IMG/VR virus record: IMGVR_UViG_3300031555_007106
DNA from: a virus
Taxonomy: Duplodnaviria; Heunggongvirae; Uroviricota; Caudoviricetes
Direction: 5' to 3' (one strand)
DNA: 64,000 bases
In this document: in pieces, positions 1 through 64,000 of the stretch
Position numbering within the stretch: position 1 is the first letter of the stretch
How the letters are laid out: every line of letters starts with the position of its first letter
Program-made: the position numbers and the translations under genes
The notes under the pieces: model-generated
What the model saw: only the letters and a program-made list of their open reading frames with translations
The model's database searches: none
What the model was told of the DNA's origin: nothing

Positions 1-3000
1 ATTTTAGGCGTTACAGAAGATAAATCAATATCCTTGGATATTGATATGTTAATCTCACCAGTTTCTTGATTTATTTCAGCTGTTTTACCAAGCACATCAA
101 ATGATGTGATATAACCGTCTTCAAGAGCAATTACTTTAACAGTAAAGGTTTCTGTTGTTCCCGCTTCAGATGTCACTGTATAAATAACATCTTTTGTAAA
201 ATCAAGTTTTTCGGCGATTGCAGGTTCAACCTTTGCAGCTCCTACGATTTCAAACTTATCAGGTGCAATATTTGTCAAATCTACACTGTTATCAAGTTTT
301 ACAGTTATAACGTTTTCTTCGTTATCAACATCACCCTTAACGCCGCTAAGAATAAAACTTCCAATAACAACATCACTTGTATGTACAGAAGCAAAAATCT
401 TTATATTATTTGCAGGCATCACAAATGTCATAGTTTGCAAATCAATTTCAACGGGATTTTCAGTATCAAGAACTTCTCGATTGCTTTCATTTACAACATA
501 GTTGTAATACCATACACGATTAACTTCCGTTGTTTCATCGATAGGCGTAACATTTACATTGATTTCGCTATTAGGAGCCGACGAAGGAACATTCGTGGTT
601 ATTTTTACAAATTCACTTTCATCATCTGTATCAATCACATATACATCGGCCCAAGTAGCATAGATGGTAACATCATTTGCCTCCATTGTTCTTGTCAAAG
701 GTTCTCCGATGACAAATTTAAGTTCTGTACTCTTTTCATTAATAATTTCCTCAAGCTTTGAAAGTCCATAGCCCGTTTCTGCCTCAGGGATAATTGTATA
801 TTTTTCCCCTTTCTGTATATAAAGATGTGTTTGAGGGAATATTTGATTAGCAGCACTTGTTACCTGCTCAATTTCATCCTGAATAACAGAACCTTTAATC
901 TCACCTACGCCATAACCTGTGTATGGTATATCAACACAATAATAAGGTTTTTCAGAAGAATTGTTGATAGTTCTTGTGTAAGATGTAAGAGGTCTTATTC
1001 CTGTAAACATAACTTTATCAATTTCAACGTTCTGTGAAATTTCTGAAAGAACATCTATGGTGTCATTATGTGCTACGGTGTAATTGTATGTACGAGTATC
1101 AGACGAGCCGTTATCAAGTATGTATGCGAATGCTCCTGTTGACTTCGCATTGTTATCATACACAAGTGTTAACCCATCAATCTTATGGACTGGAACATCG
1201 TACATAAAGTTAGCCTGTGTTTCGATGTTATAACCATTTCCACATTGAATAAAGCAGTCTGTAAATGCATTGGTATTTCCATTAACGGTTTCTGTATATA
1301 TTAATCCGGGTAAATACTGTTCTGCATTATAACGTGGGTCTTTCCACTCCACGGGAACTTCAAGTTCGAGAATGACGTTGTTTAAGTCACAGTACATAAA
1401 ATTGTTTAATGCCTGTGCGCTGCCACTTTTCTCTTCAAAAGAGCCTACGGCTAAAACGTTATCGATATCAACATTGTAACACTCAAAAGCTCGTGTCTTA
1501 ATATCTGTAAATGTTGTAACATCAGACAAGATACCATTCTTATAGTCAATCAGATATGTACACATTCCAAGAGAATCGTTGGCAAAGTTACCTGTGTTGA
1601 TAGACACGTCTGAAATAGCTCCATTTTCGAAAACACCAACAGCGTATTCCGCACTGTTGCCATAGAAATTGATGTTATTCATTTGTGTTGCAATAGTACC
1701 CTTACCAACACCATTTACGGCAGTTCCATACATATAGAAATTTGTTACGTTACAATTTTCGATTTCAGACAATCCGTTTTCAGAGTTCTGAAAGTTGTAG
1801 ACATCATTGAAATCTACATTATAAGCATTCACGCTTATTCCCTTTCCTGTAAGTTCATTGTCATATAAACGTATATTGCTTACTTTCATTCGGTTATCAT
1901 CCGCATAAAGTTTATAATAACCGCCACTTCCGTTATAAACACTTAAATTATCCTGCAAAACTGTAACTCCATCCGATTTAACAATATAGGCGAGGCCATA
2001 AATGCCGCTTTCATTTGTTACAGTTGAATCGGTAACATCTGTGTTATACAGATAATAACCTAAGTTGTTAACCGTCTGTCCGTTTTGTTTGCAGCCTGCA
2101 ATCATAGCTTTGCTACCATTAAGACCTGTACTAAAATGAACAATACCATTTTCTGCATAAGCTTCATTTGTTGAATTGTTGATATTGTTTGTATTCCATA
2201 CAGATATACCCGATGTAAGCTGTATTGTAGAATATGTATGTGTTCCATTGAACACATCTTCACCTGTCACAGAATAATCGGAAAGTTCACTATCAGATTG
2301 CTGGAAAGCATAGAGAACAGTAGGATACGGCATATTCGCATCATAATTGTAATTAACTGTTCTGCAAATGTCGTTTTCATCAATATCATTTCCACGCTGA
2401 TGCATATAAAATGACTGACTTGTAGGGTCACTTGCTTCGATATGCCAACGTAAACCTGTGGGGTTATATGTCATATCAGCAGCCCCGTATATAATACAAT
2501 CATTTGCATAGAATCCATTAGAGGTGTATGTTATCTGACCGATAGGCAACATATTGTTTATAACTTTATCTCGGTCTGTATACATACGCTCGACAACATT
2601 ACCTTTGTTTGAACAGCCTGATATTGTCCCTCTGTTTAAAACAGCAATGCCTGCAGCATTGTTTATTGTATTGCTCTGTGTAGAAAACAACCCATAAGCA
2701 TTATCAGGTCTGATATAACTTAGTGCATCAGCAGTATCAGAAGAATTTGTTAAATTACCGGTAATACGGGTAGAGGTATTATTCATAACAATAATAACCC
2801 CATTGTTCGTGCATCCGGAAATAATTCCATCATTTACAGCACATATACCGCCAACTGCTGTGTATCCATACACACCATACAGATGGTTTGCCGCTATTGA
2901 TTCCCCAATTTCAGTATTGTACTGAACAGGAATCCATGCTTCGCCTGATTCTGTTACACCTTGCAAGTTTGCCGCCATATAGTTTAACGAAGGCAGTTGG

Positions 3001-4742
3001 CCGTCATCACGCTTAGTAGAAACTTCGTAATTAAAGGAAGTCGGCAATGATTCGCTGGCGTAAAGAGGATACGCTTCAAGAAAAGGAAGGGCGAGATAAA
3101 CATATGGCATGCTCTGCTTATATGTTACAACTGAGTCTGTATACATATTAAAATCAGTTACAGTAGCCAGCGTTTCTTTATAAACAGATTCGTTTAAAGG
3201 ATTATACCATCCATTATTCATGCCTTGGTAAGAATAAGACCATTCATCCGTAATAAAATCGGTTTCGACCTGTTTAGTTGAAAAAGAAGCATTGTTTACT
3301 GAATTCCGAATTGTTCCTTTGTTTGTACAAGTCATAAAACCGAACTGTCTGTACGCCTGTGTAACAGAGCCATTTGTAACACAACCTTCTATTGTTCCTT
3401 CATTCCAAGCAGTAAGAAAACCAGAGTTACCTACTGGAAGGACTGTCCCAGCTGTTTCAGATAACTTATAAATGCTTGTTCCATAAGGACCGTAATCACG
3501 TGCTACAGGATATATGGATGTTACTAAACCCTGTTCCATATCACCGTAAACATAACAATTGCTTATTTCTCCGTAGTTATAAGCACATAAGAATGCACTG
3601 TACGATACAATATCATTTTTATTATACGAACCTTTGATATTTAAATTGCAGATTGAACCCGAAGTCCCGAGATAACCTACAAAACCTTTACCGATAGGGT
3701 CATAAGTTTCAAGACGCTCAATATAATCTTCGGTCCAAGGCGTATCAGGGTGTAATCCTTTTATACGACAATTGTTGCCATCAAATACGCCCATAAATCC
3801 TTCAGTATCAGCATATTCAGAAATGTCATCATAAGTATAGCTCGCAATAATATCGGTAGATTTTAACTCTTTGATAGCACTTACTTCATTATCTGAAATT
3901 AGATTATATTCACTAAGAGTTATGGGGTGTCCTTCAAGTGGGAGCTCCTGATTAGTAGTTGCTGCGCCGATAGGTGTGTACCAATGCTCAATATTTCCAT
4001 CAGGCAAACGATAAACTAAAAGTCCGTTCGTTACAGCATTCAACCCATTCATTTTATCATCAAGTGTATCTGACACTTGTTTGTAACGAGCTGTTATAGG
4101 TGTGCCATCTGATAATGTTGCTGTCGACCAGTCATACAAATATCTTTTATTGATTTCACCATTAAAGTTTACCCCATAGAGCAAATCTCTGAAACGCATT
4201 TCAGCCTCAGGAAGCTCATAATAACGAGTGGAAATCATATCACCTGTACTGCTACAACCGATAGTAGCATCGACTGGCGTAATGTCGGGAACGTGTCCCA
4301 GAGCATTATAATCCTCACTGGTTATGTTCGGTGTATCAAATGGATATGAGATTGGTAGCCAATCATAGCCATCTAAATCAATATCCGTATTAAGAGTAAT
4401 TGTTTTTCCTTCAAATGTATCTACTAATGCGAGATATTCTTCGGGCACGTTTTGTAATGTAGCAACAAAATCTGCATATTCTTCGCCTGATAGGTCGTTT
4501 GTGAGGATACTGAGAGCTGCAAGCTGAGCTGCACTTGAGATTGTAAAGTCTGTTTCGTTTGGCTTATACCAACTAAAATCATAGGTTACACCATCCCAAA
4601 CATTAAAACCACCAGAGTCAAAATCTCCATTGAAAGTTGTTGTTTCAGCAGACACCGTAATAGGAATTGAATTCAATGCCATAGCACACGCCAATAAACT
4701 CGCTATTCCTATTTTGACTCGCCTATTAAATTTTGTTTGCAT
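1..4742 (-). CDS. secreted surface protein, partial (>1580 aa; C-terminus beyond window start); signal peptide MQTKFNRRVKIGIASLLACAMALNSIPITVSA/ETT; beta-helix-like GxxNxG repeats and C-terminal Ig-like (Listeria-Bacteroides-type) repeats
   Basis: Hand translation of the minus strand from ATG at 4742 (RBS AAGGAGG 6 nt upstream) runs open to position 1 (checked at both ends). Absent from ORF track only because no stop lies in the window. Domain calls from motif patterns only. Confidence 0.65.
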   Translation of the reverse strand, partial: MQTKFNRRVKIGIASLLACAMALNSIPITVSAETTTFNGDFDSGGFNVWDGVTYDFSWYKPNETDFTISSAAQLAALSILTNDLSGEEYADFVATLQNVPEEYLALVDTFEGKTITLNTDIDLDGYDWLPISYPFDTPNITSEDYNALGHVPDITPVDATIGCSSTGDMISTRYYELPEAEMRFRDLLYGVNFNGEINKRYLYDWSTATLSDGTPITARYKQVSDTLDDKMNGLNAVTNGLLVYRLPDGNIEHWYTPIGAATTNQELPLEGHPITLSEYNLISDNEVSAIKELKSTDIIASYTYDDISEYADTEGFMGVFDGNNCRIKGLHPDTPWTEDYIERLETYDPIGKGFVGYLGTSGSICNLNIKGSYNKNDIVSYSAFLCAYNYGEISNCYVYGDMEQGLVTSIYPVARDYGPYGTSIYKLSETAGTVLPVGNSGFLTAWNEGTIEGCVTNGSVTQAYRQFGFMTCTNKGTIRNSVNNASFSTKQVETDFITDEWSYSYQGMNNGWYNPLNESVYKETLATVTDFNMYTDSVVTYKQSMPYVYLALPFLEAYPLYASESLPTSFNYEVSTKRDDGQLPSLNYMAANLQGVTESGEAWIPVQYNTEIGESIAANHLYGVYGYTAVGGICAVNDGIISGCTNNGVIIVMNNTSTRITGNLTNSSDTADALSYIRPDNAYGLFSTQSNTINNAAGIAVLNRGTISGCSNKGNVVERMYTDRDKVINNMLPIGQITYTSNGFYANDCIIYGAADMTYNPTGLRWHIEASDPTSQSFYMHQRGNDIDENDICRTVNYNYDANMPYPTVLYAFQQSDSELSDYSVTGEDVFNGTHTYSTIQLTSGISVWNTNNINNSTNEAYAENGIVHFSTGLNGSKAMIAGCKQNGQTVNNLGYYLYNTDVTDSTVTNESGIYGLAYIVKSDGVTVLQDNLSVYNGSGGYYKLYADDNRMKVSNIRLYDNELTGKGISVNAYNVDFNDVYNFQNSENGLSEIENCNVTNFYMYGTAVNGVGKGTIATQMNNINFYGNSAEYAVGVFENGAISDVSINTGNFANDSLGMCTYLIDYKNGILSDVTTFTDIKTRAFECYNVDIDNVLAVGSFEEKSGSAQALNNFMYCDLNNVILELEVPVEWKDPRYNAEQYLPGLIYTETVNGNTNAFTDCFIQCGNGYNIETQANFMYDVPVHKIDGLTLVYDNNAKSTGAFAYILDNGSSDTRTYNYTVAHNDTIDVLSEISQNVEIDKVMFTGIRPLTSYTRTINNSSEKPYYCVDIPYTGYGVGEIKGSVIQDEIEQVTSAANQIFPQTHLYIQKGEKYTIIPEAETGYGLSKLEEIINEKSTELKFVIGEPLTRTMEANDVTIYATWADVYVIDTDDESEFVKITTNVPSSAPNSEINVNVTPIDETTEVNRVWYYNYVVNESNREVLDTENPVEIDLQTMTFVMPANNIKIFASVHTSDVVIGSFILSGVKGDVDNEENVITVKLDNSVDLTNIAPDKFEIVGAAKVEPAIAEKLDFTKDVIYTVTSEAGTTETFTVKVIALEDGYITSFDVLGKTAEINQETGEINISISKDIDLSSVTPK

Positions 4743-4943
4743 AGGATTCCTCCTTATTTTATTAAAATGTTTGAACTTTTAAAATTTTTCTTCCATTAGG
4801 TAACATCGTGTATATCCATTTTCTCTTCTCTTTTCTTTTCTTTTGTTTATCAAATACTATGTCATATTTTCCGTCATGCATATTCCAAATCGAATGGTCG
4901 AAAATAAAATTTACCATATCTTTCACCTCTTTTTAGCGAATAA

Positions 4944-4971
4944 ACTCCCACCACCTTACAGTGATGGGAGT
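4944..4971 (-). terminator. candidate terminator hairpin downstream of the adhesin gene (11-bp stem ACUCCCAUCAC/GUGGUGGGAGU with one G-U; weak U-tract)
   Basis: actcccaccac-cttaca-gtgatgggagt. Minus-strand tail UUAUUCGC is only moderately U-rich. Confidence 0.45.
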
Positions 4972-5008
4972 ATTCAACTAAGATGTTATATTAACACGAA
5001 AACATCAA

Positions 5009-8000
5009 TTAACATATAATCTCTTCGTTTTCCTGTTCCTTCTTACGTTCAGAAACACCCTTCAACGCACTTGCTGCACAAGCGATACCGCTTATTGCAG
5101 CCATAGCAACGAATCCGGCCACGTTAAGAGGAGCACCAGTTTCAGGATTATCATCCTTCTTCTTCTCTTCCTCATCGTCGTCCGAAGGCGGCGTTGTTGT
5201 TGTCTCTTCATCGTCATCCGAAGGCGGTGTTGTTGTTATCTCTTCATCGTCGTCCGAAGGCGGTGTTGTTGTTATCTCTTCATCGTCATCCGAAGGCGGT
5301 GTTGTTGTAACAGGAGGCTTTGTATCACCGGGAGTTGTTATAACAACAGGAGGTCTTGTACCGCCGGGAGTTGTTGTAACAACGGGAGGTGTAGTATCAT
5401 CAGGTGTAGTAGTTACAACAGGAGCTGTAGTTTCTTCGGTCTTGTTATTTACAGCTGTAGGATATGTAGTAAAGTCTACGTCTGTGCCTACTACTCTGTA
5501 AAGAACTCTACCAGTTTCATCTACTGTACATCTGAATACCTTTTCGGATAATTCATATCCTGCAGGAGCAGAGATTTCCTTGATGTAACGTGTTACGCCA
5601 ACTTCAACAGCAAAAGATACAACTGCCATATTGTATGTGTCAGAGTCCTTATTACTATCAATCTTGGATGTATCTTCAGCAAGCTTAATTGTGCAAGCTT
5701 CATCTTCGTAAAGACCAAACTTAGCACCTTCAAGAGCCTTAGTACCATCAGTCTTGATTACCTTTGCAAAGTATTCAGCTTCGGAGTTTACACATACAGG
5801 GAATGTTTCGCTTAAATCAGCACCACTGTTATAAATGCGATAAGATGTCTTATTGTTAGCGTCAATTACGCATTCATAAACAGTATCCTTGATATTGTAT
5901 CCTTCGGGAGCAGAAGTTTCGCGTAAGTAATAAGTTGTGTTAGATGTAATACCTGTGGAGAATACTACAACAGCCTTGCCATTAGTAGAAGATTCTTCAT
6001 TTGTATCAATAGCAGATACTGCACTTGCTACAAACTGTTTACAACCTGCATCCTTATAGAGGGAGAATGTAGCACCTTCGAGAGGTTCGTTGCTGCCATC
6101 AACCTTAATAAGTCTAATTTCGTTGTATTCCTTACTGTTATGGAATGTTACAGGAATGTTTTCACCCTTGTAAAGTCTTTCAACAGCGACAGGTGCTACG
6201 GGGATATATTCTTCAAGTTCTTCTTCAGAAATTTCATAACTGATAAAGTTATTTTCTGAATCATAGATGGGAAGATTTTCGAGAGAAGCATAACCGTTGT
6301 TACCTGTTACCATTGTATAGGTATTGCCGTCAGAACCCTTTACATAGAATGTAATGCCTTCAACCTTGTCGTCATCAGCAGTCTTAATAATTTCGATACC
6401 ACCAACTTCTTCGTCAGTAAGCTTGTTTTCGAATTTAACGGTTACTGTGTCATCGGTCTTAAGTTCCTTTTTCTGTACAGGCAATTCATAATATCTGTTA
6501 GGAGTGCCTACTTCAGAAATTTCGTAAACAAGCTTATCGCCTGTTGCAGGGTCTACTGTAAGAAGGTCATTAATGACAATTTCACCATTAGCATCTGTAG
6601 CATAAGTACTGCTTAATACTTCGCCGGTGCTTAAAGTTGTCTTGACGTTGAAGACTACGTTTTCGATAACATTATCTTCTGCTGTCTTAACAATTTTAAG
6701 AGAGCCAAATTCGGACTTATCCTTATAGTTCTTAACATTTACAATAAGAGCAAGAGGACGTGTTTCGCCATCATATTCTTTTGCAATTCTTACATTATCA
6801 TAGTTGTCAACTAAATCGGATGTGCAGTTTGTGGTAAGAGTATAATGAGTATCGCCGTCTGCAATGTAAACGTAAATTTCTTCGTTAAGAAGTTCGTACG
6901 CATTACCCTCTTCATCTACAGGAGCCTTAGTTTCAACAATCCAATAAACATTGTCAAACATAAGGTCTGTAAAAGAAGCTACACCATTTTCATCTGTTGT
7001 TGCAGATGCAACAGCATTACCTGTTTTGTCGTCATAAAGGGTGAATTCAGCACCGGAAAGAATCTTACCTGTGTCTAAATCAGTCTTCATAACATCGAGC
7101 GAAGGAAGAGGAGTGGGAGTATTTTCGATGATAATCGGAATAAACTCTTCCTGACCTTCAACTACTGTTACAGGGAATACTTCTGTTGTTCTTATATAGC
7201 CGGAAGGAGCCTTAGTTTCTTCAATTTCATAATTGCCGGAAGAAACTGTATTAAATACTGCTATACCATATTCATCAGATGTAGCTGTAGCTACTGCTAC
7301 TCTACCACCTAAATCTGTAATCTGATAAAGAGTAAATACCGCTCCCTGAAGAGGAATATTATTGTTATCAACTTTCATTACAGAAAGCTTATTGGAAGAA
7401 CCTTTGTTTTCGATTTCAATTTCTACAACAGCTTCTTCATTACTTGAGAAAACAGGAACATCAACGATTGTTTCGTTATTTTCAGGTAATTCATAGCCAT
7501 AAGGAGCAGAAATTTCAACAAGCTTATACTTACCTGCACTGAGGTTATCAAATTCAACCTTACCATTAAGACCGGTATTTTTCTTTTCAACTACAATTTT
7601 CTTTTCGTTGCCATTAGCATCAAGCTGAATAAGCTTGAATGTTGCTCCGGCAAGAGTCTTACCTGTTTCATCGTCTTTCTTAATTACAACAATCTTTGCA
7701 GGCTGTGTATTTACACAATCAAGATTATAGTAATATTCATTTTCAACTTCGATAACTGTATTTTCTGTAATTGTAAAACGAATGGGGTCAGTTAATTTAG
7801 CATAACCCATAGGAGCCATAGTTTCAACAAGAACATATTCCTTGTTAAACGCAAGGTCTTCAAAAGCTACTTTACCATCAGACTTTGTTGTCTTAGAAGC
7901 GATAAATGAAGCACTTTCGCCCATTACATCAAATTCACTTGCCTCATAAAGCTTAAATGTAGCACCGTTAAGAGTTGCACCAGCTTCATTTTTCTTAGTG

Positions 8001-11000
8001 AGAATTAAAGTAGCATCTTTTGTAATGTTGTTAAAAGGTTTGCCGAGTTCATTACCTAAACCATCTTCATTGAGAGTAATATCTGTAATGGCTTCAGGAC
8101 GTCTATAGCGGTCAGGAACATCAATTTCAATGATGTTATACTTGATTAACTGGTCGTTTTTATCATATACGGGCAAGTCTTCAAATACTACAAGACCGTT
8201 TGCATCGGATTCTGCAATCTGAGAATAATCGCCATTCTGAGATTCGATTAAGAACTTAAAACCAGACTTATCGCCGTTATTCTCCACAGTGTCAAGAATA
8301 TCATCACACCACTTAACAAACTGATAATCTACTCTCTTAAGTTCGTTCTCAAACTCTACTTGTGTAACAGCTAACTCAGGTTCAAAATCGTCATTTACCT
8401 TAATCACAATTTCTACAGGGAACTGGTCTTTGTAACGAAGAGGAGTTTCTTCCTTTACTTCATAAACAATCTGAGCTGTACCCTTTGTGTTATAAACAGG
8501 AAGACGGTCAAGTTCGCCGTAACCTACAATTTCACCAGAGTTGTGATTTCTCTGTCTATAAACTGTAAGTGTGTATTCTTTTGTGGGGTCAATACCTGCG
8601 GGGTCAGTACCTGTAATTGTGAACTCGATACCATTTACTTCATCATCTTCACAATACTTAACGACACCAACAGCAGCTACGTTAATATAATTGTAGAACT
8701 GAGCCTTTTCTGTTTCGCCGGGAGTTACTGTAACTGTCTGGTCTGCACATAATTTATAATAAACATTTGTGCGTTCTTCGTGAATTGTGTATGTAGCGTA
8801 ATTTCCATCTACATCATAAGCGGGAATTTCTTCAAATAAAATTTCGCCGAATTTATCGGTAGCAAGTGTTTCTTCATAAATAGCAGCTTCGCCACCCTTA
8901 TGAATTACCGCCTTATCAGACTTGATTGTAAATTCAAAGCCTTCAATTACACGAGTTTCGGAGTCTTTTTCAATCTTGATGTTGCACCACCAAGGCTGAT
9001 ATACATTCTTGAATACATTTTCAGTGCTGTTAGACTTTGCTTTTTCAATTCTTTCTTCAAGAGTTGTATTAGCAATATCAACACTGATTGCTGCTACTTC
9101 ACAAGAAGGAACATAATCATCGCTCCAGTTACGATTCCAGAAATCAGGAGCTACTGTAGTTTCTTCAACGATATAAGCCCCAGTGGGAATCTTATCTACT
9201 ACAAGAGAGCCGTCTTCTGCAAGAATAAATTCTGTGGAACCTGCACCAGTGTATTCATAAATGCCCTTTTCGGTCATTGACGCACCGATGTATTCGCCTG
9301 TAGCTACGCTCTTAATCTTGAATTTGGAAAGGTTGATACCTGCTTCATATGCTTTTCCGTATTCCTTTTCGCTTCTAGCTGTAAGTCTGGTACGACCATC
9401 CTTATCAACGAACCACTTTTCAAGATATAAGATGCCATCGCCGTCAGCTTCGTTATTGAAGATGATGTGACCTTCTTCATCCTTTTCAAGCTCACTTGCT
9501 TCAAAGTTTTTACCTACATTCTTCTGATAACCAGCAGGAGCATTTATTTCCTTAATCTGATAATTCTCAAGATTACCGAGGAACACATTATCTTTAAAGT
9601 GAATGCTACCGTCGCTGCTAAGTACAAACTTTGTAGCATTATCTGCTACTCTGGTTGTTTCATCAGTAAATGTATATACTGTATAGCCGTTTTCATCGAT
9701 TTCGGAAGTTGCAATAACGTAAGCAATTTCATTCTTATCGAAGATAACAAACTCACACTGTTCGTAGTAAGAGGGGTCTGTTGCTTCCTGACCATCAAAT
9801 GTCTTTAAAAGTCCTGTGGGAGGAACCTGTCTTTCTTCTACATTAAAGCCGAAATCAAACATAAAAGGTCTGGGAACAATTGCTTCCTGTTCAGAAGCAT
9901 GAGTAAGACCAACTGCACCAAGGAACTTATCGATAGAACTATCGGCTGTTGTTACAACATCCTCAAGATTAAATACAACTCTTGTTTCGTCTTCTGCCCA
10001 TGTTTCAATCACATCAGCGGGAATATAAATTGTATAGTTGCCGTTGCGTTCACGGATGATGAAGTTGGAAGCGTTATCATCATCTTCAAAATAAGTTTGT
10101 AAAACAGATTTTTTGTATCCATTGCTATATTCGTCATCACGACTCAATCCCAGTTTCTTCAGACCATCAAAAATGGACTCTGCAAACTTAGCCTGAGCAT
10201 TTTCAGGAATCATATCAAAAGTGGTATCATATCTAATAGTAAAATGAGCATAGCTTGCTTCTTCACTATTTTTTACAAACACTAAACTAGAAGACTGAGT
10301 ATTATCAAAACGATTCATAAGCTCGTAAACCCAAGTTGTCTTTCCTGCGAGAGTTATCATGTTTGTCTTGATGTAGCTGTAAGTATTGATGATATCAGTC
10401 TTTTCATCTGCCTTAAAGTTAGCAAGAAAATAATTAAGAGCTGTCTTTTCATCACCCTTGATAGCTGCTGTGGAATCATCGTACCAACCGCAGACAATGT
10501 TCCAGATGATTAACTGAGTAGCAATTCTTGCTGCTGTGGTTTCACTTGTAGCAGTAAGGCTAACTTTTTTGTTTAATCCTTTAACACCTGCATTGACACT
10601 CTTTTCAATCCACTCTAACTGATTATTATGCCATGCATTTTCCTGCCACACATAAGTTAAATCTCCGGTTAAACCGCAAGAAAGAGCAAGGGAAATATTG
10701 TTGTAGATTGCATTGGTTGTTTCTGTTCCTTCTTCAAGATACTTACAAACTCCGTGAAGGTCTGTAACTTCTCCTAAGAAACCTGTAGCAGAATCCCAAT
10801 AAACTCCTGTGCTAATTCCTTCACTGGGAGCTACACAGTAAGCAATTTGACCTGTTGTTGTTTTTCCTGCCGTTGCTGGGTCATCGCTGTAATTCAAATA
10901 AGTATCATCAATAACAGACATCTTAACGATATTACCTGCTGCAACAGGGCCGATGCCTGTTGACGGAGACAAACCTGAATTCGCAAAGTTATACCCTGCA

Positions 11001-11161
11001 TTATAATCGTCCGTACCACCATGAAGGAAGTTTACGATTACTCTCTTTTTGTCGGTATCTTCGTATGTAGGGTAACTTGCAGCAAATGCACCTAACGTAG
11101 AAGATAGCGACATTACCCCGGCAAGCGAGGCCGCAATGAAGCTTTTTACACTTTTCTTCAT
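5009..11161 (-). CDS. sortase-anchored surface adhesin (2050 aa): signal peptide, N-terminal candidate thioester domain, many Cna-B/SpaA-type repeats (G[AT]xF[KST]LY), Thr/Pro/acidic stalk, C-terminal NPETG + hydrophobic segment + charged tail
   Basis: ORF track. N-terminus MKKSVKSFIAASLAGVMSLSSTLGAFAAS. C-terminus ...DDNPETGAPLNVAGFVAMAAISGIACAASALKGVSERKK. Repeated GATFKLY/GAVFTLY/GAEFTLY/GATFSLY/GAKFGLY segments. Confidence 0.85.
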   Translation of the reverse strand: MKKSVKSFIAASLAGVMSLSSTLGAFAASYPTYEDTDKKRVIVNFLHGGTDDYNAGYNFANSGLSPSTGIGPVAAGNIVKMSVIDDTYLNYSDDPATAGKTTTGQIAYCVAPSEGISTGVYWDSATGFLGEVTDLHGVCKYLEEGTETTNAIYNNISLALSCGLTGDLTYVWQENAWHNNQLEWIEKSVNAGVKGLNKKVSLTATSETTAARIATQLIIWNIVCGWYDDSTAAIKGDEKTALNYFLANFKADEKTDIINTYSYIKTNMITLAGKTTWVYELMNRFDNTQSSSLVFVKNSEEASYAHFTIRYDTTFDMIPENAQAKFAESIFDGLKKLGLSRDDEYSNGYKKSVLQTYFEDDDNASNFIIRERNGNYTIYIPADVIETWAEDETRVVFNLEDVVTTADSSIDKFLGAVGLTHASEQEAIVPRPFMFDFGFNVEERQVPPTGLLKTFDGQEATDPSYYEQCEFVIFDKNEIAYVIATSEIDENGYTVYTFTDETTRVADNATKFVLSSDGSIHFKDNVFLGNLENYQIKEINAPAGYQKNVGKNFEASELEKDEEGHIIFNNEADGDGILYLEKWFVDKDGRTRLTARSEKEYGKAYEAGINLSKFKIKSVATGEYIGASMTEKGIYEYTGAGSTEFILAEDGSLVVDKIPTGAYIVEETTVAPDFWNRNWSDDYVPSCEVAAISVDIANTTLEERIEKAKSNSTENVFKNVYQPWWCNIKIEKDSETRVIEGFEFTIKSDKAVIHKGGEAAIYEETLATDKFGEILFEEIPAYDVDGNYATYTIHEERTNVYYKLCADQTVTVTPGETEKAQFYNYINVAAVGVVKYCEDDEVNGIEFTITGTDPAGIDPTKEYTLTVYRQRNHNSGEIVGYGELDRLPVYNTKGTAQIVYEVKEETPLRYKDQFPVEIVIKVNDDFEPELAVTQVEFENELKRVDYQFVKWCDDILDTVENNGDKSGFKFLIESQNGDYSQIAESDANGLVVFEDLPVYDKNDQLIKYNIIEIDVPDRYRRPEAITDITLNEDGLGNELGKPFNNITKDATLILTKKNEAGATLNGATFKLYEASEFDVMGESASFIASKTTKSDGKVAFEDLAFNKEYVLVETMAPMGYAKLTDPIRFTITENTVIEVENEYYYNLDCVNTQPAKIVVIKKDDETGKTLAGATFKLIQLDANGNEKKIVVEKKNTGLNGKVEFDNLSAGKYKLVEISAPYGYELPENNETIVDVPVFSSNEEAVVEIEIENKGSSNKLSVMKVDNNNIPLQGAVFTLYQITDLGGRVAVATATSDEYGIAVFNTVSSGNYEIEETKAPSGYIRTTEVFPVTVVEGQEEFIPIIIENTPTPLPSLDVMKTDLDTGKILSGAEFTLYDDKTGNAVASATTDENGVASFTDLMFDNVYWIVETKAPVDEEGNAYELLNEEIYVYIADGDTHYTLTTNCTSDLVDNYDNVRIAKEYDGETRPLALIVNVKNYKDKSEFGSLKIVKTAEDNVIENVVFNVKTTLSTGEVLSSTYATDANGEIVINDLLTVDPATGDKLVYEISEVGTPNRYYELPVQKKELKTDDTVTVKFENKLTDEEVGGIEIIKTADDDKVEGITFYVKGSDGNTYTMVTGNNGYASLENLPIYDSENNFISYEISEEELEEYIPVAPVAVERLYKGENIPVTFHNSKEYNEIRLIKVDGSNEPLEGATFSLYKDAGCKQFVASAVSAIDTNEESSTNGKAVVVFSTGITSNTTYYLRETSAPEGYNIKDTVYECVIDANNKTSYRIYNSGADLSETFPVCVNSEAEYFAKVIKTDGTKALEGAKFGLYEDEACTIKLAEDTSKIDSNKDSDTYNMAVVSFAVEVGVTRYIKEISAPAGYELSEKVFRCTVDETGRVLYRVVGTDVDFTTYPTAVNNKTEETTAPVVTTTPDDTTPPVVTTTPGGTRPPVVITTPGDTKPPVTTTPPSDDDEEITTTPPSDDDEEITTTPPSDDDEETTTTPPSDDDEEEKKKDDNPETGAPLNVAGFVAMAAISGIACAASALKGVSERKKEQENEEIIC
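5164..5310 (-). repeat. 4 tandem copies of a 36-bp repeat encoding (I/T)TTTPPSDDDEE in the adhesin stalk
   Basis: ctcttcatcgtc[ag]tccgaaggcgg[ct]gttgttgtt[ag]t x4. Confidence 0.85.
5311..5420 (-). repeat. 3 degenerate ~36-bp tandem repeats encoding TTPGxTxPPVV Thr/Pro linker
   Basis: aggaggctttgtatcaccgggagttgttataacaac / aggaggtcttgtaccgccgggagttgttgtaacaac / gggaggtgtagtatcatcaggtgtagtagttacaac. Confidence 0.7.
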
Positions 11162-11402
11162 TTTGTTTACTCCTTTTCTGTTTTTCTTAGACGGAAAAAT
11201 CCGCCATTAATAGTATGATAGAATAAATCGAAAATAAAAAACATTCTATCACACATAGCTTACATATATAGTATGATAGAAAAAATGAAAAAAAGTAAAA
11301 CTTTTTCTTTTCTCACATATAGATTTTTAAATATACCATTATAATATATAATTCAAATGAGTTTGTTGCAATCAATACATTAATAACATATATTGAACGT
11401 TC

Positions 11403-11437
11403 AAGAAAAAAAGAACACCGCTATAAAACGGTGTTCT
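11403..11437 (-). terminator. rho-independent terminator of the transglutaminase-like gene
   Basis: 9-bp stem AGAACACCG / CGGTGTTCT with 8-nt loop, followed on minus strand by TTTTTTTCTTG. Confidence 0.8.
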
Positions 11438-11451
11438 TAAAACATTAGTTT

Positions 11452-12384
11452 TTACTTAATCTCAATCTTAATATTCGTTCTTTTGCCATCAGAAACCACT
11501 ACAAGATACACAGGACCTTTCTTCAAGCCCTTAACATACAGAGTACCCGACTTAGACTTAACAAGCTTAGCTCTTTTTGTGTTAGAAAAATAAACCTTAA
11601 CATCATCAGTGTTGTATTCTACAAGCTTATTAAGCTTTATTTTCTTCCCTACCGAAAGGCTTACAGAGGACTTATCGGTTATATCCTTATATTCATAAAG
11701 AGTTCCATCATTGTAGATTTGCATATCTTCCACAAAATTCTTAGGAGGAGAAGGTGGATTATTGATATCATATTCGGTTATACAAGGATTACTTCTTTTT
11801 TCTGTTGCCGAATATCCGTGTTTCTTAGCGAACTGAGCATCAGTCTTTAAAAACCAAACGTACTTATTGGGAGCACAGTCGCTCCAGCAAGCGTCCACAT
11901 TGTACCAGTTGTTATAAATGCGAACTTGGTTCCAATCGTGGCAAAGCTTTCCGCTTGACAAAGTTACGCAAGTTATATCACACTTCTCACATAAGTATTC
12001 GAGTGCATCGGCATACCCGGAACACACAGCCTTACCATTAACAAGACACCATTCCTTAGTAACTTCACCTTCATGTCCTAATAAAAGGTCTCCGGCATCA
12101 TCTGGCAGATATCCGCTTGGATACTTTCCATAGAAATCATAATCATATTCTACGCTATCAAGAACAAAATCATAGATAATCTTAAATCTTTTCCAAAGAT
12201 TATCTTCTTTATTTGCTTTCTTTACAATATCTTCAGTAAACTCTTCTAATTCATCTTTAGAATATTGTAATCTTTGTTTATGTGTCGAACCCTTAGCTAC
12301 GACTTCCGCACTCGCCGTCACACTCATCGCACTAAACATTGTAGTAACTGCCATAACAGCAGCGATTAACCTTTTAAATTTCAT
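11452..12384 (-). CDS. secreted transglutaminase-like cysteine-protease-domain protein with C-terminal Big_2-like Ig domain (310 aa from Met24 of the ORF)
   Basis: ORF 11452..12453. Start moved to MKFKRLIAAVMAVTTMFSAMSVTASA (signal peptide) at 12384 with RBS AAAGGAG 7 nt upstream. Cys-His-Asp pattern: KAVCSGYADALEY...CHDWNQV...NVDACW. C-terminus resembles Big_2. Confidence 0.7.
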   Translation of the reverse strand: MKFKRLIAAVMAVTTMFSAMSVTASAEVVAKGSTHKQRLQYSKDELEEFTEDIVKKANKEDNLWKRFKIIYDFVLDSVEYDYDFYGKYPSGYLPDDAGDLLLGHEGEVTKEWCLVNGKAVCSGYADALEYLCEKCDITCVTLSSGKLCHDWNQVRIYNNWYNVDACWSDCAPNKYVWFLKTDAQFAKKHGYSATEKRSNPCITEYDINNPPSPPKNFVEDMQIYNDGTLYEYKDITDKSSVSLSVGKKIKLNKLVEYNTDDVKVYFSNTKRAKLVKSKSGTLYVKGLKKGPVYLVVVSDGKRTNIKIEIK

Positions 12385-12641
12385 ACATATACTCCTTTCA
12401 AAAAGCATTAAAATTTTATTCTTACACCTATAGTATGATGGAAAATTTCCCAAATCAATAAACTTTTTGCGTTCTCACACACGATTTTTTAAAATTTTCT
12501 GTGTATCATTATATATTATAATAGTATATGTGAGGATTTTCTAAAGTTTTCTACCACATTATACCATATAAGACAATGCAAGTCAAGAAAAAAAGATATG
12601 TAAGAATTTACAGTATATATGAAGAAAAATAAAAAAATATA

Positions 12642-12670
12642 TTGACAAACTCCCGTAAATGCTGTATAAT
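12642..12670 (+). promoter_or_regulatory. perfect consensus sigma-70-type promoter TTGACA-17-TATAAT for the plus-strand operon (150-nt leader)
   Basis: ttgacaaactcccgtaaatgctgtataat. Confidence 0.75.
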
Positions 12671-12826
12671 GAATATCAACAAAACACACGTTTGTGTGAT
12701 AGATAGGATGTTTAAATTATGCAATTAATTAAATTACTTATCGAAGACGCTTATTCGTGAGAATAATAGCGCCTTTTTTAGTATATTTTAAAATTAACGA
12801 CATAATATTAATTAGGTGGGTTCAGT

Positions 12827-13198
12827 TTGAGCGATAAGTTAAAAGCTTTTATTCTTTGGGCGTCTACAATTTTAGTCCTTGCTGTAATTTTATTCACTTT
12901 TGTGATTCCTTTAATAGCATTGTTGGTATTTGCGGTATTTCTCCCTGATGTCGACACAGCGTCTCTTACGGAATTTTCACAAAATGTAAGTTCATTTTTA
13001 GGCTTTACGTCTGTTCTACTTGCGATATTTTCTGTATGGCAAGCTTATAAAGGTAATCAGGAGTTTGGCAAGATTGTAAATGAGTTGCAGAACTTAAAAG
13101 AAATCCAAACCGATTTAATCAGCGCCGTCAAACATTCTTCTGAGCTTTCTTCCGTACCTGCTCAAACCCCTATTTGGAAGAAAGACGAATCAAAATGA
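12827..13198 (+). CDS. small membrane protein (123 aa, two TM helices, C-terminal coiled-coil-like tail); TTG start
   Basis: ORF track. AGGTGGG RBS 5 nt upstream of TTG. Hydrophobic segments ILWASTILVLAVILFTFVIPLIALLVFAVFL and FLGFTSVLLAIFSVW. Confidence 0.55.
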   Translation: MSDKLKAFILWASTILVLAVILFTFVIPLIALLVFAVFLPDVDTASLTEFSQNVSSFLGFTSVLLAIFSVWQAYKGNQEFGKIVNELQNLKEIQTDLISAVKHSSELSSVPAQTPIWKKDESK

Positions 13199-13207
13199 GG
13201 TGATTTC

Positions 13208-13708
13208 ATGTGCATGAAATATATTAATGCTAATGTTTCGTTTTTTGAATCTATTTCTATCGAAAACAATATAGTAGCGAAAATGGAACGCTCTTTTGAT
13301 ACTATATTAGCTACTTCCAACGAAAAGGGAGAATACATTGTTTCGGATTTTTCGTTGTTCACTAGTTTAAATGTAATAGGCACCAATAATCCGGACGAAC
13401 AGAAAAATCATGTTTTACATCAAAAGGGTACTCTTAAAGTGATACTTAGGCTGACTAAATGCAGTACAGATGTTTCAAAACAACTTGGAGCTGATGTGGA
13501 TAGTTTTGAATTTGATTTTTCTAAGATAACTCCAGATATGGCTTGTTATCCTTTTTATTGTTTCACTCGTGTTACACATATGAATGGTATTAATGTCCCA
13601 GAACTAGGAGCATATGTAGTTAAAGTTTTGGTTAAAGATGATTTCACAGATGATTATACAATACAATCTATGCGACGATTAATTATAACTGATAAAATTT
13701 CTTCATAA
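13208..13708 (+). CDS. hypothetical protein (166 aa)
   Basis: ORF track. Follows previous gene by 10 nt with AGGTGA RBS. Ends at the bidirectional terminator. Confidence 0.55.
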   Translation: MCMKYINANVSFFESISIENNIVAKMERSFDTILATSNEKGEYIVSDFSLFTSLNVIGTNNPDEQKNHVLHQKGTLKVILRLTKCSTDVSKQLGADVDSFEFDFSKITPDMACYPFYCFTRVTHMNGINVPELGAYVVKVLVKDDFTDDYTIQSMRRLIITDKISS

Positions 13709-13714
13709 AAAAAA

Positions 13715-13752
13715 CAAAAAAACACAGTATCTTTGGATGCTGTGTTTTTCTT
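13715..13752. terminator. bidirectional rho-independent terminator (ends plus-strand operon 12827-13708 and a short minus-strand transcript)
   Basis: aaaaaaacaaaaaa-ACACAGT-atctttggat-GCTGTGT-ttttctttat: A-tract before and T-tract after the hairpin. Confidence 0.75.
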
Positions 13753-13845
13753 TATATGACAGTATAAATCAAGAAAAATTATATGTCTTATCTTGCTCTG
13801 TTTCATTCGGCCAAACAGTATTCATACATATCTCTTTCTGAGACC
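13715..13845 (-). ncRNA. candidate small RNA (~130 nt) from the 13852-13880 promoter to the shared bidirectional terminator; convergent with the plus-strand operon
   Basis: No ORF longer than 14 codons and no RBS. Internal hairpin CUGUUU-ggccgaaug-AAACAG. Confidence 0.35.
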
Positions 13846-13851
13846 ATGCTC

Positions 13852-13880
13852 GTTATACTACAGGTAGTCTCTGATGTCAA
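13852..13880 (-). promoter_or_regulatory. near-consensus promoter TTGACA-17-TATAAC on minus strand, divergent from the 13952 promoter; preceded by TCTATCATACTAT motif
   Basis: Minus strand: CATACTATAAGTAAAAAATATTGACATCAGAGACTACCTGTAGTATAAC. Confidence 0.55.
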
Positions 13881-13951
13881 TATTTTTTACTTATAGTATG
13901 ATAGAAAAAAATACAAGACTAAAAAAATTTTCAAATTTCTATCTTTTCCTA

Positions 13952-13980
13952 TTGACAAATTAGACTAAATCTGTTATAAT
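13952..13980 (+). promoter_or_regulatory. perfect consensus TTGACA-17-TATAAT promoter driving a ~70-nt terminated transcript
   Basis: ttgacaaattagactaaatctgttataat. Terminator at 14026-14059. Confidence 0.7.
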
Positions 13981-13986
13981 AATAAT

Positions 13987-14059
13987 AAGAGATGGTTATG
14001 TATGTTTTTATATACATACCAATTTAGTCCGTCTGCTCCGCAGATGGACTTCTTTTTTT
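13987..14059 (+). ncRNA. candidate small RNA (~72 nt): two stem-loops (GGUUAUGUAUG...AUACAUACC and terminator); only an 11-codon hydrophobic ORF (MVMYVFIYIPI) without usable RBS
   Basis: Consensus promoter + intrinsic terminator bracket a 70-nt non-coding stretch. No plus-strand gene downstream. Confidence 0.45.
14026..14059 (+). terminator. rho-independent terminator of a short plus-strand transcript
   Basis: AGTCCGTCTG-CTCCG-CAGATGGACT (10-bp stem, one G-U) followed by TTCTTTTTTTG. Confidence 0.75.
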
Positions 14060-14099
14060 GCTTTCACTTTCTTTGATTGCATCATTTCTCTGTTATTTA

Positions 14100-14340
14100 T
14101 AATCATTATTATTATAATCGACATCAATTTTATTAATTTTTGATGTCATTATCTTTCAGTTTTTAGACCTATAGCATCAAACAGTATTTTTCCACTATTT
14201 GACTACAACTTCACAATATCACAACTTGACATCAATTTTTAAATCACAATCTCAAAAACACTCCTATTTTGAGATTTACATTTCTATATTACAACATCAA
14301 TATCTCAATTTTGCTATATTTTGAGATTTATATGCAAAGA
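14100..14340. repeat. AT-rich non-coding block with palindromes (GACATCAA-12-TTGATGTC; AATCTCAAAA-9-TTTTGAGATT; ATCTCAA...TTGAGAT) and direct repeats (acaactt x2, tattttgagattta x2, (c)atcaa/atcacaa iterations)
   Basis: Read directly. Lies between convergent terminators at 14059 and 14340. Confidence 0.6.
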
Positions 14341-14378
14341 AAAAGAGGCCCTTCAAAGACCTCTTTTCTTTATTTTGC
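14340..14378 (-). terminator. candidate terminator ending the first minus-strand unit (downstream of 14381..14776)
   Basis: aaagAGAGGCC-cttcaaa-GACCTCTtttctttatttt: 7-bp stem with one mismatch, flanked by A- and T-tracts (bidirectional-looking). Confidence 0.55.
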
Positions 14379-14380
14379 TA

Positions 14381-14776
14381 TTATTGCTGGGTTTCCGCAG
14401 ATAAAATCTCATAAGCTTTTCTCAGCATATCCATATCAAAAAAACCGAAATGACAATCTTCGACGGAGATGCCGAGCTGCTTAGCAAGCTTTTTATATGC
14501 TTTGTTTCTTTTCTTTCTTCTCTCCCGAGGCTCTGAATCCTTCCATTTTAAATCGAATAAATCGTGGCACTTCTTCTTGAGTGTTCTCATTTCTTCATTG
14601 GAAAGAATTCCGTAAGCTTCATCAGGACGAGGTTCGTGTGTACCAACACGGGCACCGCAATTCGTACATAAGTACATTTTCCCACTTCCATAAGGTCTAC
14701 CGTATATTCTAGCATTGTCGGTGAATATAACTTCACCACCGCAAATGTTACATACAGTTGGTCTTAATTCAATCAC
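14381..14776 (-). CDS. zinc-ribbon protein (131 aa; GTG start); CxxCGG...C..CGA pattern, DUF3268-like
   Basis: ORF track. Motif CNICGGEV...YLCTNCGARVGTHEP. First gene of array after terminator at ~14340-14378. Confidence 0.6.
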   Translation of the reverse strand: MIELRPTVCNICGGEVIFTDNARIYGRPYGSGKMYLCTNCGARVGTHEPRPDEAYGILSNEEMRTLKKKCHDLFDLKWKDSEPRERRKKRNKAYKKLAKQLGISVEDCHFGFFDMDMLRKAYEILSAETQQ

Positions 14777-14796
14777 AGTAAATCTCCTTTCTCAAA

Positions 14797-15063
14797 TTAA
14801 CCTTCTTCAGCAGTCGTAAGTTCCAATTTTTCAGAATTTGTCTTTGGATTCTTGAGGTCTGCAAGAAGTCTTTCGATAGCGTCAACGATATTTTCATTCT
14901 GAGCTAAAGTTGCCTCTACTGTGATATCGCGAGTTAAAAACGAACTGCAGAAAGGACATAATTCCATCCCTGCACTGTTCACTTCGAGATTTTCGTCATC
15001 CCATACAGTCTTACAACCGATACAATAAAGCTTTCTTATTCCTTCTCTTCTAAATGTATTCAT
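14797..15063 (-). CDS. small Zn-ribbon protein (88 aa; CIGC...CPFC)
   Basis: ORF track. 4-nt overlap with upstream gene. Confidence 0.6.
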   Translation of the reverse strand: MNTFRREGIRKLYCIGCKTVWDDENLEVNSAGMELCPFCSSFLTRDITVEATLAQNENIVDAIERLLADLKNPKTNSEKLELTTAEEG

Positions 15064-15695
15064 GCCTTTTTCCTTTCTTTTTTACCGTGGAACACCTTAT
15101 TAAAGCTATCGATTGCTGAAATGATAGAGTCCAGTTTTTCGATATACCCTTCATTTATCGTGCATTCAAGATATTTTGTCACTTCATCTGAATCAAGAGG
15201 TCGATTATCCGGTAGTTCCTTTTGAACTTTTTTCACATCATTTGTAACCTTGTAACGCAAATGAGTGAGGTAATTGTAAATATCAACAGTATTTTTGTTA
15301 TTTTCACGAAATGCGTTCGAAATAAAGTCAACAGCAGCACAAGCTCCGTTCTCTTTTGCAAACTGTAAAAAAGCAGGAGATTCTTCATTAACAGAAGATT
15401 TGCCTTTATTGTACACCAATTCAACATCCAACACATCTCCAATAGCTTCAGCTATTCGCGTAGAACAAATAACCTGTTCAATATTTTCATCACCACTGTC
15501 TTTTTCGATAACTGCTTCTGCCCCGCAAATCTTACAGGTCCAGATATTATCAGCGTCCGGGCCGTGAGTTACCTCAACACAGCTATTCTCCTCTTCGAGA
15601 AAATCGCCGTTTTCATCAACAACCCAATCCTGACATACATGAGCAGTTGTAACAAACTGCTTATGCTCAATATTGTTCGGACATATTGCTTTCAT
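15060..15695 (-). CDS. hypothetical Cys-rich protein (211 aa); C-terminal half shares a domain with the N-terminal part of 19740..20576
   Basis: ORF track. SPAFLQFAKENGACAAVDFISNA...DIYNYL vs SPKFLQVAKNEGDKAVIEFITNS...EIYHYL. Confidence 0.65.
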   Translation of the reverse strand: MKAICPNNIEHKQFVTTAHVCQDWVVDENGDFLEEENSCVEVTHGPDADNIWTCKICGAEAVIEKDSGDENIEQVICSTRIAEAIGDVLDVELVYNKGKSSVNEESPAFLQFAKENGACAAVDFISNAFRENNKNTVDIYNYLTHLRYKVTNDVKKVQKELPDNRPLDSDEVTKYLECTINEGYIEKLDSIISAIDSFNKVFHGKKERKKA

Positions 15696-15776
15696 TTTTC
15701 TTTCTCCTTTTCTTAACGCAAATAGTCTATAGATTTTCTTTTTGTACCATTTTCATTGCTGTACACAAATGTGATT

Positions 15777-16706
15777 TCATCTTTCGTTATCTCCTTCGCA
15801 AATTAACTTTATCAAGTCATCTTCGGTACTTCCAACACTCTTCCCTTTTCTATGATAGATGATGATATTTTCGTCAGAGGAAAAGAATTCCCCGTAAATT
15901 TTCTTCCATGAATTAGCTGTGATGTTCGGAGCTATAAATTTGGTAAACAAGAAAACCTTGTATCCTTTTCTTTTAAGAGCATTATATAATGCCATTGATA
16001 AGATAGGATACTTTTCACCATTATTTATTTCTGCATCACGGAGCATAGAATAATCATTACCGCACAAGCATAATTCTACACCATACCAAGTGTCTTCATT
16101 ATAGCCGCTTGTAAGTTCACTTACAATTTTCGATATCAAAGCTTCGTTTTGAGCTTCAAATTCGATATCATTATTAATAATATTACTCTTATCAAAGACG
16201 ACATCCGCAATCGGGGCTAAACCTTCTGCGGTTGTTACGAGTTTTTCTTTTGCTTTTGCAAATTCATCCATGTTACACTCTTCATTAGCAACATAACAAA
16301 CGAAACTGTCGTATATTGCTTTATTAAGTTCTGTAACTGAATTTTCGCTTGTTTCGGTTAAGAAAACACATGATTTTATGTCTCTTTCCCATAGCTTAGT
16401 AAAAACATACGCCGCTACTTCCTTCATTACATTAACGCTGTCACTTATCCACACAACTGATTTTTCCATATTGTTTCCTTTTGCTTCAACAATCTCAGCA
16501 TTAAAATGCTCATTGCTGAGAAACCTTCCAGCCCAACCGTTATCGAAATTGTCGACAATGTAATCCTTATATTCTTCTGAATATCTGACTGTCCCGATAG
16601 AAGTTACCGCACCCGTTATGTAGTTATTGGTCACTTTCAAGTGGTCTCCAACAGCAATTTGTTTACCGTATCTATCACAAAAAGGAGTATACTGCTTCTC
16701 ATTCAT
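15777..16706 (-). CDS. hypothetical protein (309 aa)
   Basis: ORF 15777..16769. Start moved to MNEKQYTPF (Met22), with AAGGAG upstream and an 8-nt overlap with the upstream gene stop. Confidence 0.6.
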   Translation of the reverse strand: MNEKQYTPFCDRYGKQIAVGDHLKVTNNYITGAVTSIGTVRYSEEYKDYIVDNFDNGWAGRFLSNEHFNAEIVEAKGNNMEKSVVWISDSVNVMKEVAAYVFTKLWERDIKSCVFLTETSENSVTELNKAIYDSFVCYVANEECNMDEFAKAKEKLVTTAEGLAPIADVVFDKSNIINNDIEFEAQNEALISKIVSELTSGYNEDTWYGVELCLCGNDYSMLRDAEINNGEKYPILSMALYNALKRKGYKVFLFTKFIAPNITANSWKKIYGEFFSSDENIIIYHRKGKSVGSTEDDLIKLICEGDNER

Positions 16707-16956
16707 TTCCGGAATCTCCTTCCATAACAGGATTAAAGAAATTGATACAGTCTGCTGCAGATACAACAATTACTGCAGGACAGAAATTCATAACCATACC
16801 CTGATGAATGTCTTCTGCTACGGTCTTTGTGAACTTCATAGCGGGCTTGCCGGGTTCACATAAAAATGACTTTGTAGTGTTGTTAATCTTAGTAACATAA
16901 GATAAGCTACCATCATCAGATACAACAGCTAAAAAATAATCATACTTCTTTCTCAT
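16699..16956 (-). CDS. hypothetical protein (85 aa); first gene after cassette 1
   Basis: ORF 16699..17013. Its first 19 codons (MTTGVLKNCYYFIMKGKLI) are cassette sequence. Real start MRKKYDYF, preceded by AAAGGAAAA. Confidence 0.6.
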   Translation of the reverse strand: MRKKYDYFLAVVSDDGSLSYVTKINNTTKSFLCEPGKPAMKFTKTVAEDIHQGMVMNFCPAVIVVSAADCINFFNPVMEGDSGNE

Positions 16957-17096
16957 AATTAATTTTCCTTTCATAATAAAATAATAGCAATTCTTTAAAA
17001 CTCCAGTCGTCATAAAATAATTGCTATTTATAGTATGGTAAAAAAGCTGTAAAACAAAAAAGCCCGCCGTAGCGAGCCTTTTTCTTTGTTTTGCTA
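16957..17096 (-). repeat. terminator-promoter-RBS cassette copy 1
   Basis: Matches ~130-bp consensus (minus orientation): TAATAGCAATAAC-AAAGAAAAAGGCTCGC-TACG-GCGGGCTTTTTTG-TTTTAC-GCAAACTTTATCATACTAT-TAGTAGCAATTATTTT-ATGACGACTGGAGTTTTAAAG-AATTGCTATTATTTT-ATTATGAAAGGAAA-N-ATG. Confidence 0.85.
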
Positions 17097-17438
17097 TTAT
17101 TCTGCGTACTTAAACCAAACTAAGTAACAATCATCATCTGCAATGAATTCTGCACTTGTATCAGCATTGTATCTCATTTCGCCATCTAAAAGAACTTCGT
17201 CGTCCTCTATAAGCTCATCATAATATTCCATATTATCGTTTCTGCTAATAATATATATAATTTCAAGCTTAGTAAGTTCTTCTTCAGCGTGGTCGTATTT
17301 GTATGCTACATCGCCAATATCACATCTGCGTTCATTCAGATAATAGTCAACTGCATCTTCGGTATTTTCATTGTACTCAGATAAAGTCCACCATTCTTCA
17401 AGAGTGGAGAGCAACATTCTTTCTTCGTTTGTCAACAT
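17097..17438 (-). CDS. strongly acidic small protein (113 aa)
   Basis: ORF track. About 27% D+E. Stop codon lies inside the cassette-1 TAATAG motif. Confidence 0.65.
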   Translation of the reverse strand: MLTNEERMLLSTLEEWWTLSEYNENTEDAVDYYLNERRCDIGDVAYKYDHAEEELTKLEIIYIISRNDNMEYYDELIEDDEVLLDGEMRYNADTSAEFIADDDCYLVWFKYAE

Positions 17439-17454
17439 TCCCTTTAGCTCCTTT

Positions 17455-17655
17455 TTATAATTTTATGAGTTCATCCCCTATACGAATAGTATCAAGGTTT
17501 GTAAAATTATCAACCGAAATTTCAATACTCTCTATATTGAGAAGATTCATAGCCTTTTTAGCTTTCTCTTCCGTTGTGCATCTTGCAAAAATTACACCTT
17601 CTAAGTCATCAGTTCCGACTATATTATATAATTTGTCCATATTATTTCCTTTCAT
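17455..17655 (-). CDS. hypothetical protein (66 aa)
   Basis: ORF in co-directional array. Confidence 0.5.
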   Translation of the reverse strand: MKGNNMDKLYNIVGTDDLEGVIFARCTTEEKAKKAMNLLNIESIEISVDNFTNLDTIRIGDELIKL

Positions 17656-17672
17656 TATTCGTTATCATCAAT

Positions 17673-18008
17673 TTATTCTTCGCCATATATTCCAACAGCT
17701 TCAACCTTGTCAAAAATTATTCGAATTAAGATTGAACCACAGCTTATGCCACAAATATCGCAATATTCCTTCCAGACATGAGTTTTAAAGTCATCTGCAA
17801 ACAAGAAGACATAATTCATTTCGGCCATTCTTACATCTCTTCTTGTTTCTTGTTCATTTGTTGCGTCTTCGGGTTTAAAATATATAATGATATTTTCTGC
17901 GCAGCAATTTACACCGCAGTGTTCGCAATACCTTTCCCAGATATCCCAATCAAACTCTTTCAAATCATCCGCACGCAAAACAATGCGGTTCATTTCATTT
18001 TTGTTCAT
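17673..18008 (-). CDS. hypothetical protein (111 aa) with internal tandem duplication of a CxxCGxxC module
   Basis: YCEHCGVNCCAENIIIYFKPEDA and YCDICGISCGSILIRIIFDKVEA halves. Confidence 0.6.
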   Translation of the reverse strand: MNKNEMNRIVLRADDLKEFDWDIWERYCEHCGVNCCAENIIIYFKPEDATNEQETRRDVRMAEMNYVFLFADDFKTHVWKEYCDICGISCGSILIRIIFDKVEAVGIYGEE

Positions 18009-18024
18009 AACTTAATCCTTTCGT

Positions 18025-18624
18025 TTAATTCTTTGTATCATGCTTGCAACGAAGAGTAGGGATTTCATATTTAGTTCCATGTTCTTCATTATATAGTTTA
18101 ACTTTTTCGGCAGCTCTGTCAGAAAGCATATCTGCAATCTTAACAGCAAGTTTATAGTCCGTATATACTTTTTTGGTAAATATACAATCTATATCCTCAT
18201 TAAGCTGCACCTGACTCGACAATACATCCCCTGCTTCTGTTTCTAAGAAGTTGCTTTCCACGATATTGTAGACATCAAGTTGTGTTGTTACAATATTAGA
18301 ATGTAAATAATTAGCAGGACCGGTTTTCTTAAAAATGGAGTATTTTTTACTTGTTTTTATCGTGCCATCAGCGTATGTAGGAAGCTTCCAGTTCTCATAC
18401 GAAACCGCCTGTTCCTCTATGCTATAAACCTTATACTTTGAAACCTTGTATCCATAGACGGTAAAATTGATTATTTCTTTATCACACATCGGACAATCAA
18501 AGGTCATCTCGTTTACAGTAAGTTTCCGGGTTCCCTCACATACCCGGCATGGGCCACGAAAATTAAAATAGTTATTTCTTTCTATACGATAAAAAATATC
18601 ACCAATCTGTGGTGTTACAGACAT
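18025..18624 (-). CDS. hypothetical Zn-finger protein (199 aa; CRVCEG...CPMC)
   Basis: ORF track. Confidence 0.65.
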   Translation of the reverse strand: MSVTPQIGDIFYRIERNNYFNFRGPCRVCEGTRKLTVNEMTFDCPMCDKEIINFTVYGYKVSKYKVYSIEEQAVSYENWKLPTYADGTIKTSKKYSIFKKTGPANYLHSNIVTTQLDVYNIVESNFLETEAGDVLSSQVQLNEDIDCIFTKKVYTDYKLAVKIADMLSDRAAEKVKLYNEEHGTKYEIPTLRCKHDTKN

Positions 18625-18639
18625 AATATACTTCCTTTC

Positions 18640-18864
18640 TTAATCTATACATTCAAAAGCATCTTCATCAGCTTTAGTAGGACGCATAATTCCTATACGA
18701 AGAGATATATCTCCACCCTGATTAATAACAGTATTTGCACCGCCATTATTCTCAAGATGTCTGAAAACTCTTTCCTTTATGGATTCTTCCGTTTCGTCAG
18801 GTCCAATATCCATAATTGCGTCCACATAAAACATTTGCTTTATTCTTACAAATCTTTTAGGCAT
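18640..18864 (-). CDS. hypothetical protein (74 aa)
   Basis: ORF in array. Confidence 0.5.
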   Translation of the reverse strand: MPKRFVRIKQMFYVDAIMDIGPDETEESIKERVFRHLENNGGANTVINQGGDISLRIGIMRPTKADEDAFECID

Positions 18865-18882
18865 ATTACTTTTCCTTTCTTA

Positions 18883-19494
18883 TCAATTTGTGTTTTGCAC
18901 AGCACAATTTATGCTTTTTGTGATTTCTCCGTGGGTAAAATAGCTTACTGAATTATCAGCTACAGAAATAATCTCATCTTCTGCATCCAAATAGTGTTCT
19001 ATGTGATTAACAAGCAAATCATCGTTTGAAAGTTCCATAATCACCCGTTCAAGGAAAAGAGATAAGTAAAAGTTATCACCCTTACCAAACACTTCTTTGT
19101 GAGCGATAAGACAATCCTTTGCTTTTTCATCATCAATTTCACCATAATTTTCATAGTTATGATAACTCTCAAAAGCAAAAGACAAAGCAACGTTGTAATC
19201 GGGAGACCAGCAAGCAAGTCTACCAACAGGCATTTTCTTGCCACTATATCTGCCGCTGTAAATACTACCGATATAATAATATTGCTTTCCAAAAGTTTCA
19301 GCAAACACTTTCATATATTTCTGCAAATACGATTGTTTATCTTTTTCTGTAGAATATCGTAGCCAAACACAAAGAAAATTTTCCATTCTTGTTACAAAGG
19401 GGGAATTATTATCGTATTCCCCCTTCACAATCATCTGAAAGTATTCTTCGACATCAGCTTTAAATGCATCGATTTTATCAACTGATTCGAACAT
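18883..19494 (-). CDS. hypothetical protein (203 aa)
   Basis: ORF track. Confidence 0.65.
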   Translation of the reverse strand: MFESVDKIDAFKADVEEYFQMIVKGEYDNNSPFVTRMENFLCVWLRYSTEKDKQSYLQKYMKVFAETFGKQYYYIGSIYSGRYSGKKMPVGRLACWSPDYNVALSFAFESYHNYENYGEIDDEKAKDCLIAHKEVFGKGDNFYLSLFLERVIMELSNDDLLVNHIEHYLDAEDEIISVADNSVSYFTHGEITKSINCAVQNTN

Positions 19495-19724
19495 TACTTT
19501 TCCTTTCTCTTTTTCATTATGTTATAGGCACCGATTACTACGTGATACATGGTAATACAGCTTTCGGAAAGCGTATACGCTTCAACAATAAATGTAGCCT
19601 TATCATTATCACTGAGACTGTTAAAATAATCAACAGCTTCTCTGATAGGGCCACTTGTGCTTTTACTGGTGGTAATTTCTCTCACATACCACAAAATTTC
19701 CTCTTTAAACTGTTCAATCAACAT
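19494..19724 (-). CDS. hypothetical protein (76 aa)
   Basis: ORF in array. Confidence 0.55.
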   Translation of the reverse strand: MLIEQFKEEILWYVREITTSKSTSGPIREAVDYFNSLSDNDKATFIVEAYTLSESCITMYHVVIGAYNIMKKRKEK

Positions 19725-19739
19725 ATTTTTCTCCTTTTC

Positions 19740-20576
19740 TTATTTTTCTGGCAAGTAAAACTTATCCCACATATATTCGATAGCTGCTTTTGAACCTTTT
19801 TCTCTACGCTTCTCCGCAACTTCATGTGCGTCTCCGGATTCAAGGTGCTGACACATCCAGCATTCCCAGCTTCTTCCAACACAGCCGTCAGTATCACGGT
19901 ACGTTTGCATCAGCCAGCGAAGTCGAATACCTCCACAGAACAAACAACGAGAAAATTCTGTATAGAATATGTTTTCAACTGCAATATCAGCGTCCTCAAC
20001 TCCGCTGTTAAGCATTTCTTCCTTGTAAGGTAATAACTTATCAGCTTCAAAAGAGAAAGAAGCACCTTCGGCATCACCTTCGTAACGAAAAGAAACCTTT
20101 TTAAGAATACCTTTGTCATCGAGATACTCGTACATATTATGTACGGCTTTAACTCTTTTGTTGAATTCCTGATTCTTTTCATTTTCAGAATCCATACCCC
20201 AAGAAGGAACCTTTCCTTTCACATACTCATCATTGATAATTCTTACCCTGCTCATACACTCTTCGAATTCTTCTATAAGTGCGTCGAGTTCAATCAAAAA
20301 TTCTTTATGACTTTCTTTATCTGTGGTCGCTGTTAATGTTTCATCATAGCATATTCGTTCAACCGATTCAAGATAATGATAAATTTCCGCTGCGTCCTTT
20401 TCATTTAACATAAGAGAGTTTGTTATAAACTCAATTACAGCTTTATCGCCTTCGTTTTTTGCAACCTGAAGGAATTTAGGAGATTTCTCGTTAATAGTTT
20501 CATTTGCATACTCTTTATTAAAGGATAAAATTCTTTCAATTCGCTCGGCTAAACTTCTCATCTTTTCGTTTTTCAT
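19740..20576 (-). CDS. hypothetical protein (278 aa); N-terminal domain paralogous to 15060..15695; Cys-rich C-terminus
   Basis: ORF track. C-terminus CLFCGG...CVGRSWECWMC. Confidence 0.7.
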   Translation of the reverse strand: MKNEKMRSLAERIERILSFNKEYANETINEKSPKFLQVAKNEGDKAVIEFITNSLMLNEKDAAEIYHYLESVERICYDETLTATTDKESHKEFLIELDALIEEFEECMSRVRIINDEYVKGKVPSWGMDSENEKNQEFNKRVKAVHNMYEYLDDKGILKKVSFRYEGDAEGASFSFEADKLLPYKEEMLNSGVEDADIAVENIFYTEFSRCLFCGGIRLRWLMQTYRDTDGCVGRSWECWMCQHLESGDAHEVAEKRREKGSKAAIEYMWDKFYLPEK

Positions 20577-20604
20577 CAGTATTCTCCTTCATATTTTTTC
20601 GTTT

Positions 20605-20910
20605 TTAAGCCTTAAGTTCTTCTTTGAGGTAACGCTTAAAGCGGCTTCTGTACTTCTTCTGGATATACATTACGCGGTATTCATATTCAACATAATTATG
20701 TTCTTCCGAAAAACACACAACAACATATTCTCCGTCGTTGTCATTTATATTATTTATTTCAGAGAACTTGTAACCATCGCTGATGCTAATTCCACAAGAT
20801 AATAATCTCTGTTTCGTTTCTTTAAAAGTGCTGGTATTAGTAAAATACTTACCTGTGTAGCACTCTGCGAAGGTAGAAGCACTTATAATCTTATCGCATA
20901 TGATATTCAT
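20605..20910 (-). CDS. hypothetical protein (101 aa)
   Basis: ORF in array. Confidence 0.55.
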   Translation of the reverse strand: MNIICDKIISASTFAECYTGKYFTNTSTFKETKQRLLSCGISISDGYKFSEINNINDNDGEYVVVCFSEEHNYVEYEYRVMYIQKKYRSRFKRYLKEELKA

Positions 20911-20911
20911 T

Positions 20912-21148
20912 TTAATCCTCCTCTGTCAACTTTCTGAACTCATCTACTTCAGGACACATTCCAAGAAAGCGCCCATTGTCAAATTCGACGTGAATAGTTC
21001 CAATATCGTCAACAAACTTAACAGTTCCTTTTGTGTTAGGTGGCACAGGATTAACATCATCTCCCATGGAAACGAGAATTACTCTCGTTCCGGGTGGGTA
21101 AGTATCCTTGTAATACTGTGCCTTTTCTCTACTCATAAACTGGCTCAT
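20912..21148 (-). CDS. DUF4314-like small protein (78 aa)
   Basis: Pattern YPPGTRVILVSMGDD..PVPPNTKGTV.FVDDIGTIHVEFDNG matches my memory of the DUF4314 signature (GTRV.L..M.D...P.GT.GTV..VDDIG...V.WDNG). Confidence 0.6.
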   Translation of the reverse strand: MSQFMSREKAQYYKDTYPPGTRVILVSMGDDVNPVPPNTKGTVKFVDDIGTIHVEFDNGRFLGMCPEVDEFRKLTEED

Positions 21149-21150
21149 TT

Positions 21151-21939
21151 TTACACCTCCGGTCTGTACTCTTCAATTTCTTCGTCAGTAAACCCATACT
21201 GATGCAACACCGTTAAAATTGAGTCGTCGCTTCTGCTCATTGTCGTATTTCCATAGTAGTTATGCGCCCATCTAAGCAATTCACTTATAGCTCCGCGAAG
21301 AAGAAAATCCTTACGAGCACTTTCCGCTTCAAGTCTGGTTATACGAGCTCGCTGTACGCTCACTTCATCCAATCCTTCAATTTGTTTATGAACAGAGTTT
21401 AATACATCGCTGATAACAGCATCACATTCTTCTCCTGCCTTTCTGTTTTCATCACACCAAAAACGCGAAAGAAATGAATAGATGCTGCCATAATCCCATC
21501 TCGCAAACTCTTCAAGACAGTCAAGAGCAAAACTGAAGCCATCACACTGAATGAGGTCTTCATCAATGTAAAGAATTCCAAAAACTCCACCTCCGGCTTC
21601 ATCATCCACCTTAATATATAAACCTCTTTCCGTATATCCGTCTGTACCGAAAATTTCATCACGACACAGAACATCTACAAGGAAGAACGAGCTATACAAC
21701 TTTTCCTTCGGATAATTCCAGCCTATACTTCTGATTTCCTTTGAAAATCTCTGGCAGAATGTTTTGATATCCATATCCCATCCGGCGTCATCATCAACTC
21801 TGTTTGCAGTGATATGTAACTTGCATTCCGGGAAATGCTCAAGTGTTTGCATGACATCCTCAAGCACTCCAAACAACAGTTCATTATCAATACGCTCATT
21901 GTTGCTGAGTTTTTCCCTTAATTCATTAACATTTTTCAT
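21151..21939 (-). CDS. hypothetical protein (262 aa)
   Basis: ORF 21151..22044. Start moved to MKNVNELREKL (Met36) after AAAGGAAAGGAAAA RBS, which removes the overlap with the upstream gene. Confidence 0.6.
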   Translation of the reverse strand: MKNVNELREKLSNNERIDNELLFGVLEDVMQTLEHFPECKLHITANRVDDDAGWDMDIKTFCQRFSKEIRSIGWNYPKEKLYSSFFLVDVLCRDEIFGTDGYTERGLYIKVDDEAGGGVFGILYIDEDLIQCDGFSFALDCLEEFARWDYGSIYSFLSRFWCDENRKAGEECDAVISDVLNSVHKQIEGLDEVSVQRARITRLEAESARKDFLLRGAISELLRWAHNYYGNTTMSRSDDSILTVLHQYGFTDEEIEEYRPEV

Positions 21940-21958
21940 TTTATTTTCCTTTCCTTTC

Positions 21959-22507
21959 TTAATGCACAAGTTTGCAGAAATAGTATTCTCTGATAGCACA
22001 CTTAATAGATTCATTCGAAAGTCTTTCCTCTTCGGGCCAGCCACCTACATTTCTAATGATTGTAGCAATTCTTCTATATCTTACATATGGAAGAATGGTT
22101 AACTCTTCTATATAAGACTTGTTCAGCTTTTCGTTCTCGTCTTCACACATATCGTTTTCAACCTGTGCAATCCGTTCACATAACCAGTCTGGTGCCTGTT
22201 CTTCGCCTTCATAAGCGGTAAATCGCTTAATCATAGGAGCGTCTGTGACAGAATCCCTGAGCTTCATAAGAATATCGAGCATTGTGTCAATACCTGACAC
22301 CAGTCTGCTCATATTAAGCTGAATCATTTTCTTGTTCTCGTAACCAACAAGAGCACAAATCTCATTGTAAACGTGTTTCCCAAAATCAAGGTCACAATTA
22401 GCCTTCTCGAAAGCTACCTCTTCGAGATTTGCGAGATACAATTCGTTTGAATCGTCCCTGCTTGCCATAATTCCGCCGATTTCATTAGATGCAAATTCCT
22501 TTGACAT
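21959..22507 (-). CDS. hypothetical protein (182 aa)
   Basis: ORF track. Confidence 0.65.
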   Translation of the reverse strand: MSKEFASNEIGGIMASRDDSNELYLANLEEVAFEKANCDLDFGKHVYNEICALVGYENKKMIQLNMSRLVSGIDTMLDILMKLRDSVTDAPMIKRFTAYEGEEQAPDWLCERIAQVENDMCEDENEKLNKSYIEELTILPYVRYRRIATIIRNVGGWPEEERLSNESIKCAIREYYFCKLVH

Positions 22508-22522
22508 AATAATTTTCCTTTC

Positions 22523-22768
22523 TTAATGTAAATATTTTCTGTAATAGTCCATAGCGTCCTCGACTGTTTCAAACAGGTCATCTACATCGTCAGGTTCATC
22601 AGGTATGAACCCCGTTCTGCGGTCAATGATGCAATAGCCGAAGAAATATGTGCTATTAGGTTTTTCTTTCTTAAACTCTTCGAAATTATCGTAAATGTCG
22701 CCGTAGTTACCATTTTCTAATTCTTCTGCAACAACTACAGTAATTTCATACTTGTCATTAATCTTCAT
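22523..22768 (-). CDS. hypothetical protein (81 aa); tandem paralog of the N-terminal half of 22800..23300
   Basis: MKINDKYEITVVVAEELENGNYGDIYDNFEEFKKEKPNSTYFFGYCIID vs MKVDERYEITPVVVECLPDGNAGSIYVDFHKFKLDKPNSEYFFAFCVVD. Confidence 0.6.
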   Translation of the reverse strand: MKINDKYEITVVVAEELENGNYGDIYDNFEEFKKEKPNSTYFFGYCIIDRRTGFIPDEPDDVDDLFETVEDAMDYYRKYLH

Positions 22769-22799
22769 AGTTTTAATTCCCTTTCTTAAATAATTTCAA

Positions 22800-23300
22800 T
22801 TAACCCATTGGTCCATAACTTTGATTTTCAATTCTTGCCAACTTTAAACGCATCTCATACGCTTCTTGGTCTCTTTCGTTCATCCTTTTCCGAAGACTAT
22901 CTCTATCTTCTATCAAAGCATAGATATGCTGAACAGCTCTTCTTAAACCATCAACATTAGCAGGTAAAAGACCTATCGGAGACTGAACGTATTTTAAAGA
23001 TTCATCATTTTTCGCCGTCGATGAAAAAGGAAATTCATCGTTCACCTCAATATCGCTGAAACCCATCAATACGTGAAGACGATAATCATTCATAGCATCG
23101 TCAAGCGTTTCATTCCATTTGTTACAGTTGTCAGGGATATATCCTGTTTCTGTATCGACAACGCAAAAAGCGAAGAAATATTCACTATTTGGCTTATCAA
23201 GCTTGAATTTATGAAAATCCACATAAATACTCCCCGCATTTCCATCGGGAAGACATTCGACAACAACAGGTGTAATTTCATATCTTTCATCAACTTTCAT
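22800..23300 (-). CDS. hypothetical protein (166 aa); first gene after cassette 2
   Basis: ORF track. AAAGGAAA RBS from cassette. Confidence 0.65.
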   Translation of the reverse strand: MKVDERYEITPVVVECLPDGNAGSIYVDFHKFKLDKPNSEYFFAFCVVDTETGYIPDNCNKWNETLDDAMNDYRLHVLMGFSDIEVNDEFPFSSTAKNDESLKYVQSPIGLLPANVDGLRRAVQHIYALIEDRDSLRKRMNERDQEAYEMRLKLARIENQSYGPMG

Positions 23301-23441
23301 AATATTTTCCTTTCATTAATAAAAATAATAGCAATCTATAACTCCAGTCGTCATAAAATAATTGCTACTAATAGTATGATAAAGTTTGCGTAAAACAAAA
23401 AAGCCCGCCGAAGCGAGCCTTTTTTTCTTTGTTATTGCTTA
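23301..23441 (-). repeat. terminator-promoter-RBS cassette copy 2 (UUCG-loop terminator variant; 3-nt shorter spacer)
   Basis: aaaaataatagcaatctataactccagtcgtcataaaataattgctactaatagtatgataaagtttgcgtaaaacaaaaaagcccgccgaagcgagcc... Confidence 0.85.
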
Positions 23442-23918
23442 TTAACCAAACGATTCAACCCGAACATAATTAGGGACGACATCAACATCTAACTCTGCAA
23501 AGTATTTTTTGAAAATTTCGCAAAGTTTTTCTTCAGTTAAGTTCTTTTCAGTTTCGTTCATATACCATGGATGTGTTTCAGGATGCATAATAGCCCAATC
23601 ATATTCCGAACGAACTTCATCAATAAAGACTCCTGTTTCTTTTCTCATGATGTAAGCAATTACGGAATAAAACGAACCGCAACCTGATATATCATATTCA
23701 TCTTCAGCTTCAACATATCCGTCTAACCAATCAGAAAATTCTTCGTTTTCTTCATTCAGATTTTCGATATCAAATCCTTCAGATTCGGCCTTTTCCAGCA
23801 TTTTCTTATAATCTTCCGGTAAATGTTTTTCATAGAAACGTAAAAAAGCCTTAAGTTCTACGCATATTACGTTTATATCAACGCCGTATCCATAGGTAAT
23901 ACTTGTCTGCATACTCAT
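23442..23918 (-). CDS. acidic hypothetical protein (158 aa)
   Basis: ORF track. Stop codon inside cassette-2 TAATAA motif. Confidence 0.65.
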   Translation of the reverse strand: MSMQTSITYGYGVDINVICVELKAFLRFYEKHLPEDYKKMLEKAESEGFDIENLNEENEEFSDWLDGYVEAEDEYDISGCGSFYSVIAYIMRKETGVFIDEVRSEYDWAIMHPETHPWYMNETEKNLTEEKLCEIFKKYFAELDVDVVPNYVRVESFG

Positions 23919-23939
23919 AATTAGATTTTCCTTTCTTTA

Positions 23940-24434
23940 TCATAAGTTAATCTTCTTTAAAACTTCTTCACGCGGAATATCAAGCATATAACTAATAGCA
24001 TTAATCGTATGCGTTCTGAGACTAAACTCTTTTGGCTCTTCTTTCTGTGTAATGATAGTAGAGTAAGCATTGAACTGAAAAGCCCCTTCATATTCAAGGG
24101 TTTCAATTACACATACCTCCCCATCAGCAAGAAGACTTTGAAGCTCTCTATATAAACGTTCCATAGAATGTTCAACGTCATCTTCTTCGTCTTCATCACA
24201 GTCTGGTTCAGGAACCAATTCGTTATCAGCATTAATTCTCACGCCTAAAAGGTCTCCGGCAGAAAATGATACAAAACCATTTTCTATACAGAATGAAACG
24301 TCGTCATTGCAATCCGCAAGACACGACATTAAAAAACGAAATCTTTCTTCGTCATTTACCTTAAAACGATTAGTTCTTATCACCGACACAAAATGTCCTC
24401 GTGAAAAATCCTCGTAATTCTTAAATTCCTGCAT
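23940..24434 (-). CDS. hypothetical protein (164 aa)
   Basis: ORF track. Confidence 0.65.
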   Translation of the reverse strand: MQEFKNYEDFSRGHFVSVIRTNRFKVNDEERFRFLMSCLADCNDDVSFCIENGFVSFSAGDLLGVRINADNELVPEPDCDEDEEDDVEHSMERLYRELQSLLADGEVCVIETLEYEGAFQFNAYSTIITQKEEPKEFSLRTHTINAISYMLDIPREEVLKKINL

Positions 24435-24452
24435 ATAATCATTTCCCTTTCT

Positions 24453-24656
24453 TTACTTTTCCGGATAAACCGGAAACATTTTGCAACTTATCCACTTTTC
24501 TGCAAGTTCTTCAACAGATAAACTCTTTATGAACTCTGCACACTTAAGTTTAGCTTCTTTTTCGGGAAGAACTTCATTCGAAACGACACTTATTCGCATT
24601 TCAAATTCCTTAGCCTCATCTATGTACGGAATAGGGTTGATATACTTAATTGCCAT
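24453..24656 (-). CDS. hypothetical protein (67 aa)
   Basis: ORF in array. Confidence 0.5.
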   Translation of the reverse strand: MAIKYINPIPYIDEAKEFEMRISVVSNEVLPEKEAKLKCAEFIKSLSVEELAEKWISCKMFPVYPEK

Positions 24657-24678
24657 ATCGTTATCCTTTCTTTATAAT

Positions 24679-25170
24679 TTATTCCTGTTCAAAGGAATAA
24701 AAATCTTCGTCACAAGTAAAGCACTGATATTTGTAATCGGTTATGTCTGATTCAAACAATGTAGAGCCACAACGCTCGCAAGTGCCACAGCCCTCAACTA
24801 CTTCATAGCCTGAATCAATCAAATTGGTTCTCTTTAGCCAGTCGTATGCTGTAGCTCTGTCTCTAAATACGACAACATTGCTATCCTCTGCTATGAAACA
24901 AGAAGGAATAATGCCGTATTCCTTGCAAAGCTTCTCAAACTCATCTTCTTCAAGGTAATCAGTTGCATTTCTTATAACACAACCTATCTTTCCTCGTTTT
25001 AATGCTCTGTCGCTCATTGCAGGGACCAAAGAAGTTGTGATAAATTCACCACATTTGTCTGCATCACAAACATCCTTAAAATCAGCATCAAATGCCTTTA
25101 TGTGTTCTGCAACACCGGAAAGAGTATTGATAACTCTTTCTAATTCATTTAAAATCTCAATCTTTTCCAT
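24679..25170 (-). CDS. hypothetical Cys-rich protein (163 aa; C-terminus CGTCERCG...CFTC)
   Basis: ORF 24679..25224. Start moved to MEKIEILNEL (Met19) with AGAAAGGAAAAAAAT RBS, which removes the overlap with the upstream gene. Confidence 0.6.
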   Translation of the reverse strand: MEKIEILNELERVINTLSGVAEHIKAFDADFKDVCDADKCGEFITTSLVPAMSDRALKRGKIGCVIRNATDYLEEDEFEKLCKEYGIIPSCFIAEDSNVVVFRDRATAYDWLKRTNLIDSGYEVVEGCGTCERCGSTLFESDITDYKYQCFTCDEDFYSFEQE

Positions 25171-25186
25171 ATTTTTTTCCTTTCTC

Positions 25187-25873
25187 TTACTTAATGGGAG
25201 TACATTTTGCACCGACGTTTTCACACATCTCAGCGAACTGACAGATATGATAAATATTCCCGTTAATCTCTACGTGACAGCTGGCAATGTAACGACAAAC
25301 CATTTCCTTTGGAGGGTCGCCGGGACGTTCATAGAGAATCTTTTCTCCGTCTGATATACGAAACAGCTCATCATACTGAGAAGTAATAAAACGGATGCCG
25401 CTTTCTGCATTACGCATGTGCTTTTCCAGAGAATTACGTTTATAACAGAAGAAGTACATATTGTAATCCCCGCCTTCGGGAACAAAACGCATAAGATATG
25501 TATAATCATCTGTTATTACCGCCATTCCGCACTCCTTACCAAAATTTCCATCAATACAATAGTCAGGGTTTTCCGCGATAAAGCAGCCGATTGCACTCAC
25601 TTTCTTGAACATCTCCGCGAACATTTCATTCTTTTTCAGAGATTCGATAACTTCGTCAAATTCATCTGCAAACTTGTCAAATTCAGTCGCAGCACCTGAA
25701 GAAGAATTATTAGAGCTTTCGTTAAGCCATGAATGCTGAAAAGCCTCGAAAGAAGAGTCGGACAAATATCCTCTGAGATAACCGATGTAACCCGTCTGAC
25801 CGCATATCTGACCGCTCTGACGGTAGCTGTACTTAACTTCTTCCTTTTCCATAGGTCTTACTGTCATATTCAT
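25187..25873 (-). CDS. hypothetical protein (228 aa)
   Basis: ORF track. Confidence 0.65.
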   Translation of the reverse strand: MNMTVRPMEKEEVKYSYRQSGQICGQTGYIGYLRGYLSDSSFEAFQHSWLNESSNNSSSGAATEFDKFADEFDEVIESLKKNEMFAEMFKKVSAIGCFIAENPDYCIDGNFGKECGMAVITDDYTYLMRFVPEGGDYNMYFFCYKRNSLEKHMRNAESGIRFITSQYDELFRISDGEKILYERPGDPPKEMVCRYIASCHVEINGNIYHICQFAEMCENVGAKCTPIK

Positions 25874-25922
25874 ACAATTGTTCCTTTCTTATCCCGGCGT
25901 GTCAACCTCCGGGAATTTAATT

Positions 25923-26342
25923 TTAATCAATCACTCTCGCCCAATTAGGGTTATTTTCATCGAAATCAACCATATCTGCTATTGTAGCCTCAATAGCATT
26001 CTCCATAAATGGAAATGTCTCTTCACCTGCGCAAGACTGATAATTGTGGTAAACTTCGTTACAAAATACCTTTTTGCCGTTTTCGGAAAGATTTTCGTAA
26101 AAAGCTTTGAATTTCTGATTTGCGCAAAGATAATCACTTATACACTCATCAAAATATGCCATTTCAAGCATATTGAATGTACTTGCAACTGACCCGGAAT
26201 AATTTTTTCTTACTCTCACGAGTCTTTCAATAAGAAGGTCAAGAGCATCCGCGTCATCTCTGGTTATTCCTTCGCTTTTCGTTATGGCTACAATAGCAAA
26301 CGCTAAATCATCCATTTTTCCTATTAAGTCTTTTGAAAACAT
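25923..26342 (-). CDS. hypothetical protein (139 aa)
   Basis: ORF track. Confidence 0.6.
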   Translation of the reverse strand: MFSKDLIGKMDDLAFAIVAITKSEGITRDDADALDLLIERLVRVRKNYSGSVASTFNMLEMAYFDECISDYLCANQKFKAFYENLSENGKKVFCNEVYHNYQSCAGEETFPFMENAIEATIADMVDFDENNPNWARVID

Positions 26343-26357
26343 ATCTCTTTTCCTTTC

Positions 26358-26633
26358 TCAAATCATTTCGTTGCCAAGATATTCATCAATGATATTTTCC
26401 CACTGGTCATTGTCAGCGACGTTACAATCGTGGTCATTTCTGAAAATCTTAGCAAAACTTTCGTATTCATCTTCTGTAATTGATGACAGAATTCGATATT
26501 CATCTGAATCATGTTCATAGCGGTCTAAATAATCCGCAACTTGTCTCTTAGCATCTTCAATCAGATATTCGAGCTCTTTTATGCGGTAAATCTGTTCCTT
26601 CTCTGTTTCTGTAAGCTTAGTAACATCAATCAT
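26358..26633 (-). CDS. very acidic small protein (91 aa)
   Basis: ORF track. D/E-rich. Confidence 0.55.
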   Translation of the reverse strand: MIDVTKLTETEKEQIYRIKELEYLIEDAKRQVADYLDRYEHDSDEYRILSSITEDEYESFAKIFRNDHDCNVADNDQWENIIDEYLGNEMI

Positions 26634-27051
26634 CGTAGTCGTCTCCTTTCATATCACACATAGCTTCGTTTACAGCGCGTTCTATCTCCTCATAATCATC
26701 CATTCGGTCAGCACCGTAATAGTTGTCGTACACAGAAGAAAGAAAATACATTTTTTCTTCGTCTGACAAAGAGTTATAGAATTCACAGCTTCTCTCCTCT
26801 GGATGTAAAATACGATTCATGATTCTTCGTTCAAGGAGAACTTCTTCGCATACACCTGCAAGGTCACCAAAACCGGCCTTGAATCCATAACCTAAGATTA
26901 CTCTTACAAGTCCTTCGAAAGCCTCTTTTTCTTCCTTATCCATGGCAGATTCCATAGGAGACTTTTTGCTTAATTCCGACAAAGCCATTACAATTTTCTT
27001 GTATTCGGCAATTCGGAAATTCTTATTAATTTCGTTTGCATTCTTATTCAT
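26626..27051 (-). CDS. acidic hypothetical protein (141 aa)
   Basis: ORF track. 8-nt overlap with next gene. Confidence 0.6.
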   Translation of the reverse strand: MNKNANEINKNFRIAEYKKIVMALSELSKKSPMESAMDKEEKEAFEGLVRVILGYGFKAGFGDLAGVCEEVLLERRIMNRILHPEERSCEFYNSLSDEEKMYFLSSVYDNYYGADRMDDYEEIERAVNEAMCDMKGDDYDD

Positions 27052-27066
27052 ATTGTTTTCCTTTCT

Positions 27067-27420
27067 TTACGTTAAAACGTTTATTAGACAGATAGCTTGT
27101 CTCTCAGCCTCTTCTTCCGAATCATACAATCTTATCTGATTATTCATTTCTTCGCAGCCCATCTGCTCAAAAATGCACTCAGCGATAACACCGTTAGCTT
27201 CATCACCATACTGTTCTCTGATTTCCGATACACTATCATAATATCCCGAAATATATCTGTAGATATCATCTTCAGAATATTCTTCAAGAGAAATGGTAGC
27301 TTCAACAACATAATAACCGTCAGGATAATCGCGAACTTCAACTAACTGAAATTCAGTAGAGTTGAGGTCTCGGCGCCACTGAAGGTCATCTGTTCTTATC
27401 CATCCTCTGGGTAATTTCAT
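27067..27420 (-). CDS. acidic hypothetical protein (117 aa); first gene after cassette 3
   Basis: ORF track. Confidence 0.6.
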   Translation of the reverse strand: MKLPRGWIRTDDLQWRRDLNSTEFQLVEVRDYPDGYYVVEATISLEEYSEDDIYRYISGYYDSVSEIREQYGDEANGVIAECIFEQMGCEEMNNQIRLYDSEEEAERQAICLINVLT

Positions 27421-27553
27421 ATTTATCCTTTCCTTTCATAAAAATAAGCAATAATTTTTAAACTCCGTTCATCATAAAAATATTGCTATACATAGTATGG
27501 TAAAAAAGCCATAAAACAAAAAAAGCCCACCGAAGTGAGCTTCTTTATTGCTA
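27421..27553 (-). repeat. terminator-promoter-RBS cassette copy 3 (divergent; terminator stem carries compensatory GCUCAC/GUGGGC change)
   Basis: ...aaactccgttcatcataaaaatattgctatacatagtatggtaaaaaagccataaaacaaaaaaagcccaccgaagtgagc... Confidence 0.8.
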
Positions 27554-27982
27554 TTATTTTTCTATTATTCTTCTTCGTACGCTTTCCGCCTGTTCCATAG
27601 TCAGAAGATTATTGTTCTTTGCCATATCCTCATTATACCCAAGTTCAGTGCAAATTTTAGCTATCGAAGTTGTTGTCACTCCGAATTCTTCCGCTAGAGC
27701 TTTCATTGAAACAGTCGGCTTTGTTCCTTCTGCAACGCTCGTTTCGGTGTTATCAACTGTCTTTTTCTTGCGTGTAGACTTAGGTAACTTTGTTTCTGCC
27801 TGAGGAGCATCGAAAACTTCGTTTTTCGCATTTTCAAGAAGCTCTTCAAGCATCTCCTTTTTATCCTTGAGGCAATCCTTACGTGCATTCATTATTGCAA
27901 TTTCCGTTTCGCAAGCGGCAATCTCCTTTTTGCACGTTTCAAATTCTTTTGTTATTTTTTCAATAAGAGTCATAATACTCAC
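27554..27982 (-). CDS. coiled-coil protein with C-terminal helix-turn-helix-like segment (142 aa); candidate DNA-binding regulator
   Basis: C-terminus SMKALAEEFGVTTTSIAKICTELGY...LTMEQAESVRRR. Stop codon inside cassette-3 TAATAG. Confidence 0.6.
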   Translation of the reverse strand: MSIMTLIEKITKEFETCKKEIAACETEIAIMNARKDCLKDKKEMLEELLENAKNEVFDAPQAETKLPKSTRKKKTVDNTETSVAEGTKPTVSMKALAEEFGVTTTSIAKICTELGYNEDMAKNNNLLTMEQAESVRRRIIEK

Positions 27983-27992
27983 CTTTCTTTAT

Positions 27993-28865
27993 TTATTCAC
28001 CTGCATATTCTCTAATAAAACCATGTTTCTTCTCGTATTCATGAATAGCATCCTGAAGATAATGATTTACCAATATTGAATCAACATCGTCAAATTCAAT
28101 TTCGTCATCAGCAATTGCTTTAATTATCGTGTCGAAAACAATTCTCGATGCATTGTTTTCAAAGAAATCCCAAGCTGCGCTTGTGATTTGATGTTTAGCG
28201 TAACTGCATTCATCGTTAATCGCTTCGTCTATCATATCCTCTAACTTCTCTTTCTGCTCATCTGTAAGATTAACAGTAATCTGTTCCCAAGGAGTTCTCG
28301 ACCAAGTTTCACCTTCAGCACAAACATAAGGAGAATCCCATAAAGCATAATGGTTGACATTTATACGCCAGCCTTTATCAGTCCAAACAAGACCTGTTAC
28401 TGTACATTCCTCATAACTACATGAATTACGAACATAAATTGTATCACCAATATTAACTGAAGGTAATTCAACGATTTTGGGCTCTCTTTCAAATTCATAC
28501 TTGAAAGTATCCAAATCAAAACCGAGAATATCCTTTGCGTGACATCTAGTATAACTTCTATAACCATTGCTATTTGAGGTTCTGAACATCATATTATCGA
28601 TATATTCAACGAGATAATAAGTATCTTCCGACTCTGCTTTAACTACGAGATAGGTAAACGTATCGCCGTCGCAAGTACAATCATATTCATTAAGGTTATA
28701 CGTAAAATCGTACAAGCATCCGACCATAAGTGTTATTGGTGCTTGCAGCTTATGAAACGGTATGTTTGAATCTATATCAAAGAAGAACTCTTTATGAAAT
28801 GATTCGTCAGTCATATAGATATTTAATTTGTTCGTACGTTCAATATTAACATATTGTCTTCTCAT
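27993..28865 (-). CDS. hypothetical protein (290 aa)
   Basis: ORF track. Confidence 0.65.
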   Translation of the reverse strand: MRRQYVNIERTNKLNIYMTDESFHKEFFFDIDSNIPFHKLQAPITLMVGCLYDFTYNLNEYDCTCDGDTFTYLVVKAESEDTYYLVEYIDNMMFRTSNSNGYRSYTRCHAKDILGFDLDTFKYEFEREPKIVELPSVNIGDTIYVRNSCSYEECTVTGLVWTDKGWRINVNHYALWDSPYVCAEGETWSRTPWEQITVNLTDEQKEKLEDMIDEAINDECSYAKHQITSAAWDFFENNASRIVFDTIIKAIADDEIEFDDVDSILVNHYLQDAIHEYEKKHGFIREYAGE

Positions 28866-28919
28866 TTTTCTTTTCCTTTCTGCTTATCCGTTTCTGTCAA
28901 CGAATTTTCTGTTATCGTT

Positions 28920-29588
28920 TCAATAAATCACTTTTTCAACCATATTGTATGTAATATTGGGATTGAATTTGAAGAATATACCTAAAGCTTCGTTCTTCGA
29001 CCATGCGTAAGTCACGAATTCATAATTCTTATTGTTTATTGTAAAACGAATTTTATATTCTCGACATATGTTTAAATGTTTCGGGTCGTAATCGTGCGTT
29101 ATATCGTACCAATAAATGACACCGTCGTCATCTTCGGATTTGTTGTATTTTTCTAACTCAGGATACTTATTTACCATTTTTCGGTAATTATACTCTTCGA
29201 TAATAGGCATACGACCATAATAAGAGTTTCCTATATATTCATTTTTGAGGTCAATTTCATACCTTGCGTAGTGTTCTACTGTTAAATTGTAGATGAATAT
29301 TTTTATCGTTCTCCACTTACGCAATATGTTTATCTGCGTTGTTAAATCGCAATCGATATAATCATCACAAACCCATCCCCTTTTATCGCAATAAATATAG
29401 CCTAGAAGTGCAAGTTTTTCTGTACCATCTTCTGAAAGTTCTATATTCAAACGAGCCTCAACAAATCCTATACGGTACTTAGCAATAGTAAAAACAGGAA
29501 TTTCTACATTGTGTAATTCATGAGACTCCCAAATCTCGCGAATTGCATCGCTTTCTTCATGACAAAAATTGTCTTTCTTTTTTTTCAT
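28920..29588 (-). CDS. hypothetical protein (222 aa); N-terminal ~110-aa domain paralogous to 38907..39794
   Basis: YRIGFVEARLNIELSEDGTEKLALLGY...GWVCDDYIDCDLT vs YRIGFIQGELMIENSEDGSEKITLFGY...GWCPDDYIDYDLT. Confidence 0.65.
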   Translation of the reverse strand: MKKKKDNFCHEESDAIREIWESHELHNVEIPVFTIAKYRIGFVEARLNIELSEDGTEKLALLGYIYCDKRGWVCDDYIDCDLTTQINILRKWRTIKIFIYNLTVEHYARYEIDLKNEYIGNSYYGRMPIIEEYNYRKMVNKYPELEKYNKSEDDDGVIYWYDITHDYDPKHLNICREYKIRFTINNKNYEFVTYAWSKNEALGIFFKFNPNITYNMVEKVIY

Positions 29589-29602
29589 AGATTTTTCCTT
29601 TC

Positions 29603-29932
29603 TTATTTACTGTAAATTAATTCGGCATTTTTCCAAGGGAACTCTGACCAATCCCCTGTATCCTCACAGTTTGTGATAAGTTCGCTGTATTCCTTCTCGC
29701 ATTTATCTCGTAACTTGCAAGCGTCTTCATATGATAAATCCACCGCATCGGGTACAATATACCAGAATTTAGTAGAATATCCATCACGCGCAGCTTTCGG
29801 AGTGTCAAAATCCTTCAAAAAATCAGGATAGCATCCAAATTTATTTCGATAGATGATGATTGCAAATGTCACTTTATAACGACCTTCGATAAGGCCATCA
29901 TCTTCCACAAAAAACGTACGATTTAAATTCAT
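29603..29932 (-). CDS. hypothetical protein (109 aa)
   Basis: ORF track. Confidence 0.6.
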   Translation of the reverse strand: MNLNRTFFVEDDGLIEGRYKVTFAIIIYRNKFGCYPDFLKDFDTPKAARDGYSTKFWYIVPDAVDLSYEDACKLRDKCEKEYSELITNCEDTGDWSEFPWKNAELIYSK

Positions 29933-30195
29933 ATATTTTCCTTTCTGTATACATTTTCTTTTTTCAGTTTATTTATTATTAACTGCACAATTTTATTGAA
30001 GAATATTATGAACATTATCCATACTCCAAAATCCATATCTCCAACAAAATTTATTTTGTATCCTGATATAAAATAAATCAAAATAACAGTAACACATGCA
30101 GCTAATATTATCAATTGCTTAAATCCTCTGTTAAGTAAAGTAAAACTTTCAAATATTAAAGCAAAAACAAGTGCCATCAAAATATCTATAAGCAT
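29929..30195 (-). CDS. small membrane protein (88 aa, 2-3 TM)
   Basis: ORF track. Hydrophobic. Confidence 0.5.
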   Translation of the reverse strand: MLIDILMALVFALIFESFTLLNRGFKQLIILAACVTVILIYFISGYKINFVGDMDFGVWIMFIIFFNKIVQLIINKLKKENVYRKENI

Positions 30196-30851
30196 ATTTT
30201 TCCCTTTCGTTTTATCTGATTTATGTTTTCGGATATTTCAGCATAAATATCTTCAATTGTTCTCGGCTTTCCATTTTCAGCACACTTGATAACAATCCAG
30301 CTTTCGCGTTTCGCTACATAATAAGCAGCTCGATGACACTCGTTCAGAAAACCAATATTAGATTCGTGAATATCTTTCTTTGTTTCATCTCCGTCATAAC
30401 GATTGGAAAGCATCTTTTGTGACACTTCAATAGGCATATCAAGAAAAATAGTCGCATCAGGTTTTGGTAATCCAAGCTTAACATATTCAAAATCATAAAG
30501 CCAATCAAGATATTCGTCCCATTTGTCTTTAGGTAATTTTGTCATCTGATATATAGCATTCGAAGATACATAACGAGCGGACACCAGAAGTTCATTTTTA
30601 TCATAAAGCTCTTTCCAATGAACCCTAAAACTTGTGTAACGGTCAATTGCATACATTGCACTTGCCGAATAAGCACTAACTGTTTCAGAGGTTTCATCGA
30701 ATTTGCCATCAAGATAATCTCTTATTATTTTTCCGCTATTCGTATCATAATACGGAAATGTTATAAAATCGGCATTTTTGTAATTTTGTTTAAGCAATTC
30801 GAGCTGTGTTGACTTTCCGCATCCGTCAAGCCCTTCGATTACGATAAACAT
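30186..30851 (-). CDS. tmk: thymidylate kinase-like P-loop (d)NMP kinase (221 aa)
   Basis: N-terminal MFIVIEGLDGCGKSTQ P-loop and AIDRYTSF (DRY/DRH-type) motif typical of dTMP kinase family. Confidence 0.65.
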   Translation of the reverse strand: MFIVIEGLDGCGKSTQLELLKQNYKNADFITFPYYDTNSGKIIRDYLDGKFDETSETVSAYSASAMYAIDRYTSFRVHWKELYDKNELLVSARYVSSNAIYQMTKLPKDKWDEYLDWLYDFEYVKLGLPKPDATIFLDMPIEVSQKMLSNRYDGDETKKDIHESNIGFLNECHRAAYYVAKRESWIVIKCAENGKPRTIEDIYAEISENINQIKRKGKICL

Positions 30852-30865
30852 TTTCTCTACCCCTT

Positions 30866-31072
30866 CTACTTATCTGTTTCTGCTAATAATTCTTCTGTCA
30901 GCCTTATCCAAAAGATTTGTTCCTTATTAAACACTCTTTTTTCTAATGCAGAGAGAATATTTTCTTGGTTTGCAATTTGAAACGTAGTTCTTTTATCTTT
31001 ATTTCGAATTATATACTCCATCAGCTTTTTATCTGCCCTTTTGTATATCTTTCGATATATGCGTTTATTCAT
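30866..31072 (-). CDS. hypothetical basic protein (68 aa)
   Basis: ORF in array. Confidence 0.45.
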   Translation of the reverse strand: MNKRIYRKIYKRADKKLMEYIIRNKDKRTTFQIANQENILSALEKRVFNKEQIFWIRLTEELLAETDK

Positions 31073-31087
31073 ATATCCCCTTTCATT

Positions 31088-31408
31088 TTACACATTCACG
31101 AAAAATTCTTCATATAACTTACGTTCAAGATACGTTGTTGTTTTAATCGTCCGACTATTACTGAATTTGAATTCAGCGACCCACTTTCTTGTATCTGTTC
31201 CATCACGATAAATTGCAATATACGTCATAAAAGGAATCCAAGCGAGTATAGGCTGCCATTTTACTAATGCGTCTATTGCATAACTTGCATCGTTGACATC
31301 AAAACTGTATGTGTATTTTTCGATTTCCGATTTTATTACGTTATACAGTTTTTCGATATTAGTTATACGGGTTCTTTCCGTTTTTCTGTCTTCAATTATA
31401 ATATCCAT
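31088..31408 (-). CDS. hypothetical protein (106 aa)
   Basis: ORF 31088..31648 would overlap the SPFH gene. Start moved to MDIIIEDRK (Met81) with AGAAAGGGAAA RBS. Confidence 0.55.
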   Translation of the reverse strand: MDIIIEDRKTERTRITNIEKLYNVIKSEIEKYTYSFDVNDASYAIDALVKWQPILAWIPFMTYIAIYRDGTDTRKWVAEFKFSNSRTIKTTTYLERKLYEEFFVNV

Positions 31409-31447
31409 AGAAATTTCCCTTTCTCGTAAACATATTATATTCCTACA

Positions 31448-31472
31448 AATCAGCCCCTCATTTAAAGAGGGG
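31448..31472 (-). terminator. hairpin downstream of SPFH gene (CAGCCCCTC-tttaaatga-GGGGCTG); weak U-tract, possible attenuator/terminator
   Basis: Perfect 8-9-bp GC-rich stem in 80-bp gap between 31488 gene and 31408 start. Confidence 0.4.
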
Positions 31473-31487
31473 CTGTGTGTGAATTGC

Positions 31488-32477
31488 TTATTCTGTAATA
31501 TCAACAATGGGTGTAGCGTCACTCTGGACCTGAGGAAGCTTACCATCCCACTTCTCAACGTATGTTTCAATCTTACGGAGTTCGACAAGCGAAGGCGTAA
31601 GCGATTCGGCAATCTTCTTATTAGCTTCTGCTTCTGCTTCAGCGGCAATTCTTACTACTTCTGCATCTGCCTGAGCCTTAATCTTTGCTGCATCAGCTTC
31701 AGCCTGTGCTTTTGCAATCTCAACTTCGTTAAGATTCTGCTGTGTGGTAAGAAGCTGTTCAGAGCTGAACTTTTCGTCAATAGCTGCCTGAATAGCTGCG
31801 TTTTCGTAAGATATACCTTCCTTCATACCAAGAACTGTAATTGTTACGCCGTATTCGCTGAAATGAGTCTTTACGTTTGTAACAACTTCATTCATTATAT
31901 TGGTCTTATTAGCCTGTAAATCTGCGATATTGTACTTTCCTACAGCCTTATTGAATTCATCCTCAACCATAGCACGAATATCATTGTCGATTACTGTTTC
32001 GAGAGGCGTGTTATTGTAACGGTATAAGAACTTAGTTGCATTAGCTTCGTCAATCTGAGCAGAGCAGTTCATACCTACATAAACGCCGATACCATCAAGA
32101 GATTCGCCAAAGATAGCACTGTTCTGTGAAGTCTCAGCGTCAACTCCTGATACCCACTCTCTTGTAACAGGCTTACGCTCTACAATTATAAGCTTTGCGG
32201 ACGCGCGATATTCGCCCTGATTATCCATCATACCTGTCTGAACCCAACGATGCGGAATCTGAATTTCCTTTGTGGCAACCTTTGCCTGTTCGAGTAATTC
32301 TTCAGACTCAAAAGATGCCTGTTCACTTGTATCTCCGGTTAAAGGGATAAGGAACGCCGTCTGGCTTGCTTCAATTGTTACAAATTCAGGGGTATCGTAA
32401 GGTCTGCAACCTGCAAGGCTTATTGTGCAGACAAGAAGTCCGATTACTGCGATGATTTTTTTAATTGTTTTTCTCAT
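31488..32477 (-). CDS. SPFH/band-7 (prohibitin/flotillin-like) domain lipoprotein (329 aa)
   Basis: Lipobox MRKTIKKIIAVIGLLVCTISLAGC. C-terminal AQAEADAAKIKAQADAEVVRIAAEAEAEANKKIAE coiled-coil typical of SPFH proteins. Hairpin at ~31448-31472 follows. Confidence 0.65.
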   Translation of the reverse strand: MRKTIKKIIAVIGLLVCTISLAGCRPYDTPEFVTIEASQTAFLIPLTGDTSEQASFESEELLEQAKVATKEIQIPHRWVQTGMMDNQGEYRASAKLIIVERKPVTREWVSGVDAETSQNSAIFGESLDGIGVYVGMNCSAQIDEANATKFLYRYNNTPLETVIDNDIRAMVEDEFNKAVGKYNIADLQANKTNIMNEVVTNVKTHFSEYGVTITVLGMKEGISYENAAIQAAIDEKFSSEQLLTTQQNLNEVEIAKAQAEADAAKIKAQADAEVVRIAAEAEAEANKKIAESLTPSLVELRKIETYVEKWDGKLPQVQSDATPIVDITE

Positions 32478-32503
32478 TTTGATTTTTTCCTTTCGTTTCT
32501 TAA

Positions 32504-32809
32504 TTAATCTTCATTTTTTGCTTTGCGAACTATGTACTTTACGAGCTTGATTATTTCAGGGATGAATATAAGCAGCGGTATTGTCAGTTCAACAACCCAC
32601 ATATAATTCATAGCAACCGAATATGCTCGTATCAGTTCGCTTGACTCAGGTCTGTTTGTCATCTGCTCCATAGCCAAATCATTAGCTATTTCAGGAGATA
32701 TGCTCTGCACAAAGATATTGCATCCTATGATGAACGCAACAACGATGAGAGCCTTGATAACAATTGTTCTGATAATTTTCTTTCTGAGTCTTTCTTCTTC
32801 GTACTGCAT
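32504..32809 (-). CDS. small membrane protein (101 aa, 2 TM) immediately upstream of SPFH gene; possible partner
   Basis: ORF track. Hydrophobic helices. Confidence 0.55.
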   Translation of the reverse strand: MQYEEERLRKKIIRTIVIKALIVVAFIIGCNIFVQSISPEIANDLAMEQMTNRPESSELIRAYSVAMNYMWVVELTIPLLIFIPEIIKLVKYIVRKAKNED

Positions 32810-32830
32810 AGTTTTTCCTTTCCTTATTCT

Positions 32831-33187
32831 TTACTCTTTTGATAAACTCTGAAGAGTTTGCCAATACGGCATTACGCACTTTTTGAGGTAGCCGCATTCG
32901 TCAATATCAATGTAAGCCTCATTGCCGGATTTGATATCCCCTTCAGACAAGCCCCACAGCATATCGGTGAAGAACAATTCTAAAAGAGGAGATTCAATAT
33001 CAACCAATGTATACCAGATGTGTACGAGAGGTTTAATTGTATCACTACAACTTTCTTCAGTAGGTTCACCGAACGCTGCCACAGTTTCAGGAAATCTTTC
33101 TTTAAATTCTTCAACTGTTAAAGCATATCGTTTGTAGTATCCCTTATAGTTCTCTTCAACAATTACTGCTTTAATGTTTTCTGCCAT
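32831..33187 (-). CDS. hypothetical protein (118 aa); first gene after cassette 4
   Basis: ORF 32831..33205 begins in the cassette RBS (ATGAAAGGAAAG). Start moved to MAENIKAVIV. Confidence 0.6.
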   Translation of the reverse strand: MAENIKAVIVEENYKGYYKRYALTVEEFKERFPETVAAFGEPTEESCSDTIKPLVHIWYTLVDIESPLLELFFTDMLWGLSEGDIKSGNEAYIDIDECGYLKKCVMPYWQTLQSLSKE

Positions 33188-33322
33188 TTTCTTCTTTCCT
33201 TTCATTAAAATAATAGCAATTCTTTAAAACTCCAAACGTCATAAAACAATCGCTACTAATAGTATGATAAAAAAGCCGTAAAACAAAAAAGCCCGCCAAA
33301 GCGGACTTTTTCGCAATATTGC
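33188..33322 (-). repeat. terminator-promoter-RBS cassette copy 4 (terminator stem GUCCGC-UUUG-GCGGGC, compensatory)
   Basis: aaaataatagcaattctttaaaactccaaacgtcataaaacaatcgctactaatagtatgataaaaaagccgtaaaacaaaaaagcccgccaaagcggac... Confidence 0.8.
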
Positions 33323-34042
33323 TTAAAAATTATTCATAGCTTGTTCTTTTTCATAGAGTGCCTGATATTTATTGACATACGCTTCAAGCTTTTTTATAAA
33401 TTTCTCAGCGTCTTTTTTTATGTTGTCATTATCCTCCTCAAATAATTTTTCGAGGTTTTCCATTTCATTATCTCGGAATGCCTCGATTAAATCTCTCTTC
33501 ATTAATGCATATTTGTTCTCAGAAAAATGCCCTAAAGAGTAATGTGCAGAAGGTGTGTGTAAAACCTTGTAATTTACAACTCTCAATCCGGTTGTAGGAC
33601 TATTAGCTTGCACTTTTGGCACTTCACAACTTTCTGTTGTAAAGACAATAATCAGTTCATCCTCTTCTTTCTTATCTTTACCGATAATATAAATACTGTT
33701 ATCTTTATCCAAATTTCTTTTTTCTGCTTGCCTTGAATTATAAAAGCCGCATTTAAGCGGTATACCCATAGACATAAATACATCATTAAGTACATCTGAC
33801 ACACAATGAGAAACACTACTGTTTTTGTAAGAGGACACTATTCGAAGTCTCTGGTTGATAATAGAGTCAAAACCTATACCAACAAGAAACTCCCTAATCG
33901 TCATTCGGTAGAAATCTTCAATTTCCTTTACATCTTTTCTCGGATACAGTTTTCGCAATCGAAAATCCTTTTTAGACTTTTCTATAGTTTTAAAAAAACC
34001 ATCTTCCGCAACAAGCACTTTCTTAGTTTCATACATGCCCAT
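33323..34042 (-). CDS. hypothetical protein (239 aa)
   Basis: ORF track. Stop precedes cassette 4. Confidence 0.65.
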   Translation of the reverse strand: MGMYETKKVLVAEDGFFKTIEKSKKDFRLRKLYPRKDVKEIEDFYRMTIREFLVGIGFDSIINQRLRIVSSYKNSSVSHCVSDVLNDVFMSMGIPLKCGFYNSRQAEKRNLDKDNSIYIIGKDKKEEDELIIVFTTESCEVPKVQANSPTTGLRVVNYKVLHTPSAHYSLGHFSENKYALMKRDLIEAFRDNEMENLEKLFEEDNDNIKKDAEKFIKKLEAYVNKYQALYEKEQAMNNF

Positions 34043-34057
34043 TTTTTCTTTCCTTTC

Positions 34058-34486
34058 TCAGTACCACAAACTATATATGCACGTTCCAAGAACTTCAAAG
34101 CAATCTTTTGTCCTGAGTATCACTTCGTCTATCTTATCCTGATTTGCAACTTTATCATTGTTCTTAAGAATAAACTCCAAGTCTTCAATCATTCGGTCAA
34201 TGCACTGTTTTTGAGTTAGTGTTTCTCCGTTGATTTCAAACTTGTGATATTCAAGGTTAATACACTTCTTTGAATCCTTTTCATAGATTTTAAGCCATGT
34301 GTAGAGATTTTCAAGAATAAAGCTGTCAAGATTCCACGCAACACGTGTATCCCAGCCTCCTTGTTTCTTACGGTCACTGTGCCATTTGCTGCCACGTTTA
34401 CCTTTCTCTTTGGCAAAAACCATAGTTGAAGTACTGTTTTTTACGTCATATTCGATTTTTTCAAGGAACTTATTCTTATAAGACAT
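34058..34486 (-). CDS. hypothetical protein (142 aa)
   Basis: ORF track. Confidence 0.6.
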   Translation of the reverse strand: MSYKNKFLEKIEYDVKNSTSTMVFAKEKGKRGSKWHSDRKKQGGWDTRVAWNLDSFILENLYTWLKIYEKDSKKCINLEYHKFEINGETLTQKQCIDRMIEDLEFILKNNDKVANQDKIDEVILRTKDCFEVLGTCIYSLWY

Positions 34487-34501
34487 TATAAACCCCTTTC
34501 T

Positions 34502-34945
34502 TTATTTCCTGCTGATTTCTTTTATTTTATCCTTCTGCTTTTCATTCGGAGTTGTTTTGCAATAGAAATCAATCCTTCCAAAATTATTACGAAAAACCTT
34601 TACATAACCCCGCATTTCAAGTTCTTCTTCAGAAGAATTAAAATAAAATTCAGCAAGTAAATCGTGAGAATTGATACTACAACCATAAAAATGACCGCAA
34701 TCGTCAATATAACCATATGGACTGCCCGGTTTAAGATAATCACCATGTTTAATCTTATCATCAGTCACGATAAGATATTTCCCTACTTTAGCATCAATGT
34801 GTTTTAACTTTTCTTCGTAATAAGCAGACGCTTCGTTTTCTGTATCGAAGGTTTTTACAATTTCGATTTCACCGGCAGAAATTGAACCTTCCCAACTCCA
34901 TCCAAAAGCCCAAGCGTGTTGCGTTCTCTGTATTATTCTTATCAT
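34502..34945 (-). CDS. hypothetical protein (147 aa)
   Basis: ORF track. Confidence 0.6.
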   Translation of the reverse strand: MIRIIQRTQHAWAFGWSWEGSISAGEIEIVKTFDTENEASAYYEEKLKHIDAKVGKYLIVTDDKIKHGDYLKPGSPYGYIDDCGHFYGCSINSHDLLAEFYFNSSEEELEMRGYVKVFRNNFGRIDFYCKTTPNEKQKDKIKEISRK

Positions 34946-34989
34946 TCATCTTTTCCTTTCTTTACCTTTTGTAAATTCGATTATTATCG

Positions 34990-35478
34990 TTAAACTTTTC
35001 TATAATCCGCAACTAAATTTTCACATTCAATTATCGTTGTAATGCAAGGGAGTGTGTCATTACAAAACCGAAACAAACCGTCATTTGATAAAGGGACGTA
35101 ATTTTCTTCGCAATCGAAGGAAACAAAGCCATTGCTCGTTTCCCAATACTGTTTGTAAGAAAAGGTTGTGCCATCATTATTTACCCAAGCGACATTAACG
35201 TAGTCGAGAAAGAGCGGGTCGCCATTGTCTAAAGAAAGCTCCTTTTTCATTCTTTCGCTTATATCAACAGTGTCAAGAAAGTGCTTTAAGGATTTAAGAT
35301 AACCGAAATTGTCTTCAATATCCTCCTTGTCTTCGACAGAAAGATTTTCTTTATCGTAGCTGCCACCGTTTATATTGCAAACCGAAATTAGCGACTTATC
35401 AAAATCATATCTCCAACGCAGAACATAAGGATTTTCCTTTGTGTAATTGTTTTTAAATTGTAACATTTTATTCAACAC
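34990..35478 (-). CDS. hypothetical protein (162 aa)
   Basis: ORF track. Confidence 0.6.
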   Translation of the reverse strand: MLNKMLQFKNNYTKENPYVLRWRYDFDKSLISVCNINGGSYDKENLSVEDKEDIEDNFGYLKSLKHFLDTVDISERMKKELSLDNGDPLFLDYVNVAWVNNDGTTFSYKQYWETSNGFVSFDCEENYVPLSNDGLFRFCNDTLPCITTIIECENLVADYRKV

Positions 35479-35491
35479 TTCCTTCTAACGT

Positions 35492-36142
35492 TCAAGCTTT
35501 ATAAGATTTTGTATTATTCTCAATTTCTTTTCCTTTAGAGATAAGTTCATCAATAACCTCAATCTTAGCTTTTCTTTCCGCCGATTCACGATTATTTGTA
35601 ACTACAAAAACGAAGAAGATAAGGAATATCACAACTGTAATGGATATAAGAATTATATTTCTTCCATCTGCAACTGCATTTACTTCAGTATCAATATCAG
35701 TTTCTGCTTTATTTATTGTATCTGAAATAGCCTGTTCCATTTCATTCTCATTGTAGTATTTAGTGCTACGCGTTGTGAAATAGCAATTTTCCGATACATG
35801 CTGAGGATACTGCACAACAATTTCATAAACCATAAATGTATCACCTACATTAAACGGTTTATCTGTATAATATGAACCAATATCTCCATCCTCTGCAGTT
35901 GGTTCAATATAGTATTTTCTACTTGTTGTGAAATCTTCTCCTATCTTAACAAATTCAGATTCTTCAACAATATCACTACATATCATTTCTGCAGATGATA
36001 ACTTTATTGACATCTCTGATTTCATGCGACTCCTGTCATTTTCGGCCATTGTAGGTATAACAAACCAGCAGCCTAAAAAGACACCGCAGAGTACGATGAA
36101 CGTAACGACCCAAACTACAATTAAATTCTTCTTTGATAACAT
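35492..36142 (-). CDS. membrane-anchored protein (216 aa; N-terminal TM, C-terminal TM)
   Basis: ORF 35492..36196 starts in cassette 5. Start moved to MLSKKNLIVVWVVTFIVLCGVFLG after AAAAGGAGAA RBS. Confidence 0.6.
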   Translation of the reverse strand: MLSKKNLIVVWVVTFIVLCGVFLGCWFVIPTMAENDRSRMKSEMSIKLSSAEMICSDIVEESEFVKIGEDFTTSRKYYIEPTAEDGDIGSYYTDKPFNVGDTFMVYEIVVQYPQHVSENCYFTTRSTKYYNENEMEQAISDTINKAETDIDTEVNAVADGRNIILISITVVIFLIFFVFVVTNNRESAERKAKIEVIDELISKGKEIENNTKSYKA

Positions 36143-36282
36143 TTTAATTCTCCTTTTAAAATAATTTAAGCAATTTTTAGAACTCCATAACGTCATAAAA
36201 TACTGCTATATATAGTATGAAAGTTTTCTTATAAAATAAAAAGCCCGCCGTAGCGAGCTTTTCTTTGCTATTATCTATTATT
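36143..36282 (-). repeat. terminator-promoter-RBS cassette copy 5 (most divergent)
   Basis: ...aagcaatttttagaactccataacgtcataaaatactgctatatatagtatgaaagttttcttataaaataaaaagcccgccgtagcgagc... Confidence 0.7.
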
Positions 36283-36567
36283 TTACACTTTTGCAATTTC
36301 AACAACATCAGATTTTAATTTTCTGCGAATATCCATCTTATTCAAAGCATACATTTCGATAACGCCATTGTGTTTAGTTTTAACACAATACTTATTCATA
36401 CACTCGTAATAAGGAATAGTCCAGCCCGACTGTTTAAAAACAGGTTCGGTTGTGGCAATATGCAATTCTTTTAATGGTTCTTCATTGCCATTATACCAAG
36501 CTTTTATAGCTTGTGGAATTCTCGATTTTAAAACCGTTTCAATTCCTTCTGTTTTGCATTGAGTCAT
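36283..36567 (-). CDS. hypothetical protein (94 aa)
   Basis: ORF track. Confidence 0.55.
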   Translation of the reverse strand: MTQCKTEGIETVLKSRIPQAIKAWYNGNEEPLKELHIATTEPVFKQSGWTIPYYECMNKYCVKTKHNGVIEMYALNKMDIRRKLKSDVVEIAKV

Positions 36568-36579
36568 TTGTTCTTCCTC

Positions 36580-37041
36580 TCACATATTATCCCAATCAAT
36601 ACCAAGAGCGATAAGTTCTTCTCTTGTTGTTCCGAGCTCGTCAAGATATATCTGCTTTGCTTCAGCGACAAGATTATCTTCTTCAATGTCCCTATCGATA
36701 AGCATTTCGAGAGCATTAGAAAGAATTGTTACAATACGAGCAACATCTTCGTTTGAATGCTCGATAATTTCGTACACATCTGCAAGGTCAGACTTATCAG
36801 AGATAGCTTTAGGCGAACTTGCTCCATTATAAAAGTAGTAACTGCCAAAACAATCCTCTAAAACAATTGTGATTGTGTTTGCTTTTCCAAACTCGCGTTC
36901 CTGAAGAAACTCAACTGCCATAGCTATAAGTTCTTCGCGAGAAAAGATTTCGACATAATCATCAAACCCTCTTGCTCTGTTTATAAGCTCTTCAAGAGTT
37001 GACTCTTCAAATTCTTTTCTTGAAATTCTTCTTTCGTTCAT
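36580..37041 (-). CDS. acidic hypothetical protein (153 aa)
   Basis: ORF track. Confidence 0.6.
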   Translation of the reverse strand: MNERRISRKEFEESTLEELINRARGFDDYVEIFSREELIAMAVEFLQEREFGKANTITIVLEDCFGSYYFYNGASSPKAISDKSDLADVYEIIEHSNEDVARIVTILSNALEMLIDRDIEEDNLVAEAKQIYLDELGTTREELIALGIDWDNM

Positions 37042-37066
37042 ATTATCTTCCTTTCTGCTTTAGTTT

Positions 37067-37369
37067 TTACCATTCGTATTCGAAATCATAGTTCAATTCC
37101 GTTACTTCGAACCCGCAAAAAGATTTAAGATAATCATTGAATGCGGTTTGACCGCAAGCTGTTTTTCTCAATTCAAGCATATCGTTAAAATGCTCGTCGT
37201 ATTCGCTTTCATCCTCTAAGTCATCAAAACTTTCACTTGCGTATTTTGCTGCCATAGCGAATTTTGACATAACTTCTTCTTTAGTTGTACCATTTGGTAC
37301 AGTAACGACATAATATTCGTCACCAATTGTAGATTCAGACGATTTTACGATATAAGTATTCTTGCTCAT
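37067..37369 (-). CDS. acidic small protein (100 aa)
   Basis: ORF track. ESFDDLEDESEYDEHF. Confidence 0.55.
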   Translation of the reverse strand: MSKNTYIVKSSESTIGDEYYVVTVPNGTTKEEVMSKFAMAAKYASESFDDLEDESEYDEHFNDMLELRKTACGQTAFNDYLKSFCGFEVTELNYDFEYEW

Positions 37370-37566
37370 AATTTTATTCCTTTCTCTTTTAAAACTTTTT
37401 CTATCTCTTCTCTATTTGTGCAGAAGAGATTTTTGCTGTCAATCCAATACGCTTTAGGAGTTTTCTTCAGGAACTCTATCATTCTTTCACTTAGATATTC
37501 CTCCTCAAAGAATATTATTCGATAACCATGAAAATAGCGTTTATCCTGCACTCTTACAATAGTCAT
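37366..37566 (-). CDS. hypothetical protein (66 aa)
   Basis: ORF in array. 4-nt overlap. Confidence 0.5.
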   Translation of the reverse strand: MTIVRVQDKRYFHGYRIIFFEEEYLSERMIEFLKKTPKAYWIDSKNLFCTNREEIEKVLKEKGIKL

Positions 37567-37840
37567 CTGTCTTCTCCGTTTTTCTCAACCATTCCATATG
37601 TGCTTCCATTTCTGCAATATACTGTTCTTCCGAAACAGGTTCGTCATCTTCAGCTAATGCTTCGCAACATCCTCTTGCAGGACAATAAGAGCAATCAAAC
37701 CATTCGATGCAGTGGAAGTTACCATCTTCATCATACGCAGATTTAACATCCTCTTCGCTGCCTAAAACAGCCTGTAGGTTGTAATATCTGTCATCTTCTT
37801 CTCTGCCTTCATATTCGGCATTAAGCTGTTCGATAGTCAT
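37541..37840 (-). CDS. Cys-rich small protein (99 aa); tandem paralog of 37864..38058
   Basis: NLQAVLGSEED...DEDGNFHCIEWFDCSYCPARGCCE vs NYQAVLGTEAE...DENGNFHCINWFNCCYCPARNHCE. Confidence 0.55.
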   Translation of the reverse strand: MTIEQLNAEYEGREEDDRYYNLQAVLGSEEDVKSAYDEDGNFHCIEWFDCSYCPARGCCEALAEDDEPVSEEQYIAEMEAHMEWLRKTEKTDDYCKSAG

Positions 37841-37863
37841 ATTTTTATTTCCTTTCTTTGTTT

Positions 37864-38058
37864 TTAGGGTTCACAATGGTTACGTGCAGGACAATAACAG
37901 CAATTAAACCAATTAATACAGTGGAAATTGCCATTTTCATCAAATGCTGCCGCTCCTTCTGCTTCAGTTCCAAGTACAGCCTGATAATTAAGATAATCTT
38001 TTTCAGGGACTTTTCCTTCTGCATATGCTCGTTCAAGCTCCTCAATTGTAAGATACAT
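37864..38058 (-). CDS. Cys-rich small protein (64 aa); first gene after cassette 6
   Basis: ORF 37864..38115 starts inside the cassette. Start moved to MYLTIEELERAY after AAAGGAAG RBS. Confidence 0.5.
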   Translation of the reverse strand: MYLTIEELERAYAEGKVPEKDYLNYQAVLGTEAEGAAAFDENGNFHCINWFNCCYCPARNHCEP

Positions 38059-38202
38059 TATTACGCTTCCTTTCATTAATAAAATAATAGCAATCTTTAA
38101 GACTCCAGTCGTCAATAAATAATTGCTACTAATAGTATGATGAAAAAGGTATAAAACAAAAAAAAGCCCGCCGTAGCGAGCTTTTCTGTTATTGCTATTA
38201 CA
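38059..38202 (-). repeat. terminator-promoter-RBS cassette copy 6
   Basis: taaaataatagcaatctttaagactccagtcgtcaataaataattgctactaatagtatgatgaaaaaggtataaaacaaaaaaaagcccgccgtagcgagc... Confidence 0.85.
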
Positions 38203-38424
38203 TTAATATGTATCACCAAAAGATAATTCGATGCACAAGCCGGCTTCTCCGTTGTCTCTTGTGTATGGATACATATATACAATTTCCCTGTCTTCGTATG
38301 AAGATAGATTGTTAATGTCTTCTCCTTCATAATAAACAACAAGTTTATCACCCGGTTCAAAACACTGAATTTTTAAGCAGCCTTCAATAATAATACCGCT
38401 TTCTAAAAGTTCTCCTAAAGTCAT
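38203..38424 (-). CDS. hypothetical protein (73 aa)
   Basis: ORF track. Overlapping 38112..38360 ORF rejected. Confidence 0.5.
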   Translation of the reverse strand: MTLGELLESGIIIEGCLKIQCFEPGDKLVVYYEGEDINNLSSYEDREIVYMYPYTRDNGEAGLCIELSFGDTY

Positions 38425-38439
38425 TTACTTTCCTTTCTT

Positions 38440-38664
38440 TTACAGACATTGACGTTTCAACTTTTTAATCTGAACATTTGCATATTCAATCTGCTTTTCC
38501 AAAGCTTTTTTATTACGTTCCAAAGCAGCTTTTGGTGCATTTTCCTTAGTTAAACGTTTTTCAATATCCTCAATTTGCCGTCTATGTATGGTGTTTTCAT
38601 ACTCATAAAGAGCAATTTTTTCTTTTAATTGTCGCTGACGAAACATAAATACTCCCATATTCAT
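38440..38664 (-). CDS. coiled-coil small protein (74 aa)
   Basis: ORF track. Confidence 0.5.
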   Translation of the reverse strand: MNMGVFMFRQRQLKEKIALYEYENTIHRRQIEDIEKRLTKENAPKAALERNKKALEKQIEYANVQIKKLKRQCL

Positions 38665-38667
38665 CTT

Positions 38668-38892
38668 TTATGACTCCTCTTCAGCGGTAATACCAAGAAC
38701 TCTCATTGCAACTCCCATAGCCTCTTCTTTGCCGATACAATTATAAATCATATCCTTGCAATAAACATTCCAGCCCGGATGATATTTACCATCAAATGTA
38801 CTGTATAAACCATTTTGATGATACTCAACCTTAGCAATTTCGCCGTTTTCCTCAACTTCGTATTTTCCACGACCGATTTTTCTTACAATCAT
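38668..38892 (-). CDS. hypothetical protein (74 aa)
   Basis: ORF track. Confidence 0.5.
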   Translation of the reverse strand: MIVRKIGRGKYEVEENGEIAKVEYHQNGLYSTFDGKYHPGWNVYCKDMIYNCIGKEEAMGVAMRVLGITAEEES

Positions 38893-38906
38893 AAACTTAC
38901 CTCTTA

Positions 38907-39794
38907 TTAATAATTTTCATCAACATACGGATACGCCTTATCGGTATCAATACCATATTCTTTAAGCTTAGAAAGCATAAACTCCGTTACTTCTTTGCCG
39001 ATTTCAAGCACTTCATCTTCGTCAAGCTGTTCTGATGTTGCAGAATGAGATAAAAATGTGGTCACGAACTCTTCGGAAGTATTGTCGATTTCATCCCAGT
39101 AAGCCATATTAGCCTTTTTGTCGAGAGTCTCATCATCTTCCTCAGAGATTAAAGTAATCTTCTTACGAGCCAAAGCAATGTGTTCGGCTGCCTCTGGTAT
39201 TTCCTTAAGGATAACATCTTCCGTAATAGAATCGGGAAAGGTTGTTAAAAAATAAACAATATCTTCTACGTTTTTTTCTCTCAATTCAGCAGCAGCAAGA
39301 CTCTGGAATCCGTTGTTATGAAAAGCATTATCGCAATGATTGAAATTATCATCATTGAAATTCATATACAGTTTATACCATATATCCTTTTCGGCCATAT
39401 ACTTATCATATTCTTCACGAACAGGTAAATATCCGCGATAAACATTATCCATATCAGTATCGCGGCAATCAATGCCGAGCTTCCAGTAGTGTTCCTGAAT
39501 CACATTATAGAGAAACACCTTTATTGCATTCCAGCACTTCAACTTCTTGATTTCATCCGTTAAATCGTAATCAATATAATCATCGGGACACCAACCGCTG
39601 TTTTTCTGGTTTACATAACCGAATAACGTAATCTTTTCAGAACCATCCTCTGAATTTTCAATCATAAGTTCACCCTGAATAAAACCGATACGATATGTAG
39701 CTATGACTACATGGTCTCCGAATTCTCTGTTTTCCCAAAGATGACGAATAAGGTAGTTATCTTCATGCCAAAACTTTTCTATTCTTTTACCCAT
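38907..39794 (-). CDS. hypothetical protein (295 aa); paralog (N-terminal domain) of 28920..29588
   Basis: ORF track. See 28920..29588. Confidence 0.65.
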   Translation of the reverse strand: MGKRIEKFWHEDNYLIRHLWENREFGDHVVIATYRIGFIQGELMIENSEDGSEKITLFGYVNQKNSGWCPDDYIDYDLTDEIKKLKCWNAIKVFLYNVIQEHYWKLGIDCRDTDMDNVYRGYLPVREEYDKYMAEKDIWYKLYMNFNDDNFNHCDNAFHNNGFQSLAAAELREKNVEDIVYFLTTFPDSITEDVILKEIPEAAEHIALARKKITLISEEDDETLDKKANMAYWDEIDNTSEEFVTTFLSHSATSEQLDEDEVLEIGKEVTEFMLSKLKEYGIDTDKAYPYVDENY

Positions 39795-39808
39795 AATGAT
39801 TTCCTTTC

Positions 39809-40150
39809 TTATAATAAATCTGCGGTCCAGTCATCGATATGACAATTATCCACAATTGCTTCCAATTTAATGACAGCGCTTTCGAGCTTATTAATCTTAG
39901 CGGTTGCGTCAATAAGCTTGATGTGCATAACCGCTTCGTTATATGTTTCAAAAAAACCTTCATAGCGAGAAGGCTCTAAACAGCTGAGCAACTTATTTTC
40001 ACCATTTACTTCGATAGAATATTCGGTAAATACGCCACAAGATACTGCATAACGCTTACCAAAACGTTCGCACTGCTCATCGCTAAGTTCGTAAATTGCC
40101 CATTTGTTTACATTTACTCCCCTTACTTCAAAAAATTTTCTTAACTTCAT
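39809..40150 (-). CDS. hypothetical protein (113 aa)
   Basis: ORF track. Confidence 0.6.
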   Translation of the reverse strand: MKLRKFFEVRGVNVNKWAIYELSDEQCERFGKRYAVSCGVFTEYSIEVNGENKLLSCLEPSRYEGFFETYNEAVMHIKLIDATAKINKLESAVIKLEAIVDNCHIDDWTADLL

Positions 40151-40168
40151 TCATTTGCTCCTTCGTTA

Positions 40169-40351
40169 TTACTTTTTCATTTTCTTGACAACCTTAACGC
40201 TGTCACGTTTGAAATTTCCACCGCCATATTTATGATTGGAACGAACATATTCCAGTCCCTTTTTTACAGCATCTTCTTTGTTTTCAGCCATAATTTCAAA
40301 ATGTACATCACCGGCAAAAAAGCCGGTGACGGACATTAAATACTTATTCAT
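40169..40351 (-). CDS. small basic protein (60 aa)
   Basis: ORF in array. Confidence 0.45.
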   Translation of the reverse strand: MNKYLMSVTGFFAGDVHFEIMAENKEDAVKKGLEYVRSNHKYGGGNFKRDSVKVVKKMKK

Positions 40352-40377
40352 TATTTTTCCTTTCTTAACAGCAAATT

Positions 40378-41103
40378 TTACATCAAATCGTATCTTCTGC
40401 GAATTTCCTCAGTAATTTCAATACGTAGATTACAAAGCTGCTCATAGTAACCTGTTTCACTTGGATTCGCAAATTTATATTCGTGAACCTTTTTACAAGC
40501 TTTAAGATGTTCTACAGCAACTCCATTCGATAAGTATTTTTCAGGACATTCTATCAACCTTTTAGGCGTTCCAACAAAAACATAAACATATCTTTTTGTT
40601 TTATCTCTTCCAAGATAAATGTATGTAGAACGCCACGGTGATGAACCAGAAAAATACACTGCTCCCGCAATCAAGTCTTTTGCCTTTACGAAGGAAAATC
40701 CTGCATTTTTATCAGAGGATTCGTATGTGATAGCAAATGGTTCAAGTTTTTCTTTTTCTCGGTCAATGAACGTTGAAAATTCTTCTGTATAGTCAGCCCA
40801 AACCATTCTTATTTTAGGTTTTGACGTATAAGAACAAATAAAATCGACATCCCAAGCTGAGTGAAGAAGCTGTTTAATAAGCCCGTTTAAGAATTCGCTC
40901 TGCTCCTTCTGATGAACAATTCTAACTTCGTTGAAATCGCTGTTCTCTAATCCGCATCGAGCCAAAGTATAGAATACCGTTTCATCACGATTGTTGCGAC
41001 CCAGATACATTCTGAGCCAACCGTCACGCCACATATATACCTTACCCTGCACATATGCTTCAGTAATATATCCTCCGTCAAGAGGGAAACGTAAATCATC
41101 CAT
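40378..41103 (-). CDS. hypothetical protein (241 aa)
   Basis: ORF track. Confidence 0.65.
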   Translation of the reverse strand: MDDLRFPLDGGYITEAYVQGKVYMWRDGWLRMYLGRNNRDETVFYTLARCGLENSDFNEVRIVHQKEQSEFLNGLIKQLLHSAWDVDFICSYTSKPKIRMVWADYTEEFSTFIDREKEKLEPFAITYESSDKNAGFSFVKAKDLIAGAVYFSGSSPWRSTYIYLGRDKTKRYVYVFVGTPKRLIECPEKYLSNGVAVEHLKACKKVHEYKFANPSETGYYEQLCNLRIEITEEIRRRYDLM

Positions 41104-41129
41104 TCTTTTTCTCCTTGTAGTGTTTTACT

Positions 41130-41441
41130 TTAATAAATGCTCCATCCTTCGTTATCTTCAACAAGATACTCCAGTTCTCTCCAAATCTGAGACGAAATAT
41201 CCTTAATTTCAGGGTGTTTAGAAACACATTCCCAAATTTGTTTGGTTTCTTCTGCTGTAAACTCACCATAAATGTTGTTAAACCATTTTACGAGAGTTTC
41301 ATTTGTTCCTTCAGGGAAAACAAATTCAAGAGCTTTAATGTGTTCCTTTTTGATTCCTCCGAAAACCTCGGCTACCGCACATACCTCGCTATTAAAGCGA
41401 GGATAGCTTGCGGAACCTGCGTAATAATAATCCATTCCCAT
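41130..41441 (-). CDS. hypothetical protein (103 aa)
   Basis: ORF track. Confidence 0.55.
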   Translation of the reverse strand: MGMDYYYAGSASYPRFNSEVCAVAEVFGGIKKEHIKALEFVFPEGTNETLVKWFNNIYGEFTAEETKQIWECVSKHPEIKDISSQIWRELEYLVEDNEGWSIY

Positions 41442-41455
41442 AGTTTCACCCTTTC

Positions 41456-41650
41456 TTACTTATGAAAATTTTTTCCGCTCCACTCACAAGCCATCTTTCT
41501 CTTTAAAAGGGGTATGTATGAGTGATTGATGGCGTTTCCTATTTTAACAATCAGAACAAATTCAAACGCAATGAGGTAAATTCGTAACACTTTAAAAAAA
41601 GGTAAACCGTCATCCCAAAGCCATGCTCCGTATCTTTCAATATAAAACAT
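41456..41650 (-). CDS. small hydrophobic protein (64 aa)
   Basis: ORF 41456..41689. Start moved to MFYIERYG (Met14) after AAGAAAGGAAAA RBS. Confidence 0.45.
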   Translation of the reverse strand: MFYIERYGAWLWDDGLPFFKVLRIYLIAFEFVLIVKIGNAINHSYIPLLKRKMACEWSGKNFHK

Positions 41651-41664
41651 AAAGTTTTCCTTTC

Positions 41665-42081
41665 TTATAATCTTGATAATACCTGACAAAGATAGTCATC
41701 AATCTTAAAATGTTCGGGAATATACGACTTACCCTTATCAGTTACAAACATTGAAATTCCAAAATGTGTGTTTTTATCACAAGAAAACTGACTTTCATAC
41801 ACATTGTAATCTTCAAGCCAAAATATAACATTTTTATTTGTTTCTTCTTCTGAAAGAGGATAACGTACACATTCTGTATTCTCTTCAAATGTTTTATTGC
41901 TTTCTTCAACGTAAAAAAGGCCATCTTTTTCGAAAAGAACAAAAACTAATACTGCAGTATCAGTCGGCTTGCCATATTCTTCGGTGTGAATATATGTAAG
42001 CAGCACATCCTTAGGTTCTAAACCTAAAGCATCCCATTCCTTTTTCGATAAAAGTTCTTCTTTTGTGATTTGTCGTTTCAT
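41665..42081 (-). CDS. hypothetical protein (138 aa)
   Basis: ORF track. Confidence 0.6.
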   Translation of the reverse strand: MKRQITKEELLSKKEWDALGLEPKDVLLTYIHTEEYGKPTDTAVLVFVLFEKDGLFYVEESNKTFEENTECVRYPLSEEETNKNVIFWLEDYNVYESQFSCDKNTHFGISMFVTDKGKSYIPEHFKIDDYLCQVLSRL

Positions 42082-42093
42082 TGTTCATTCTCC

Positions 42094-42402
42094 TTAATTT
42101 AATTCGTAATTTTCTCTAAGCTCGGGAATAACTTCGTCAGTAAGCCCCACCTTGTCATATAAATCCATAAGCTTATCGTGGTCTTCTTCCCAGTAGTTGC
42201 CTTCTAAATCTTCCCACATAACGATTCCATCATATATTGTAGAAGACTGCTCCTTTGTAAAACAGCCGTTTTCAACACAGAATTCAAGAAATTCTTCAAA
42301 GCAGTAATCGCAGGCTATTTCGTAAGCTTCAGGAAGCTTCGATTTAGGTAAAGGCTGAACCAGATGCATAACTCTTTCAAAACAAGTTACTGGACAGTTC
42401 AT
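42094..42402 (-). CDS. hypothetical protein (102 aa)
   Basis: ORF track. Confidence 0.55.
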   Translation of the reverse strand: MNCPVTCFERVMHLVQPLPKSKLPEAYEIACDYCFEEFLEFCVENGCFTKEQSSTIYDGIVMWEDLEGNYWEEDHDKLMDLYDKVGLTDEVIPELRENYELN

Positions 42403-42647
42403 ACGTTCACCCCGCTTTCCTTTATAAGCTCACGAATCTTGAGCGTTCCGATGACACAAATGTGTTCTATAAACTCGGAAATGCGAAGCATATAAGGTTC
42501 ATTGTCGATAACCAGATAAATATCGCCGCAATGTAATGCGCCGTTAGAGCTCATTGTGATTGACGGGATAGAGATTATGCAAAAGTCTCTTCCATCGTCA
42601 AGAATTCCCGTTACGCCTTCCTTGATTTCAAAAAATAATTCGTTCAT
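42399..42647 (-). CDS. hypothetical protein (82 aa)
   Basis: ORF track. 4-nt overlap. Confidence 0.5.
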   Translation of the reverse strand: MNELFFEIKEGVTGILDDGRDFCIISIPSITMSSNGALHCGDIYLVIDNEPYMLRISEFIEHICVIGTLKIRELIKESGVNV

Positions 42648-42662
42648 GTTATTTTATTCCTT

Positions 42663-43049
42663 TCATTCATAAAATTCGTTGTTTATTGCATCCGCAATAA
42701 AATGTGTTATTATTAATCCTATTCCAACACAAATGATGATAACAGCCACCGCTGGAATAGTATTAAATATACAAAGCTTGACATAAAAACCGATGAAGAA
42801 TAGCACCACAGCCTTAGTTGATACTTTGCAAAACTCAAAAAGCTTTGTGTACTTTTGATACTTTTCTTCGTTCCACTGCAAAATTGTGCAGCTCATAGCA
42901 TATCCCCAAATACAGAAAGCTCCGATAAATACGGCAGCATTTTCAGCAGGCGTAAAAAGTTTCAAAAAACTTATGTCTGCTAAAGCAAGGATAAAACCAA
43001 ACAGAAACATTCTTGAAAAAAGTTCTGCATATCTTATGATTTTTCGCAT
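42663..43049 (-). CDS. integral membrane protein (128 aa, ~4 TM)
   Basis: ORF track. Hydrophobic. Confidence 0.55.
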   Translation of the reverse strand: MRKIIRYAELFSRMFLFGFILALADISFLKLFTPAENAAVFIGAFCIWGYAMSCTILQWNEEKYQKYTKLFEFCKVSTKAVVLFFIGFYVKLCIFNTIPAVAVIIICVGIGLIITHFIADAINNEFYE

Positions 43050-43060
43050 TTGTATACTCC

Positions 43061-43390
43061 TTACTTTGTAATTTCTACGTCACAGCCAATAAAATAGCTC
43101 ACAAGACGCATTGTTGTTCCCTTAGGAATTTCATTATGCTTCTTGATGTGGCGGATAGCTGCTCTCACACTTCTTATCTTGTGATTAACACTGAATAAAG
43201 AAATATTGTTTCCGGAATTGTCTCGTTCTGACATGGGAATCCACTTATTCAGCTCAGGACACCAATCAAGATAATGATTATCGACATTCTCAAGTCCTCC
43301 AAAAATAGGAGTTCTGTTTTCGTGATGAGGAACCTTAACGGTTCCCTTCATCACACGATGTCCCTTGCTTCTTAAAAACTTCACCTTCAT
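43061..43390 (-). CDS. basic hypothetical protein (109 aa)
   Basis: ORF track. Confidence 0.55.
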   Translation of the reverse strand: MKVKFLRSKGHRVMKGTVKVPHHENRTPIFGGLENVDNHYLDWCPELNKWIPMSERDNSGNNISLFSVNHKIRSVRAAIRHIKKHNEIPKGTTMRLVSYFIGCDVEITK

Positions 43391-43419
43391 AACTATTTTC
43401 CTTTCTTTTCAGCCTCAAT

Positions 43420-43953
43420 TCAATCGAGGGTTATCTCCTTACCTTCTTCGTTGTAGGTCAATCGGGTAACAACGAAATATTCTCCGTTTCTGCGTTCAAT
43501 CTTTGTAAGAGTTCCGTTATCAAAGTCATAATCGATATATTTAGTGACGTTTTTTTCTTTTTCACCAAAACCGGAATGAACAATCGCGGGTCTGAAATTC
43601 TTACTGTCGTGACGACGCTCAAACCATCTCCCCTGCTTATCAAGCTCTTCGAAACGAGCACAAATATTCTTCTGAACAAGATTAGCTGTCGCTTCATGTT
43701 TGAAAATCTTAATACGTCTCACAAAACCCTCTGAATTATACACGTCAACTGCATACTCTTCAGTTATAAGGCCCATAATACGCATATAAGTTCTCTTTGG
43801 AAGGCCTGTTTCTTTACAGATAACATTGATAAACTCTTCGTTATCAATATCCATACATTCAAATGCATGATGTGTATTGTTCACCATAAGAATGAATGCC
43901 TTTAACACATCAGCACATTTTTCTTCTTCCATTTCTTTTAACAACCAATTCAT
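43420..43953 (-). CDS. hypothetical protein (177 aa); first gene after cassette 7
   Basis: ORF track. Confidence 0.6.
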   Translation of the reverse strand: MNWLLKEMEEEKCADVLKAFILMVNNTHHAFECMDIDNEEFINVICKETGLPKRTYMRIMGLITEEYAVDVYNSEGFVRRIKIFKHEATANLVQKNICARFEELDKQGRWFERRHDSKNFRPAIVHSGFGEKEKNVTKYIDYDFDNGTLTKIERRNGEYFVVTRLTYNEEGKEITLD

Positions 43954-44092
43954 AATTTAATTCCTTTCATAATAAAAATAATAGCAATTCTTTAAAAACT
44001 CCAATCGTCATAAAATAATTGCTACTAATAGTATGATAAAGTTTGCGTAAAACAAAAAAGCCCGCCGTAGCGAGCCTTTTTTGTTATTGCTA
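43954..44092 (-). repeat. terminator-promoter-RBS cassette copy 7 (near-identical to copy 2)
   Basis: ...ataatagcaattctttaaaaactccaatcgtcataaaataattgctactaatagtatgataaagtttgcgtaaaacaaaaaagcccgccgtagcgagcc... Confidence 0.85.
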
Positions 44093-44242
44093 TTATATAG
44101 GACAGGTATCCTCTCGTTCTTTTTCTCCTTCTTCCACCTCAGGAGAAATAACAGTATTTGTTAATGTACATTTGTACCCAACAACATCCATTAATTCTCC
44201 ATCAATTATAGATTTTCTGTATTCGCATTCTTTGCACTTCAT
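44093..44242 (-). CDS. small Cys-containing peptide (49 aa: MKCKECEYRKSIIDGELMDVVGYKCTLTN...EDTCPI); below ORF-track cutoff
   Basis: Hand-found. GGAGG 7 nt upstream of ATG at 44242. Stop TAA is inside the cassette-7 TAATAG motif. Confidence 0.35.
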   Translation of the reverse strand: MKCKECEYRKSIIDGELMDVVGYKCTLTNTVISPEVEEGEKEREDTCPI

Positions 44243-44269
44243 TTCATTTCCTCCAATTTACATTTATAT

Positions 44270-44524
44270 TCAATATTGATTAATATAAGGATTAATGCCT
44301 AAAACAATTTCACAGGCAGTATAAACTGCTTCAGTGTCATCTGTATTATCTTTGCATTCCTCGATTATATGATTAACCATATTGAGTGTAACGTCTCGAT
44401 AAGCTGTATCAAAGGGATAAATCTCTGATGTACGAGCTTCAAATGCAATGAAAGAAACAACATCAAACTGTTCATCGGTTAAATCAAGAGTCAGAAGAGC
44501 TTCACCTTTTAACTTTGTTCTCAT
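44270..44524 (-). CDS. hypothetical protein (84 aa)
   Basis: ORF track. Confidence 0.5.
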   Translation of the reverse strand: MRTKLKGEALLTLDLTDEQFDVVSFIAFEARTSEIYPFDTAYRDVTLNMVNHIIEECKDNTDDTEAVYTACEIVLGINPYINQY

Positions 44525-44540
44525 AATCCGTCTCCTTTAC

Positions 44541-44825
44541 TTACTGCGGATTTTCACGAGTAAGAGGAGTCCAGTGCTTTACAAATTTATGTAAAGCCTC
44601 TTTTCCTTCTCTGTCGTAAACGCCTTTTAATGTCCGATATGTGCGATTCCAATCAACGTCATTAATGTCGCCGCCAGCTATTATATACTGTGCAACAACA
44701 TAATTTACATAATCGTTAACTAACTTTTCGCTGCCATTTTCTTCAGTTCCGGGTACACTTGTTAAACATTTCGTTTCCATTTTCTTTACCCTTTCCGCAG
44801 AATTACTGCCACTGCTCGATATCAT
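44541..44825 (-). CDS. hypothetical protein (94 aa)
   Basis: ORF track. Confidence 0.5.
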   Translation of the reverse strand: MISSSGSNSAERVKKMETKCLTSVPGTEENGSEKLVNDYVNYVVAQYIIAGGDINDVDWNRTYRTLKGVYDREGKEALHKFVKHWTPLTRENPQ

Positions 44826-45435
44826 AGCACTTGTTTATAAAGCCGTGCTCTTCAGAGTTGTAAGGCACACAAGGAATTCCGGTTAAATATTCAACACCCT
44901 TAATAAGAGTATTGATGTTTAATCCGTCGTCAATATAGATTTCAGGATGTCTCTTGTTATTCTTGATAAATAACATCAACTCTTCTCTTTCGCTTTCCCC
45001 GGAACTCTTGTATTCTTCTATTGTTTCATCAAGATTTTCAAGCTCATCGGGATGAGTGTTACAGATGAAATTAGCCTTTCTGAAAATATCTACCATTTCA
45101 TCTTTGGTGATATTTCTATCTGCAGAAAAAAGGTATGTGCCCTTATCAATATCGTCCGGGTCATCACTGCCAGCATAGAAAGTAACGTGAAGCAGATAGC
45201 GAGTAGTTTCATTTATAAATTCGTCATCATACTCATCTTCCTCCATATCTTCGTCATCGTACTCATCTTCCTCGACTTCTCTTATATCCGTCAGAGAAAA
45301 ACCAAAATCCTCAACAAGTTCATCGGCAGTAAAGCCTAAATCCATGAGCTTTTCGATAACTGTTGAACAATTCTCGGCAACAAACATATCGTCAACAACA
45401 GCGTTTAATAATTCCATTGCTCTTTCAATATTCAT
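44803..45435 (-). CDS. acidic hypothetical protein (210 aa; EVEEDEYDDEDMEEDEYDDE stretch)
   Basis: ORF 44803..45468. Start moved to MNIERAMELL (Met12) after AAAGGAAAAAA RBS. Confidence 0.6.
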   Translation of the reverse strand: MNIERAMELLNAVVDDMFVAENCSTVIEKLMDLGFTADELVEDFGFSLTDIREVEEDEYDDEDMEEDEYDDEFINETTRYLLHVTFYAGSDDPDDIDKGTYLFSADRNITKDEMVDIFRKANFICNTHPDELENLDETIEEYKSSGESEREELMLFIKNNKRHPEIYIDDGLNINTLIKGVEYLTGIPCVPYNSEEHGFINKCYDIEQWQ

Positions 45436-45454
45436 AATATTTTTTCCTTTCTTT

Positions 45455-45790
45455 TTAAAGTTTATCAACGTCGTATACGTGCATTAAATTGAAGGTGTCA
45501 TCATCATAGGTTACGCGTGAAGATGCACTATCTTCATTAATGAAGAAGTTTAATCCGCCAGCTTCTTCGGCCCAATTAAGAAATTCAATTGTTAATCCCT
45601 TTTCTTCAAGTTCTTTATAAGAGAAATTTTCGGGCAATCCTGACATTTCGGCGAATTCAGATACATCGCCAACTCCAGCTAAGTAATTTTCAATAGTTGT
45701 TTCAACCATGAAATTTACGGCTTCGTCGAATGTTTCTGCTTTTGATGGAGTATATTCTCCATCACCTGTTACATTTGTGATAATATACAT
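45455..45790 (-). CDS. acidic hypothetical protein (111 aa)
   Basis: ORF 45455..45808. Start moved to MYIITNVTG after AAAGGAAGAA RBS. Confidence 0.55.
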   Translation of the reverse strand: MYIITNVTGDGEYTPSKAETFDEAVNFMVETTIENYLAGVGDVSEFAEMSGLPENFSYKELEEKGLTIEFLNWAEEAGGLNFFINEDSASSRVTYDDDTFNLMHVYDVDKL

Positions 45791-45807
45791 ATTGGTTCTT
45801 CCTTTCA

Positions 45808-46011
45808 TTAAAATTGACTTGACTTTGTTCTTGTTTTATTCTCTTCGTGTTCATACACAAGTCTCGCAAAGACTTCAGGTGATACGAGGTGCTTAAGCAC
45901 CTCTGTATCCACTTCAATGCGATGAAACGTGTTGTCAAGATGATTAAAACCGCATTCAATACAAGTACCACAAGCAAAACCTATACGGTTAAGACAAATT
46001 GGACATTCCAT
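45808..46011 (-). CDS. Zn-ribbon small protein (67 aa; CPICLN...CGTCIECG)
   Basis: ORF track. Confidence 0.5.
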   Translation of the reverse strand: MECPICLNRIGFACGTCIECGFNHLDNTFHRIEVDTEVLKHLVSPEVFARLVYEHEENKTRTKSSQF

Positions 46012-46039
46012 CTTTTTTCTCCTTTATCAAATATTTCTT

Positions 46040-46666
46040 TCACCAACTATAAGTCGAAAGACTTTCAACTTCGCAACCATCGCAGTCGAGACAAAGCCAA
46101 TCACAGTTATTTTCCTTAGCCAGCTTAATGCAAGCTCTTAAATCTTCGGGAAGACGTGCAATAGTCTCGGTGTCAATATCACACCATATCCAATAGCCGT
46201 AGTCTTCTTTGTCGTACACAGACAAACCCATGACGCCACACCAGTTTGGTTCGCATAACTTCTCGTTTGTTTCTTCTGTAATATGTGATGTCGCAATTGT
46301 TAAGCATCTGGTGATGTCAAGATTACATTTCTTACCTGCTTCCTGCGTTTCCTTATTTCTTGAACCCTTGCTATATGTAAAGGTTTCAAGCTTTTTCATT
46401 AAGGAAATACTCAAATTTGCCGGACTCCATACATTTACGAATTCGCCATTTATAAGCTTAGCACGAATGAAAGTTAGACCGATTTCAAGACTCTCAATTG
46501 AAGGCACTAAAGCAAGTAAATTGTTTGCTTTAGCCTTTTCTTCATCATCCAGCCCACTATTGTTCACAACATAGAACAATGCGTCGGTTACTTCCTGTAC
46601 ATCACGTTCAACTGCGTATTTTTTTATCATATTAGGATTTGAACTAAAATCTTCGTAAATAATCAT
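46040..46666 (-). CDS. hypothetical protein (208 aa); N-terminal domain paralogous to adjacent 46670..46963
   Basis: MIIYEDFSSNP...EVTDAL...LALVPSIESLEIGLTFIRAKLINGEFVNV vs MIIYDVYGSFP...EVYTAL...IAWLPNIACINAEKEDVEVIFTNGESVEV. Confidence 0.6.
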   Translation of the reverse strand: MIIYEDFSSNPNMIKKYAVERDVQEVTDALFYVVNNSGLDDEEKAKANNLLALVPSIESLEIGLTFIRAKLINGEFVNVWSPANLSISLMKKLETFTYSKGSRNKETQEAGKKCNLDITRCLTIATSHITEETNEKLCEPNWCGVMGLSVYDKEDYGYWIWCDIDTETIARLPEDLRACIKLAKENNCDWLCLDCDGCEVESLSTYSW

Positions 46667-46669
46667 ACT

Positions 46670-46963
46670 TTATTCCTTTCTTATTGTATAATTTATCAGA
46701 GCGTCGCATAAATCGCGGACAATTCCCACGTTTTCTACTTCAACACTTTCACCGTTAGTGAAGATTACTTCAACATCCTCTTTCTCTGCATTAATGCATG
46801 CGATATTAGGAAGCCAAGCAATTAAGGTTGTTATTTTCTTCTTATTAGCACGCTGAAAGCCTGAAAGACCTATCAGTGCTGTATAGACTTCTGATATAGA
46901 ACAATTTGCAAAATACTCTTCATTATCTTCCGGGAAACTACCATATACATCGTAAATAATCAT
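46670..46963 (-). CDS. hypothetical protein (97 aa); tandem paralog of 46040..46666
   Basis: ORF track. Confidence 0.55.
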   Translation of the reverse strand: MIIYDVYGSFPEDNEEYFANCSISEVYTALIGLSGFQRANKKKITTLIAWLPNIACINAEKEDVEVIFTNGESVEVENVGIVRDLCDALINYTIRKE

Positions 46964-46973
46964 TGTATTTCCT

Positions 46974-47375
46974 TTATTCCTTTCTTTTCTTAATCTGTTC
47001 CGTCCATTTTTCTCTTGCTTTTTCGATTGATGTGAATTCTTCTATCACACCATCAATCTTAGCAACGACAAATTCGACATCTTCAGCATTAAACGAACCG
47101 CCACCGATTAATTCCAAGTTACCATCATCGAACTCTTCGTCTTCGTAATCAAAAATTCCCTGATTAGTAAGAATCGCATAAGTCATGTTAACGCCTTCTG
47201 AAACGTACTTACGCGCAAATTCAATTGCAGTATTCACGTCTTCAGCTTTATATATGATGTTATTTTCATTGAAATAACCATATCCGCCGCCATATACAAA
47301 GTTGTATGAATCGTATTCAGCATCGTTTTCTGTAAGTAAAATGCCTATTTCTAACATTTTAAATTCACTTTTCAT
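46974..47375 (-). CDS. hypothetical protein (133 aa)
   Basis: ORF 46974..47492. Start moved to MKSEFKMLEIG after AAGGAGG RBS. Confidence 0.55.
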   Translation of the reverse strand: MKSEFKMLEIGILLTENDAEYDSYNFVYGGGYGYFNENNIIYKAEDVNTAIEFARKYVSEGVNMTYAILTNQGIFDYEDEEFDDGNLELIGGGSFNAEDVEFVVAKIDGVIEEFTSIEKAREKWTEQIKKRKE

Positions 47376-47385
47376 TTTTGCCTCC

Positions 47386-47685
47386 TTAAGCTGCACATTC
47401 GTAGATTTCGGTAATAGGGAGAGGGTCTTCCTCAAAACACATATACCAATTTTCAAGATTTTCGATGTTATCATACTTAAAAATACGGTCATAATATGTA
47501 TTACCTATTACATTAAGGTTTTCGCCATTTTCTTCGGCCACTTCAATTAAATATTCGAAATAGCCATCAAAGAAACCGCTGACAACCTTTCTGTCAATGC
47601 CTAAAGTGTTTTCGTAGTCGCTGTAAAATAGGCTACACATACACACCTGATTTCTTAATTTCTTTAATTCCTGTCTTGTAAGCAT
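47386..47685 (-). CDS. hypothetical protein (99 aa)
   Basis: ORF 47386..47703 begins at TTG inside the RBS. ATG start MLTRQELKKL after AAAGGAAAAA. Confidence 0.55.
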   Translation of the reverse strand: MLTRQELKKLRNQVCMCSLFYSDYENTLGIDRKVVSGFFDGYFEYLIEVAEENGENLNVIGNTYYDRIFKYDNIENLENWYMCFEEDPLPITEIYECAA

Positions 47686-47699
47686 AATTTTTCCTTTCT

Positions 47700-47861
47700 T
47701 CAAAACGTAACAGTCCAGTTAAGAACTGCCGCTGCAAGCCAATAAAGGCCTTTTTTCGGTTCGTGCTGCACAAAGCACACAATTGCCGCTAACACATTAA
47801 TGATTATCAGTATCAACGGCAGAACCTGTTCAGGCGCAATTAAATCCTTCATTTTTTTCAT
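47700..47861 (-). CDS. small two-TM membrane peptide (53 aa: MKKMKDLIAPEQVLPLILIIINVLAAIVCFVQHEPKKGLYWLAAAVLNWTVTF); below ORF cutoff
   Basis: Hand-found and translated codon by codon. GGAGGAGAA directly upstream. Confidence 0.35.
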   Translation of the reverse strand: MKKMKDLIAPEQVLPLILIIINVLAAIVCFVQHEPKKGLYWLAAAVLNWTVTF

Positions 47862-47955
47862 TTCTCCTCCTTGATTTCAAACTCATTCAGAAGTTTTAGA
47901 TATGTGGGAGCGTTGTTTTCAATCGTAATGCAGATTGAATTGTTAGATTTTTTAG

Positions 47956-48246
47956 TCATAATGTTTCCCCTTCTGCAAAATACACATCAGCGAGATATTC
48001 TTCTATTGCTTTACACAAATCTTCTGTATCTCCGAATTTTGCTACTGCATTATAAGGAGCACAAGGTTCCCAAGCTCCATCGGGTTCGATATCGTTTAAT
48101 TCGATAAGGTATTCGTTTCCGTCGCCATAGTCAATAACCTGAATGAATAATCCCTTACTTTCGTCAAGTTCGATGCCAACACAGTCATCAATCTTTTCAA
48201 GAAGTTCAACTTCTTCAATAATGGTTTTCTGTAAAGTAGCTTTCAT
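47956..48246 (-). CDS. hypothetical protein (96 aa)
   Basis: ORF 47956..48333 overlaps upstream gene. Start moved to MKATLQKTIIEE after AAAAGGAGAAAT RBS. Confidence 0.5.
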   Translation of the reverse strand: MKATLQKTIIEEVELLEKIDDCVGIELDESKGLFIQVIDYGDGNEYLIELNDIEPDGAWEPCAPYNAVAKFGDTEDLCKAIEEYLADVYFAEGETL

Positions 48247-48259
48247 ATTTCTCCTTTTC

Positions 48260-48832
48260 TCACACAGCTCTCTGTGAACATATAATCCATTCGGTCCAAA
48301 TCTCTTCAACATCATCCGAGCCGCAAAGCTCAAGTATTGCTTTAATCTTTTTCGAATCGGGATAATACTCTCGCATAAACGTCCAGAGAGTTATTTCTTT
48401 TTCGTTTCCGATATCCTCAGCAACGATTTCATAAAGATTAAACAATGTTGTAAGATTTCTCATCATACGGATTTCTTCATCATCGTCGATTTTTTCTCCT
48501 TCGATGTCGTAAAAACAATTCTGGTTTGCAATCTCGTCAAGTTCATCAACAATATCATTTACATCAACGTCAAGAGCATAAAGAAAATCAATCAGCTTTC
48601 CGTAACCTTCACAGCAAGTTGATTCATTATACTTAAACGTATTATTATAAAAGATTTCCAGAATCTCTCCGAGTGAATTGCCGACAGAATCTGCATATCG
48701 AGCTTCATAACCGTCAACAAAATTATCAGGACAATCTTCAGTGCTCTTATATGCCTCGATTATTTCATTCTTAAGGTCTGCCCTTTCAATAAGGTCGCAG
48801 ACCATTTCGATTAACTTAATACCATAATTCAT
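48260..48832 (-). CDS. acidic hypothetical protein (190 aa)
   Basis: ORF track. Confidence 0.6.
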   Translation of the reverse strand: MNYGIKLIEMVCDLIERADLKNEIIEAYKSTEDCPDNFVDGYEARYADSVGNSLGEILEIFYNNTFKYNESTCCEGYGKLIDFLYALDVDVNDIVDELDEIANQNCFYDIEGEKIDDDEEIRMMRNLTTLFNLYEIVAEDIGNEKEITLWTFMREYYPDSKKIKAILELCGSDDVEEIWTEWIICSQRAV

Positions 48833-48854
48833 ATCATATTATTTTCCTTTCATT

Positions 48855-49310
48855 TTAGTAGACACAATGAACACCTGTTTCATTGCCATCTATATCGTAC
48901 TCAATAGCAAGTATTCTGAGCTCGCACCCCTCAGGAACTTCGTCGTCATACTCCTCAATAAAGCTTTCGGCCTCATTGAAAGTATCGAAAGCCGCGATTT
49001 GTTCCACAAAATTCCACTTGTTGGTTTTTTCATTGTAACGAGCAATTTCAACAGCATATTCTGCATATTCCATGATTTCAACATACTCATCTTTTGATAT
49101 GTCACATATAGAACGTATGTAGGAGACAAACTCTTCGGCAGAAAGAGAACAATTTTTAAATTTCGGATTATTTTCACGAATATCTCTTATTATTCTACTC
49201 ATCCAATATTCTTCATCTTCTACGTCAGACAAGTCAGAAGGATAGTTTTCTTTAGGACAAAACTTGCAGTATTCCTTGACAAGCTTCGCATAAATCTTTT
49301 CGTTGTTCAT
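48855..49310 (-). CDS. hypothetical protein (151 aa); first gene after cassette 8
   Basis: ORF 48855..49367 starts in cassette (MTTGVLKNCYYF...). Start moved to MNNEKIYAKL after AAAGGAAAA RBS. Confidence 0.6.
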   Translation of the reverse strand: MNNEKIYAKLVKEYCKFCPKENYPSDLSDVEDEEYWMSRIIRDIRENNPKFKNCSLSAEEFVSYIRSICDISKDEYVEIMEYAEYAVEIARYNEKTNKWNFVEQIAAFDTFNEAESFIEEYDDEVPEGCELRILAIEYDIDGNETGVHCVY

Positions 49311-49490
49311 AACTAATTTTCCTTTCGCAATAAAATAATAGCAATTCTTTAAAACTCCAGTCGTCATAAAATAATTGCTATTTATAGTATGGTAAAAAAG
49401 CCGTAAAACAAAAAAGCCCGCACACGGCGAGCTTTTCTTTTTGTTGCTACTATTTTTACAGTGTTTTCAAATTATCCACAGAGGCGTAAC
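49311..49490 (-). repeat. terminator-promoter-RBS cassette copy 8 (near-identical to copy 1; hairpin variant gcccgcacacggcgagc; ~45-nt extra spacer before upstream stop)
   Basis: aataaaataatagcaattctttaaaactccagtcgtcataaaataattgctatttatagtatggtaaaaaagccgtaaaacaaaaaagcccgcacacggcgagc... Confidence 0.8.
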
Positions 49491-50021
49491 TTAACGAGTT
49501 ATTGTTTTGCTCATATGTCTTATTTCGACCTCCGGATATTTCCCAAAAGCCTTAAAATAAACCTTTCGATAATCATTCCAATCCATATTATATGGTAAAT
49601 ACAAATTATCATGGTTAATTTTAAATTCTTCCGTATTTACATTATGATAAGCCTTACAAAGCTGTTCATATCTAAAGCTAGAAATCACTTCTCCCTGCTT
49701 CATTTCTTTGTAATTTTCCTTTTTACATAAGTAAACCTTCTTTCCGTTCGCGAAGAGCATATTGCAAACAAAATTAGGCTGTAATATACTGTCAAGAAAA
49801 TAGTCACCATCATCATGTAAACCAAAATTCTTGCAGATATTATTTTTTATTCTATTTACAACCCTTCTTGTAACTCTTATATACGGAGTGCTTACTGAGA
49901 AAAGGATTTGATTATCAACCACGATGTAAAACCACTTTACATTAGTTGCAGTGTAATCTCTTCCTTCAGCTTTATAAGCTTCCTCTATACATTTTTCAAA
50001 ATATCTATCCATTTCTTTCAT
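49491..50021 (-). CDS. hypothetical protein (176 aa)
   Basis: ORF track. GGAGG RBS. Confidence 0.6.
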   Translation of the reverse strand: MKEMDRYFEKCIEEAYKAEGRDYTATNVKWFYIVVDNQILFSVSTPYIRVTRRVVNRIKNNICKNFGLHDDGDYFLDSILQPNFVCNMLFANGKKVYLCKKENYKEMKQGEVISSFRYEQLCKAYHNVNTEEFKINHDNLYLPYNMDWNDYRKVYFKAFGKYPEVEIRHMSKTITR

Positions 50022-50066
50022 TGTATTTACCTCCTGAAATACTATTTCATTTGCATATTATCAGCA

Positions 50067-50399
50067 CTATTCTATAAGCCAAGGTTTGTCATAAGGATAC
50101 ATAAACGTAGAATATTCACCTACTTCGATACGAATTTTGTGAAGAGATTCCAATGTTTCAACTGCTTCCTTAATTTCTTTGCGTTTCTTACTGAACTTAA
50201 TAGCTAAAAGTCCGCTATCATATTCAGTTCCGCCACCGAGCATTGATTCAAGTCTTTCTTTCGATTCCAAATATATGTTTAATACGCAACGGTCAGATAC
50301 GCACATCAGCCGTTCAGTTTCGTAGCGAACATCTTCTCTCATATTCTTAGAAGCTTCGTAGTTATCTTCTACAAGCTTTAAAATTTCATCAGTAAGCAT
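50067..50399 (-). CDS. hypothetical protein (110 aa)
   Basis: ORF track. Confidence 0.55.
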   Translation of the reverse strand: MLTDEILKLVEDNYEASKNMREDVRYETERLMCVSDRCVLNIYLESKERLESMLGGGTEYDSGLLAIKFSKKRKEIKEAVETLESLHKIRIEVGEYSTFMYPYDKPWLIE

Positions 50400-50412
50400 A
50401 TATTTTCCTTTC

Positions 50413-51372
50413 TTATGCTGTATTTTTCGCCACCTTCACAGGAGCATGAATAAGCTTAACCTTGCCATTTTCCCATATAGAAGAATTTGTTCCATATACA
50501 CTCTTAACGGAGTAGTCTTCACAACCATCGGGATAAGCAGATGCTATAAATCTGATAGGAAGCTTTACATCCTTTTCGAGTTCAATTTCAAGGAGACTTC
50601 CAGCTCCAGACCAAGAATCGAATAATCCTGTTGTGGTATTCTTATCAATTACGATATACCCACAATAAGGTCTTTCCGTCGCATCGTACTTTCGCCCATT
50701 TACATCCTGAAGATTTATAAGCTCATTAAGCTTTAAAAGTTCTTCAAGTGTCATTTCAACGAGAAAAGTAAGAATATTCATATGTGAGGATGCATTTGCG
50801 ACTTCTGCTCGAACACTCTTCAGAAAAGTTGATAAATCTTCTTTATTTGCAGATGTAAGTGCTTTTTTAAGTTCGCTTTTCTTAACTCCCTGATTTTTCG
50901 CAAGCCATACAACACTCGCTTTATCAGAAAAGCTTCCGTCATAATAACTATAATAACAAGGAGGAAGACAATTAAGCGTATAGTCGTAATTTCCATCTCC
51001 TGTATCAACAAAGATGTCCACACACACCTTCTGCTTAAGAAAATGGTTATATGGATATTTAGCAAAAATCATATCCTGAATATAACTTTCAACCTGTGCT
51101 TTATCAAAATCAAAGCCGTCATATTCGATATGACAGATGATTCTTCCGATAATATCATCAATACTCTCCATAAAACGAATCTCATAAGCGTCGATGATTT
51201 TTTCGTAAAATGCGTCCATAGGATTTTTCTCTTCAAGAAGCTCTCTTATCTGCTTATCGGTAAGATAATCCCGATAATCGGCATATATCTCATATTCGAA
51301 ATAACCATCGGGAGCCTTATCACAGAACTTTTCAATTTGAGAATTTACATATTTCTTAAAACTTTCTGTCAT
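50413..51372 (-). CDS. hypothetical protein (319 aa)
   Basis: ORF track. Confidence 0.65.
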   Translation of the reverse strand: MTESFKKYVNSQIEKFCDKAPDGYFEYEIYADYRDYLTDKQIRELLEEKNPMDAFYEKIIDAYEIRFMESIDDIIGRIICHIEYDGFDFDKAQVESYIQDMIFAKYPYNHFLKQKVCVDIFVDTGDGNYDYTLNCLPPCYYSYYDGSFSDKASVVWLAKNQGVKKSELKKALTSANKEDLSTFLKSVRAEVANASSHMNILTFLVEMTLEELLKLNELINLQDVNGRKYDATERPYCGYIVIDKNTTTGLFDSWSGAGSLLEIELEKDVKLPIRFIASAYPDGCEDYSVKSVYGTNSSIWENGKVKLIHAPVKVAKNTA

Positions 51373-51394
51373 TTTATTTCATTTCCTTTCTTGT

Positions 51395-51688
51395 TTAATT
51401 GAAATTTACGAGAGCGACCTTGTTTATGACGTTCGCTTCGAAAAACCAATTATAGCCGTCTTCTCCGGTGTATTCGTTCTGAAGATACGAAAGAGGATTT
51501 TCAATACCCTTCTCCTTCATTCTTTTGAATAACCAGTCTTTTTCTACAACAGCGACGAGTTCGTTGAAATCACACTCGCCAAAATTTTCTCTGAATGCAT
51601 CCGCAGGAACACAAAAAGCGATTAAATCCTTGTGTTCAGCAAATGCATAATATGGGGTGAGTATTGATAAAATTCGATTCTTATTCAT
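51395..51688 (-). CDS. hypothetical protein (97 aa)
   Basis: ORF track. Confidence 0.55.
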   Translation of the reverse strand: MNKNRILSILTPYYAFAEHKDLIAFCVPADAFRENFGECDFNELVAVVEKDWLFKRMKEKGIENPLSYLQNEYTGEDGYNWFFEANVINKVALVNFN

Positions 51689-51703
51689 ATTTTTTCCTTT
51701 CTC

Positions 51704-51994
51704 TTAATTTGCGGTATGTATCAGAGTTACATTTTCTGCGTGACAAAGATATATGTCGCCGCTTTCCATCGTTATCTGAAGCTGGTCGCTTTCATAATCA
51801 CACCATTCAGTTATATTACCTTCAACAACAACACCGTTCTGAAGACTTATGATAGCTTTATCATAAGTATAAGTTGTGTCAAACAAAGTCTTGTTGCCGG
51901 AACAGTAAGATATAAGTAATGCAATTGCTACACCAATCACACCACAAATCATTACTAAAACAAATACAGTTAAAAACTTATCCTTTTTCTTCAT
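51704..51994 (-). CDS. N-terminally membrane-anchored small protein (96 aa); first gene after cassette 9
   Basis: MKKKDKFLTVFVLVMICGVIGVAIALLISYCSG. Confidence 0.55.
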   Translation of the reverse strand: MKKKDKFLTVFVLVMICGVIGVAIALLISYCSGNKTLFDTTYTYDKAIISLQNGVVVEGNITEWCDYESDQLQITMESGDIYLCHAENVTLIHTAN

Positions 51995-52154
51995 AAAATT
52001 TATCCTTTCATAATAAAAATAATAGCAATTCTTTAAAAACTCCAGTCGTCATAAAATAATTGCTATTAATAGTATGATAAAGTTTGCATAAAACAAAAAA
52101 GCCCGCCGAAGCGAGCCTTTTTCTTTGTTATTGCTATTATTAAAATATTAGTTA
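51995..52154 (-). repeat. terminator-promoter-RBS cassette copy 9
   Basis: aaaaataatagcaattctttaaaaactccagtcgtcataaaataattgctattaatagtatgataaagtttgcataaaacaaaaaagcccgccgaagcgagcc... Confidence 0.85.
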
Positions 52155-52784
52155 TTATCTTTCAAAGAAATAATCTCCTAAAGGAGTGTTTTCATCAATG
52201 TTTTCTATTTTAAGCTCAGTACCCGACTTTCCATTAAAATAAGAAAGACAAATTTCTACTGCCTTTTCTTCAGAAACACTTTCGCAATACTTAGCATTTT
52301 CGTCAACATAGTCAAAAAACGTTCCTTCAATAAGCATCTGTTGTGCTTCTTTTACGGGAATATAGAAACCGGACCACTCTGAACATTCATAATCATATTC
52401 AGTTTCTCCTCTGAGATATACATTACCTTCAATATGAATATATCTTTCTCCGTTGTCTTCTTCAAGTATGTAGAAATAACGGTCAGTGATTGTAGGACTC
52501 GATTCATTTCCATCGTAAAAATAACCGCCATAAAAAGCATCTCCGCATCTGAATTCAATGCCGAAAGATTCTAACAGCATTGTCTTGTAATCAGAATATT
52601 CCTCTTCCTGTTCGGGAGTAGCAGGAACACTGCCGTCTCCGATATCAGTCGTTTCATTGAGAAAAATGGCTCTTTCAAGTAAAGGCATCTGTTCCTCTGT
52701 TACAAAACCCTTTAAAAATTTAAGAGCTTCGATATCGCTGCGGTTGTAAAGCCCACATAATTTTTTGCCCTGTTCTCTGGTCAT
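52155..52784 (-). CDS. hypothetical protein (209 aa)
   Basis: ORF 52155..52814. Start moved to MTREQGKKL after AAAGGAAGAAAGAAT RBS. Confidence 0.6.
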   Translation of the reverse strand: MTREQGKKLCGLYNRSDIEALKFLKGFVTEEQMPLLERAIFLNETTDIGDGSVPATPEQEEEYSDYKTMLLESFGIEFRCGDAFYGGYFYDGNESSPTITDRYFYILEEDNGERYIHIEGNVYLRGETEYDYECSEWSGFYIPVKEAQQMLIEGTFFDYVDENAKYCESVSEEKAVEICLSYFNGKSGTELKIENIDENTPLGDYFFER

Positions 52785-52801
52785 ATTCTTTCTTCCTTTC
52801 T

Positions 52802-53101
52802 TTAATAGATACATTCGCCGCTTATCTCGATAATACTATCGGTCTTAGGAAATTCCTTTTTAAGCATTTTCTTAAGAATATTTACATATTCTCTGCAGGA
52901 CTTCTTCGTGTTTGCTTTTATTTTGTACTGGCACACATAGTCGTCTGCATCTGATAATCCGAACGCAACACTGAAATCATACACATCAGCCCAGTCGCAT
53001 ATTTTCTCAAGAAATTCCTTGCGTTCTTTTTCGAGTTTTTCAAATTCTTCATTTGTTATCTTGGGGATAAGTACGAATGTACCTTTAATAAACTTTTTCA
53101 T
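52802..53101 (-). CDS. hypothetical protein (99 aa)
   Basis: ORF 52802..53182. Start moved to MKKFIKGTFVLIPK after AAAAGGTGA RBS. Confidence 0.5.
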   Translation of the reverse strand: MKKFIKGTFVLIPKITNEEFEKLEKERKEFLEKICDWADVYDFSVAFGLSDADDYVCQYKIKANTKKSCREYVNILKKMLKKEFPKTDSIIEISGECIY

Positions 53102-53102
53102 A

Positions 53103-53258
53103 TTACAAATCACCTTTTTCTTTATTATTCTTGGCTTTGGTATTCTTATTTTTCTTTTTGGGAGCTGCGTAAATTTTATCAAGACAATTCATACATAACT
53201 CAGCAGTCCCATCATCATGTGGAGTTCCGCACTGTTTGCAAATTGAATAATGCCACAT
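53103..53258 (-). CDS. Zn-ribbon basic peptide (51 aa: MWHYSICKQCGTPHDDGTAELCMNCLDKIYAAPKKKNKNTKAKNNKEKGDL); below ORF cutoff
   Basis: Hand-translated codon by codon. AAAGGGAA RBS 6 nt upstream. CxxC...CxxC. Confidence 0.4.
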   Translation of the reverse strand: MWHYSICKQCGTPHDDGTAELCMNCLDKIYAAPKKKNKNTKAKNNKEKGDL

Positions 53259-53279
53259 ATTACATTCCCTTTCTTTATT

Positions 53280-53567
53280 TCATTCCCAACTACCTCTGTA
53301 ATTAGGGTTTATTTCGTCCTCAAACACAGTAACGACTTCATTGTTTTCAAGTCTAACCTCATACATTGTATTAATGAGGTATCTGTATTGTCCTTGTTCG
53401 TTTTTATCACTGTCGTCAATGAGTTCTCTATCATATTCCTTTTCTGATAGTTCCCTAACCACCTCAACAACCTTTAGTCCGTTATACTTTTTTAATTCAC
53501 TATCAGTAGTTGTTAATGTTTGCCCTACTAAGTTCCGCATATATTCATTGTTCATATATGCTCTCAT
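53280..53567 (-). CDS. hypothetical protein (95 aa)
   Basis: ORF track. Confidence 0.55.
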   Translation of the reverse strand: MRAYMNNEYMRNLVGQTLTTTDSELKKYNGLKVVEVVRELSEKEYDRELIDDSDKNEQGQYRYLINTMYEVRLENNEVVTVFEDEINPNYRGSWE

Positions 53568-53590
53568 AGCAAATTCCTCCTATCTTGATT

Positions 53591-53770
53591 TTAAGTGTGC
53601 TTTTTATACCATTCGTCAACCCACTTTTTCGCTTCGTCGCACGAACTTACAATGGCAATTAAATGCTCTCCACCGCCTCGTGTTTCGTGTAAGATATCAT
53701 AATGAACCTTGTCACGACAAGGTCTCAAAATAAAGCCTTTATACTTATTATTAAAATCGTATATTTCCAT
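53591..53770 (-). CDS. hypothetical small protein (59 aa: MEIYDFNNKYKGFILRPCRDKVHYDILHETRGGGEHLIAIVSSCDEAKKWVDEWYKKHT)
   Basis: Hand-found. One residue below the ORF cutoff. RBS spacing long (~13 nt). Confidence 0.3.
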   Translation of the reverse strand: MEIYDFNNKYKGFILRPCRDKVHYDILHETRGGGEHLIAIVSSCDEAKKWVDEWYKKHT

Positions 53771-53790
53771 TTTCTTTGTAAATCTCCTTC

Positions 53791-54000
53791 TTAATAACCC
53801 GAATGCTTTCTGACTATATTTTCACTAATACAATCAAGTTCTTCAGGAAATTCTTCACAGTTTTCCGCAATTTTAGAAAACATCAGGCCGGGAGCTTTAT
53901 TTGTAAGAAAATCCCAGCCGTCGTTAGCTGTATTGTCGGAAAAAATTCGCAATTCTTCTTCCTTAGTATCTCTGATGATACTTTTCTGCAATTCTGTCAT
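53791..54000 (-). CDS. hypothetical protein (69 aa)
   Basis: ORF track. Confidence 0.45.
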   Translation of the reverse strand: MTELQKSIIRDTKEEELRIFSDNTANDGWDFLTNKAPGLMFSKIAENCEEFPEELDCISENIVRKHSGY

Positions 54001-54009
54001 TTTAACCTC

Positions 54010-54312
54010 CTATGCCAAATATTCAAAAATCTCATTGCAATCATCAAGATTATAAAGCTCATAAACGGTATGACCGTCTTCAAGATACTCAATAACCGCG
54101 TCAATTAGATATCGTTCCGGTGATATACCGATTACAGCGTATCTCCAGCTGCCGATATCCAAATCAGCAACAATATGACCGATACTATCAACGATTGTAT
54201 CAAGGTCAGCACGTGAATATTTTCCAAACAGTTCATCATCGATTATGGCCTTAGTTATAGACATATCAAAAATCATTGGTATACTGTTGCGATAAATCGT
54301 TTTATTATTCAT
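54010..54312 (-). CDS. hypothetical protein (100 aa)
   Basis: ORF track. Confidence 0.55.
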   Translation of the reverse strand: MNNKTIYRNSIPMIFDMSITKAIIDDELFGKYSRADLDTIVDSIGHIVADLDIGSWRYAVIGISPERYLIDAVIEYLEDGHTVYELYNLDDCNEIFEYLA

Positions 54313-54389
54313 TTTCTCTTCCTTTCATAATTTGTCAAATTTGAGTAATTACATTGCCATTTAAGCGATAACTCGTCAAAAATGACAAA

Positions 54390-55001
54390 TTATCCATCAA
54401 TAGAAATGTAATACCAACCGGTATGAACATCGACATCTCCATTACGTTCATCTTCTTTGGGGTCATAGTAGCCTGTAACGCAAACTACTCCTATTCCCTG
54501 AGCGTCATAAAGACGTTCAATCATATCAGCAACCGCGTTAGCGGCGCTCTCGGTTTTGCACAGAATTTCATCTGCACAGGTAGAGTACCAAATATTCTCG
54601 CTGGGATAATTATTAAGAGAAGAAGCTATTTTGTTGAACCAGTTGATTCTTTCTGTCTGTTTCTTTTCGGACTTTGATGCATCTGAATCACCAATAAGAT
54701 TATAACCTTTCACCATATCTCCTTCAATTTTTTCGGTTGAAAGAATAAATTCGGTTACAAAGCTGTCTTCTATTGTATGATAGTAAACATACTCCCAGCC
54801 GTTATCTTTATATTTCTTCCCTGTCATTTCTATTACTAAAGGAGAATAATCCCCCTTAATAACAGCGTGTTCATAAGGATAGACGCCGTGTGACTGTCTT
54901 ATTCCTCTATCGATTTCTCTTTCAAGCTCATCTGCGAGCTTTTCTGCATATACATTCTTTAATTCTTCCGGTCTTATCATATAAATTTTCCTTTCTGTCA
55001 T
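54390..55001 (-). CDS. hypothetical protein (203 aa)
   Basis: ORF track. Confidence 0.6.
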   Translation of the reverse strand: MTERKIYMIRPEELKNVYAEKLADELEREIDRGIRQSHGVYPYEHAVIKGDYSPLVIEMTGKKYKDNGWEYVYYHTIEDSFVTEFILSTEKIEGDMVKGYNLIGDSDASKSEKKQTERINWFNKIASSLNNYPSENIWYSTCADEILCKTESAANAVADMIERLYDAQGIGVVCVTGYYDPKEDERNGDVDVHTGWYYISIDG

Positions 55002-55465
55002 GAATTCTTTTTAAGTAAGTAAATGTAGCTTGTAACAGCGTCTAAAATAAATCGCTGCCCACATTCCGGATTTCTACAAACAAATGTCTGCATATTGTTA
55101 ATAGTAGATTCAAGTTCAATCTTACTATCACAGCAGGGACATCCATTGTATCTTTCATAGTTATAGTAATTCCAATTTTCGTAATCTTGTTTTCTGATTT
55201 CTTCAATCTTTCTTCTCACAATGTACTGGGTTGGTTTCCAGAATATAACTCTGCATTTCTGCGGAATATTAAGCTTTTTCAAATGCTTAACCGCTTCCTT
55301 TTTAGTTTTAAAAAGAAAGGGATGGTCCGGGGTATTATTACTTAAAATGGTTTCCATTGAACTTAAAGTTGTCCAAAAGTAACCTTTCCCGTCTTCGTAA
55401 GCATAAGGTTGCCAAGCCAAATACATAATATCGGCTTCGTTTTTACCGGATGTAATAACGTACAT
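54998..55465 (-). CDS. hypothetical protein (155 aa) with C-terminal Zn-ribbon (CPCCDS...CRNPECGQ)
   Basis: ORF track. Confidence 0.6.
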   Translation of the reverse strand: MYVITSGKNEADIMYLAWQPYAYEDGKGYFWTTLSSMETILSNNTPDHPFLFKTKKEAVKHLKKLNIPQKCRVIFWKPTQYIVRRKIEEIRKQDYENWNYYNYERYNGCPCCDSKIELESTINNMQTFVCRNPECGQRFILDAVTSYIYLLKKNS

Positions 55466-55480
55466 AATTCTTTCCTTTCT

Positions 55481-55867
55481 TTATGTTGCAGTTGCAATAA
55501 TAGCTTTTAATGCATCCTTTGCTTCTTTACGAGTGAAAAACACCATCTTGCCAAAATCTTCAAATGTAACGATATGATTGTGAGATTCCTGAGCACTTTC
55601 ATCTTCCCAATGTATTACTACGTGTTTCCAACCATTACGCATATCCATACATCCTACATAGCCTTTAAATATCTTAAAAGTAGTAGAATCGGCTTTTCTG
55701 GCAATAAACCATACTTTATCCCCCATTTTACAGGGAGGAACGATTATGCCATTGTTTATGAGGTAATCGGCAAGAATTTCGCTTTCATGGCTCATAAAAA
55801 ATATTTCCCCATCTTCACCACAGCAACAATCATTAAGTATTTCAATTAATTTTTCGCGTTCTGTCAT
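55481..55867 (-). CDS. hypothetical protein (128 aa)
   Basis: ORF track. Confidence 0.55.
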   Translation of the reverse strand: MTEREKLIEILNDCCCGEDGEIFFMSHESEILADYLINNGIIVPPCKMGDKVWFIARKADSTTFKIFKGYVGCMDMRNGWKHVVIHWEDESAQESHNHIVTFEDFGKMVFFTRKEAKDALKAIIATAT

Positions 55868-55919
55868 TATAACCTTCCTTTTATATTGTCGTTTTCATTG
55901 AATTGCACAGTAGTCTGTA

Positions 55920-57020
55920 TTAAGACGTAAAAGATAAACAAGTTCCAACCTCTCGGAAATCGACCCCGTTTTCTAAGAAAAAACGAACTCTCTCTTTGAT
56001 TTTAGATATGTACGAGCCGTCAATTTCAATGGTTGTACATTTTCTGTTTTCGCACATAGCGGCAATCAATGAGGAACCTGAACCTGCGAATGGGTCAAGT
56101 ATCATATCCCCTTCCTTTGTTGAGTTGCGTATATACATACGAAGCAAATCAACAGGCTTTTCGGTCTCATGAATCTTATTTCCGATAATGTTATTGAACT
56201 CGTGAACAGTTTTACAACCCTTATCGGCAATTGATTTTGCCTTGCCTTTACGGCAGAAGAGCACATATTCGGCGTTCTTCATATACCAACGATTCGGAGT
56301 AGCGTTGTTTTTCTTCCACACAAGTAAATTGTGTATCTGAAACCCTGCTTTCTGCACTTCAGCCATTAATTCCTGAAGATTTAACAGGTTTATGAAAAAA
56401 TAGGCATGACATTCATTTTTAAGGACACGAAACAGTTCTCCCATATATTCGGAAAAACTGATATTATTGTGTTCAAATATCTTGCCGTTGTTTTTTGTCA
56501 GCATACCTGATGGGTCTCCTTCACCGCAAGCACCACCACTTATAGTGCGATATGGGACATCAGTAAGTATCATATCAAAGCTTTCTGTCTTCAAACGTTT
56601 CAGAATTTCTCTGGCGTCATCCTGTATAAGCATAGCAGAAAGGCTTTCATAATGATTTTCCATGTCTTCAAAAGATGAAAAATTATCCATTCTCTGATAC
56701 ACACCTGTTTTTACATCTTCTTTTGTTACATAATCTCTGTGTATGAAAGAAATTTCCTTGTTGCCATTATAGTAAGTAGCCACGTAATTTACAGACTTAT
56801 CTTCATCAGACAATTCAGTAACCTTTACCACTTCAACAACACTGTATACGCCTTTATCTATACGAGAAAAAGCCGCATTTTCTTCTGTGTTAATAAGATA
56901 GCGGTTAATATTACCACGAATAGAAGATTTCTTATACTCCGGCAATGAATCGTAAATTTCACTCAAACTCATAGTTTTATTAACCTGTAATAGGCTAATA
57001 ACCTTTTCCACAATCGTCAT
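55920..57020 (-). CDS. DNA methyltransferase, beta-class N6-adenine/N4-cytosine family (366 aa) with ~130-aa N-terminal extra domain; no adjacent nuclease (orphan)
   Basis: Motif IV-like ILTDVPY, then HETEKPVDLL, then motif I LDPFAGSGSS. The order IV->I is typical of beta-class amino-MTases. Confidence 0.85.
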   Translation of the reverse strand: MTIVEKVISLLQVNKTMSLSEIYDSLPEYKKSSIRGNINRYLINTEENAAFSRIDKGVYSVVEVVKVTELSDEDKSVNYVATYYNGNKEISFIHRDYVTKEDVKTGVYQRMDNFSSFEDMENHYESLSAMLIQDDAREILKRLKTESFDMILTDVPYRTISGGACGEGDPSGMLTKNNGKIFEHNNISFSEYMGELFRVLKNECHAYFFINLLNLQELMAEVQKAGFQIHNLLVWKKNNATPNRWYMKNAEYVLFCRKGKAKSIADKGCKTVHEFNNIIGNKIHETEKPVDLLRMYIRNSTKEGDMILDPFAGSGSSLIAAMCENRKCTTIEIDGSYISKIKERVRFFLENGVDFREVGTCLSFTS

Positions 57021-57036
57021 TTTACATCCTTTCTTC

Positions 57037-57522
57037 TTATTTTTCGTTTATTTTCGCTTTAATAAATCGACAAAAAGTCTCATTGTTGCTTTCGTTATAG
57101 AAAAAAGTAGGAGAAAGTCGGCCGAAAAACCATTCCTGTACCACCATTTTTATCGGTAATTTCAAGAATTCTTCATCAGGCAACTTCCAAAGCTGCTCGC
57201 AGCGAACGCACGAATCTGTCGTACCGTTGCCAAAACCAATATCCGTTTTAAATTGTTCTTCTACCTCTTTTAATGCATTTTCGAAAGCATTGAAAACGGT
57301 AAGTACTTCAGCGTTATTCTTGTATTGTTCATACAAGCCATTGAATTCGCCGTAAAGAAAACTTAATTCGGGATAACGCTTTTTAGCCTCAGGATTCCCA
57401 AAAGGGACAGTTTCTCCGTTGTACGTAAAAGTAATTTTCATATCCCGGAGAGCTTCGCCACTCATTTCTTTCATAGCGTTGTCAGCTAAATATTGCTCAT
57501 AAGGTTTCCAGTCTTTACTCAC
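57037..57522 (-). CDS. hypothetical protein (161 aa)
   Basis: ORF track. Confidence 0.6.
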   Translation of the reverse strand: MSKDWKPYEQYLADNAMKEMSGEALRDMKITFTYNGETVPFGNPEAKKRYPELSFLYGEFNGLYEQYKNNAEVLTVFNAFENALKEVEEQFKTDIGFGNGTTDSCVRCEQLWKLPDEEFLKLPIKMVVQEWFFGRLSPTFFYNESNNETFCRFIKAKINEK

Positions 57523-57533
57523 TATCTTACCTC

Positions 57534-57758
57534 CTATAACATTACAACTCTCGCTTTAGCTGTTCCAAGTTCCCAATATGCTACTATCTCAGCTACCACC
57601 TTTTCATGAAGCCAAGTATATAAACAATTAGGATACGCTCTTTTGATTGAATAGTCACCATCCTTATCTTCAACGACCAATTGGTTATATCCATCTCTTA
57701 AAGCTATTTTTACAGCATTTTTGATATAATCATTCAATTCCATCTTCTTCTCCTTCAT
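57534..57758 (-). CDS. hypothetical protein (74 aa)
   Basis: ORF track. Confidence 0.5.
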   Translation of the reverse strand: MKEKKMELNDYIKNAVKIALRDGYNQLVVEDKDGDYSIKRAYPNCLYTWLHEKVVAEIVAYWELGTAKARVVML

Positions 57759-57988
57759 GCCTCAAACAAATGAGCAATTGAATCATAACCGGGCTTGTTA
57801 CTACCGAAAGATTCGACGTGATAAAGAATAGTTGTTAAAAGACTTTCGTCATTATTAAGGTCAACAAGTTCTCTTTCTTCGTAGTCAGGCTGAAAATTTT
57901 GTTCTCTTGCGATTTCCTCGTAGATATCAAGCAGAATTTTCTGCTCAGCATAAGATACCTCAACGTATTTGCCATAATACTCGTTCAT
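57755..57988 (-). CDS. hypothetical protein (77 aa); first gene after cassette 10
   Basis: ORF track. Confidence 0.5.
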   Translation of the reverse strand: MNEYYGKYVEVSYAEQKILLDIYEEIAREQNFQPDYEERELVDLNNDESLLTTILYHVESFGSNKPGYDSIAHLFEA

Positions 57989-58125
57989 AGTTTATTTTCC
58001 TTTCATAATAAAATAATAGCAATTCTTAAAACTCCTATCGTCAATAAAATATTGCTATTAATAGTATGATAAAGTTTGCATAAAACAAAAAAGCCCGCCG
58101 AAGCGAGCTTTTTCTATTATTGCTA
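57989..58125 (-). repeat. terminator-promoter-RBS cassette copy 10 (near-identical to copy 9)
   Basis: aataaaataatagcaattcttaaaactcctatcgtcaataaaatattgctattaatagtatgataaagtttgcataaaacaaaaaagcccgccgaagcgagc... Confidence 0.85.
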
Positions 58126-58485
58126 TTATTTTTGTGTTTTACACACAGTTTTTGCTATTTTGTAGCCGTAGTTTTGAGTTAAAGTGCATCCAGCCTTGCT
58201 AATTAGCCTTTTGATACGGTTAATAAGCAAGAACTTAAACTTTATCTTCTCTTGAAACATCAGTATAAAACAAACATCAATAGTTCCGTTTGTATGAACG
58301 ATAAACCTTGCATCATCTACTGCATTGTGTTCGAAGTTAGATACTATCCAACCAGCAATATCTGAACAGGTTTTATTGATAAGTTTTTCATCTTTGGCTA
58401 ATAAGCAGGTTGTTAAGACATCTTCTTCAGCCGTTTTTCTTAAATTAAGAACAATTTCTGTTTTTATCTTGCTGTTCGTACACAT
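58126..58485 (-). CDS. hypothetical protein (~119 aa; start uncertain)
   Basis: ORF 58126..58572 overlaps upstream gene. Start at MCTNSKIKTEIV (AAGGAAG upstream) preferred. Stop inside cassette-10 TAATAG. Confidence 0.45.
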   Translation of the reverse strand: MCTNSKIKTEIVLNLRKTAEEDVLTTCLLAKDEKLINKTCSDIAGWIVSNFEHNAVDDARFIVHTNGTIDVCFILMFQEKIKFKFLLINRIKRLISKAGCTLTQNYGYKIAKTVCKTQK

Positions 58486-58516
58486 CACTTCCTTGCTCGT
58501 TAAATGAGTTTTGTTT

Positions 58517-59239
58517 TTAAAATTTATCTCTGACATTTTCTTGGAAGAACTTTTCGACCACTTTTCTGTCATTTACATCAAGCTTTTCTTTATTAAATTT
58601 TTCTTCTGCCTTGAGTAAAAAAGCGCAAAGAGCTTCAGAAGTAACCCTACAAAGTTTTGGATTCTTTTCTTTCTGTGTATTCCAGAGTTCAGTGAACTGA
58701 CAAAACAGCGATGTCTGGTCGCCCTCTTCTTTTGCTTTCACCTCTTCATCCAGAAGAGTATAAAAACGCGTTTCAAACTGGTCAAAGTTGTTCAAGAAGA
58801 ACTGTAAAGCATCAATCCATTCACCTTTGTCAAGTTTGCAGTCAGCGGTTTCATAAACTATAAGATTCGCATATTTATCACAGCTACCTACAACCGCCTC
58901 AAGTGCGATTAAAGTAATGTTTCTATATTTATCAAAATTGCGTCGTACCTCTTCCTGTGTTGCGCCGTACAACTTACATACTTCTTCGGGGGCACTATAC
59001 AAATTTAAACTGTAGAACTTAATGTAATCGCCATCTTTAACTTTGAACATTTTATCGAAATTCTTAAATCCAGCCTTATATCCTGCAATATAAGTCTTAA
59101 TCAGTTTGGAAATGCGTGGCTGCAACTCTTTAAGCTTGCTCACAGCATTTGTAACAAGCTGTGCGTTTAATTCTTTTTTTAACTGTTCATTTTCTTCATT
59201 TTTAGCAGCAATCGCATTTAATCTTTCAATTCTATCCAT
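58517..59239 (-). CDS. hypothetical protein (240 aa)
   Basis: ORF track. Confidence 0.65.
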   Translation of the reverse strand: MDRIERLNAIAAKNEENEQLKKELNAQLVTNAVSKLKELQPRISKLIKTYIAGYKAGFKNFDKMFKVKDGDYIKFYSLNLYSAPEEVCKLYGATQEEVRRNFDKYRNITLIALEAVVGSCDKYANLIVYETADCKLDKGEWIDALQFFLNNFDQFETRFYTLLDEEVKAKEEGDQTSLFCQFTELWNTQKEKNPKLCRVTSEALCAFLLKAEEKFNKEKLDVNDRKVVEKFFQENVRDKF

Positions 59240-59264
59240 ATTTCTTACCCTTTCTATGATATTT

Positions 59265-59618
59265 TTAATTTCTTTCGAGCATGATTACAAGACCATCTTC
59301 ATATGTAATTTTAAATCCGAAAGTTTTTTTGACCCAGTCTGCAAAACCATCTTCATATATAGTCTTTTGTGGACCGGGCTTTATTGCTCCTAAGAACTCA
59401 ATAAAACACCCTTGTACTCCAAGAACTGACTCAGCTATAACTACCGGTTTCATTCCGCCTAACGCAGAAGGCACAACCCAAAATCTACAACGAGATATCT
59501 TAGGACTACCGCTTTTTACACGCTCTACGACAATAGCAGCTTTTCCGCTTATTCCACCTCGTAAAATAGAGTAGAAATTCCGCGCATTCTGCTGACGTTC
59601 TTTAAACGTTGTTCTCAT
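59265..59618 (-). CDS. hypothetical protein (117 aa); Gly/Pro-richer, locally higher GC than neighbours
   Basis: ORF track. Composition differs from the acidic ORFans around it. Confidence 0.55.
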   Translation of the reverse strand: MRTTFKERQQNARNFYSILRGGISGKAAIVVERVKSGSPKISRCRFWVVPSALGGMKPVVIAESVLGVQGCFIEFLGAIKPGPQKTIYEDGFADWVKKTFGFKITYEDGLVIMLERN

Positions 59619-59644
59619 ATTTTTTTCCTTTTCAAATTCCGATT

Positions 59645-59896
59645 TTATTCTCTTAAAATTAAACCATCTTGAAACGCATCATAATACATTGTTTCTACTT
59701 TATATCCGCGGTCATAAAATGGTTCGTCAAATCTAATTTCATAGGTTGTATATAATCCACAGTGATTAGTTTCATCAATTACAGTTGCGTTTCTATTGGC
59801 ATAAACGCTATTTGCATAATCAGAAAAATATTTAGCAGGCTGAGTTCTTACCTTATCTCCAACCTCAAAAAAAATTTCATTTCCACTTTTAAACAT
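59645..59896 (-). CDS. hypothetical protein (83 aa)
   Basis: ORF track. Confidence 0.5.
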   Translation of the reverse strand: MFKSGNEIFFEVGDKVRTQPAKYFSDYANSVYANRNATVIDETNHCGLYTTYEIRFDEPFYDRGYKVETMYYDAFQDGLILRE

Positions 59897-59987
59897 AATA
59901 ATTTCTCCTCATTAAATCCTGATTTCATTATGAAGTCCATCTTGCTTAATCATCTAAATCACTTGATATTTTATTATCGTTACCATT

Positions 59988-60290
59988 TCAATTTGATTTG
60001 TATTCATCGTTAAAACAGAATACTAACTTTGAAGGACAGGAACCATCTGATTTCCAAAAATATCCATATTCGAATACGTCATTATATTTATTCACTATTC
60101 TCTTAATGAATTTTTCGAAAACATTTTTGTTGCTTTTCCACTGTATTACAACTTCATCTGCCCAAATTGTAATGGGATGAACAACAGTAGAAGAACCACT
60201 CAACCATTCATGTTCATAAAGGTATTTTTTTACTAACTTTTCATTTTGAAATTCAGCAACAACTTGCTTTATTCTGTCTAGCTTATCCAT
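59988..60290 (-). CDS. hypothetical protein (100 aa)
   Basis: ORF track. Confidence 0.55.
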   Translation of the reverse strand: MDKLDRIKQVVAEFQNEKLVKKYLYEHEWLSGSSTVVHPITIWADEVVIQWKSNKNVFEKFIKRIVNKYNDVFEYGYFWKSDGSCPSKLVFCFNDEYKSN

Positions 60291-60311
60291 TTTATATCCT
60301 TTCTTTTTCTT

Positions 60312-60698
60312 TTAATGCATCATTGGAATATACAATCTTGAAGGGTTTTCTTCAATTTCATCTTTTGCATAATATTCTTCGATTTCCGTTTCCTCAAGTA
60401 GATTAATACTCTGAATAAAATCTTCTGCGGTGCCGAATACATCGATAAGTTCTCCACCATATTCTCCAAAAGGGTCGAATTGGTATTGAATTTTTCCATC
60501 ATCATGCAAAAAGATATAAATATAACCCCAGTTTATTCTTATCCAATTGGCGTCTGTTCCGCCAATCAAAGGACTTTCGATTTCCGCGAATTGTGTTGCA
60601 TATTCTTGAACTTCCTTTGATTTTCCGTTTAAAACGATATCCATTGCAATAGCATTGCAATATTTAAATTCGTTGATAACCTTTTCCTTTAATGTCAT
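60312..60698 (-). CDS. hypothetical protein (128 aa)
   Basis: ORF track. Confidence 0.55.
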   Translation of the reverse strand: MTLKEKVINEFKYCNAIAMDIVLNGKSKEVQEYATQFAEIESPLIGGTDANWIRINWGYIYIFLHDDGKIQYQFDPFGEYGGELIDVFGTAEDFIQSINLLEETEIEEYYAKDEIEENPSRLYIPMMH

Positions 60699-60754
60699 AC
60701 TTACCTCCTGTTTAAATCAATCCAAAGATTAATTTTTACCTTTTTATTCGGACT

Positions 60755-60916
60755 TCATATTCTTCTTATCGCGTGCAATGCCATATTACAGTAATTTTCA
60801 TCACCTTCTATGACAATATTTCTGTTTTCCATATCGTCAGGATACCATTCGATTCCTTCTTTGTCGAGTATTGCAATTTCTTCGTCTGTTACATTTTCGA
60901 TAACACGTTCTAACAT
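60755..60916 (-). CDS. hypothetical small protein (53 aa: MLERVIENVTDEEIAILDKEGIEWYPDDMENRNIVIEGDENYCNMALHAIRRI)
   Basis: Hand-found. GGAG 9 nt upstream. Below ORF cutoff. Confidence 0.3.
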   Translation of the reverse strand: MLERVIENVTDEEIAILDKEGIEWYPDDMENRNIVIEGDENYCNMALHAIRRI

Positions 60917-60954
60917 AACAATTTTCTCCTATTTAATCATGGTTTTGTTTACTT

Positions 60955-61110
60955 TTATTTACTCGCTGTCATGGATAATCTATAAGCACCGCCTTCATAG
61001 CTGATTGCGATATCTTTTATATTTCTCCATGTTTTCCCGATTTCTTTTATCTTCCAATCAATTTCTTCAAAAGACATTAATGGATAATACGTTAACGCCT
61101 GTTCTCTCAT
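60955..61110 (-). CDS. hypothetical small protein (51 aa: MREQALTYYPLMSFEEIDWKIKEIGKTWRNIKDIAISYEGGAYRLSMTASK)
   Basis: Hand-found. GGAGG 9 nt upstream. Directly downstream of the MTase gene. Confidence 0.3.
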   Translation of the reverse strand: MREQALTYYPLMSFEEIDWKIKEIGKTWRNIKDIAISYEGGAYRLSMTASK

Positions 61111-61149
61111 ACAAATACTCCTCCATAAATTTTCGATTATAAATTCATA

Positions 61150-62820
61150 TCATTTTAACATTAATATTTCGGAACCACCCTGAGCTATTCTTGTAGCTAT
61201 AGGATTCGCAAGTTCGTTTTCATACGCCTTTTCACCCTGAAAACTATCAACAACAGATTTTTCTTCGTTGTCCATTTCGTTGTAGTGTTTCTTGCCGTAA
61301 GAACGAGGAAGCCAACCCTTTTTCATTGAACCGTAGATATTTAAAGCATTTAAAGCCTCTTCGCAGGTAAACTTGATATGAACTGTTCCCTTTTTATAGA
61401 GAGTAATGTCAAAATATCGAAGTTCAATGTTTTTAGTACGTCCACAAAGAGATGCCGCGTCAAGCTGCTTATTCATATCAAGATAATCCTTTCCGGGAAT
61501 ACAAAAATAAGCACAGGCTTTTTCGATATCAACAAGTAAATTGTATACTTCGTAAGTGGAAAAGGCCTCGCGACACCAATTGTCTTTGAATACATTGCCA
61601 TATGTAGGAAGGATAACCTTATTGTTAATCTTATGCGCTATATTAGTTCTCCATCCATTGTAATAATGAATATTCTTTTCGCATTCAGGGAACCAAGAGT
61701 GCTGTTCAGTCATCTTATCGAAAGCTGCTATAATTGAATCTTCAACACCCTTTTCGAGCATAGCCATCATCTGACACTTAATCTCATTGATATTATGCTC
61801 GTTATAGTCGTATTCACTAAGCATACTAATCTGTGAATAGAAATCATCAATCATTTTAGCAGTAAAACGACTGGTAAGCTCTTTGTTCTTAAAGAAACGC
61901 CTCCAGTATTTACTTCTAAGCATACGAATATACTCATTTATCATTGCTTTACACGAGGTTTTATTACTCTTAACTTCCATATCTCCTATTTTTAGAGAAA
62001 TTAAAGGAGCAAGAGCACTTTCTCGTTCCCAGCTTTGCATTGTATCTTCCACGAAATCTGTAGGCAAATGCTTTGCAATTCTGAAATATTCGGCAATAAA
62101 AGCTTTTCCGGCTTCAAGCTCCACCTGATACGACACAATATCAGCACGCAGTTCTCCGCTACCCAATATTAGTTCATACTTTTCGGTATCTGCTTTTATA
62201 TCTTCGATAACAGTTTTTTTCATATTTTCATAGAAAAAACTTGCTTTCTCCTTTTCAGGAATAGTTAACGTGATAAGAGCGACTTCAACATCAGTTGTAC
62301 GTTCCGCATCTGCAAACGCTCCTGTTATATACTCGACTTCAGCTTCACGTTTAAGAATTTCAACAAGTTCTTTCCTTTTGTTATCATACGGATTTTTAAT
62401 AGTTTCTGCATTGAGCAAGCATACTATTGTACCGCCATCTTTCATCATATTGATTGCTTTAAGTAAATGTTGAGCTCCTTCGGAAAAAGGAGGATTCATA
62501 AGAATGTGTGTATAGACCTTCCCCGTATTGAATTTAAGAAAATCGTCATACACAACATTAACCTTAGGATTATTACCATACTTTCCTTTAAGCTCATTCC
62601 TTAAATTATGGTCGATTTCAATACAATCGATTTTACAGTAATAACCACTTTTCTTCTTATCAAAATAACTGATAAGGGAATCTGTGATGTTACCACGACC
62701 AGTAGAAGGTTCAAGGATGTAACAATCTTTTAAGTTATCCTGAGAACCAAAAGCCTTTTCTATCATCTTCTCGACCAATTCATCCGGTGTAGGATAAAAT
62801 TCTTTCGGAATTCCTGTCAT
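61150..62820 (-). CDS. N6-adenine DNA methyltransferase, gamma-class (556 aa; FYPTP...ILEPSTGRGN...NPPF) with ~350-aa C-terminal region (possible target-recognition domain); no nuclease partner seen
   Basis: Motif X-like EFYPTPDELVEKM, motif I YILEPSTGRGNI, motif IV ILMNPPFSEG in X->I->IV order. Confidence 0.85.
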   Translation of the reverse strand: MTGIPKEFYPTPDELVEKMIEKAFGSQDNLKDCYILEPSTGRGNITDSLISYFDKKKSGYYCKIDCIEIDHNLRNELKGKYGNNPKVNVVYDDFLKFNTGKVYTHILMNPPFSEGAQHLLKAINMMKDGGTIVCLLNAETIKNPYDNKRKELVEILKREAEVEYITGAFADAERTTDVEVALITLTIPEKEKASFFYENMKKTVIEDIKADTEKYELILGSGELRADIVSYQVELEAGKAFIAEYFRIAKHLPTDFVEDTMQSWERESALAPLISLKIGDMEVKSNKTSCKAMINEYIRMLRSKYWRRFFKNKELTSRFTAKMIDDFYSQISMLSEYDYNEHNINEIKCQMMAMLEKGVEDSIIAAFDKMTEQHSWFPECEKNIHYYNGWRTNIAHKINNKVILPTYGNVFKDNWCREAFSTYEVYNLLVDIEKACAYFCIPGKDYLDMNKQLDAASLCGRTKNIELRYFDITLYKKGTVHIKFTCEEALNALNIYGSMKKGWLPRSYGKKHYNEMDNEEKSVVDSFQGEKAYENELANPIATRIAQGGSEILMLK

Positions 62821-62845
62821 AATTTATTTTCCTTTCCTTTTTTTC

Positions 62846-63892
62846 TTACGCTATGTATTTGTTCTGTGCTATGAGTTTTGAAACTCGCTCAGCAACTTCA
62901 TTCCATTTCATCGTAACTTCTGCATCGGGATTTGAGAGGTCGCCTTTTTGGAGTGTTAAACCTTCTGAATTGTACATAGTGTTATATCCACTACAACCGC
63001 TACCACCGATACCATATTCGTTTTTAAGAAAATCAGCCTTTTCTTTTGCTGTATGCGATTCTTTAAAGAATTTTGCAATTCTACTCTTGCCACCTACAAT
63101 GTTACTGCCCGAAGCTACAAGCTTATCCTTTTCATCTTCGGTTATAAAGTATCTATGCTTAACCGAAAAGGACGGTTCAGCAGTAAACTTCACTCGGTCA
63201 AGCTGTCTATCTTCGAGTTTTTCAAGAATTTCGGGGAGGTTGTGAAAATGAAAACGGAGAACCTCACGGTCAGCTTCATACTGTTTCATAAGGTTTTTCA
63301 TTCCATCAATCATTTCCTGCACAGACTTTTCGCACTGTAATGTTTCGGCAATTTTATCTGTACTTTCACTAAAACCTCCGACAAAAAAGAAATCAGGGAT
63401 AAAATACTCTGTTCTCACATCCTGATGAAGATACCACAATTTATCTGCGAGCTGTTTACATTCGTAATTCTCTGCGGTTTTTAGGATATCTTGTGTGACA
63501 AATCTGCCTTCATTTAAAAGCTCTCTGATACGATTGGAAACCTGCTCCCAAGTCATAGATGCACTTGCATCGTGATTGAAAGCTGTTTGTCCCATACCAA
63601 GAGTGATACCATCTTTGTCGTACCAAACTGAAAAACTCGTTTTTCCTGAACAGCTGGGACTTTCATATAGAAAGCCCCTACCGTCCACACCAAATTCCTT
63701 GCGGAGGAACTCAGTGTTACTTTTCATACTCTTATTTTTCTCAAACTGAGCAACAATACGTTCCAAACTGTGTGGTTCGTTACTACCTGCACGAAGCATA
63801 TAGTCAATCATATCCTGTGCAAAAGCATTTGAAGATGAATAGTCGATATCGAAATCATCAAACGATAATTGCACAAATCCATCCATTTTCAT
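62846..63892 (-). CDS. hypothetical protein (~349 aa) with internal duplication of a ~70-aa module
   Basis: ORF 62846..63901. EFLRKEFGVDGRGFLYESPSCSGKTSFSVWYDKDGITLGMGQ...MTWEQVSNRIRELL vs DFLKNEYGIGGSGCSGYNTMYNSEGLTLQKGD...MKWNEVAERVSKLI. Start choice among three clustered ATGs uncertain. Confidence 0.6.
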   Translation of the reverse strand: MKMDGFVQLSFDDFDIDYSSSNAFAQDMIDYMLRAGSNEPHSLERIVAQFEKNKSMKSNTEFLRKEFGVDGRGFLYESPSCSGKTSFSVWYDKDGITLGMGQTAFNHDASASMTWEQVSNRIRELLNEGRFVTQDILKTAENYECKQLADKLWYLHQDVRTEYFIPDFFFVGGFSESTDKIAETLQCEKSVQEMIDGMKNLMKQYEADREVLRFHFHNLPEILEKLEDRQLDRVKFTAEPSFSVKHRYFITEDEKDKLVASGSNIVGGKSRIAKFFKESHTAKEKADFLKNEYGIGGSGCSGYNTMYNSEGLTLQKGDLSNPDAEVTMKWNEVAERVSKLIAQNKYIA

Positions 63893-63924
63893 GTTATGCA
63901 TCTCCTTTTAACTTTCCTTTCTTT

Positions 63925-64000
63925 TTCAGATTGTGGTTAATTCAGCAAGATATCTCTCGACATCATTATCGTAGTTCGTAATCATATTTTCGTTTTTGAG
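63925..64000 (-). CDS. hypothetical protein, C-terminal fragment (...LKNENMITNYDNDVERYLAELTTI*); N-terminus beyond window end
   Basis: Hand translation open to window edge. Stop at 63925-63927. Confidence 0.4.

What the first reader, a model, noticed from the sequence alone, without database searches (positions are those of the whole stretch)
11205..13916. TCTATCATACTAT box is shared by the surface-protein gene promoters, the sRNA region and every cassette
The 9-13-nt motif (plus strand: ATAGTATGATAGA) occurs twice upstream of the adhesin gene (about 11211 and 11269), once upstream of the transglutaminase-like gene (12430, here 17 nt downstream of a TTGATT -35-like hexamer), once just upstream of the minus-strand TTGACA promoter at 13880, and in all ten cassettes about 16 nt upstream of the ATGACG/-35-like block. 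It is too long and too conserved for a plain -10. It could be a variant -10 (TAcTAT) with flexible -35, an UP/activator site, or the -10 of an alternative or element-encoded sigma factor. Its presence on both the 'host-like' left part and the ORFan array means that either one regulator ties them together or the whole window belongs to one element.
Basis: seen in the sequence. Interest (0 to 1): 0.55.

Follow-up and report, generated by a model that had tools for sequence, protein, structure and literature searches.

The report
Shared promoter box of a mobile-element gene array
A short DNA box (core TCATACTAT) sits in front of the surface-protein genes and of every unit of a huge array of unknown genes; it is most likely the core of a special, non-standard promoter that lets one mobile genetic element switch all these genes on together.

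Summary
On the gene (minus) strand, CATACTAT occurs 14 times: at the 4 "left" sites and in all 10 cassette junctions. All 14 lie in the 7% of the window that is non-coding.

The interpretation needs trimming. The 13-mer is specific to the left sites. In diverged relatives (L091, L092, L086, L082/L090) the conserved part is (T)CATACT-A-W.

Around it there is a T-rich block at about -36 to -26, no TTGACA-like -35, and a T/purine step 7 nt downstream. A covarying hairpin follows directly.

It belongs to a conserved loop motif, GAYGAnnGGAG, which always lies 18-22 nt after CATACT.

Canonical TTGACA-17-TATAAT promoters exist in the same window, and in relatives they replace the box in some units.

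Best reading: the box is the -10 core of a dedicated promoter class. It is read by a sigma factor other than the housekeeping one; its CATA-type -10 resembles sigma G/E/K sites. It drives 13 or more terminator-bounded units of ORFan and anti-restriction-like genes, plus the adhesin genes, on one 193-kb element.

The closest known concept is the repeated "establishment regulon" sequences of pLS20-family plasmids. No start-site data and no sigma gene were available.

The parts
11210..11222 (-). Left-type box 1 (TCTATCATACTAT), proximal to the adhesin gene (ATG at 11161). It is followed after 4 nt by a small hairpin, GGCGGA-TTTT-TCCGTC.
11268..11317 (-). Left-type composite promoter 2: TGTGAGA (11317-11311), N4, AAAAAGTTT (11306-11298), N22, CATACTAT (11275-11268).
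12430..12479 (-). Left-type composite promoter of the transglutaminase-like gene: TGTGAGA (12479-12473), N4, AAAAAGTTT (12468-12460), N22, CATACTAT (12437-12430). The gene's ATG is at 12384.
13893..13905 (-). Left-type box in the non-coding 'sRNA' region. It lies 13 nt upstream of TTGACA (13880-13875), which is followed after 17 nt by TATAAC (13857-13852). The transcript would run to the bidirectional terminator at 13749-13718.
16953..17100 (-). Cassette junction module (approximate limits). Core box CATACTAT at 17037-17030; loop motif at 17011-17001.
23294..23441 (-). Cassette junction module. Core box at 23378-23371; loop motif at 23352-23342.
27415..27562 (-). Cassette junction module (most diverged stem). 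Core box at 27499-27492; loop motif GATGAACGGAG at 27473-27463.
33182..33329 (-). Cassette junction module. Core box at 33266-33259; loop variant GACGTTTGGAG.
36135..36282 (-). Cassette junction module. Core box at 36219-36212 (here TTTCATACTAT); loop variant GACGTTATGGAG.
38055..38202 (-). Cassette junction module. Core box at 38139-38132; loop motif at 38113-38103.
43951..44098 (-). Reference cassette junction module:
- X, TAATAGCAAT with the stop codon of the previous gene: 44097-44083
- terminator stem: 44075-44060
- T-tract TTTTTTGTTTT: 44059-44049
- core box: 44035-44028
- leader hairpin: 44027 to about 43978
- loop motif: 44009-43999
- ribosome-binding site, then ATG at 43953
49307..49454 (-). 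Cassette junction module. Core box at 49391-49384; loop motif at 49365-49355.
51992..52139 (-). Cassette junction module. Core box at 52076-52069; loop motif at 52050-52040.
57984..58131 (-). Cassette junction module. Core box at 58068-58061; loop motif at 58042-58032.
12558..12670 (.). Back-to-back canonical housekeeping-type promoters, used as contrast: TTGACA-17-TATAAT on + (12642-12670) and TTGACT-17-TATAAT with TG on - (12586-12558).
13952..14050 (+). Canonical TTGACA-17-TATAAT promoter (13952-13980) followed by a terminator (14026-14050). This is a candidate small RNA, used as contrast to the box class.

Best explanation
The box is the core (-10-type) recognition element of a dedicated promoter class used by one large mobile element and its relatives.

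**Working model**
- RNA polymerase carries a sigma factor other than the housekeeping one.
- This sigma recognises (T)CATACT at about -13/-12 to -7, helped by a T-rich tract at about -36 to -26. In the array, that tract doubles as the U-tract of the preceding terminator.
- Transcription starts at a purine 7 nt downstream.
- The RNA immediately folds into a 5' hairpin whose apical loop carries GAYGAnnGGAG. The ribosome-binding site of the first gene follows.
- Each array unit is therefore a closed transcription unit: promoter, structured leader, 2-15 unrelated small genes, terminator.
- The same box in front of the adhesin operon and the transglutaminase-like gene puts surface proteins and the array under one switch.

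**What is shown and what is inferred**
- Shown: motif enrichment, position, strand, conservation across diverged elements, and hairpin covariation.
- Inferred: Whether that sigma is host- or element-encoded is unknown.
For: 1. **Position and strand.** All 14 gene-strand copies are intergenic and lie upstream of a gene.
2. **Need for a promoter.** Every array unit is closed by a strong terminator 15-20 nt before the box. A promoter must therefore lie between the terminator and the ribosome-binding site. The only other candidate (ATGACG/TTGACG plus TGCTATTAT) has a variable spacing of 18-22 nt.
3. **Conservation across diverged elements.** L091 and L092 are 42% GC and their methyltransferase is 50-53% identical. 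They keep the same layout with unrelated terminator stems, spacers and leader stems. CATACT does not vary in any of the sites.
4. **Flanking profile.** Across 29 non-identical sites: T at -13 in 26/29, A at -6 in 26/29, T at -1 in 24/29, purine at +1 in 26/29. The -36 to -26 block is T-rich and there is no TTGACA. The TGT form seen in several sites (TGTCATACT) matches the geometry of an extended -10.
5. **Distinct from the housekeeping class.** Perfect TTGACA-17-TATAAT promoters occur in the same window.
6. **Interchangeable with ordinary promoters.** Some units in L091 and L092 carry a canonical promoter in the place of the box. The L082 orthologue of the transglutaminase-like gene also has a canonical promoter where the window has the box.
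7. **Leader follows directly.** A hairpin starts 0-5 nt after the 8-mer. Of its 17 pairs, 15 show changes on both sides, with 85.9% of cells paired against 61% in shuffles and 40-47% in slid controls.
8. **Resemblance to sporulation sigma sites.** From textbook Bacillus subtilis consensus tables, which I recall from memory: CATACTA equals the sigma G -10 (CATxhTA) and is one base from the sigma E -10 (CATACAhT). This is a resemblance, not a test.
9. **Mobile-element sigma factors are a known gap.** Sigma factors of unknown promoter specificity carried on mobile elements are documented in Clostridia (PMC7438776). Sporulation-like sigma factors occur on Firmicute phages (PMC9429907).
Against: - No transcription start data are available.
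- No sigma factor gene was found in about 120 kb of accessible related sequence.
- The -35 regions do not match sigma G, E or K consensus sequences.
- In several sites the leader stem pairs right up to the first base after the 8-mer. If the whole stem must be in the RNA, the start would lie closer to the box than a -10 register allows.
- Invariance of CATACT is partly a product of how the sites were collected.
- The 13 modules of this contig are recent copies of one another and count as roughly one observation.
- The T-rich upstream block may simply be the terminator tail.
Confidence: 0.55

Rival explanations
1. The box is an unusual housekeeping (sigma A) promoter. It would be -10-only or extended-10-like, using TACTAT or CATACT as a weak hexamer, compensated by the T-rich upstream tract and by TG in some copies.
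For: TTGATT-17-TACTAT at 12430 is an acceptable sigma A promoter. TGTCATACT in L091 and L011 has extended -10 geometry. The small elements L082 and L086 use the box with no sigma gene in view.
Against: C at -12 and C at -8 depart from TATAAT, yet they never drift towards the consensus in about 30 independent sites, although true consensus promoters exist nearby. The TACTAT register loses its last T in relatives. No -35 is conserved at 16-18 nt.
Confidence: 0.2
2. The box is an operator or activator site for an element-encoded DNA-binding protein, like the Reg576 dual motifs of p576 EGeRS2. The true promoter would be something else nearby.
For: In pLS20-family plasmids, repeated regulatory sequences before establishment operons carry repressor operators (PMC8708921). 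At 13893 the box lies just upstream of a TTGACA hexamer. The two boxes at 11210 and 11268 are 58 bp apart.
Against: There is one copy per promoter in the array, with no dyad or direct-repeat symmetry. The box keeps a fixed register to the start-like T/purine step and to the leader. No alternative conserved promoter exists in the modules. Upstream partners differ between site classes while the box stays the same.
Confidence: 0.1
3. The box is a promoter for a non-canonical polymerase, either a phage-type single-subunit enzyme or another element-encoded one. The box would end at -1, and transcription would start at the first base of the hairpin.
For: ACTATAG at 12430 and CATACTAT generally resemble the -8 to -1 part of T7/SP6 promoters (CACTATAG). 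That resemblance rests on my own knowledge. The full leader stem begins 0-1 nt after the 8-mer in many sites. Conservation extends over about 15 nt (ATCATACTAwTAnTA) in some classes.
Against: No polymerase-sized gene lies in the window or in accessible flanks. The small integrated elements L082 and L086 carry the box. The base right after the box varies (T, A, G or C). The modules are absent from IMG/VR viral contigs.
Confidence: 0.07
4. The box is not a transcription signal. It would be an RNA processing site next to a protective hairpin, or a recombination or priming site that defines mobile cassettes (integron-attC-like or single-strand initiation site).
For: The modules are true recombination substrates: one sample lacks about 23 kb between two modules, with the junction inside a module. 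Inverted repeats X and X* flank the terminator and the box. L091 encodes a DnaG-like primase within its array.
Against: A strong terminator immediately upstream leaves little read-through RNA to process. The left sites and L082/L086 have the box without cassette junctions. There is no attC-like GTTRRRY core, and no integrase lies next to the array in the accessible parts. The observed junction fits plain homologous recombination in the 3' part of the module, not a break at the box.
Confidence: 0.05

Closest known systems
Establishment gene regulatory sequences (EGeRS1/EGeRS2) of pLS20-family conjugative plasmids (PMC8708921)
   Same: Several operons of mostly unknown "establishment" or anti-defence genes, including orphan DNA methyltransferases, are each preceded by a copy of one conserved regulatory sequence. 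The copies are 62-95% identical while the genes differ. Short inverted repeats in the leader are proposed to stabilise the RNA. The operons cluster as an island.
   Different: There is no sequence similarity. EGeRS2 carries a strong sigma A promoter plus TTATCCCnnTTATCCC operators. EGeRS1 is 400-600 bp, GC-rich and has no promoter. Here the unit is about 150 bp, with a non-consensus box, a single hairpin with a fixed loop motif and an upstream terminator. It is repeated at least 13 times over more than 60 kb. The box also serves the adhesin genes and small integrative elements. No regulator gene was identified.
Promoters of the sporulation sigma factors sigma G / sigma E / sigma K (CATA-type -10), and phage sigma F/G-like factors (PMC9429907)
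   Same: The -10 begins with CATA. CATACTA fits the sigma G -10 consensus and is one base from the sigma E -10, according to consensus tables I recall from memory. SPO1 is reported to have sigma K-like promoters that may be read by its own sporulation-like sigma (PMC9429907).
   Different: The -35 elements of sigma G (GhATr, 18 bp), sigma E (14 bp) and sigma K (AC, 17 bp) are absent at the right spacing (my reading and 59 sequences). The upstream region is instead a T-tract. No link to sporulation is shown, and no sigma gene is seen.
Early-gene arrays of large Firmicute phages (SPO1 host-takeover module, SP82 early RNAs with conserved 5' stem-loops) — from my own knowledge
   Same: Many short transcription units of small ORFan genes, each with its own strong promoter, a conserved structured 5' leader and a terminator, all on one strand.
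   Different: Those promoters are sigma A consensus. Here the modules are absent from IMG/VR and from the phage collection. The element also carries sortase-type adhesins, and its methyltransferase family is typical of conjugative plasmids.
Frpo / ssi single-stranded-DNA promoters of plasmid leading regions (PMC11541004)
   Same: Co-oriented leading-region-like genes (methyltransferases, anti-restriction-type ORFans) are preceded by structured non-coding DNA.
   Different: In Frpo the -35 and -10 are formed by intrastrand pairing. Here the box is unpaired in the predicted single-strand fold and lies between two hairpins.

Membership tests
Housekeeping sigma-70/sigma-A promoter | -35 TTGACA-like hexamer 16-18 nt upstream of the -10 | tested here: not met
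   Profile of 29 sites: -35 to -30 reads TTTT(G/T)(T/G). Only 12430 has TTGATT at 17 nt.
Housekeeping sigma-70/sigma-A promoter | -10 hexamer TATAAT-like, with A at position 2 and T at position 6 | tested here: inconclusive
   CATACT keeps A at position 2 and T at position 6 (4/6 overall), but C at positions 1 and 5 never varies. The TACTAT register loses T6 in relatives.
Extended -10 promoter | TG at -15/-14 directly upstream of the hexamer | tested here: inconclusive
   TGTCATACT occurs in L011-8126 and in 4 L091 sites. Most sites have AT, AC or TT instead.
Sigma G / sigma E / sigma K-type (sporulation) promoter | -10 CATxhTA / CATACAhT / CATAnnnTA | tested here: met
   CATACTA(T/A) appears in nearly all sites. 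The consensus sequences are quoted from memory, not from a tool.
Sigma G / sigma E / sigma K-type (sporulation) promoter | Matching -35 (GhATr at 18 bp; kmATAww at 14 bp; AC at 17 bp) | tested here: not met
   Read by eye on the sequences: a T-tract occupies these positions.
Sigma G / sigma E / sigma K-type (sporulation) promoter | Expression dependent on that sigma, or on sporulation | not testable with these tools
   No expression data and no host genome.
Frpo-type single-stranded-DNA promoter | -10 and -35 formed as duplex within a long hairpin of the transferred strand | tested here: not met
   DNA fold of a module: in the centroid fold only the terminator hairpin and the X:X* stem pair and the box is unpaired; the minimum-energy fold adds weak pairs across it.
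EGeRS1/EGeRS2 (pLS20 family) | Sequence similarity above 60% to EGeRS1 or EGeRS2; Reg operators TTATCCCnnTTATCCC | tested here: not met
   There is no plasmid-collection match to a module beyond chance 30-43-nt hits. No TTATCCC repeats are in the module alignment.
EGeRS1/EGeRS2 (pLS20 family) | Conserved sequence repeated before several operons of establishment or anti-defence genes on a conjugative element | tested here: inconclusive
   The repeats and gene types fit. However, no relaxase, T4SS or oriT is seen in the accessible 78 kb of the contig.
Integron attC / cassette array | attC with RYYYAAC...GTTRRRY cores, adjacent intI, promoterless cassettes | tested here: not met
   No such cores appear in the conserved module. 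Each unit has its own promoter-like box and terminator. No integrase is in the window.
MITE (e.g. Correia-like element) | Terminal inverted repeats, target duplication, both orientations, scattered insertion | tested here: not met
   X and X* form a 10-13 nt inverted repeat. Even so, all 13 copies share one orientation and span exactly from stop codon to start codon.
T7-like single-subunit RNA polymerase promoter | About 20-nt conserved promoter ending at +1, with a cognate polymerase gene on the element | tested here: inconclusive
   There is a partial resemblance (ACTATAG). No polymerase gene lies in the accessible sequence, and the rest of the contig is unread.
Any Rfam RNA family (for the leader) | Score at or above the gathering threshold | tested here: not met
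   No hit at gathering threshold in the window. Only terminator-like sub-threshold hits fall on a module.

The most novel reading that the evidence does not exclude
The box and the leader loop together may mark a self-contained transcription system of a family of large, uncultivated Firmicute mobile elements.
- A dedicated sigma (or polymerase) would read TCATACTAW.
- A trans-acting factor would recognise the GAYGAnnGGAG loop at a fixed +14 position on the nascent RNA. It could be an antiterminator, or a CsrA- or ProQ-like translational regulator.
- Together they would switch on a modular array of more than 60 kb of anti-defence or establishment cassettes, along with the adhesins.
- The same 150-bp modules serve as portable recombination joints that add, delete and shuffle cassettes. 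This would be an integron-like cassette economy run by homologous recombination instead of an integrase.
Probability: 0.2. Interest if true: 0.8.

Novelty: new variant of a known kind. Interest (0 to 1): 0.58.

Why it matters
If the box is a private promoter class, it gives a simple sequence handle for three tasks. The first is finding the co-regulated "entry" or anti-defence gene sets of a large, so far undescribed family of gut and rumen mobile elements. The second is delimiting their transcription units. The third is predicting which surface adhesins are switched on with them.

It would also supply the first promoter consensus for a mobile-element-associated sigma factor in Clostridia, a gap stated explicitly in PMC7438776. 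More than a hundred ORFans would become candidates for anti-defence screening. Finally, the fixed promoter-to-loop spacing points to a regulatory RNA element that is not in Rfam.

Tried and rejected
**Searches that found nothing useful**
- Megablast of 25 kb of the array against the phage and plasmid collections gave no match.
- A distant blastn of one module against plasmids gave only chance 30-43-nt hits.
- A module pattern scanned in IMG/VR gave 67 single hits, all unrelated on inspection.
- The composite left-type pattern in IMG/VR gave nothing.
- A module pattern in GTDB genomes gave one chance hit, in a Gammaproteobacteria MAG coding region.
- Two metagenome scans gave nothing, then one eukaryote-like chance hit. 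The collection evidently lacks the source samples, since the same pattern matches 8 times in the window.
- Rfam found nothing at the gathering threshold, nor with permissive E-value searches on a module and on the 12.4-14.4 kb non-coding region.
- There are no tRNAs.
- A Clostridium botulinum 210-kb plasmid carrying the best plasmid homologue of the methyltransferase has no box modules. Neither do the first 50 kb of Butyrivibrio proteoclasticus pCY186.
- Literature searches for CATACTAT, CATACTA and TCATACTA found nothing relevant.

**Ideas considered and dropped**
- TATCAT as the -10: its A at position 2 is not conserved.
- An antisense promoter, TATGAT on the plus strand: its last T is not conserved, and it would fire into a terminator.
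- A leader peptide starting at ATGACG: there is no ribosome-binding site, and the ATG is absent in L091 and L086.
- The leader hairpin as an attenuator: the U-tract after it is not conserved in relatives.
- Using the ends of contig L013 (which starts exactly at CATACTAT) as start-site evidence: this is probably an assembly break.


Full report
**1. Checking the observation**

The plus-strand 13-mer ATAGTATGATAGA is exact at 11210, 11268 and 13893. It has one mismatch at 12430. It recurs with 1-2 mismatches at 17030, 23371, 27492, 33259, 36212, 38132, 44028, 49384, 52069 and 58061. That makes 20 matches at up to 2 mismatches, against 3.66 expected, and 0 of 100 shuffles reach 20.

All long ORFs of the window are on the minus strand except two at 12827-13708. 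The motif should therefore be read as TCTATCATACTAT.

The part that never varies is CATACTAT. It occurs 14 times on the gene strand and once on the other strand. First-order Markov simulations give a mean of 2.4 and a maximum of 8. All 14 copies fall in the roughly 7% of the window that is non-coding; the script scored 13 of 14, binomial about 2e-14 (the 14th lies under a spurious ORF call).

However, the 5' TCTAT is specific to the four left sites.

**2. What surrounds the box in the array**

The ten array copies sit in a junction module of about 150 nt. The module is about 85% conserved, while the genes between modules are unrelated: 107 ORFs give only 5 weak paralogue pairs.

Read on the gene strand, a module contains, in order:
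- the stop codon region of the last gene, within TAATAGCAAT (element X)
- a GC-rich terminator hairpin
- TTTTTTGTTTTA
- 10-12 variable nt
- (A/C)(T/C)CATACTAT
- an 11-bp stem (TAGTAGCAATT / AATTGCTATTA) enclosing ATTTTATGACGAnnGGAGTTTTTAAAG
- a U-rich stretch
- GAAAGGA
- ATG

The module therefore spans exactly from stop codon to start codon.

**3. Source and extent**

The window is the reverse complement of positions 118,977-54,978 of JGI metagenome contig Ga0307249_10001143 (193,036 bp).

Upstream, the array continues with three more modules (L011 positions 1019, 5466, 8126) and more ORFans. Downstream of the adhesin come genes of 51, 1797 and 2691 aa.

The 2050-aa protein has a thioester domain, eight SpaA/Cna-B-type domains, a signal peptide and a sortase-type anchor.

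Only about 8 of the 107 array ORFs hit Pfam:
- two orphan DNA methyltransferases (DUF4942; N6_N4_Mtase)
- thymidylate and deoxynucleoside kinases
- DUF4314, DUF3268, DUF5983 and a DUF3848-like protein
- an SPFH protein

Among the best 5000 plasmid matches to the DUF4942 methyltransferase, 4179 are on conjugative plasmids. This content, together with the one-strand arrangement, resembles the anti-defence or establishment islands of plasmid leading regions (PMC11541004; PMC8708921).

A large phage or phage-plasmid is not excluded. No relaxase, T4SS or phage structural gene lies in the 78 kb I could read.

**4. Related sequences**

Nucleotide searches in the phage, plasmid, IMG/VR, GTDB and metagenome collections found no relatives. 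Protein look-ups did.

*(a) L091 and L092.* L091 comes from an 87.6-kb contig. Both loci are 42% GC, and their methyltransferase is 53% and 50% identical to the window's. They are similar ORFan arrays, carrying a DnaG-like primase, a ProQ-like protein, DUF4314, SPFH, a pentapeptide protein and SocA.

Their intergenic regions keep the architecture but not the sequence: varied terminators, TTTTTGTTTT, 10-16 nt, (A/T/G)TCATACTA(A/T), then in about half of the sites a hairpin with an unrelated stem and the loop GACGAATGGAG, then the ribosome-binding site. There are about 12 such sites in L091. L092 has TCATACTTT, TCATACTTC and CATACTCG.

*(b) L086.* This locus lies next to a resolvase. It has CATACTAT followed by a hairpin with the stem TGTAGAT/ATCTACA and the loop GACGAGAGGAGG.

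*(c) L082 and L090.* L082 is an integrative element next to secA, carrying int and xis. L082 and L090 both carry TGTGAGA-N4-AAAAAGTTT-N23-CATACTAT. This is the same composite as at window 12479 and 11317, where the spacer is 22 nt.

The core conserved across lineages is therefore (T)CATACT-A-W, not the 13-mer.

**5. Profile of the sites**

I aligned 29 non-identical sites on CATACT.

| Position (numbering the hexamer as -12 to -7) | Finding |
|---|---|
| -36 to -26 | T-rich, with T at -29 to -27 in 26-29 of 29 sites and G at -31/-30 |
| -35 region | nothing TTGACA-like |
| -13 | T in 26/29 |
| -6 | A in 26/29 |
| -5 | T in 20/29 |
| -1 | T in 24/29 |
| +1 | purine in 26/29 |
| +2 | G in 17/29 |

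This is the signature expected of a -10 element with a start 7 nt downstream. Several sites read TGTCATACT, which has extended -10 geometry.

The alternative registers fail. TACTAT loses its last T in relatives. TATCAT lacks a conserved A at position 2.

CATACT itself was the search key, so its invariance is partly a product of ascertainment. The flanks were not.

**6. Why a promoter, and why not the housekeeping type**

Each array unit follows a strong terminator. It therefore needs its own promoter within the roughly 100 nt before the ribosome-binding site.

The only other candidate in the module is ATGACG/TTGACG with TGCTATTAT. Its spacing varies between 18 and 22 nt, and only one copy passes the scan.

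Perfect TTGACA-17-TATAAT promoters occur at 12642(+) and 13952(+), and TTGACT-17-TATAAT with TG at 12586(-). The host consensus is therefore ordinary, and the box class is distinct from it.

In L091 (intergenic region 6992) and L092 (intergenic region 4988), a canonical promoter occupies the place of the box after a terminator. The L082 orthologue of the transglutaminase-like gene has TTGAAA-17-TATAAT where the window has the box. The box region and ordinary promoters are thus interchangeable.

C at -12 and C at -8 never drift towards TATAAT in about 30 sites. This argues for a reader with its own specificity.

From consensus tables that I recall from memory, CATACTA equals the sigma G -10 (CATxhTA). 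It is one base from the sigma E -10 (CATACAhT), and in some sites it fits sigma K (CATAnnnTA). The matching -35 elements, however, are absent.

Two published points bear on this. Mobile-element sigma factors with unknown consensus are noted for Clostridioides difficile (PMC7438776). Sporulation-like sigma factors occur on Firmicute phages, with sigma K-like promoters suspected in SPO1 (PMC9429907).

I found no sigma gene in the accessible DNA.

**7. The leader**

A covariance model was built from the 13 modules. It recovers leaders in L091 (7 sites), L092 (2-3), L086, L082 and L090.

On the 15 matches in the related loci (13 of them diverged leaders, plus two hits, one per strand, on a window-type module in L097):
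- 85.9% of cells pair, against 61% in shuffles (0 of 500 reach the observed value) and 40-47% for slid partners
- 15 of 17 pairs show changes on both sides

One caveat applies: the alignment is fitted to the model.

Independently of the model, the stems differ outright between lineages: TAGTAGCAATT, TATGTAGAT, TGAGAATCG, ATAGAATCATT and TATTAGCATTTATAT. L082 and L090 differ by three compensatory pairs.

The loop motif GA[CTG]GAnnGGAG occurs 18 times on the gene strands of the window, L091, L092 and L086. It always lies 18-22 nt (mode 20) after CATACT and never anywhere else.

The motif is not in Rfam. Its role is unknown. Candidates are a 5' stabiliser, a target of an RNA-binding regulator (there is a GGA in the loop and another in the ribosome-binding site), or a cis-acting element on the polymerase.

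**8. Two promoter sub-classes share only the box**

- Array type: a T-tract containing G, 14-15 nt before CATACT.
- Left type: TGTGAGA-N4-AAAAAGTTT, 22-23 nt before CATACT. This type is seen at 12479, at 11317, and in L082/L090.

The sites at 11210 and 13893 have neither. That the upstream partners change while the box stays is what one expects of a -10 element combined with different upstream inputs.

**9. Rivals**

- An unusual sigma A promoter remains possible (0.2).
- An operator, as in p576 EGeRS2, is less likely (0.1). There is a single copy per promoter, no symmetry, and a fixed register to the start-like step.
- A non-canonical polymerase promoter ending at -1 (0.07) is suggested by stems that pair up to the first base after the 8-mer, and by the ACTATAG resemblance. 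No polymerase gene is in view, and small elements also use the box.
- A processing, recombination or priming site (0.05) is not favoured.

The modules are nevertheless real recombination substrates. In sample ERZ27248436 (L097), the gene preceding module L011-5466 is joined through an L011-5466-type module to the 44028 cassette. About 23.3 kb and five cassettes are missing. The crossover lies in the 3' part of the module.

An Frpo-type single-strand promoter is excluded, because the box is unpaired in the single-strand fold.

**10. Verdict**

The thing itself is a promoter-plus-leader unit repeated before every transcription unit of a very large ORFan or anti-restriction-type array, and used, with other upstream elements, for the surface-protein genes of the same element.

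The closest known concept is the establishment regulon of pLS20-family plasmids (PMC8708921). This unit shares no sequence with it, and it has a different promoter type, scale and leader.

I rate it a new variant of a known kind, of moderate to good interest. The limits are the lack of start-site data and an unidentified reader.

Noticed in passing
window modules, e.g. 44027-43978 (loop 44009-43999); L091 928, 2587, 9953, 14216, 16412, 19155; L092 2218, 8265, 12238; L086 4821: A conserved 5' leader hairpin whose apical loop carries GAYGAnnGGAG. The motif always lies 18-22 nt after CATACT. The stems covary (15 of 17 pairs), and there is no Rfam family. A second GGA lies in the ribosome-binding site, so a CsrA-like or other RNA-binding regulator is conceivable.
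   Followed up: partly
window modules: X at e.g. 44097-44083, X' at 44027-44017, X* at 43988-43976: The stop-codon element X (TAATAGCAAT) and the leader 5' arm X' (TAGTAGCAATT) are near-direct repeats. Both are complementary to the 3' arm X* (AATTGCTATTA). The 3' end of one unit could therefore pair with the next leader, or with its own 5' leader. In 5 of the 10 junctions, and again at the last cassette (~14381), the stop codon is the TAA of X. X is absent from L091.
   Followed up: partly
L097 (ENA ERZ27248436) compared with L011 5406-5540 and window 44035-43951: A natural variant lacks about 23.3 kb (five cassettes) between two modules. The junction lies inside the 3' part of a module. The modules therefore act as homologous-recombination joints for cassette loss and shuffling. 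The downstream module of L013 also differs from the reference.
   Followed up: partly
L082 7876-7740 and L090 955-1085: Downstream of the box in these integrative elements, the hairpin loop GGAGG serves as the Shine-Dalgarno sequence of a conserved 15-17-aa leader ORF: MKKGARGPPYLFIIP in L082 and MKKSARSPPYIIIITSF in L090. It precedes a 350-aa gene, then (in L082; L090 ends after the next ORF) xis and int. The upstream 60 nt are nearly identical between the two, while the 350-aa protein is only 59% identical.
   Followed up: partly
window 12642-12800 (+) and 13952-14050 (+): Two perfect TTGACA-17-TATAAT promoters are each followed within about 100 nt by a terminator. They are candidate small RNAs with no Rfam match. 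The second converges on the end of the last cassette. The surrounding 12.45-14.4 kb is the only gene-poor stretch, and it could hold an origin or oriT.
   Followed up: partly
window 3-11161 (-) and L007 10176-20156: An operon of giant surface proteins: 2050 aa (thioester domain plus 8 SpaA/Cna-B domains, with a PT-rich stalk and an NPETG-like sorting signal), then 51 aa, 1797 aa and 2691 aa (DUF5018).
   Followed up: partly
window 14000-64000: There is a strong, uniform GC skew of about -0.22 on the plus strand across the whole array, against about -0.06 to -0.12 in the left part. The coding strand is markedly G over C.
   Followed up: no
window 12827-13708 (+): These are the only two plus-strand genes: a 123-aa membrane protein and a 166-aa protein. 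Neither has a family match. They are wedged between the box promoters and conserved in all related contigs (L001-L008).
   Followed up: no
L013 (Logan SRR25400510), ends: This contig starts exactly at CATACTAT and ends in the T-tract of the next terminator, so it covers one transcription unit. This is probably an assembly break at repeats or at strain variation. If that run is RNA, it would bear on the start site.
   Followed up: no
L082 9830-10000: The orthologous transglutaminase-like gene of the integrative element is driven by a canonical TTGAAA-17-TATAAT promoter followed by 3-4 GACATCAA repeats, opposite an XRE-family repressor gene. Orthologues have thus exchanged promoters.
   Followed up: no
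L091 642, 6362, 7931, 12400, 14086, 14868: A sub-class of box sites reads CAATCATACTAWTA and has no GACGAATGGAG hairpin. The TGTCATACTA and TTTCATACTA sites do have it. These may be two regulatory classes within one array.
   Followed up: no

Follow-up and report, generated by a model that had tools for sequence, protein, structure and literature searches.

Among the described systems closest to the locus studied here are the plasmid countertranscripts and type I antitoxin small RNAs, such as pT181 RNAI, pIP501 RNAIII, par RNA II and RatA/SR4. In p576, a plasmid of the pLS20 family, a strong promoter flanked by repressor sites, termed EGeRS, is placed before several variable-gene operons (PMC8708921). 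Frpo and ssi are single-stranded-DNA promoters, as credited to Masai and Arai (1997) in PMC11541004.

The locus to be compared with these systems is a gap of 672 bp between two gene blocks (13709-14380) in a window of 64 kb, by which we mean the whole stretch of DNA that was analysed. A first-pass annotation had placed two divergent promoters in this gap, each driving a short, terminated transcript, and had suggested a pair of regulatory small RNAs or a control region at the boundary between the blocks. The coordinates of all the elements it named were borne out by reading of the sequence and by promoter and terminator scans, and the position of the promoter pair between the gene blocks is likewise supported. 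The proposed small-RNA pair survives only in part: one short, terminated unit stands on the plus strand, while the minus-strand unit looks like an orphan gene start with a defective -10 hexamer. Our preferred interpretation, tentative and at rather less than even confidence, is that two promoter-plus-leader units without genes occupy this module junction, and not a designed pair of small RNAs.

The gap and its setting

The window is identical to part of the 193-kb JGI metagenome contig Ga0307249_10001143, and the other contigs carrying the region are all 99.97-100% identical. The contig is present in the samples JGI 3300029305, 3300029705 and 3300018494/5 and ENA ERZ272483xx, and the element in goat-gut enrichment cultures. 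To the right of the gap, a one-directional minus-strand array of small, mostly uncharacterised genes begins at 14381, takes up the rest of the window and continues for at least another 10 kb, with DNA methyltransferases, DUF4942, DUF3268, DUF5983, DUF3848 and thymidylate kinase as recognisable families. To the left lies a counter-oriented two-gene operon (12827-13708, plus strand), followed further left by a minus-strand operon for a transglutaminase (TGase)-like lipoprotein and giant proteins of 2050, 1797 and 2691 aa (window 1-11161 and L026 15407-23482), beyond which array-type leaders resume (L026 23869). All three giant proteins carry a signal peptide, and the C-termini of the 2050-aa and 2691-aa proteins comprise NPETG or VPTG, a membrane-spanning stretch and a charged tail; because these tails resemble sorting signals, we take them to be cell-wall-anchored proteins of a Gram-positive host. 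The domains found in the giant proteins are SpaA, Cna_B, a weak thioester-domain match and DUF5018. An actin-like partition gene accompanies their homologues in L027, a relative reached via the 1797-aa protein at ~50% identity (NCBI assembly GCA_965342445.1); in L028 and L030 the accompanying genes are for a D5-type primase, an SNF2 helicase and an FtsH-like protease. Neither the window nor its ~10-kb flanks on the 193-kb contig yielded a relaxase, T4SS or oriT-associated family. Across the window and about 10 kb on each side, the only counter-oriented units are the plus-strand RNA of the gap and the 12827-13708 operon, both driven by perfect host-type promoters. In our view, transcription modules of a large and as yet uncharacterised mobile element of Gram-positive bacteria meet at this gap.

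The operon at 12827-13708 encodes a small membrane protein of 123 aa with a weak 7tm-like match, followed by a 166-aa protein, and the two form a mobile module (L014-L022) whose settings include an ICE with integrase, ParA/ParB and SSB as well as capsule loci. The 166-aa protein has the invariant N-terminus MCMKY and was modelled as a generic Ig-like beta-sandwich (pLDDT 93.8), with no informative structure match and no PADLOC match. Synteny via this protein (37 homologues) was set aside, as the module moves among unrelated contexts and the DNA downstream of it is not conserved. Synteny via the DUF3268 protein was equally unproductive, as the genome collection contains no relative and the JGI metagenomes a single one (L023), where the array is a different, phage-like one with no similar unit. 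Several independent metagenome contigs start or end at 13837, 13919-13920, 14404 and 14434. Recombination breakpoints were weighed as an origin of the ends at 13837, 13919 and 13920 and set aside. The local repeat there is far shorter than the assemblers' 141-mers, and low read coverage of this very AT-rich stretch may lie behind the contig ends.

The plus-strand unit

The features of the ~670-bp gap are listed below, with the evidence for each in brackets.

13718-13749, unstranded: bidirectional intrinsic terminator common to the plus-strand operon 12827-13708 and the minus unit (terminator scan, fold)
13769-13839, minus strand: SD-like GAAAGAGA and ATGTATG, then an 18-codon ORF, MNTVWPNETEQDKTYNFS, at 13825-13769 (local alignment, sequence)
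13852-13880, minus strand: TTGACA-17-TATAAC, the minus promoter of the first-pass annotation (sequence)
13892-13910, minus strand: element promoter box TTTTTTCTATCATACTATA, with the core CATACTAT at 13900-13893 (motif scan, alignment)
13916-13921, plus strand: central copy of AGACTA, a candidate operator (motif count)
13952-13980, plus strand: perfect sigma-A/sigma-70 promoter, TTGACA-17-TATAAT (sequence, scan, shuffle counts)
13987-14059, plus strand: predicted RNA of ~72 nt, consisting of 5' AAGAGAU, hairpin 1, terminator hairpin and U run (fold, terminator scan)
13992-14027, plus strand: mini-ORF of 11 codons, MVMYVFIYIPI (sequence and predicted structure)
14101-14335, unstranded: non-coding repeat cluster with four ACATCAA and six ATC[AT]CAA, direct and inverted (motif count)
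14341-14367, unstranded: terminator hairpin closing the minus-strand gene array after the DUF3268 gene at 14381-14776 (fold, z = -3.8)

The plus-strand promoter combines TTGACA (13952-13957) and TATAAT (13975-13980) across a 17-nt spacer, with the TG of an extended -10 at 13972-13973, two bases 5' of TATAAT, and an A/T-tract 5' of the -35 at about 13920-13951. Perfect promoters exceed chance, with two in the 64-kb window compared to 0.03 expected from shuffles, and the second one lies at 12642-12670 on the plus strand, as reported. When up to one mismatch was allowed, six TTGACA-17-TATAAT sites were observed in the window versus 1.26 expected, four of the six falling inside 12558-13980.

The RNA made from this promoter is predicted to form a first hairpin of 12 bp with one bulge (13993-14021) and a terminator hairpin of 11 bp, six of them G-C (14026-14050), followed by TCTTTTTTT (U run at 14051-14059), which confirms the two hairpins and the intrinsic terminator (14026-14059) described earlier for this strand. 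The terminator sits 40-72 nt from the predicted start, and the fold of 13987-14060 amounts to -28.9 kcal/mol compared to -10.2 +/- 2.7 for shuffles (z = -7.0), with nearly all bases paired and no accessible pairing surface. The mini-ORF has a weak SD and start codons buried in the 12-bp hairpin 1, and its stop codon, UAG, reaches into the base of the terminator stem. The absence of a plus-strand gene 3' of the unit also held against the ORF list of the gap: inspection by eye showed no convincing SD for the ORFs of at least 20 aa in 13709-14380, which lie in low-complexity sequence rich in A and T, plus-strand ORFs of at least 100 aa past 14059 all overlap minus-strand genes and are uncalled where gene calls exist, and the convergent terminator of the array at 14341-14367 comes next. 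With its own promoter, its own intrinsic terminator and no convincingly translated ORF, the plus unit is, judged by its sequence alone, a credible stand-alone transcription unit and apparently non-coding.

Two sets of short repeats surround the unit. AGACTA occurs in both promoter spacers in the same register (13962-13967 on the plus strand, and 13865-13870 as plus-strand TAGTCT) as well as at the central position, and since three of its 12 window copies cluster within about 100 nt at the divergent promoters, it is a possible operator; that the trio may be sites for a shared repressor is speculative. The 235 nt past the plus RNA at 14101-14335 contain 10 of the 58 window copies of ACATCAA or ATC[AT]CAA, which suggests a protein-binding array and may represent iterons, a centromere or a regulator-binding array.

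Rfam 15, searched over the whole window, gave no family at the gathering threshold and none for either RNA, the best sub-threshold match of the plus RNA being MicF (27.2 bits versus a threshold of 79, E = 0.3). The idea of a CRISPR-repeat mimic was discarded, with no match to Rfam CRISPR repeats (if in the release) at E up to 10. An accessibility-corrected pairing scan of the plus RNA against the 10 cassette leaders, the 12827-13708 operon, the adhesin and TGase leaders and the minus unit reached at best -1.7 kcal/mol, equal to control windows, and an uncorrected scan did no better than shuffled RNAs, both scans being crude. The suggestion of a control RNA for the island is thus not supported, neither by an Rfam family nor by pairing better than controls. 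Relatives of the plus RNA other than identical copies were found in none of the searches of PLSDB plasmids, INPHARED phages, IMG/VR, genomes and metagenomes; blastn against plasmids and phages gave chance matches only, and pattern scans for the unit returned nothing in viral contigs (four scans) or genome contigs (one scan).

Comparable combinations of promoter and RNA were found at 12642 and in L027 and L030. In the 12642 unit (plus strand), a leader of 150 nt separates the perfect promoter from the 123-aa and 166-aa genes; it has a hairpin at its 5' end and another, terminator-like one with a U-run (about 12745-12787), ~40 nt short of the SD of the 123-aa gene. The fold of this leader is not significant (z = -1.0), and from its layout it may be an attenuator; in distant homologues of the module, the leader (12642-12826) is not conserved. 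The L027 unit (1903-2046, plus strand) has a perfect promoter at 1903, ~105 nt of leader, a terminator at 2014-2035 and, after a further 220 nt, a 111-aa gene; no second promoter-like site intervenes. In L030, a more distant relative, a perfect minus-strand promoter at 5566 (unit 5415-5566) gives a two-hairpin RNA of ~100 nt (z = -7.7) that stops in a convergent gene's terminator; no gene belongs to this unit. None of these units has significant sequence similarity to the plus RNA. Homology to the L027 unit, considered for a common AGAGATGGT[AT]AT motif, was rejected, as 83 of 2000 shuffles equalled the score and other L027 windows score higher. The 12642 and L027 units argue for a terminated gene leader, whereas L030 argues that gene-less units recur.

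The minus-strand unit and the element-wide promoter box

On the minus strand, TTGACA (13880-13875) and TATAAC (13857-13852), 17 nt apart, lie at the expected position and face the bidirectional terminator at 13718-13749, as described. The description of this promoter needs a correction: TATAAC lacks the final T of the -10 hexamer, one of its two most important bases. The promoter is also absent from the promoter-scan list, because the scan requires a T at position 6 of the -10. TTGACA-17-TATAAC sits inside a leader that begins at the element promoter box at 13892-13910, a third promoter-like box that the first-pass annotation had missed, located 12 nt upstream of the minus TTGACA.

The 19-nt core of this box is identical at all 19 positions to the adhesin promoter copy at 11267-11285. 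Local alignment of the minus unit with the promoter regions of the TGase-like and adhesin genes was matched by 6 and 3 of 1000 shuffles, respectively, and alignment of its SD and ATG segment GAAAGAGATATGTATGAA with the TGase-like GAAAGGAGTATATGTATGAA (12350-12429) by 2 of 1000. The shuffle test shows that the minus unit is paralogous with the 5' end of the TGase-like gene. After the second ATG, the minus unit has only 18 codons, followed by the bidirectional terminator. As box, leader, SD and ATG resemble the TGase-like 5' end, the unit reads most simply as a gene start minus the gene, and it looks like an orphan gene start and not a purpose-built small RNA. We infer that it is transcribed; the transcript, for which the predicted fold is unremarkable (z = -2.7), would be a by-product or at most a tiny ORF. 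A view of the two promoters as paralogous divergent units was rejected on shuffle tests.

The box is specific to the element and, with the invariant core CATACTAT, is present in 14 intergenic minus-strand copies in the window, two of them upstream of the 2050-aa gene, one upstream of the TGase-like gene, 10 in array leaders and one at 13892-13910. Thirteen of the 14 lie upstream of a gene start in the correct orientation, and the distance from box to gene start is 40-120 nt for 13 of 14 copies in the window and for all six in L027. The exception is the copy at 13892-13910, the sole one with no gene start downstream. In the form T[TC]ATCATACTAT[AT], the box is seen upstream of the adhesin and TGase-like genes (window 11195-11307 and 12429-12469), and the L027 copies lie upstream of six genes (1797, 2942, 6057, 7448, 9930 and 23675). 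With no -35 at a fixed distance, the box resembles an extended -10 and may be a variant of it or a promoter for an element-specific factor.

At least 13 leader units of ~140 nt divide the minus-strand array into operons:

16951-17090, 23292-23431, 27413-27552, 33180-33319 and 36151-36264, minus strand: array leader units
38056-38187, 43949-44088, 49305-49444, 51990-52129 and 57982-58121, minus strand: array leader units in the rest of the window
about 975-1095, 5420-5540 and 8080-8200 of L024, minus strand: array leader units in the next 10 kb

Each is ordered as a terminator (GGCTCGCTxCGGCGGGCTTTTTT), the CATACTAT box, an inverted repeat and an SD, the inverted repeat TAGCAATT-N26-AATTGCTA forming a 5' hairpin or an operator. 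Box and leader apparently define a regulon of more than a dozen operons, and this element-wide box with its repeated leader is a more informative by-product of the analysis than the hairpin RNA.

Readings of the gap and comparison with known systems

Under the interpretation of two gene-less promoter-plus-leader units, the box at 13892-13910 would start a minus-strand transcript that runs through the TGase-like leader, SD and ATG, meets only the 18-codon ORF and then reaches the bidirectional terminator. On the plus strand, the perfect host-type promoter would make the tightly folded ~72-nt RNA, which would stop at the strong terminator. The plus unit would be of the same design as those at 12642 and L027:1903, with promoter, early-terminating leader and same-strand gene, except that the gene is missing, and could be described as an orphan attenuator-type leader that still fires and terminates. 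Several observations weigh against an orphan leader: no trace of a lost gene was seen downstream of 14059, the leader at 12642 lacks a significant fold, the comparable units have no significant similarity in sequence, and the gene-less unit of L030 favours a function for the RNA itself.

Such a function is what the strongest rival proposes. It is possible, though in our view somewhat less likely, that the plus unit is an autonomous small RNA gene, expressed constitutively at a high level from the perfect promoter. The self-contained arrangement of promoter, RNA and terminator with a fold at z = -7, the lack of a downstream gene, the mini-ORFs without a convincing translation signal and a unit in the distant relative L030 that is built alike and also lacks a gene all fit this proposal; the lack of an Rfam family, of relatives in the plasmid, phage, viral, genome and metagenome searches and of any target above chance, together with the non-significant similarity to the L027 unit, do not. 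Because the RNA is almost fully paired, base pairing would not be its mode of action; it would bind a protein, serve as a decoy, or act as a convergent transcriptional roadblock where the array ends. For the plus unit we rank an orphan terminated leader slightly above an autonomous small RNA, a choice made by analogy, and neither unit in the gap can be shown to be a regulatory RNA. A perfect promoter with a terminator can be an orphan leader at a module junction, and such signals should therefore receive a small-RNA label only with expression or conservation data.

A more far-reaching proposal, which we consider improbable, is that the perfect promoter with its two-hairpin, terminated, gene-less RNA, here and in L030, represents a recurrent class of decoy RNAs that sequester proteins or counter defence and that the host polymerase makes immediately upon entry, and that the AGACTA-marked divergent region is a control point for the at least 13 operons with repeated leaders. 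Should the 72-nt RNA be functional, it would provide a first handle on the regulation of a very large, unstudied mobile element of at least 193 kb, almost entirely one-directional, with mostly uncharacterised genes and giant cell-wall-anchored adhesins.

We consider it quite improbable that either RNA, minus or plus, regulates a toxin-like or operon mRNA in cis as an antisense transcript, as type I antitoxins and plasmid countertranscripts do. The 3' ends of the minus RNA and the 12827-13708 mRNA are complementary over ~35 nt through their common bidirectional terminator, and the first gene of that operon is a small membrane protein, as this explanation would have it. The overlap is, however, confined to the terminator, as in any convergent pair, the two-gene module is found elsewhere without such an RNA, and neither strand of 13709-14380 has a Rep or hydrophobic toxin-like ORF overlapping the RNAs. 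Neither PADLOC nor NCBIfam gave a match pointing to a toxin, and no Rfam family, antitoxin and countertranscript RNAs included, was matched at threshold. A 39-aa minus-strand ORF (14008-14127) was rejected as a type I toxin, since it lacks an SD and its hydrophobic run, in AT-rich sequence of low complexity, is short.

Very doubtful, too, is a function of the short ORFs as leader peptides or micro-proteins (11 or 24 codons on the plus strand, 18 on the minus). SD-like AAGAGA or GAAAGAGA lies 5-9 nt 5' of ATG in both units, and the stop of the plus mini-ORF abuts the terminator stem, which is the geometry of ribosome-mediated attenuation. Against this, the start codons are sequestered in the 12-bp stem, the weak SD lies at the very 5' end, there is no gene for an attenuator to control, and the peptides have no features of known signalling or toxin peptides.

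We give the least credence to the promoters being arms of an imperfect inverted repeat through which transferred single-stranded DNA would fold into an Frpo/ssi-like promoter for priming RNA synthesis or early transcription: the arms 13853-13882 and 13950-13979 are 70% complementary (13820-13839 and 13987-14004, 76%), the plus-strand DNA fold has z = -2.7 (minus strand -1.7) with an MFE structure that pairs the arms, and the context is like an establishment-gene array, but arm similarity was no better than in shuffles (151 of 1000, or 368 of 1000 with the hexamers kept), the long hairpin has an ensemble frequency of ~0 with only 7-8 of its pairs retained in the centroid, the array leaders' own box is not in a stem, and the contig stretches examined hold no relaxase, oriT or T4SS gene.

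Set beside Frpo and ssi, the gap similarly has consensus -35 and -10 hexamers in two inverted-repeat arms by a one-directional array of small genes and methyltransferases; it differs in that its hairpin does not appear significantly stable, the hexamers account for the likeness of the arms and an oriT or relaxase context is lacking in the stretches examined. With the plasmid countertranscripts and type I antitoxins, the plus RNA shares the mobile-element setting, a strong constitutive-type promoter, a length within 50-150 nt, one or two hairpins and an intrinsic terminator, whereas it has no overlapping sense transcript, rep gene or toxin ORF. The likeness to terminated leaders and attenuators of Gram-positive bacteria lies in the strong promoter, the short structured RNA, the terminator within 100 nt and the mini-ORF ending at the terminator foot. 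Unlike these, the plus unit has no downstream gene, no visible antiterminator fold and no recognised ligand- or protein-binding motif, with no riboswitch or T-box match in Rfam.

The promoter-containing repeats of the array, finally, precede many operons of variable small genes in a Gram-positive mobile element, as do the EGeRS2-type elements of p576 and the pLS20 family (PMC8708921). The sequences are unrelated, at least 13 copies are present here as opposed to four, no TTATCCC dual motifs stood out by eye among the leaders, and a Reg-like repressor was not identified. For this element, known here from sequence and only putatively conjugative, the EGeRS of the pLS20 family nonetheless appear, by analogy, to be the systems to which the array leaders are closest in kind.

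What the first reader, a model, noticed from the sequence alone, without database searches (positions are those of the whole stretch)
14381..64000. 50-kb strictly co-directional array of ~100 small ORFan genes: phage early/host-takeover-like or anti-defence island
From 14.4 kb to the window edge every credible gene is on the minus strand. Spacers are 4-25 nt or genes overlap by 4-8 nt. Median protein size is about 100 aa, and almost none has a recognisable fold. Many are Zn-ribbon-like or extremely acidic. The few assignable genes (two orphan DNA MTases, a dTMP-kinase-like kinase, an SPFH lipoprotein, DUF4314) are those typically carried by phages and conjugative elements to modify DNA or tamper with the host. 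No capsid, tail, terminase, integrase, relaxase or T4SS gene is in the window. The element type (large phage early region, ICE/plasmid leading or accessory region, or chromosomal island) is therefore open. A gene set this large, dense and one-directional with its own regulatory cassettes is a prime place for undescribed anti-defence or host-takeover functions.
Basis: partly seen in the sequence, partly recalled or inferred. Interest (0 to 1): 0.8.

Follow-up and report, generated by a model that had tools for sequence, protein, structure and literature searches.

The report
Huge one-way ORFan gene array
About a third of a roughly 195-kb mobile element from a Gram-positive rumen bacterium is one unbroken, one-directional run of more than 120 small, mostly acidic genes of unknown function, cut into about 13 expression units by a repeated terminator-promoter cassette; this looks like the 'early/host-interference' gene store of a large phage or plasmid, but the element type could not be settled.

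Summary
I genes (plus about 4 tiny ones) at 14381-63892, all on the minus strand: median 115 aa, 72 of 103 junctions at most 30 nt or overlapping, 63 with pI below 5. The run continues at least 10 kb past 64000. Only 10 of 104 genes hit any Pfam, PHROG, NCBIfam or PADLOC family.

New findings:
- A 135-150 nt cassette (terminator, CATACTAT promoter-like box, 5' hairpin, RBS) recurs 10 times in the window and 3 times upstream.
- The box also precedes the neighbouring sortase-anchored giant adhesin genes and appears element-specific.
- Window proteins occur on contigs of 193,036 and 196,607 bp, at 99.5% identity or more across at least seven samples.

Element type is unresolved. One gene (50413-51372) belongs to a family found in co-directional small-ORF arrays of Herelleviridae phages and in 32 IMG/VR contigs, two with a portal gene nearby. 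Other genes point to plasmids or conjugative elements (MTase-DUF4942, a polyvalent-protein domain, DUF4314, NPETG adhesins).

Best reading: the host-interaction ORFanage of a large phage or phage-plasmid (about 0.45), against a megaplasmid or conjugative accessory arm (about 0.35). Anti-defence function is inferred, not shown. This is a new member of a known kind.

The parts
14381..64000 (-). Co-directional array of 104 called genes (plus about 4 tiny ORFs). It runs off the window and continues at least 10 kb upstream (L001 1-10000).
57989..58125 (-). Regulatory cassette copy: terminator hairpin with T-run, CATACTAT box, 5'-UTR hairpin, RBS, abutting the next start codon.
51995..52154 (-). Regulatory cassette copy.
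49311..49490 (-). Regulatory cassette copy.
43954..44092 (-). Regulatory cassette copy.
38059..38202 (-). Regulatory cassette copy.
36143..36282 (-). Regulatory cassette copy, the most diverged one, with an indel in the 5' UTR.
33188..33322 (-). Regulatory cassette copy.
27421..27553 (-). Regulatory cassette copy. It carries the one compensatory G-C to A-U change in the terminator stem.
23301..23441 (-). Regulatory cassette copy.
16957..17096 (-). Regulatory cassette copy.
14336..14380 (-). Terminator-like hairpin (GAGGTCTTTGAAGGGCCTC followed by a T-run) just after the last array gene.
   Evidence: read directly from the sequence
11205..11299 (-). Two stand-alone copies of the TCTATCATACTAT promoter-like box, upstream of the 2050-aa adhesin gene.
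12430..12437 (-). Stand-alone CATACTAT box upstream of the secreted 310-aa protein gene (11452-12384).
13893..13900 (-). Stand-alone CATACTAT box in the 672-nt gap below the array. Downstream of it lie a TTGACA-N17-TATAAC site and a terminator at 13718-13749.
61150..62820 (-). Orphan N6-adenine DNA methyltransferase fused to DUF4942.
55920..57020 (-). Orphan N6/N4 DNA methyltransferase, 53% identical to one on R. albus 7 pRUMAL01.
62846..63892 (-). Stand-alone copy of a domain that elsewhere sits inside large polyvalent proteins (ArdC-N/LPD16/MTase; SNF2).
50413..51372 (-). 319-aa 'anchor' protein (phrog_23767). Its family occurs in Herelleviridae early arrays, in 32 IMG/VR contigs and in other 100-240 kb ORFan-array contigs.
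46040..46666 (-). Protein with a DUF5983 C-terminal domain.
31488..32477 (-). SPFH/Band-7 lipoprotein (phrog_200).
30186..30851 (-). dTMP (thymidylate) kinase.
23442..23918 (-). Member of an unnamed family of about 150 aa. Confident alpha/beta model with no match to any solved structure.
20912..21148 (-). DUF4314 protein.
14381..14776 (-). DUF3268 zinc-finger protein (phrog_1934), the last gene of the array.
22523..23300 (-). Tandem paralogues sharing a ~75-aa N-terminal domain (49% identity). Other paralogue pairs: 28920-29588 with 38907-39794, 37541-37840 with 37864-38058, 15060-15695 with 19740-20576.
5009..11161 (-). 2050-aa surface adhesin: signal peptide, weak thioester-domain match (Pfam TED, below its curated cutoff), 8 SpaA repeats, and an NPETG sortase signal followed by a TM segment and a charged tail.
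1..4742 (-). N-terminal 1580 aa of a 1797-aa secreted giant protein. A 2691-aa secreted protein follows it outside the window.
11452..12384 (-). 310-aa secreted protein with a Cys/His/Asp motif that I read by eye as transglutaminase-like (not tested with any tool).

Best explanation
The window holds most of an 'ORFanage' of at least 60 kb and at least 126 genes. I read it as the accessory, host-interaction arm of a roughly 193-197 kb extrachromosomal mobile element in a Gram-positive rumen Clostridium, probably Oscillospirales/Ruminococcaceae. The element is most likely a large phage or a plasmid-like prophage (phage-plasmid).

How it would work. The arm is transcribed in one direction only. 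It is divided into at least 13 units of about 2-6.6 kb by a repeated cassette of 135-150 nt. Each cassette stops the upstream transcript with an intrinsic terminator. It then restarts transcription from a conserved, element-specific promoter-like box (T-rich, then TAyCATACTAT). It gives every new mRNA the same 5'-terminal stem-loop and an unpaired AAAGGA ribosome-binding site placed right before the first start codon. Within a unit, genes are translationally packed, with gaps of 15-30 nt or overlaps.

The products are mostly small acidic cytoplasmic proteins. I infer that they bind and neutralise host proteins (takeover, anti-defence, establishment). Two orphan MTases would protect the element's DNA from restriction, and a dTMP kinase would feed DNA synthesis. 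The repeated cassettes are also the likely substrate for the duplication and shuffling that built the array, which contains several paralogue pairs.

Shown here: the gene array, the cassette anatomy and its conservation, the terminator, the lack of known families, the relatives and their contexts.

Inferred: promoter activity, the mRNA-stabilising role of the hairpin, host-interference or anti-defence function, the element type, and cassette-mediated shuffling.
For: Architecture:
- 104 minus-strand genes with tight junctions and RBS motifs.
- The array continues upstream for at least 10 kb.

Cassette:
- Ten full copies match a 38-nt degenerate pattern or its indel variant, against 0 expected. 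Three more lie upstream.
- The terminator folds at -18.4 kcal/mol (z = -5) and has one compensatory change.
- The 5' hairpin folds at -9 to -11.6 kcal/mol and leaves the RBS free.
- The extended CATACTAT box is absent from the more than 40 other loci I fetched, including about 100 kb of rumen Clostridia plasmids.

ORFan status:
- 10 of 104 genes hit any library.
- There were 0 PDB sequence hits for 29 genes.

Discrete element of about 195 kb:
- Contigs of 193,036 and 196,607 bp carry the window's proteins.
- Identity is at least 99.5% across samples.

Phage affinity:
- The family of 50413-51372 is in Herelleviridae phages. In phage Grass it sits inside a co-directional array of about 50 small ORFs ending at the terminal repeat.
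- The family is also in 32 IMG/VR contigs, two with a portal protein within 8 kb. It gave no match among the 40 best of 151 plasmid records.
- At least seven further array families co-occur with it in other ORFan-array loci.
- The closest match to the DUF4942 MTase includes C. botulinum pNPD1_1. This is a 196,981-bp circular replicon with Rha, ParB, RepA, RtcB and DnaB, which looks like a phage-plasmid.

Published analogues:
- Terminator/promoter cassettes flanking small variable genes are the PeSL motif of T4-like phages (PMC2839356, PMC4122927).
- Small, highly expressed early genes with their own promoters form the SPO1 host-takeover module (PMC6873191).

Host:
- The adhesin carries an NPETG sortase signal.
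- The best plasmid homologues are in Ruminococcus albus 7.
- A sister element is binned as Ruminococcaceae.
Against: - No phage hallmark gene (terminase, portal, capsid, tail, DNA polymerase) occurs anywhere in the 79 kb of the source contig that I could read.
- Four giant secreted proteins lie in or just beyond the window, at least one anchored by sortase, and two of these genes are preceded by the same promoter-like box. This is unusual cargo for a phage and ordinary for a Gram-positive plasmid.
- Several assignable genes have their best or most numerous relatives on plasmids and conjugative elements.
- The cassette pattern was not found in IMG/VR. This is weak evidence, because the source contig and its near-identical copies also seem to be absent from the searchable metagenome collection.
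- The promoter box matches sigma-70 poorly, about 7 of 12 positions, and a generic scanner does not pick it up. Promoter function therefore rests only on position and conservation.
- No gene has a demonstrated anti-defence or takeover homologue.
Confidence: 0.45

Rival explanations
1. The region is the accessory or leading ('establishment and anti-defence') arm of a large megaplasmid, possibly conjugative, in a rumen Clostridium. Strict co-orientation would reflect replication direction and/or entry polarity. The small proteins and orphan MTases would help the plasmid establish in new hosts, and the giant sortase-anchored adhesins would serve cell contact.
For:
- The domain at 62846-63892 lies inside polyvalent proteins. 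One is next to TraG and topoisomerase III (L009). Others are on plasmids of R. albus 7, Subdoligranulum and Monoglobus.
- DUF4314 and the second MTase have their best matches on R. albus 7 pRUMAL01. There they sit in a similar 49-kb run of small hypothetical genes on one strand.
- A relative of the Zn-ribbon gene lies upstream of a T4SS pilin hit, flagged 'faint' (L017).
- Butyrivibrio pCY186 (186 kb) is likewise co-directional and mostly hypothetical (PMC2914790).
- Orphan MTases and uniform gene orientation are published hallmarks of leading regions (PMC11541004).
- The adhesin has a signal peptide and an NPETG signal, and its gene carries the same promoter box.
Against: - No rep, par, relaxase, coupling protein or T4SS gene occurs in the readable 79 kb.
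- No ArdA, SSB, PsiB or Acr was found.
- The cassettes are ordinary double-strand-type terminator/promoter units, not long Frpo/ssi hairpins.
- At 60 kb or more, the array is far longer than the leading regions analysed in PMC11541004.
- The 50413-51372 family is found in phages and in none of the plasmid rows I could see.
- No repeated cassette was found in the two rumen megaplasmid stretches I examined.
Confidence: 0.35
2. The region is an integrated element (prophage, ICE or genomic island) inside a bacterial chromosome. The contig would be a chromosome fragment, and the adhesin genes at 1-12.4 kb would be host flank rather than element.
For: - Composition and gene style change at 12-14 kb: GC falls to 0.31, the skew weakens, there are two long gaps and the only two plus-strand genes.
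- Relatives of the anchor gene lie next to large serine recombinases (L043, L044).
- A sister contig has been binned into a MAG.
Against: - There is not one housekeeping gene in 79 kb.
- The element-specific CATACTAT box also precedes the adhesin and secreted-protein genes, which ties them to the array.
- Two independent assemblies end at nearly the same length, 193.0 and 196.6 kb.
- There is no integrase, tRNA or att-like repeat at the boundary.
Confidence: 0.12
3. Most of the small ORFs are not real genes. The array would be decayed or non-coding DNA that happens to contain open frames.
For: About 90% of the ORFs lack any family hit.
Against: - 103 of 104 ORFs have an RBS at the right distance and 102 start with ATG.
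- All have positive codon-usage scores, and they tile 91% of one strand without overlaps.
- About 5 of 9 tested ORFs have metagenomic homologue families or domain relatives at 30-56% identity.
- One family folds with pLDDT 92.
- Sequences are conserved at 99.5% or more across samples.
Confidence: 0.01

Closest known systems
PeSL (promoter-early stem-loop) cassettes in the hyperplastic regions of T4-like phages (PMC2839356, PMC4122927)
   Same: A short composite terminator-plus-promoter motif is repeated many times, always in the same orientation. It lies between small, poorly conserved genes that are grouped in long variable regions. Paralogues within the array are consistent with recombination at the repeats.
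   Different: - There is no sequence relationship, and the host is Gram-positive.
- The unit here is longer (135-150 nt). It also carries a conserved 5'-UTR stem-loop and the RBS of the next gene.
- The promoter box is not a clear sigma-70 early promoter.
- Gene swaps at the cassettes could not be demonstrated.
- No T4-like core genes were seen.
SPO1 host-takeover module and the early small-ORF arrays of Herelleviridae (PMC6873191; Bacillus phage Grass NC_022771)
   Same: Both are dense co-directional arrays of small genes, each block with its own promoters, terminators and strong RBS, in a large element of a Firmicute. One window gene (50413-51372) is a true homologue, at 34-36% identity over about 290 aa, of a gene embedded in such an array in Grass, SBSphiJ and the BSP phages.
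   Different: - SPO1's module is 26 genes in 12.4 kb, within the terminal redundancy. This array is at least 126 genes in at least 60 kb and is not at a contig end.
- No other gene is shared.
- No Herelleviridae structural or replication gene is in reach.
Leading-region 'establishment and anti-defence' islands of conjugative plasmids (PMC11541004)
   Same: Gene orientation is uniform, orphan DNA methyltransferases are present (the DUF4942-fused type is very common on conjugative plasmids), and there are many small uncharacterised genes.
   Different: - No oriT or relaxase is nearby.
- There is no ArdA, SSB, PsiB, Acr or toxin-antitoxin hit.
- There are no Frpo/ssi-type single-strand promoters.
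- The region is several-fold longer.
Rumen Clostridia megaplasmids (R. albus 7 pRUMAL01/02; B. proteoclasticus pCY186/pCY360; PMC2914790) and C. botulinum pNPD1_1 (196,981 bp)
   Same: The size class is the same (186-420 kb). Genes are mostly hypothetical and run tens of kb on one strand. Single genes are shared at 40-60% identity: MTases, DUF4314 and the polyvalent domain.
   Different: - Their genes are larger on average and more often assignable.
- No repeated cassette was found in the stretches examined.
- Only one to three genes are shared.

Membership tests
PeSL-type mobile regulatory cassette (T4-like hyperplastic regions) | Composite motif: stem-loop terminator immediately followed by an early promoter | tested here: inconclusive
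   The terminator is clear: -18.4 kcal/mol, z = -5, T-run, one compensatory change. The promoter is inferred only from a conserved box at the right place. It matches sigma-70 at about 7 of 12 positions and the generic scan does not call it.
PeSL-type mobile regulatory cassette (T4-like hyperplastic regions) | Many copies, same orientation, between small variable ORFs | tested here: met
   There are 10 copies in the window and 3 upstream. All are intergenic and on the coding strand, spaced 1.9-6.6 kb apart.
PeSL-type mobile regulatory cassette (T4-like hyperplastic regions) | Cassettes are break-points of insertions, deletions or replacements between related genomes | tested here: inconclusive
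   All other copies of the element that I could read are at least 99.5% identical, with only a ~20-nt indel beside one cassette. No diverged sister genome was available. Paralogue pairs exist inside the array.
PeSL-type mobile regulatory cassette (T4-like hyperplastic regions) | Resides in a T4-like myovirus genome | tested here: not met
   No T4-like core gene occurs in 79 kb, and the host is Gram-positive. I therefore treat this as an analogue, not a member.
Tailed phage genome (Caudoviricetes) | Terminase, portal, major capsid and tail genes | tested here: not met
   None is present in the window or in the 10-14 kb on either side. About 114 kb of the source contig could not be read.
Tailed phage genome (Caudoviricetes) | Genes shared with recognised phages | tested here: met
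   The 50413-51372 family is in Herelleviridae and in IMG/VR contigs with portal genes. Nine further genes hit PHROGs.
Conjugative plasmid leading region / anti-defence island | Lies next to oriT, on the side that enters the recipient first | not testable with these tools
   No relaxase or oriT is in the readable 79 kb, and the rest of the contig is out of reach.
Conjugative plasmid leading region / anti-defence island | Known anti-defence, SOS-inhibitor or SSB genes | tested here: not met
   Pfam, NCBIfam, PADLOC and PHROGs gave no ArdA, ArdB, KlcA, Ocr, Acr, PsiB or SSB hit. Only the orphan MTases are present.
Conjugative plasmid leading region / anti-defence island | Orphan DNA methyltransferases, all genes in one orientation | tested here: met
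   There are two MTases without nuclease partners and 104 of 104 genes on one strand. Which strand would be transferred is unknown.
Conjugative plasmid leading region / anti-defence island | Frpo/ssi single-strand promoters (long imperfect hairpins) | tested here: not met
   The cassettes hold two short separate hairpins with the conserved box unpaired between them. Rfam gave no match.
SPO1-type host-takeover module | Cluster of small early genes with their own strong promoters and RBS in a Herelleviridae terminal region | tested here: inconclusive
   The style matches and one gene is homologous to a gene in such an array. No homologue of SPO1 gp37-60 was detected by PHROGs, and the position relative to genome ends is unknown.

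The most novel reading that the evidence does not exclude
The window may belong to an undescribed lineage of 100-240 kb extrachromosomal elements of gut and rumen Clostridia that fits neither textbook phages nor textbook plasmids. These elements would devote a third or more of their genome to a cassette-organised 'library' of more than 120 small host-interference or anti-defence proteins. That library would be driven by an element-specific promoter read by an element-encoded sigma factor or RNA polymerase, and the same promoter would also drive giant sortase-anchored adhesins. Sister elements with the same architecture are L020 (182 kb), L022 (230 kb), L024 (104 kb) and L061 (240 kb). The recurring gene set is a homologue of the 50413-51372 protein, a PemK-like toxin (in the sister elements, not in the window) and DNA methyltransferases.
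Probability: 0.2. Interest if true: 0.75.

Novelty: new member of a known kind. Interest (0 to 1): 0.55.

Why it matters
Long one-directional arrays of small unknown genes in phages and plasmids are where most anti-restriction, anti-CRISPR and host-shutoff proteins have been found. This array is unusually large, with at least 126 genes, about 90% of which have no family.

Three things make it attractive for screening. It comes from an anaerobic rumen Firmicute, for which almost no such biology is known. It circulates nearly unchanged in several samples. And its expression units are clearly delimited, which makes cloning and screening straightforward.

At least one of its families has a confidently predicted fold with no solved relative. 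The repeated terminator-promoter-leader cassette is a ready-made candidate expression signal for rumen Clostridia, and it offers a test case for PeSL-like gene shuffling outside the T4-like phages.

Nothing here overturns current concepts, however. The finding is a rich new example rather than a new principle.

Tried and rejected
Searches that found nothing or too little:
- Megablast of 24.6 kb of the array against phages and plasmids gave no match.
- Scanning IMG/VR, GTDB genomes and JGI metagenomes for the cassette pattern gave 0 matches each. The source contig and its near-identical copies are evidently not in those copies, so this absence says little.
- A scan of GTDB genomes for the 23442-23918 family found no relative, so there is no direct host assignment.
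- Rfam at the gathering threshold found nothing, and there are no tRNAs.
- tblastn of about 45 ORFans against plasmids and about 27 against phages matched only DUF4314 or a few metagenomic 'Bacteriophage sp.' contigs.
- A PDB sequence search with 29 genes gave 0 hits.
- The generic sigma-70 scan was not enriched over shuffles and missed the cassette box.

Walking along the source contig failed:
- Proteins outside the window may not be looked up.
- Those proteins are not in the homologue database.
- Walking along an IMG/VR relative by exact DNA pattern would add only about 1 kb per scan, so I abandoned it.

Ideas tested and dropped:
- Gene swaps bounded by cassettes, tested by comparing six other contigs. 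All are at least 99.5% identical.
- The cassettes as Frpo-like single-strand promoters.
- The cassettes as a conserved upstream ORF. Indels between copies break the frame.
- Conserved intergenic repeats on the Butyrivibrio megaplasmids, which I half-remembered. None is present in the first 50 kb of pCY186.

Full report
1. THE OBSERVATION

The ORF table and my own codon-usage-based gene call show 104 genes between 14381 and 63892, every one on the minus strand. Of these, 102 start with ATG and 103 have an AGGA/GGAG-type RBS. The 103 junctions break down as 6 overlaps and 66 gaps of 0-30 nt, with a median of 21 nt. Coding density is 0.91, and three or four more tiny minus-strand ORFs fill gaps of 170-250 nt. 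Median length is 115 aa. Sixty-three proteins have pI below 5, eight have two or more CxxC motifs and six look membrane-bound. There are no tRNAs and no Rfam families.

The run is larger than reported. Genes at 1-12384 are also on the minus strand; the only plus-strand genes are 12827-13198 and 13208-13708. The source contig continues the array for at least 10 kb beyond 64000, with 22 more small genes that have no Pfam hit.

2. WHERE IT COMES FROM

Exact protein look-ups place the window on JGI metagenome contig 3300029305 Ga0307249_10001143 (193,036 bp). The window corresponds to contig positions 54,978-118,977 on the opposite strand. The same proteins occur on up to 13 contigs, the longest 196,607 bp. 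Six other contigs from JGI, ENA and Logan samples are at least 99.5% identical over 4-14 kb. Two independent assemblies of nearly the same length, with no housekeeping gene in the readable 79 kb, point to a discrete replicon of about 195 kb.

Downstream of the array lie giant secreted proteins:
- a 310-aa secreted protein with a Cys/His/Asp motif that I read by eye as transglutaminase-like (not tested with any tool);
- a 2050-aa adhesin with a signal peptide, a weak thioester-domain match (Pfam TED, below its curated cutoff), eight SpaA repeats and an NPETG sortase signal followed by a TM segment and a charged tail;
- a 1797-aa secreted protein and a 2691-aa secreted protein.

The host is therefore a Gram-positive bacterium. 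The best isolate homologues are on Ruminococcus albus 7 plasmids. A sister element from the same sample is deposited in a Ruminococcaceae MAG.

3. GENE CONTENT

Pfam, PHROGs, NCBIfam and PADLOC together assign only 10 of 104 genes:

| Window coordinates | Assignment |
|---|---|
| 14381-14776 | DUF3268 Zn-finger |
| 20912-21148 | DUF4314 |
| 30186-30851 | dTMP kinase |
| 31488-32477 | SPFH lipoprotein |
| 34502-34945 | weak PHROG hit only |
| 46040-46666 | DUF5983 |
| 50413-51372 | phrog_23767 |
| 55920-57020 | N6/N4 DNA MTase |
| 61150-62820 | MTase-DUF4942 |
| 62846-63892 | phrog_38613 |

Relaxed Pfam on the ten largest unknowns added nothing. A PDB sequence search with 29 genes found nothing. 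PADLOC hit little beyond methyltransferase models: the other two listed hits, PDC-M51B and mad2, were not mapped to a gene, and only 25 of the 72 matched families were shown. No Pfam, NCBIfam or PHROG nuclease family was hit, so the two MTases look like orphans.

The ORFs are real. Nine of them, searched by HMMER against 1.84 billion representatives, gave 453 hits. Well-populated but unnamed families exist for:
- the shared N-domain of 22523-23300;
- 23442-23918;
- the Zn-ribbon C-terminus of 24679-25170;
- 26358-26633.

4. THE REGULATORY CASSETTE

Ten gaps of 133-180 nt in the window, and three more upstream, hold the same unit of 135-150 nt at about 85-89% mutual identity. Every copy is on the coding strand. 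A 38-nt degenerate pattern finds 9 copies against 0 expected.

Read 5' to 3', each unit contains:
- the stop codon(s) of the preceding gene within ATAATAGCAA;
- an A-tract, the hairpin GCTCGC-TTCG-GCGGGC and a T-run, forming an intrinsic terminator. It folds at -18.4 kcal/mol (z = -5) and has one compensatory G-C to A-U change;
- 12 variable bases;
- the invariant box CATACTAT, preceded by T-rich sequence;
- TAGCAATT...AATTGCTA, a stem-loop of about 42 nt at -9 to -11.6 kcal/mol with a conserved loop (UAUGACGACUGGAGU);
- an unpaired AAAGGA RBS and the next start codon.

The box also occurs four times outside cassettes. All four are intergenic and on the coding strand: upstream of the adhesin gene (two copies), upstream of the 310-aa secreted protein gene, and in the gap below the array. 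That makes 14 copies on the coding strand against 1 on the other strand, where shuffles give about 4.6 for both strands together. The extended box is absent from the more than 40 other loci I fetched, including about 100 kb of rumen Clostridia megaplasmids. It matches sigma-70 only about 7 of 12 positions, and a generic scanner does not report it.

I infer a terminator-promoter-leader cassette that cuts the arm into at least 13 units of about 2-6.6 kb. The 5'-terminal hairpin resembles the 5' stabilisers known from Bacillus mRNAs (my own knowledge, not tested). Whether host sigma-A or an element-encoded factor reads the box is open.

5. WHAT KIND OF ELEMENT

Evidence pointing to a phage:
- The 50413-51372 family has more than 487 homologues.
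- It occurs in SPO1-like Bacillus phages at 34-36% identity. In phage Grass it sits within a co-directional array of about 50 small hypothetical genes that ends at the terminal repeat.
- It occurs in 32 IMG/VR contigs of up to 194 kb, two with a portal gene within 8 kb.
- It gave no match among the listed plasmid rows.
- Closer relatives (about 50% identity) lie in contigs of 104-240 kb with the same ORFan-array style, plus a PemK-like toxin and MTases.
- At least seven further window families recur in these and other ORFan-array loci.
- The DUF4942 MTase's best plasmid hits include C. botulinum pNPD1_1. This is 196,981 bp and circular, with Rha, ParB, RepA, RtcB and DnaB, which gives it a phage-plasmid look.

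Evidence pointing to a plasmid:
- The same MTase type is on at least 5000 plasmids, mostly conjugative.
- The 62846-63892 protein is a free-standing copy of a domain found in polyvalent proteins. One sits next to TraG and topoisomerase III, and others are on Oscillospiraceae plasmids.
- DUF4314 and the other MTase are closest to R. albus pRUMAL01. There they sit in a comparable one-strand array.
- Sortase-anchored adhesins are typical plasmid cargo.

No hallmark gene of either kind is in reach. Attempts to read the remaining ~114 kb of the contig were blocked. My estimates are about 0.45 for a phage or phage-plasmid, 0.35 for a megaplasmid or conjugative arm, and 0.12 for an integrated island.

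6. HOW IT MOST LIKELY WORKS

Shown here: the array, the cassettes and the orphan MTases.

Inferred: each cassette terminates the upstream transcript and launches a new stabilised mRNA, so that all units, and the adhesin operon, are expressed from one promoter class. The small acidic proteins would act by binding host factors, as the SPO1 host-takeover proteins do (PMC6873191), or as leading-region anti-defence proteins do (PMC11541004). The MTases would pre-empt restriction, and the dTMP kinase would support DNA synthesis. The repeats would provide homology for duplication and shuffling, as PeSLs do in T4-like phages (PMC2839356, PMC4122927).

7. COMPARISON AND NOVELTY

The array works like a phage hyperplastic or early region with PeSL-like cassettes. 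It is not a member of the T4-like PeSL family: there is no sequence relationship, the host is Gram-positive, the unit is longer and includes a leader, and swaps were not demonstrated. It also fails the tested defining features of a plasmid leading-region island, since it has no known anti-defence genes and no Frpo-type promoters.

I rate it a new member of a known kind. It is an exceptionally large ORFanage in an uncharacterised element of about 195 kb from rumen Clostridia, and a good hunting ground for new host-interference proteins.

Interest: 0.55.

Noticed in passing
window 13709-13900 (minus strand): Below the array's last gene there is a CATACTAT box, then a near-consensus TTGACA-N17-TATAAC site, about 150 nt without a convincing ORF, and a strong terminator at 13718-13749. 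This may be a small non-coding RNA, or a leader antisense to the 3' end of the plus-strand gene 13208-13708.
   Followed up: partly
window 14120-14333: A cluster of short direct and inverted repeats lies just downstream of the array. GACATCAATTTT occurs twice, TATTTTGAGATTTA twice, and TGACATCAA/TTGATGTCA forms a palindrome pair. These could be operators, iterons or a recombination site.
   Followed up: partly
window 12827-13708 (plus strand): These are the only two plus-strand genes in 64 kb: a 123-aa membrane protein and a 166-aa protein with no family. They are convergent with the array, in the AT-richest stretch (GC 0.31).
   Followed up: partly
L020 (JGI 3300029305 Ga0307249_10001326, 181,969 bp), 1-16704: A second large contig from the same sample, also deposited in a Ruminococcaceae MAG, carries an analogous array: 41 small genes on one strand in 16.7 kb, with a 50%-identical homologue of 50413-51372, a PemK toxin and a Dam MTase. 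Syntenic relatives lie on contigs of 104, 230 and 240 kb (L024, L022, L061).
   Followed up: partly
L009 (IMGVR_UViG_3300005461_000022): This contig is catalogued as viral, but the stretch I read encodes TraG, topoisomerase III, an ArdC-N/LPD16/MTase polyvalent protein and a group II intron reverse transcriptase. It looks like a conjugative element rather than a phage.
   Followed up: partly
L013 14528-14800 (R. albus 7 pRUMAL01, about 304.5 kb): Five copies of a ~25-nt repeat (GATGCAATCTGTACAGGCAGGTAAA) are spaced 65-69 nt apart in an unannotated gap, which looks like a CRISPR array.
   Followed up: no
window 4743-5008: The 266-nt gap between the two giant surface-protein genes holds a called 51-aa basic ORF and a terminator-like hairpin (CCCATCACTGTAAGGTGGTGGG). 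It has no CATACTAT box.
   Followed up: no
window 23442-23918 and alignment A3: An unnamed family of about 150 aa (N-terminal MSMQT.I.YGYG; later PW..NE.EK.LTEE...KY..ELG) gives a high-confidence alpha/beta model with no solved structural relative. In another contig (L015) it travels together with a homologue of 25187-25873.
   Followed up: yes
L060 (C. botulinum pNPD1_1, NZ_CP013295.1): This is annotated as a 196,981-bp circular plasmid, but it carries Rha, RtcB, a CCA-adding enzyme, DnaB and long one-strand runs of small hypothetical genes. It resembles a phage-plasmid and is almost exactly the size of the element studied here.
   Followed up: partly
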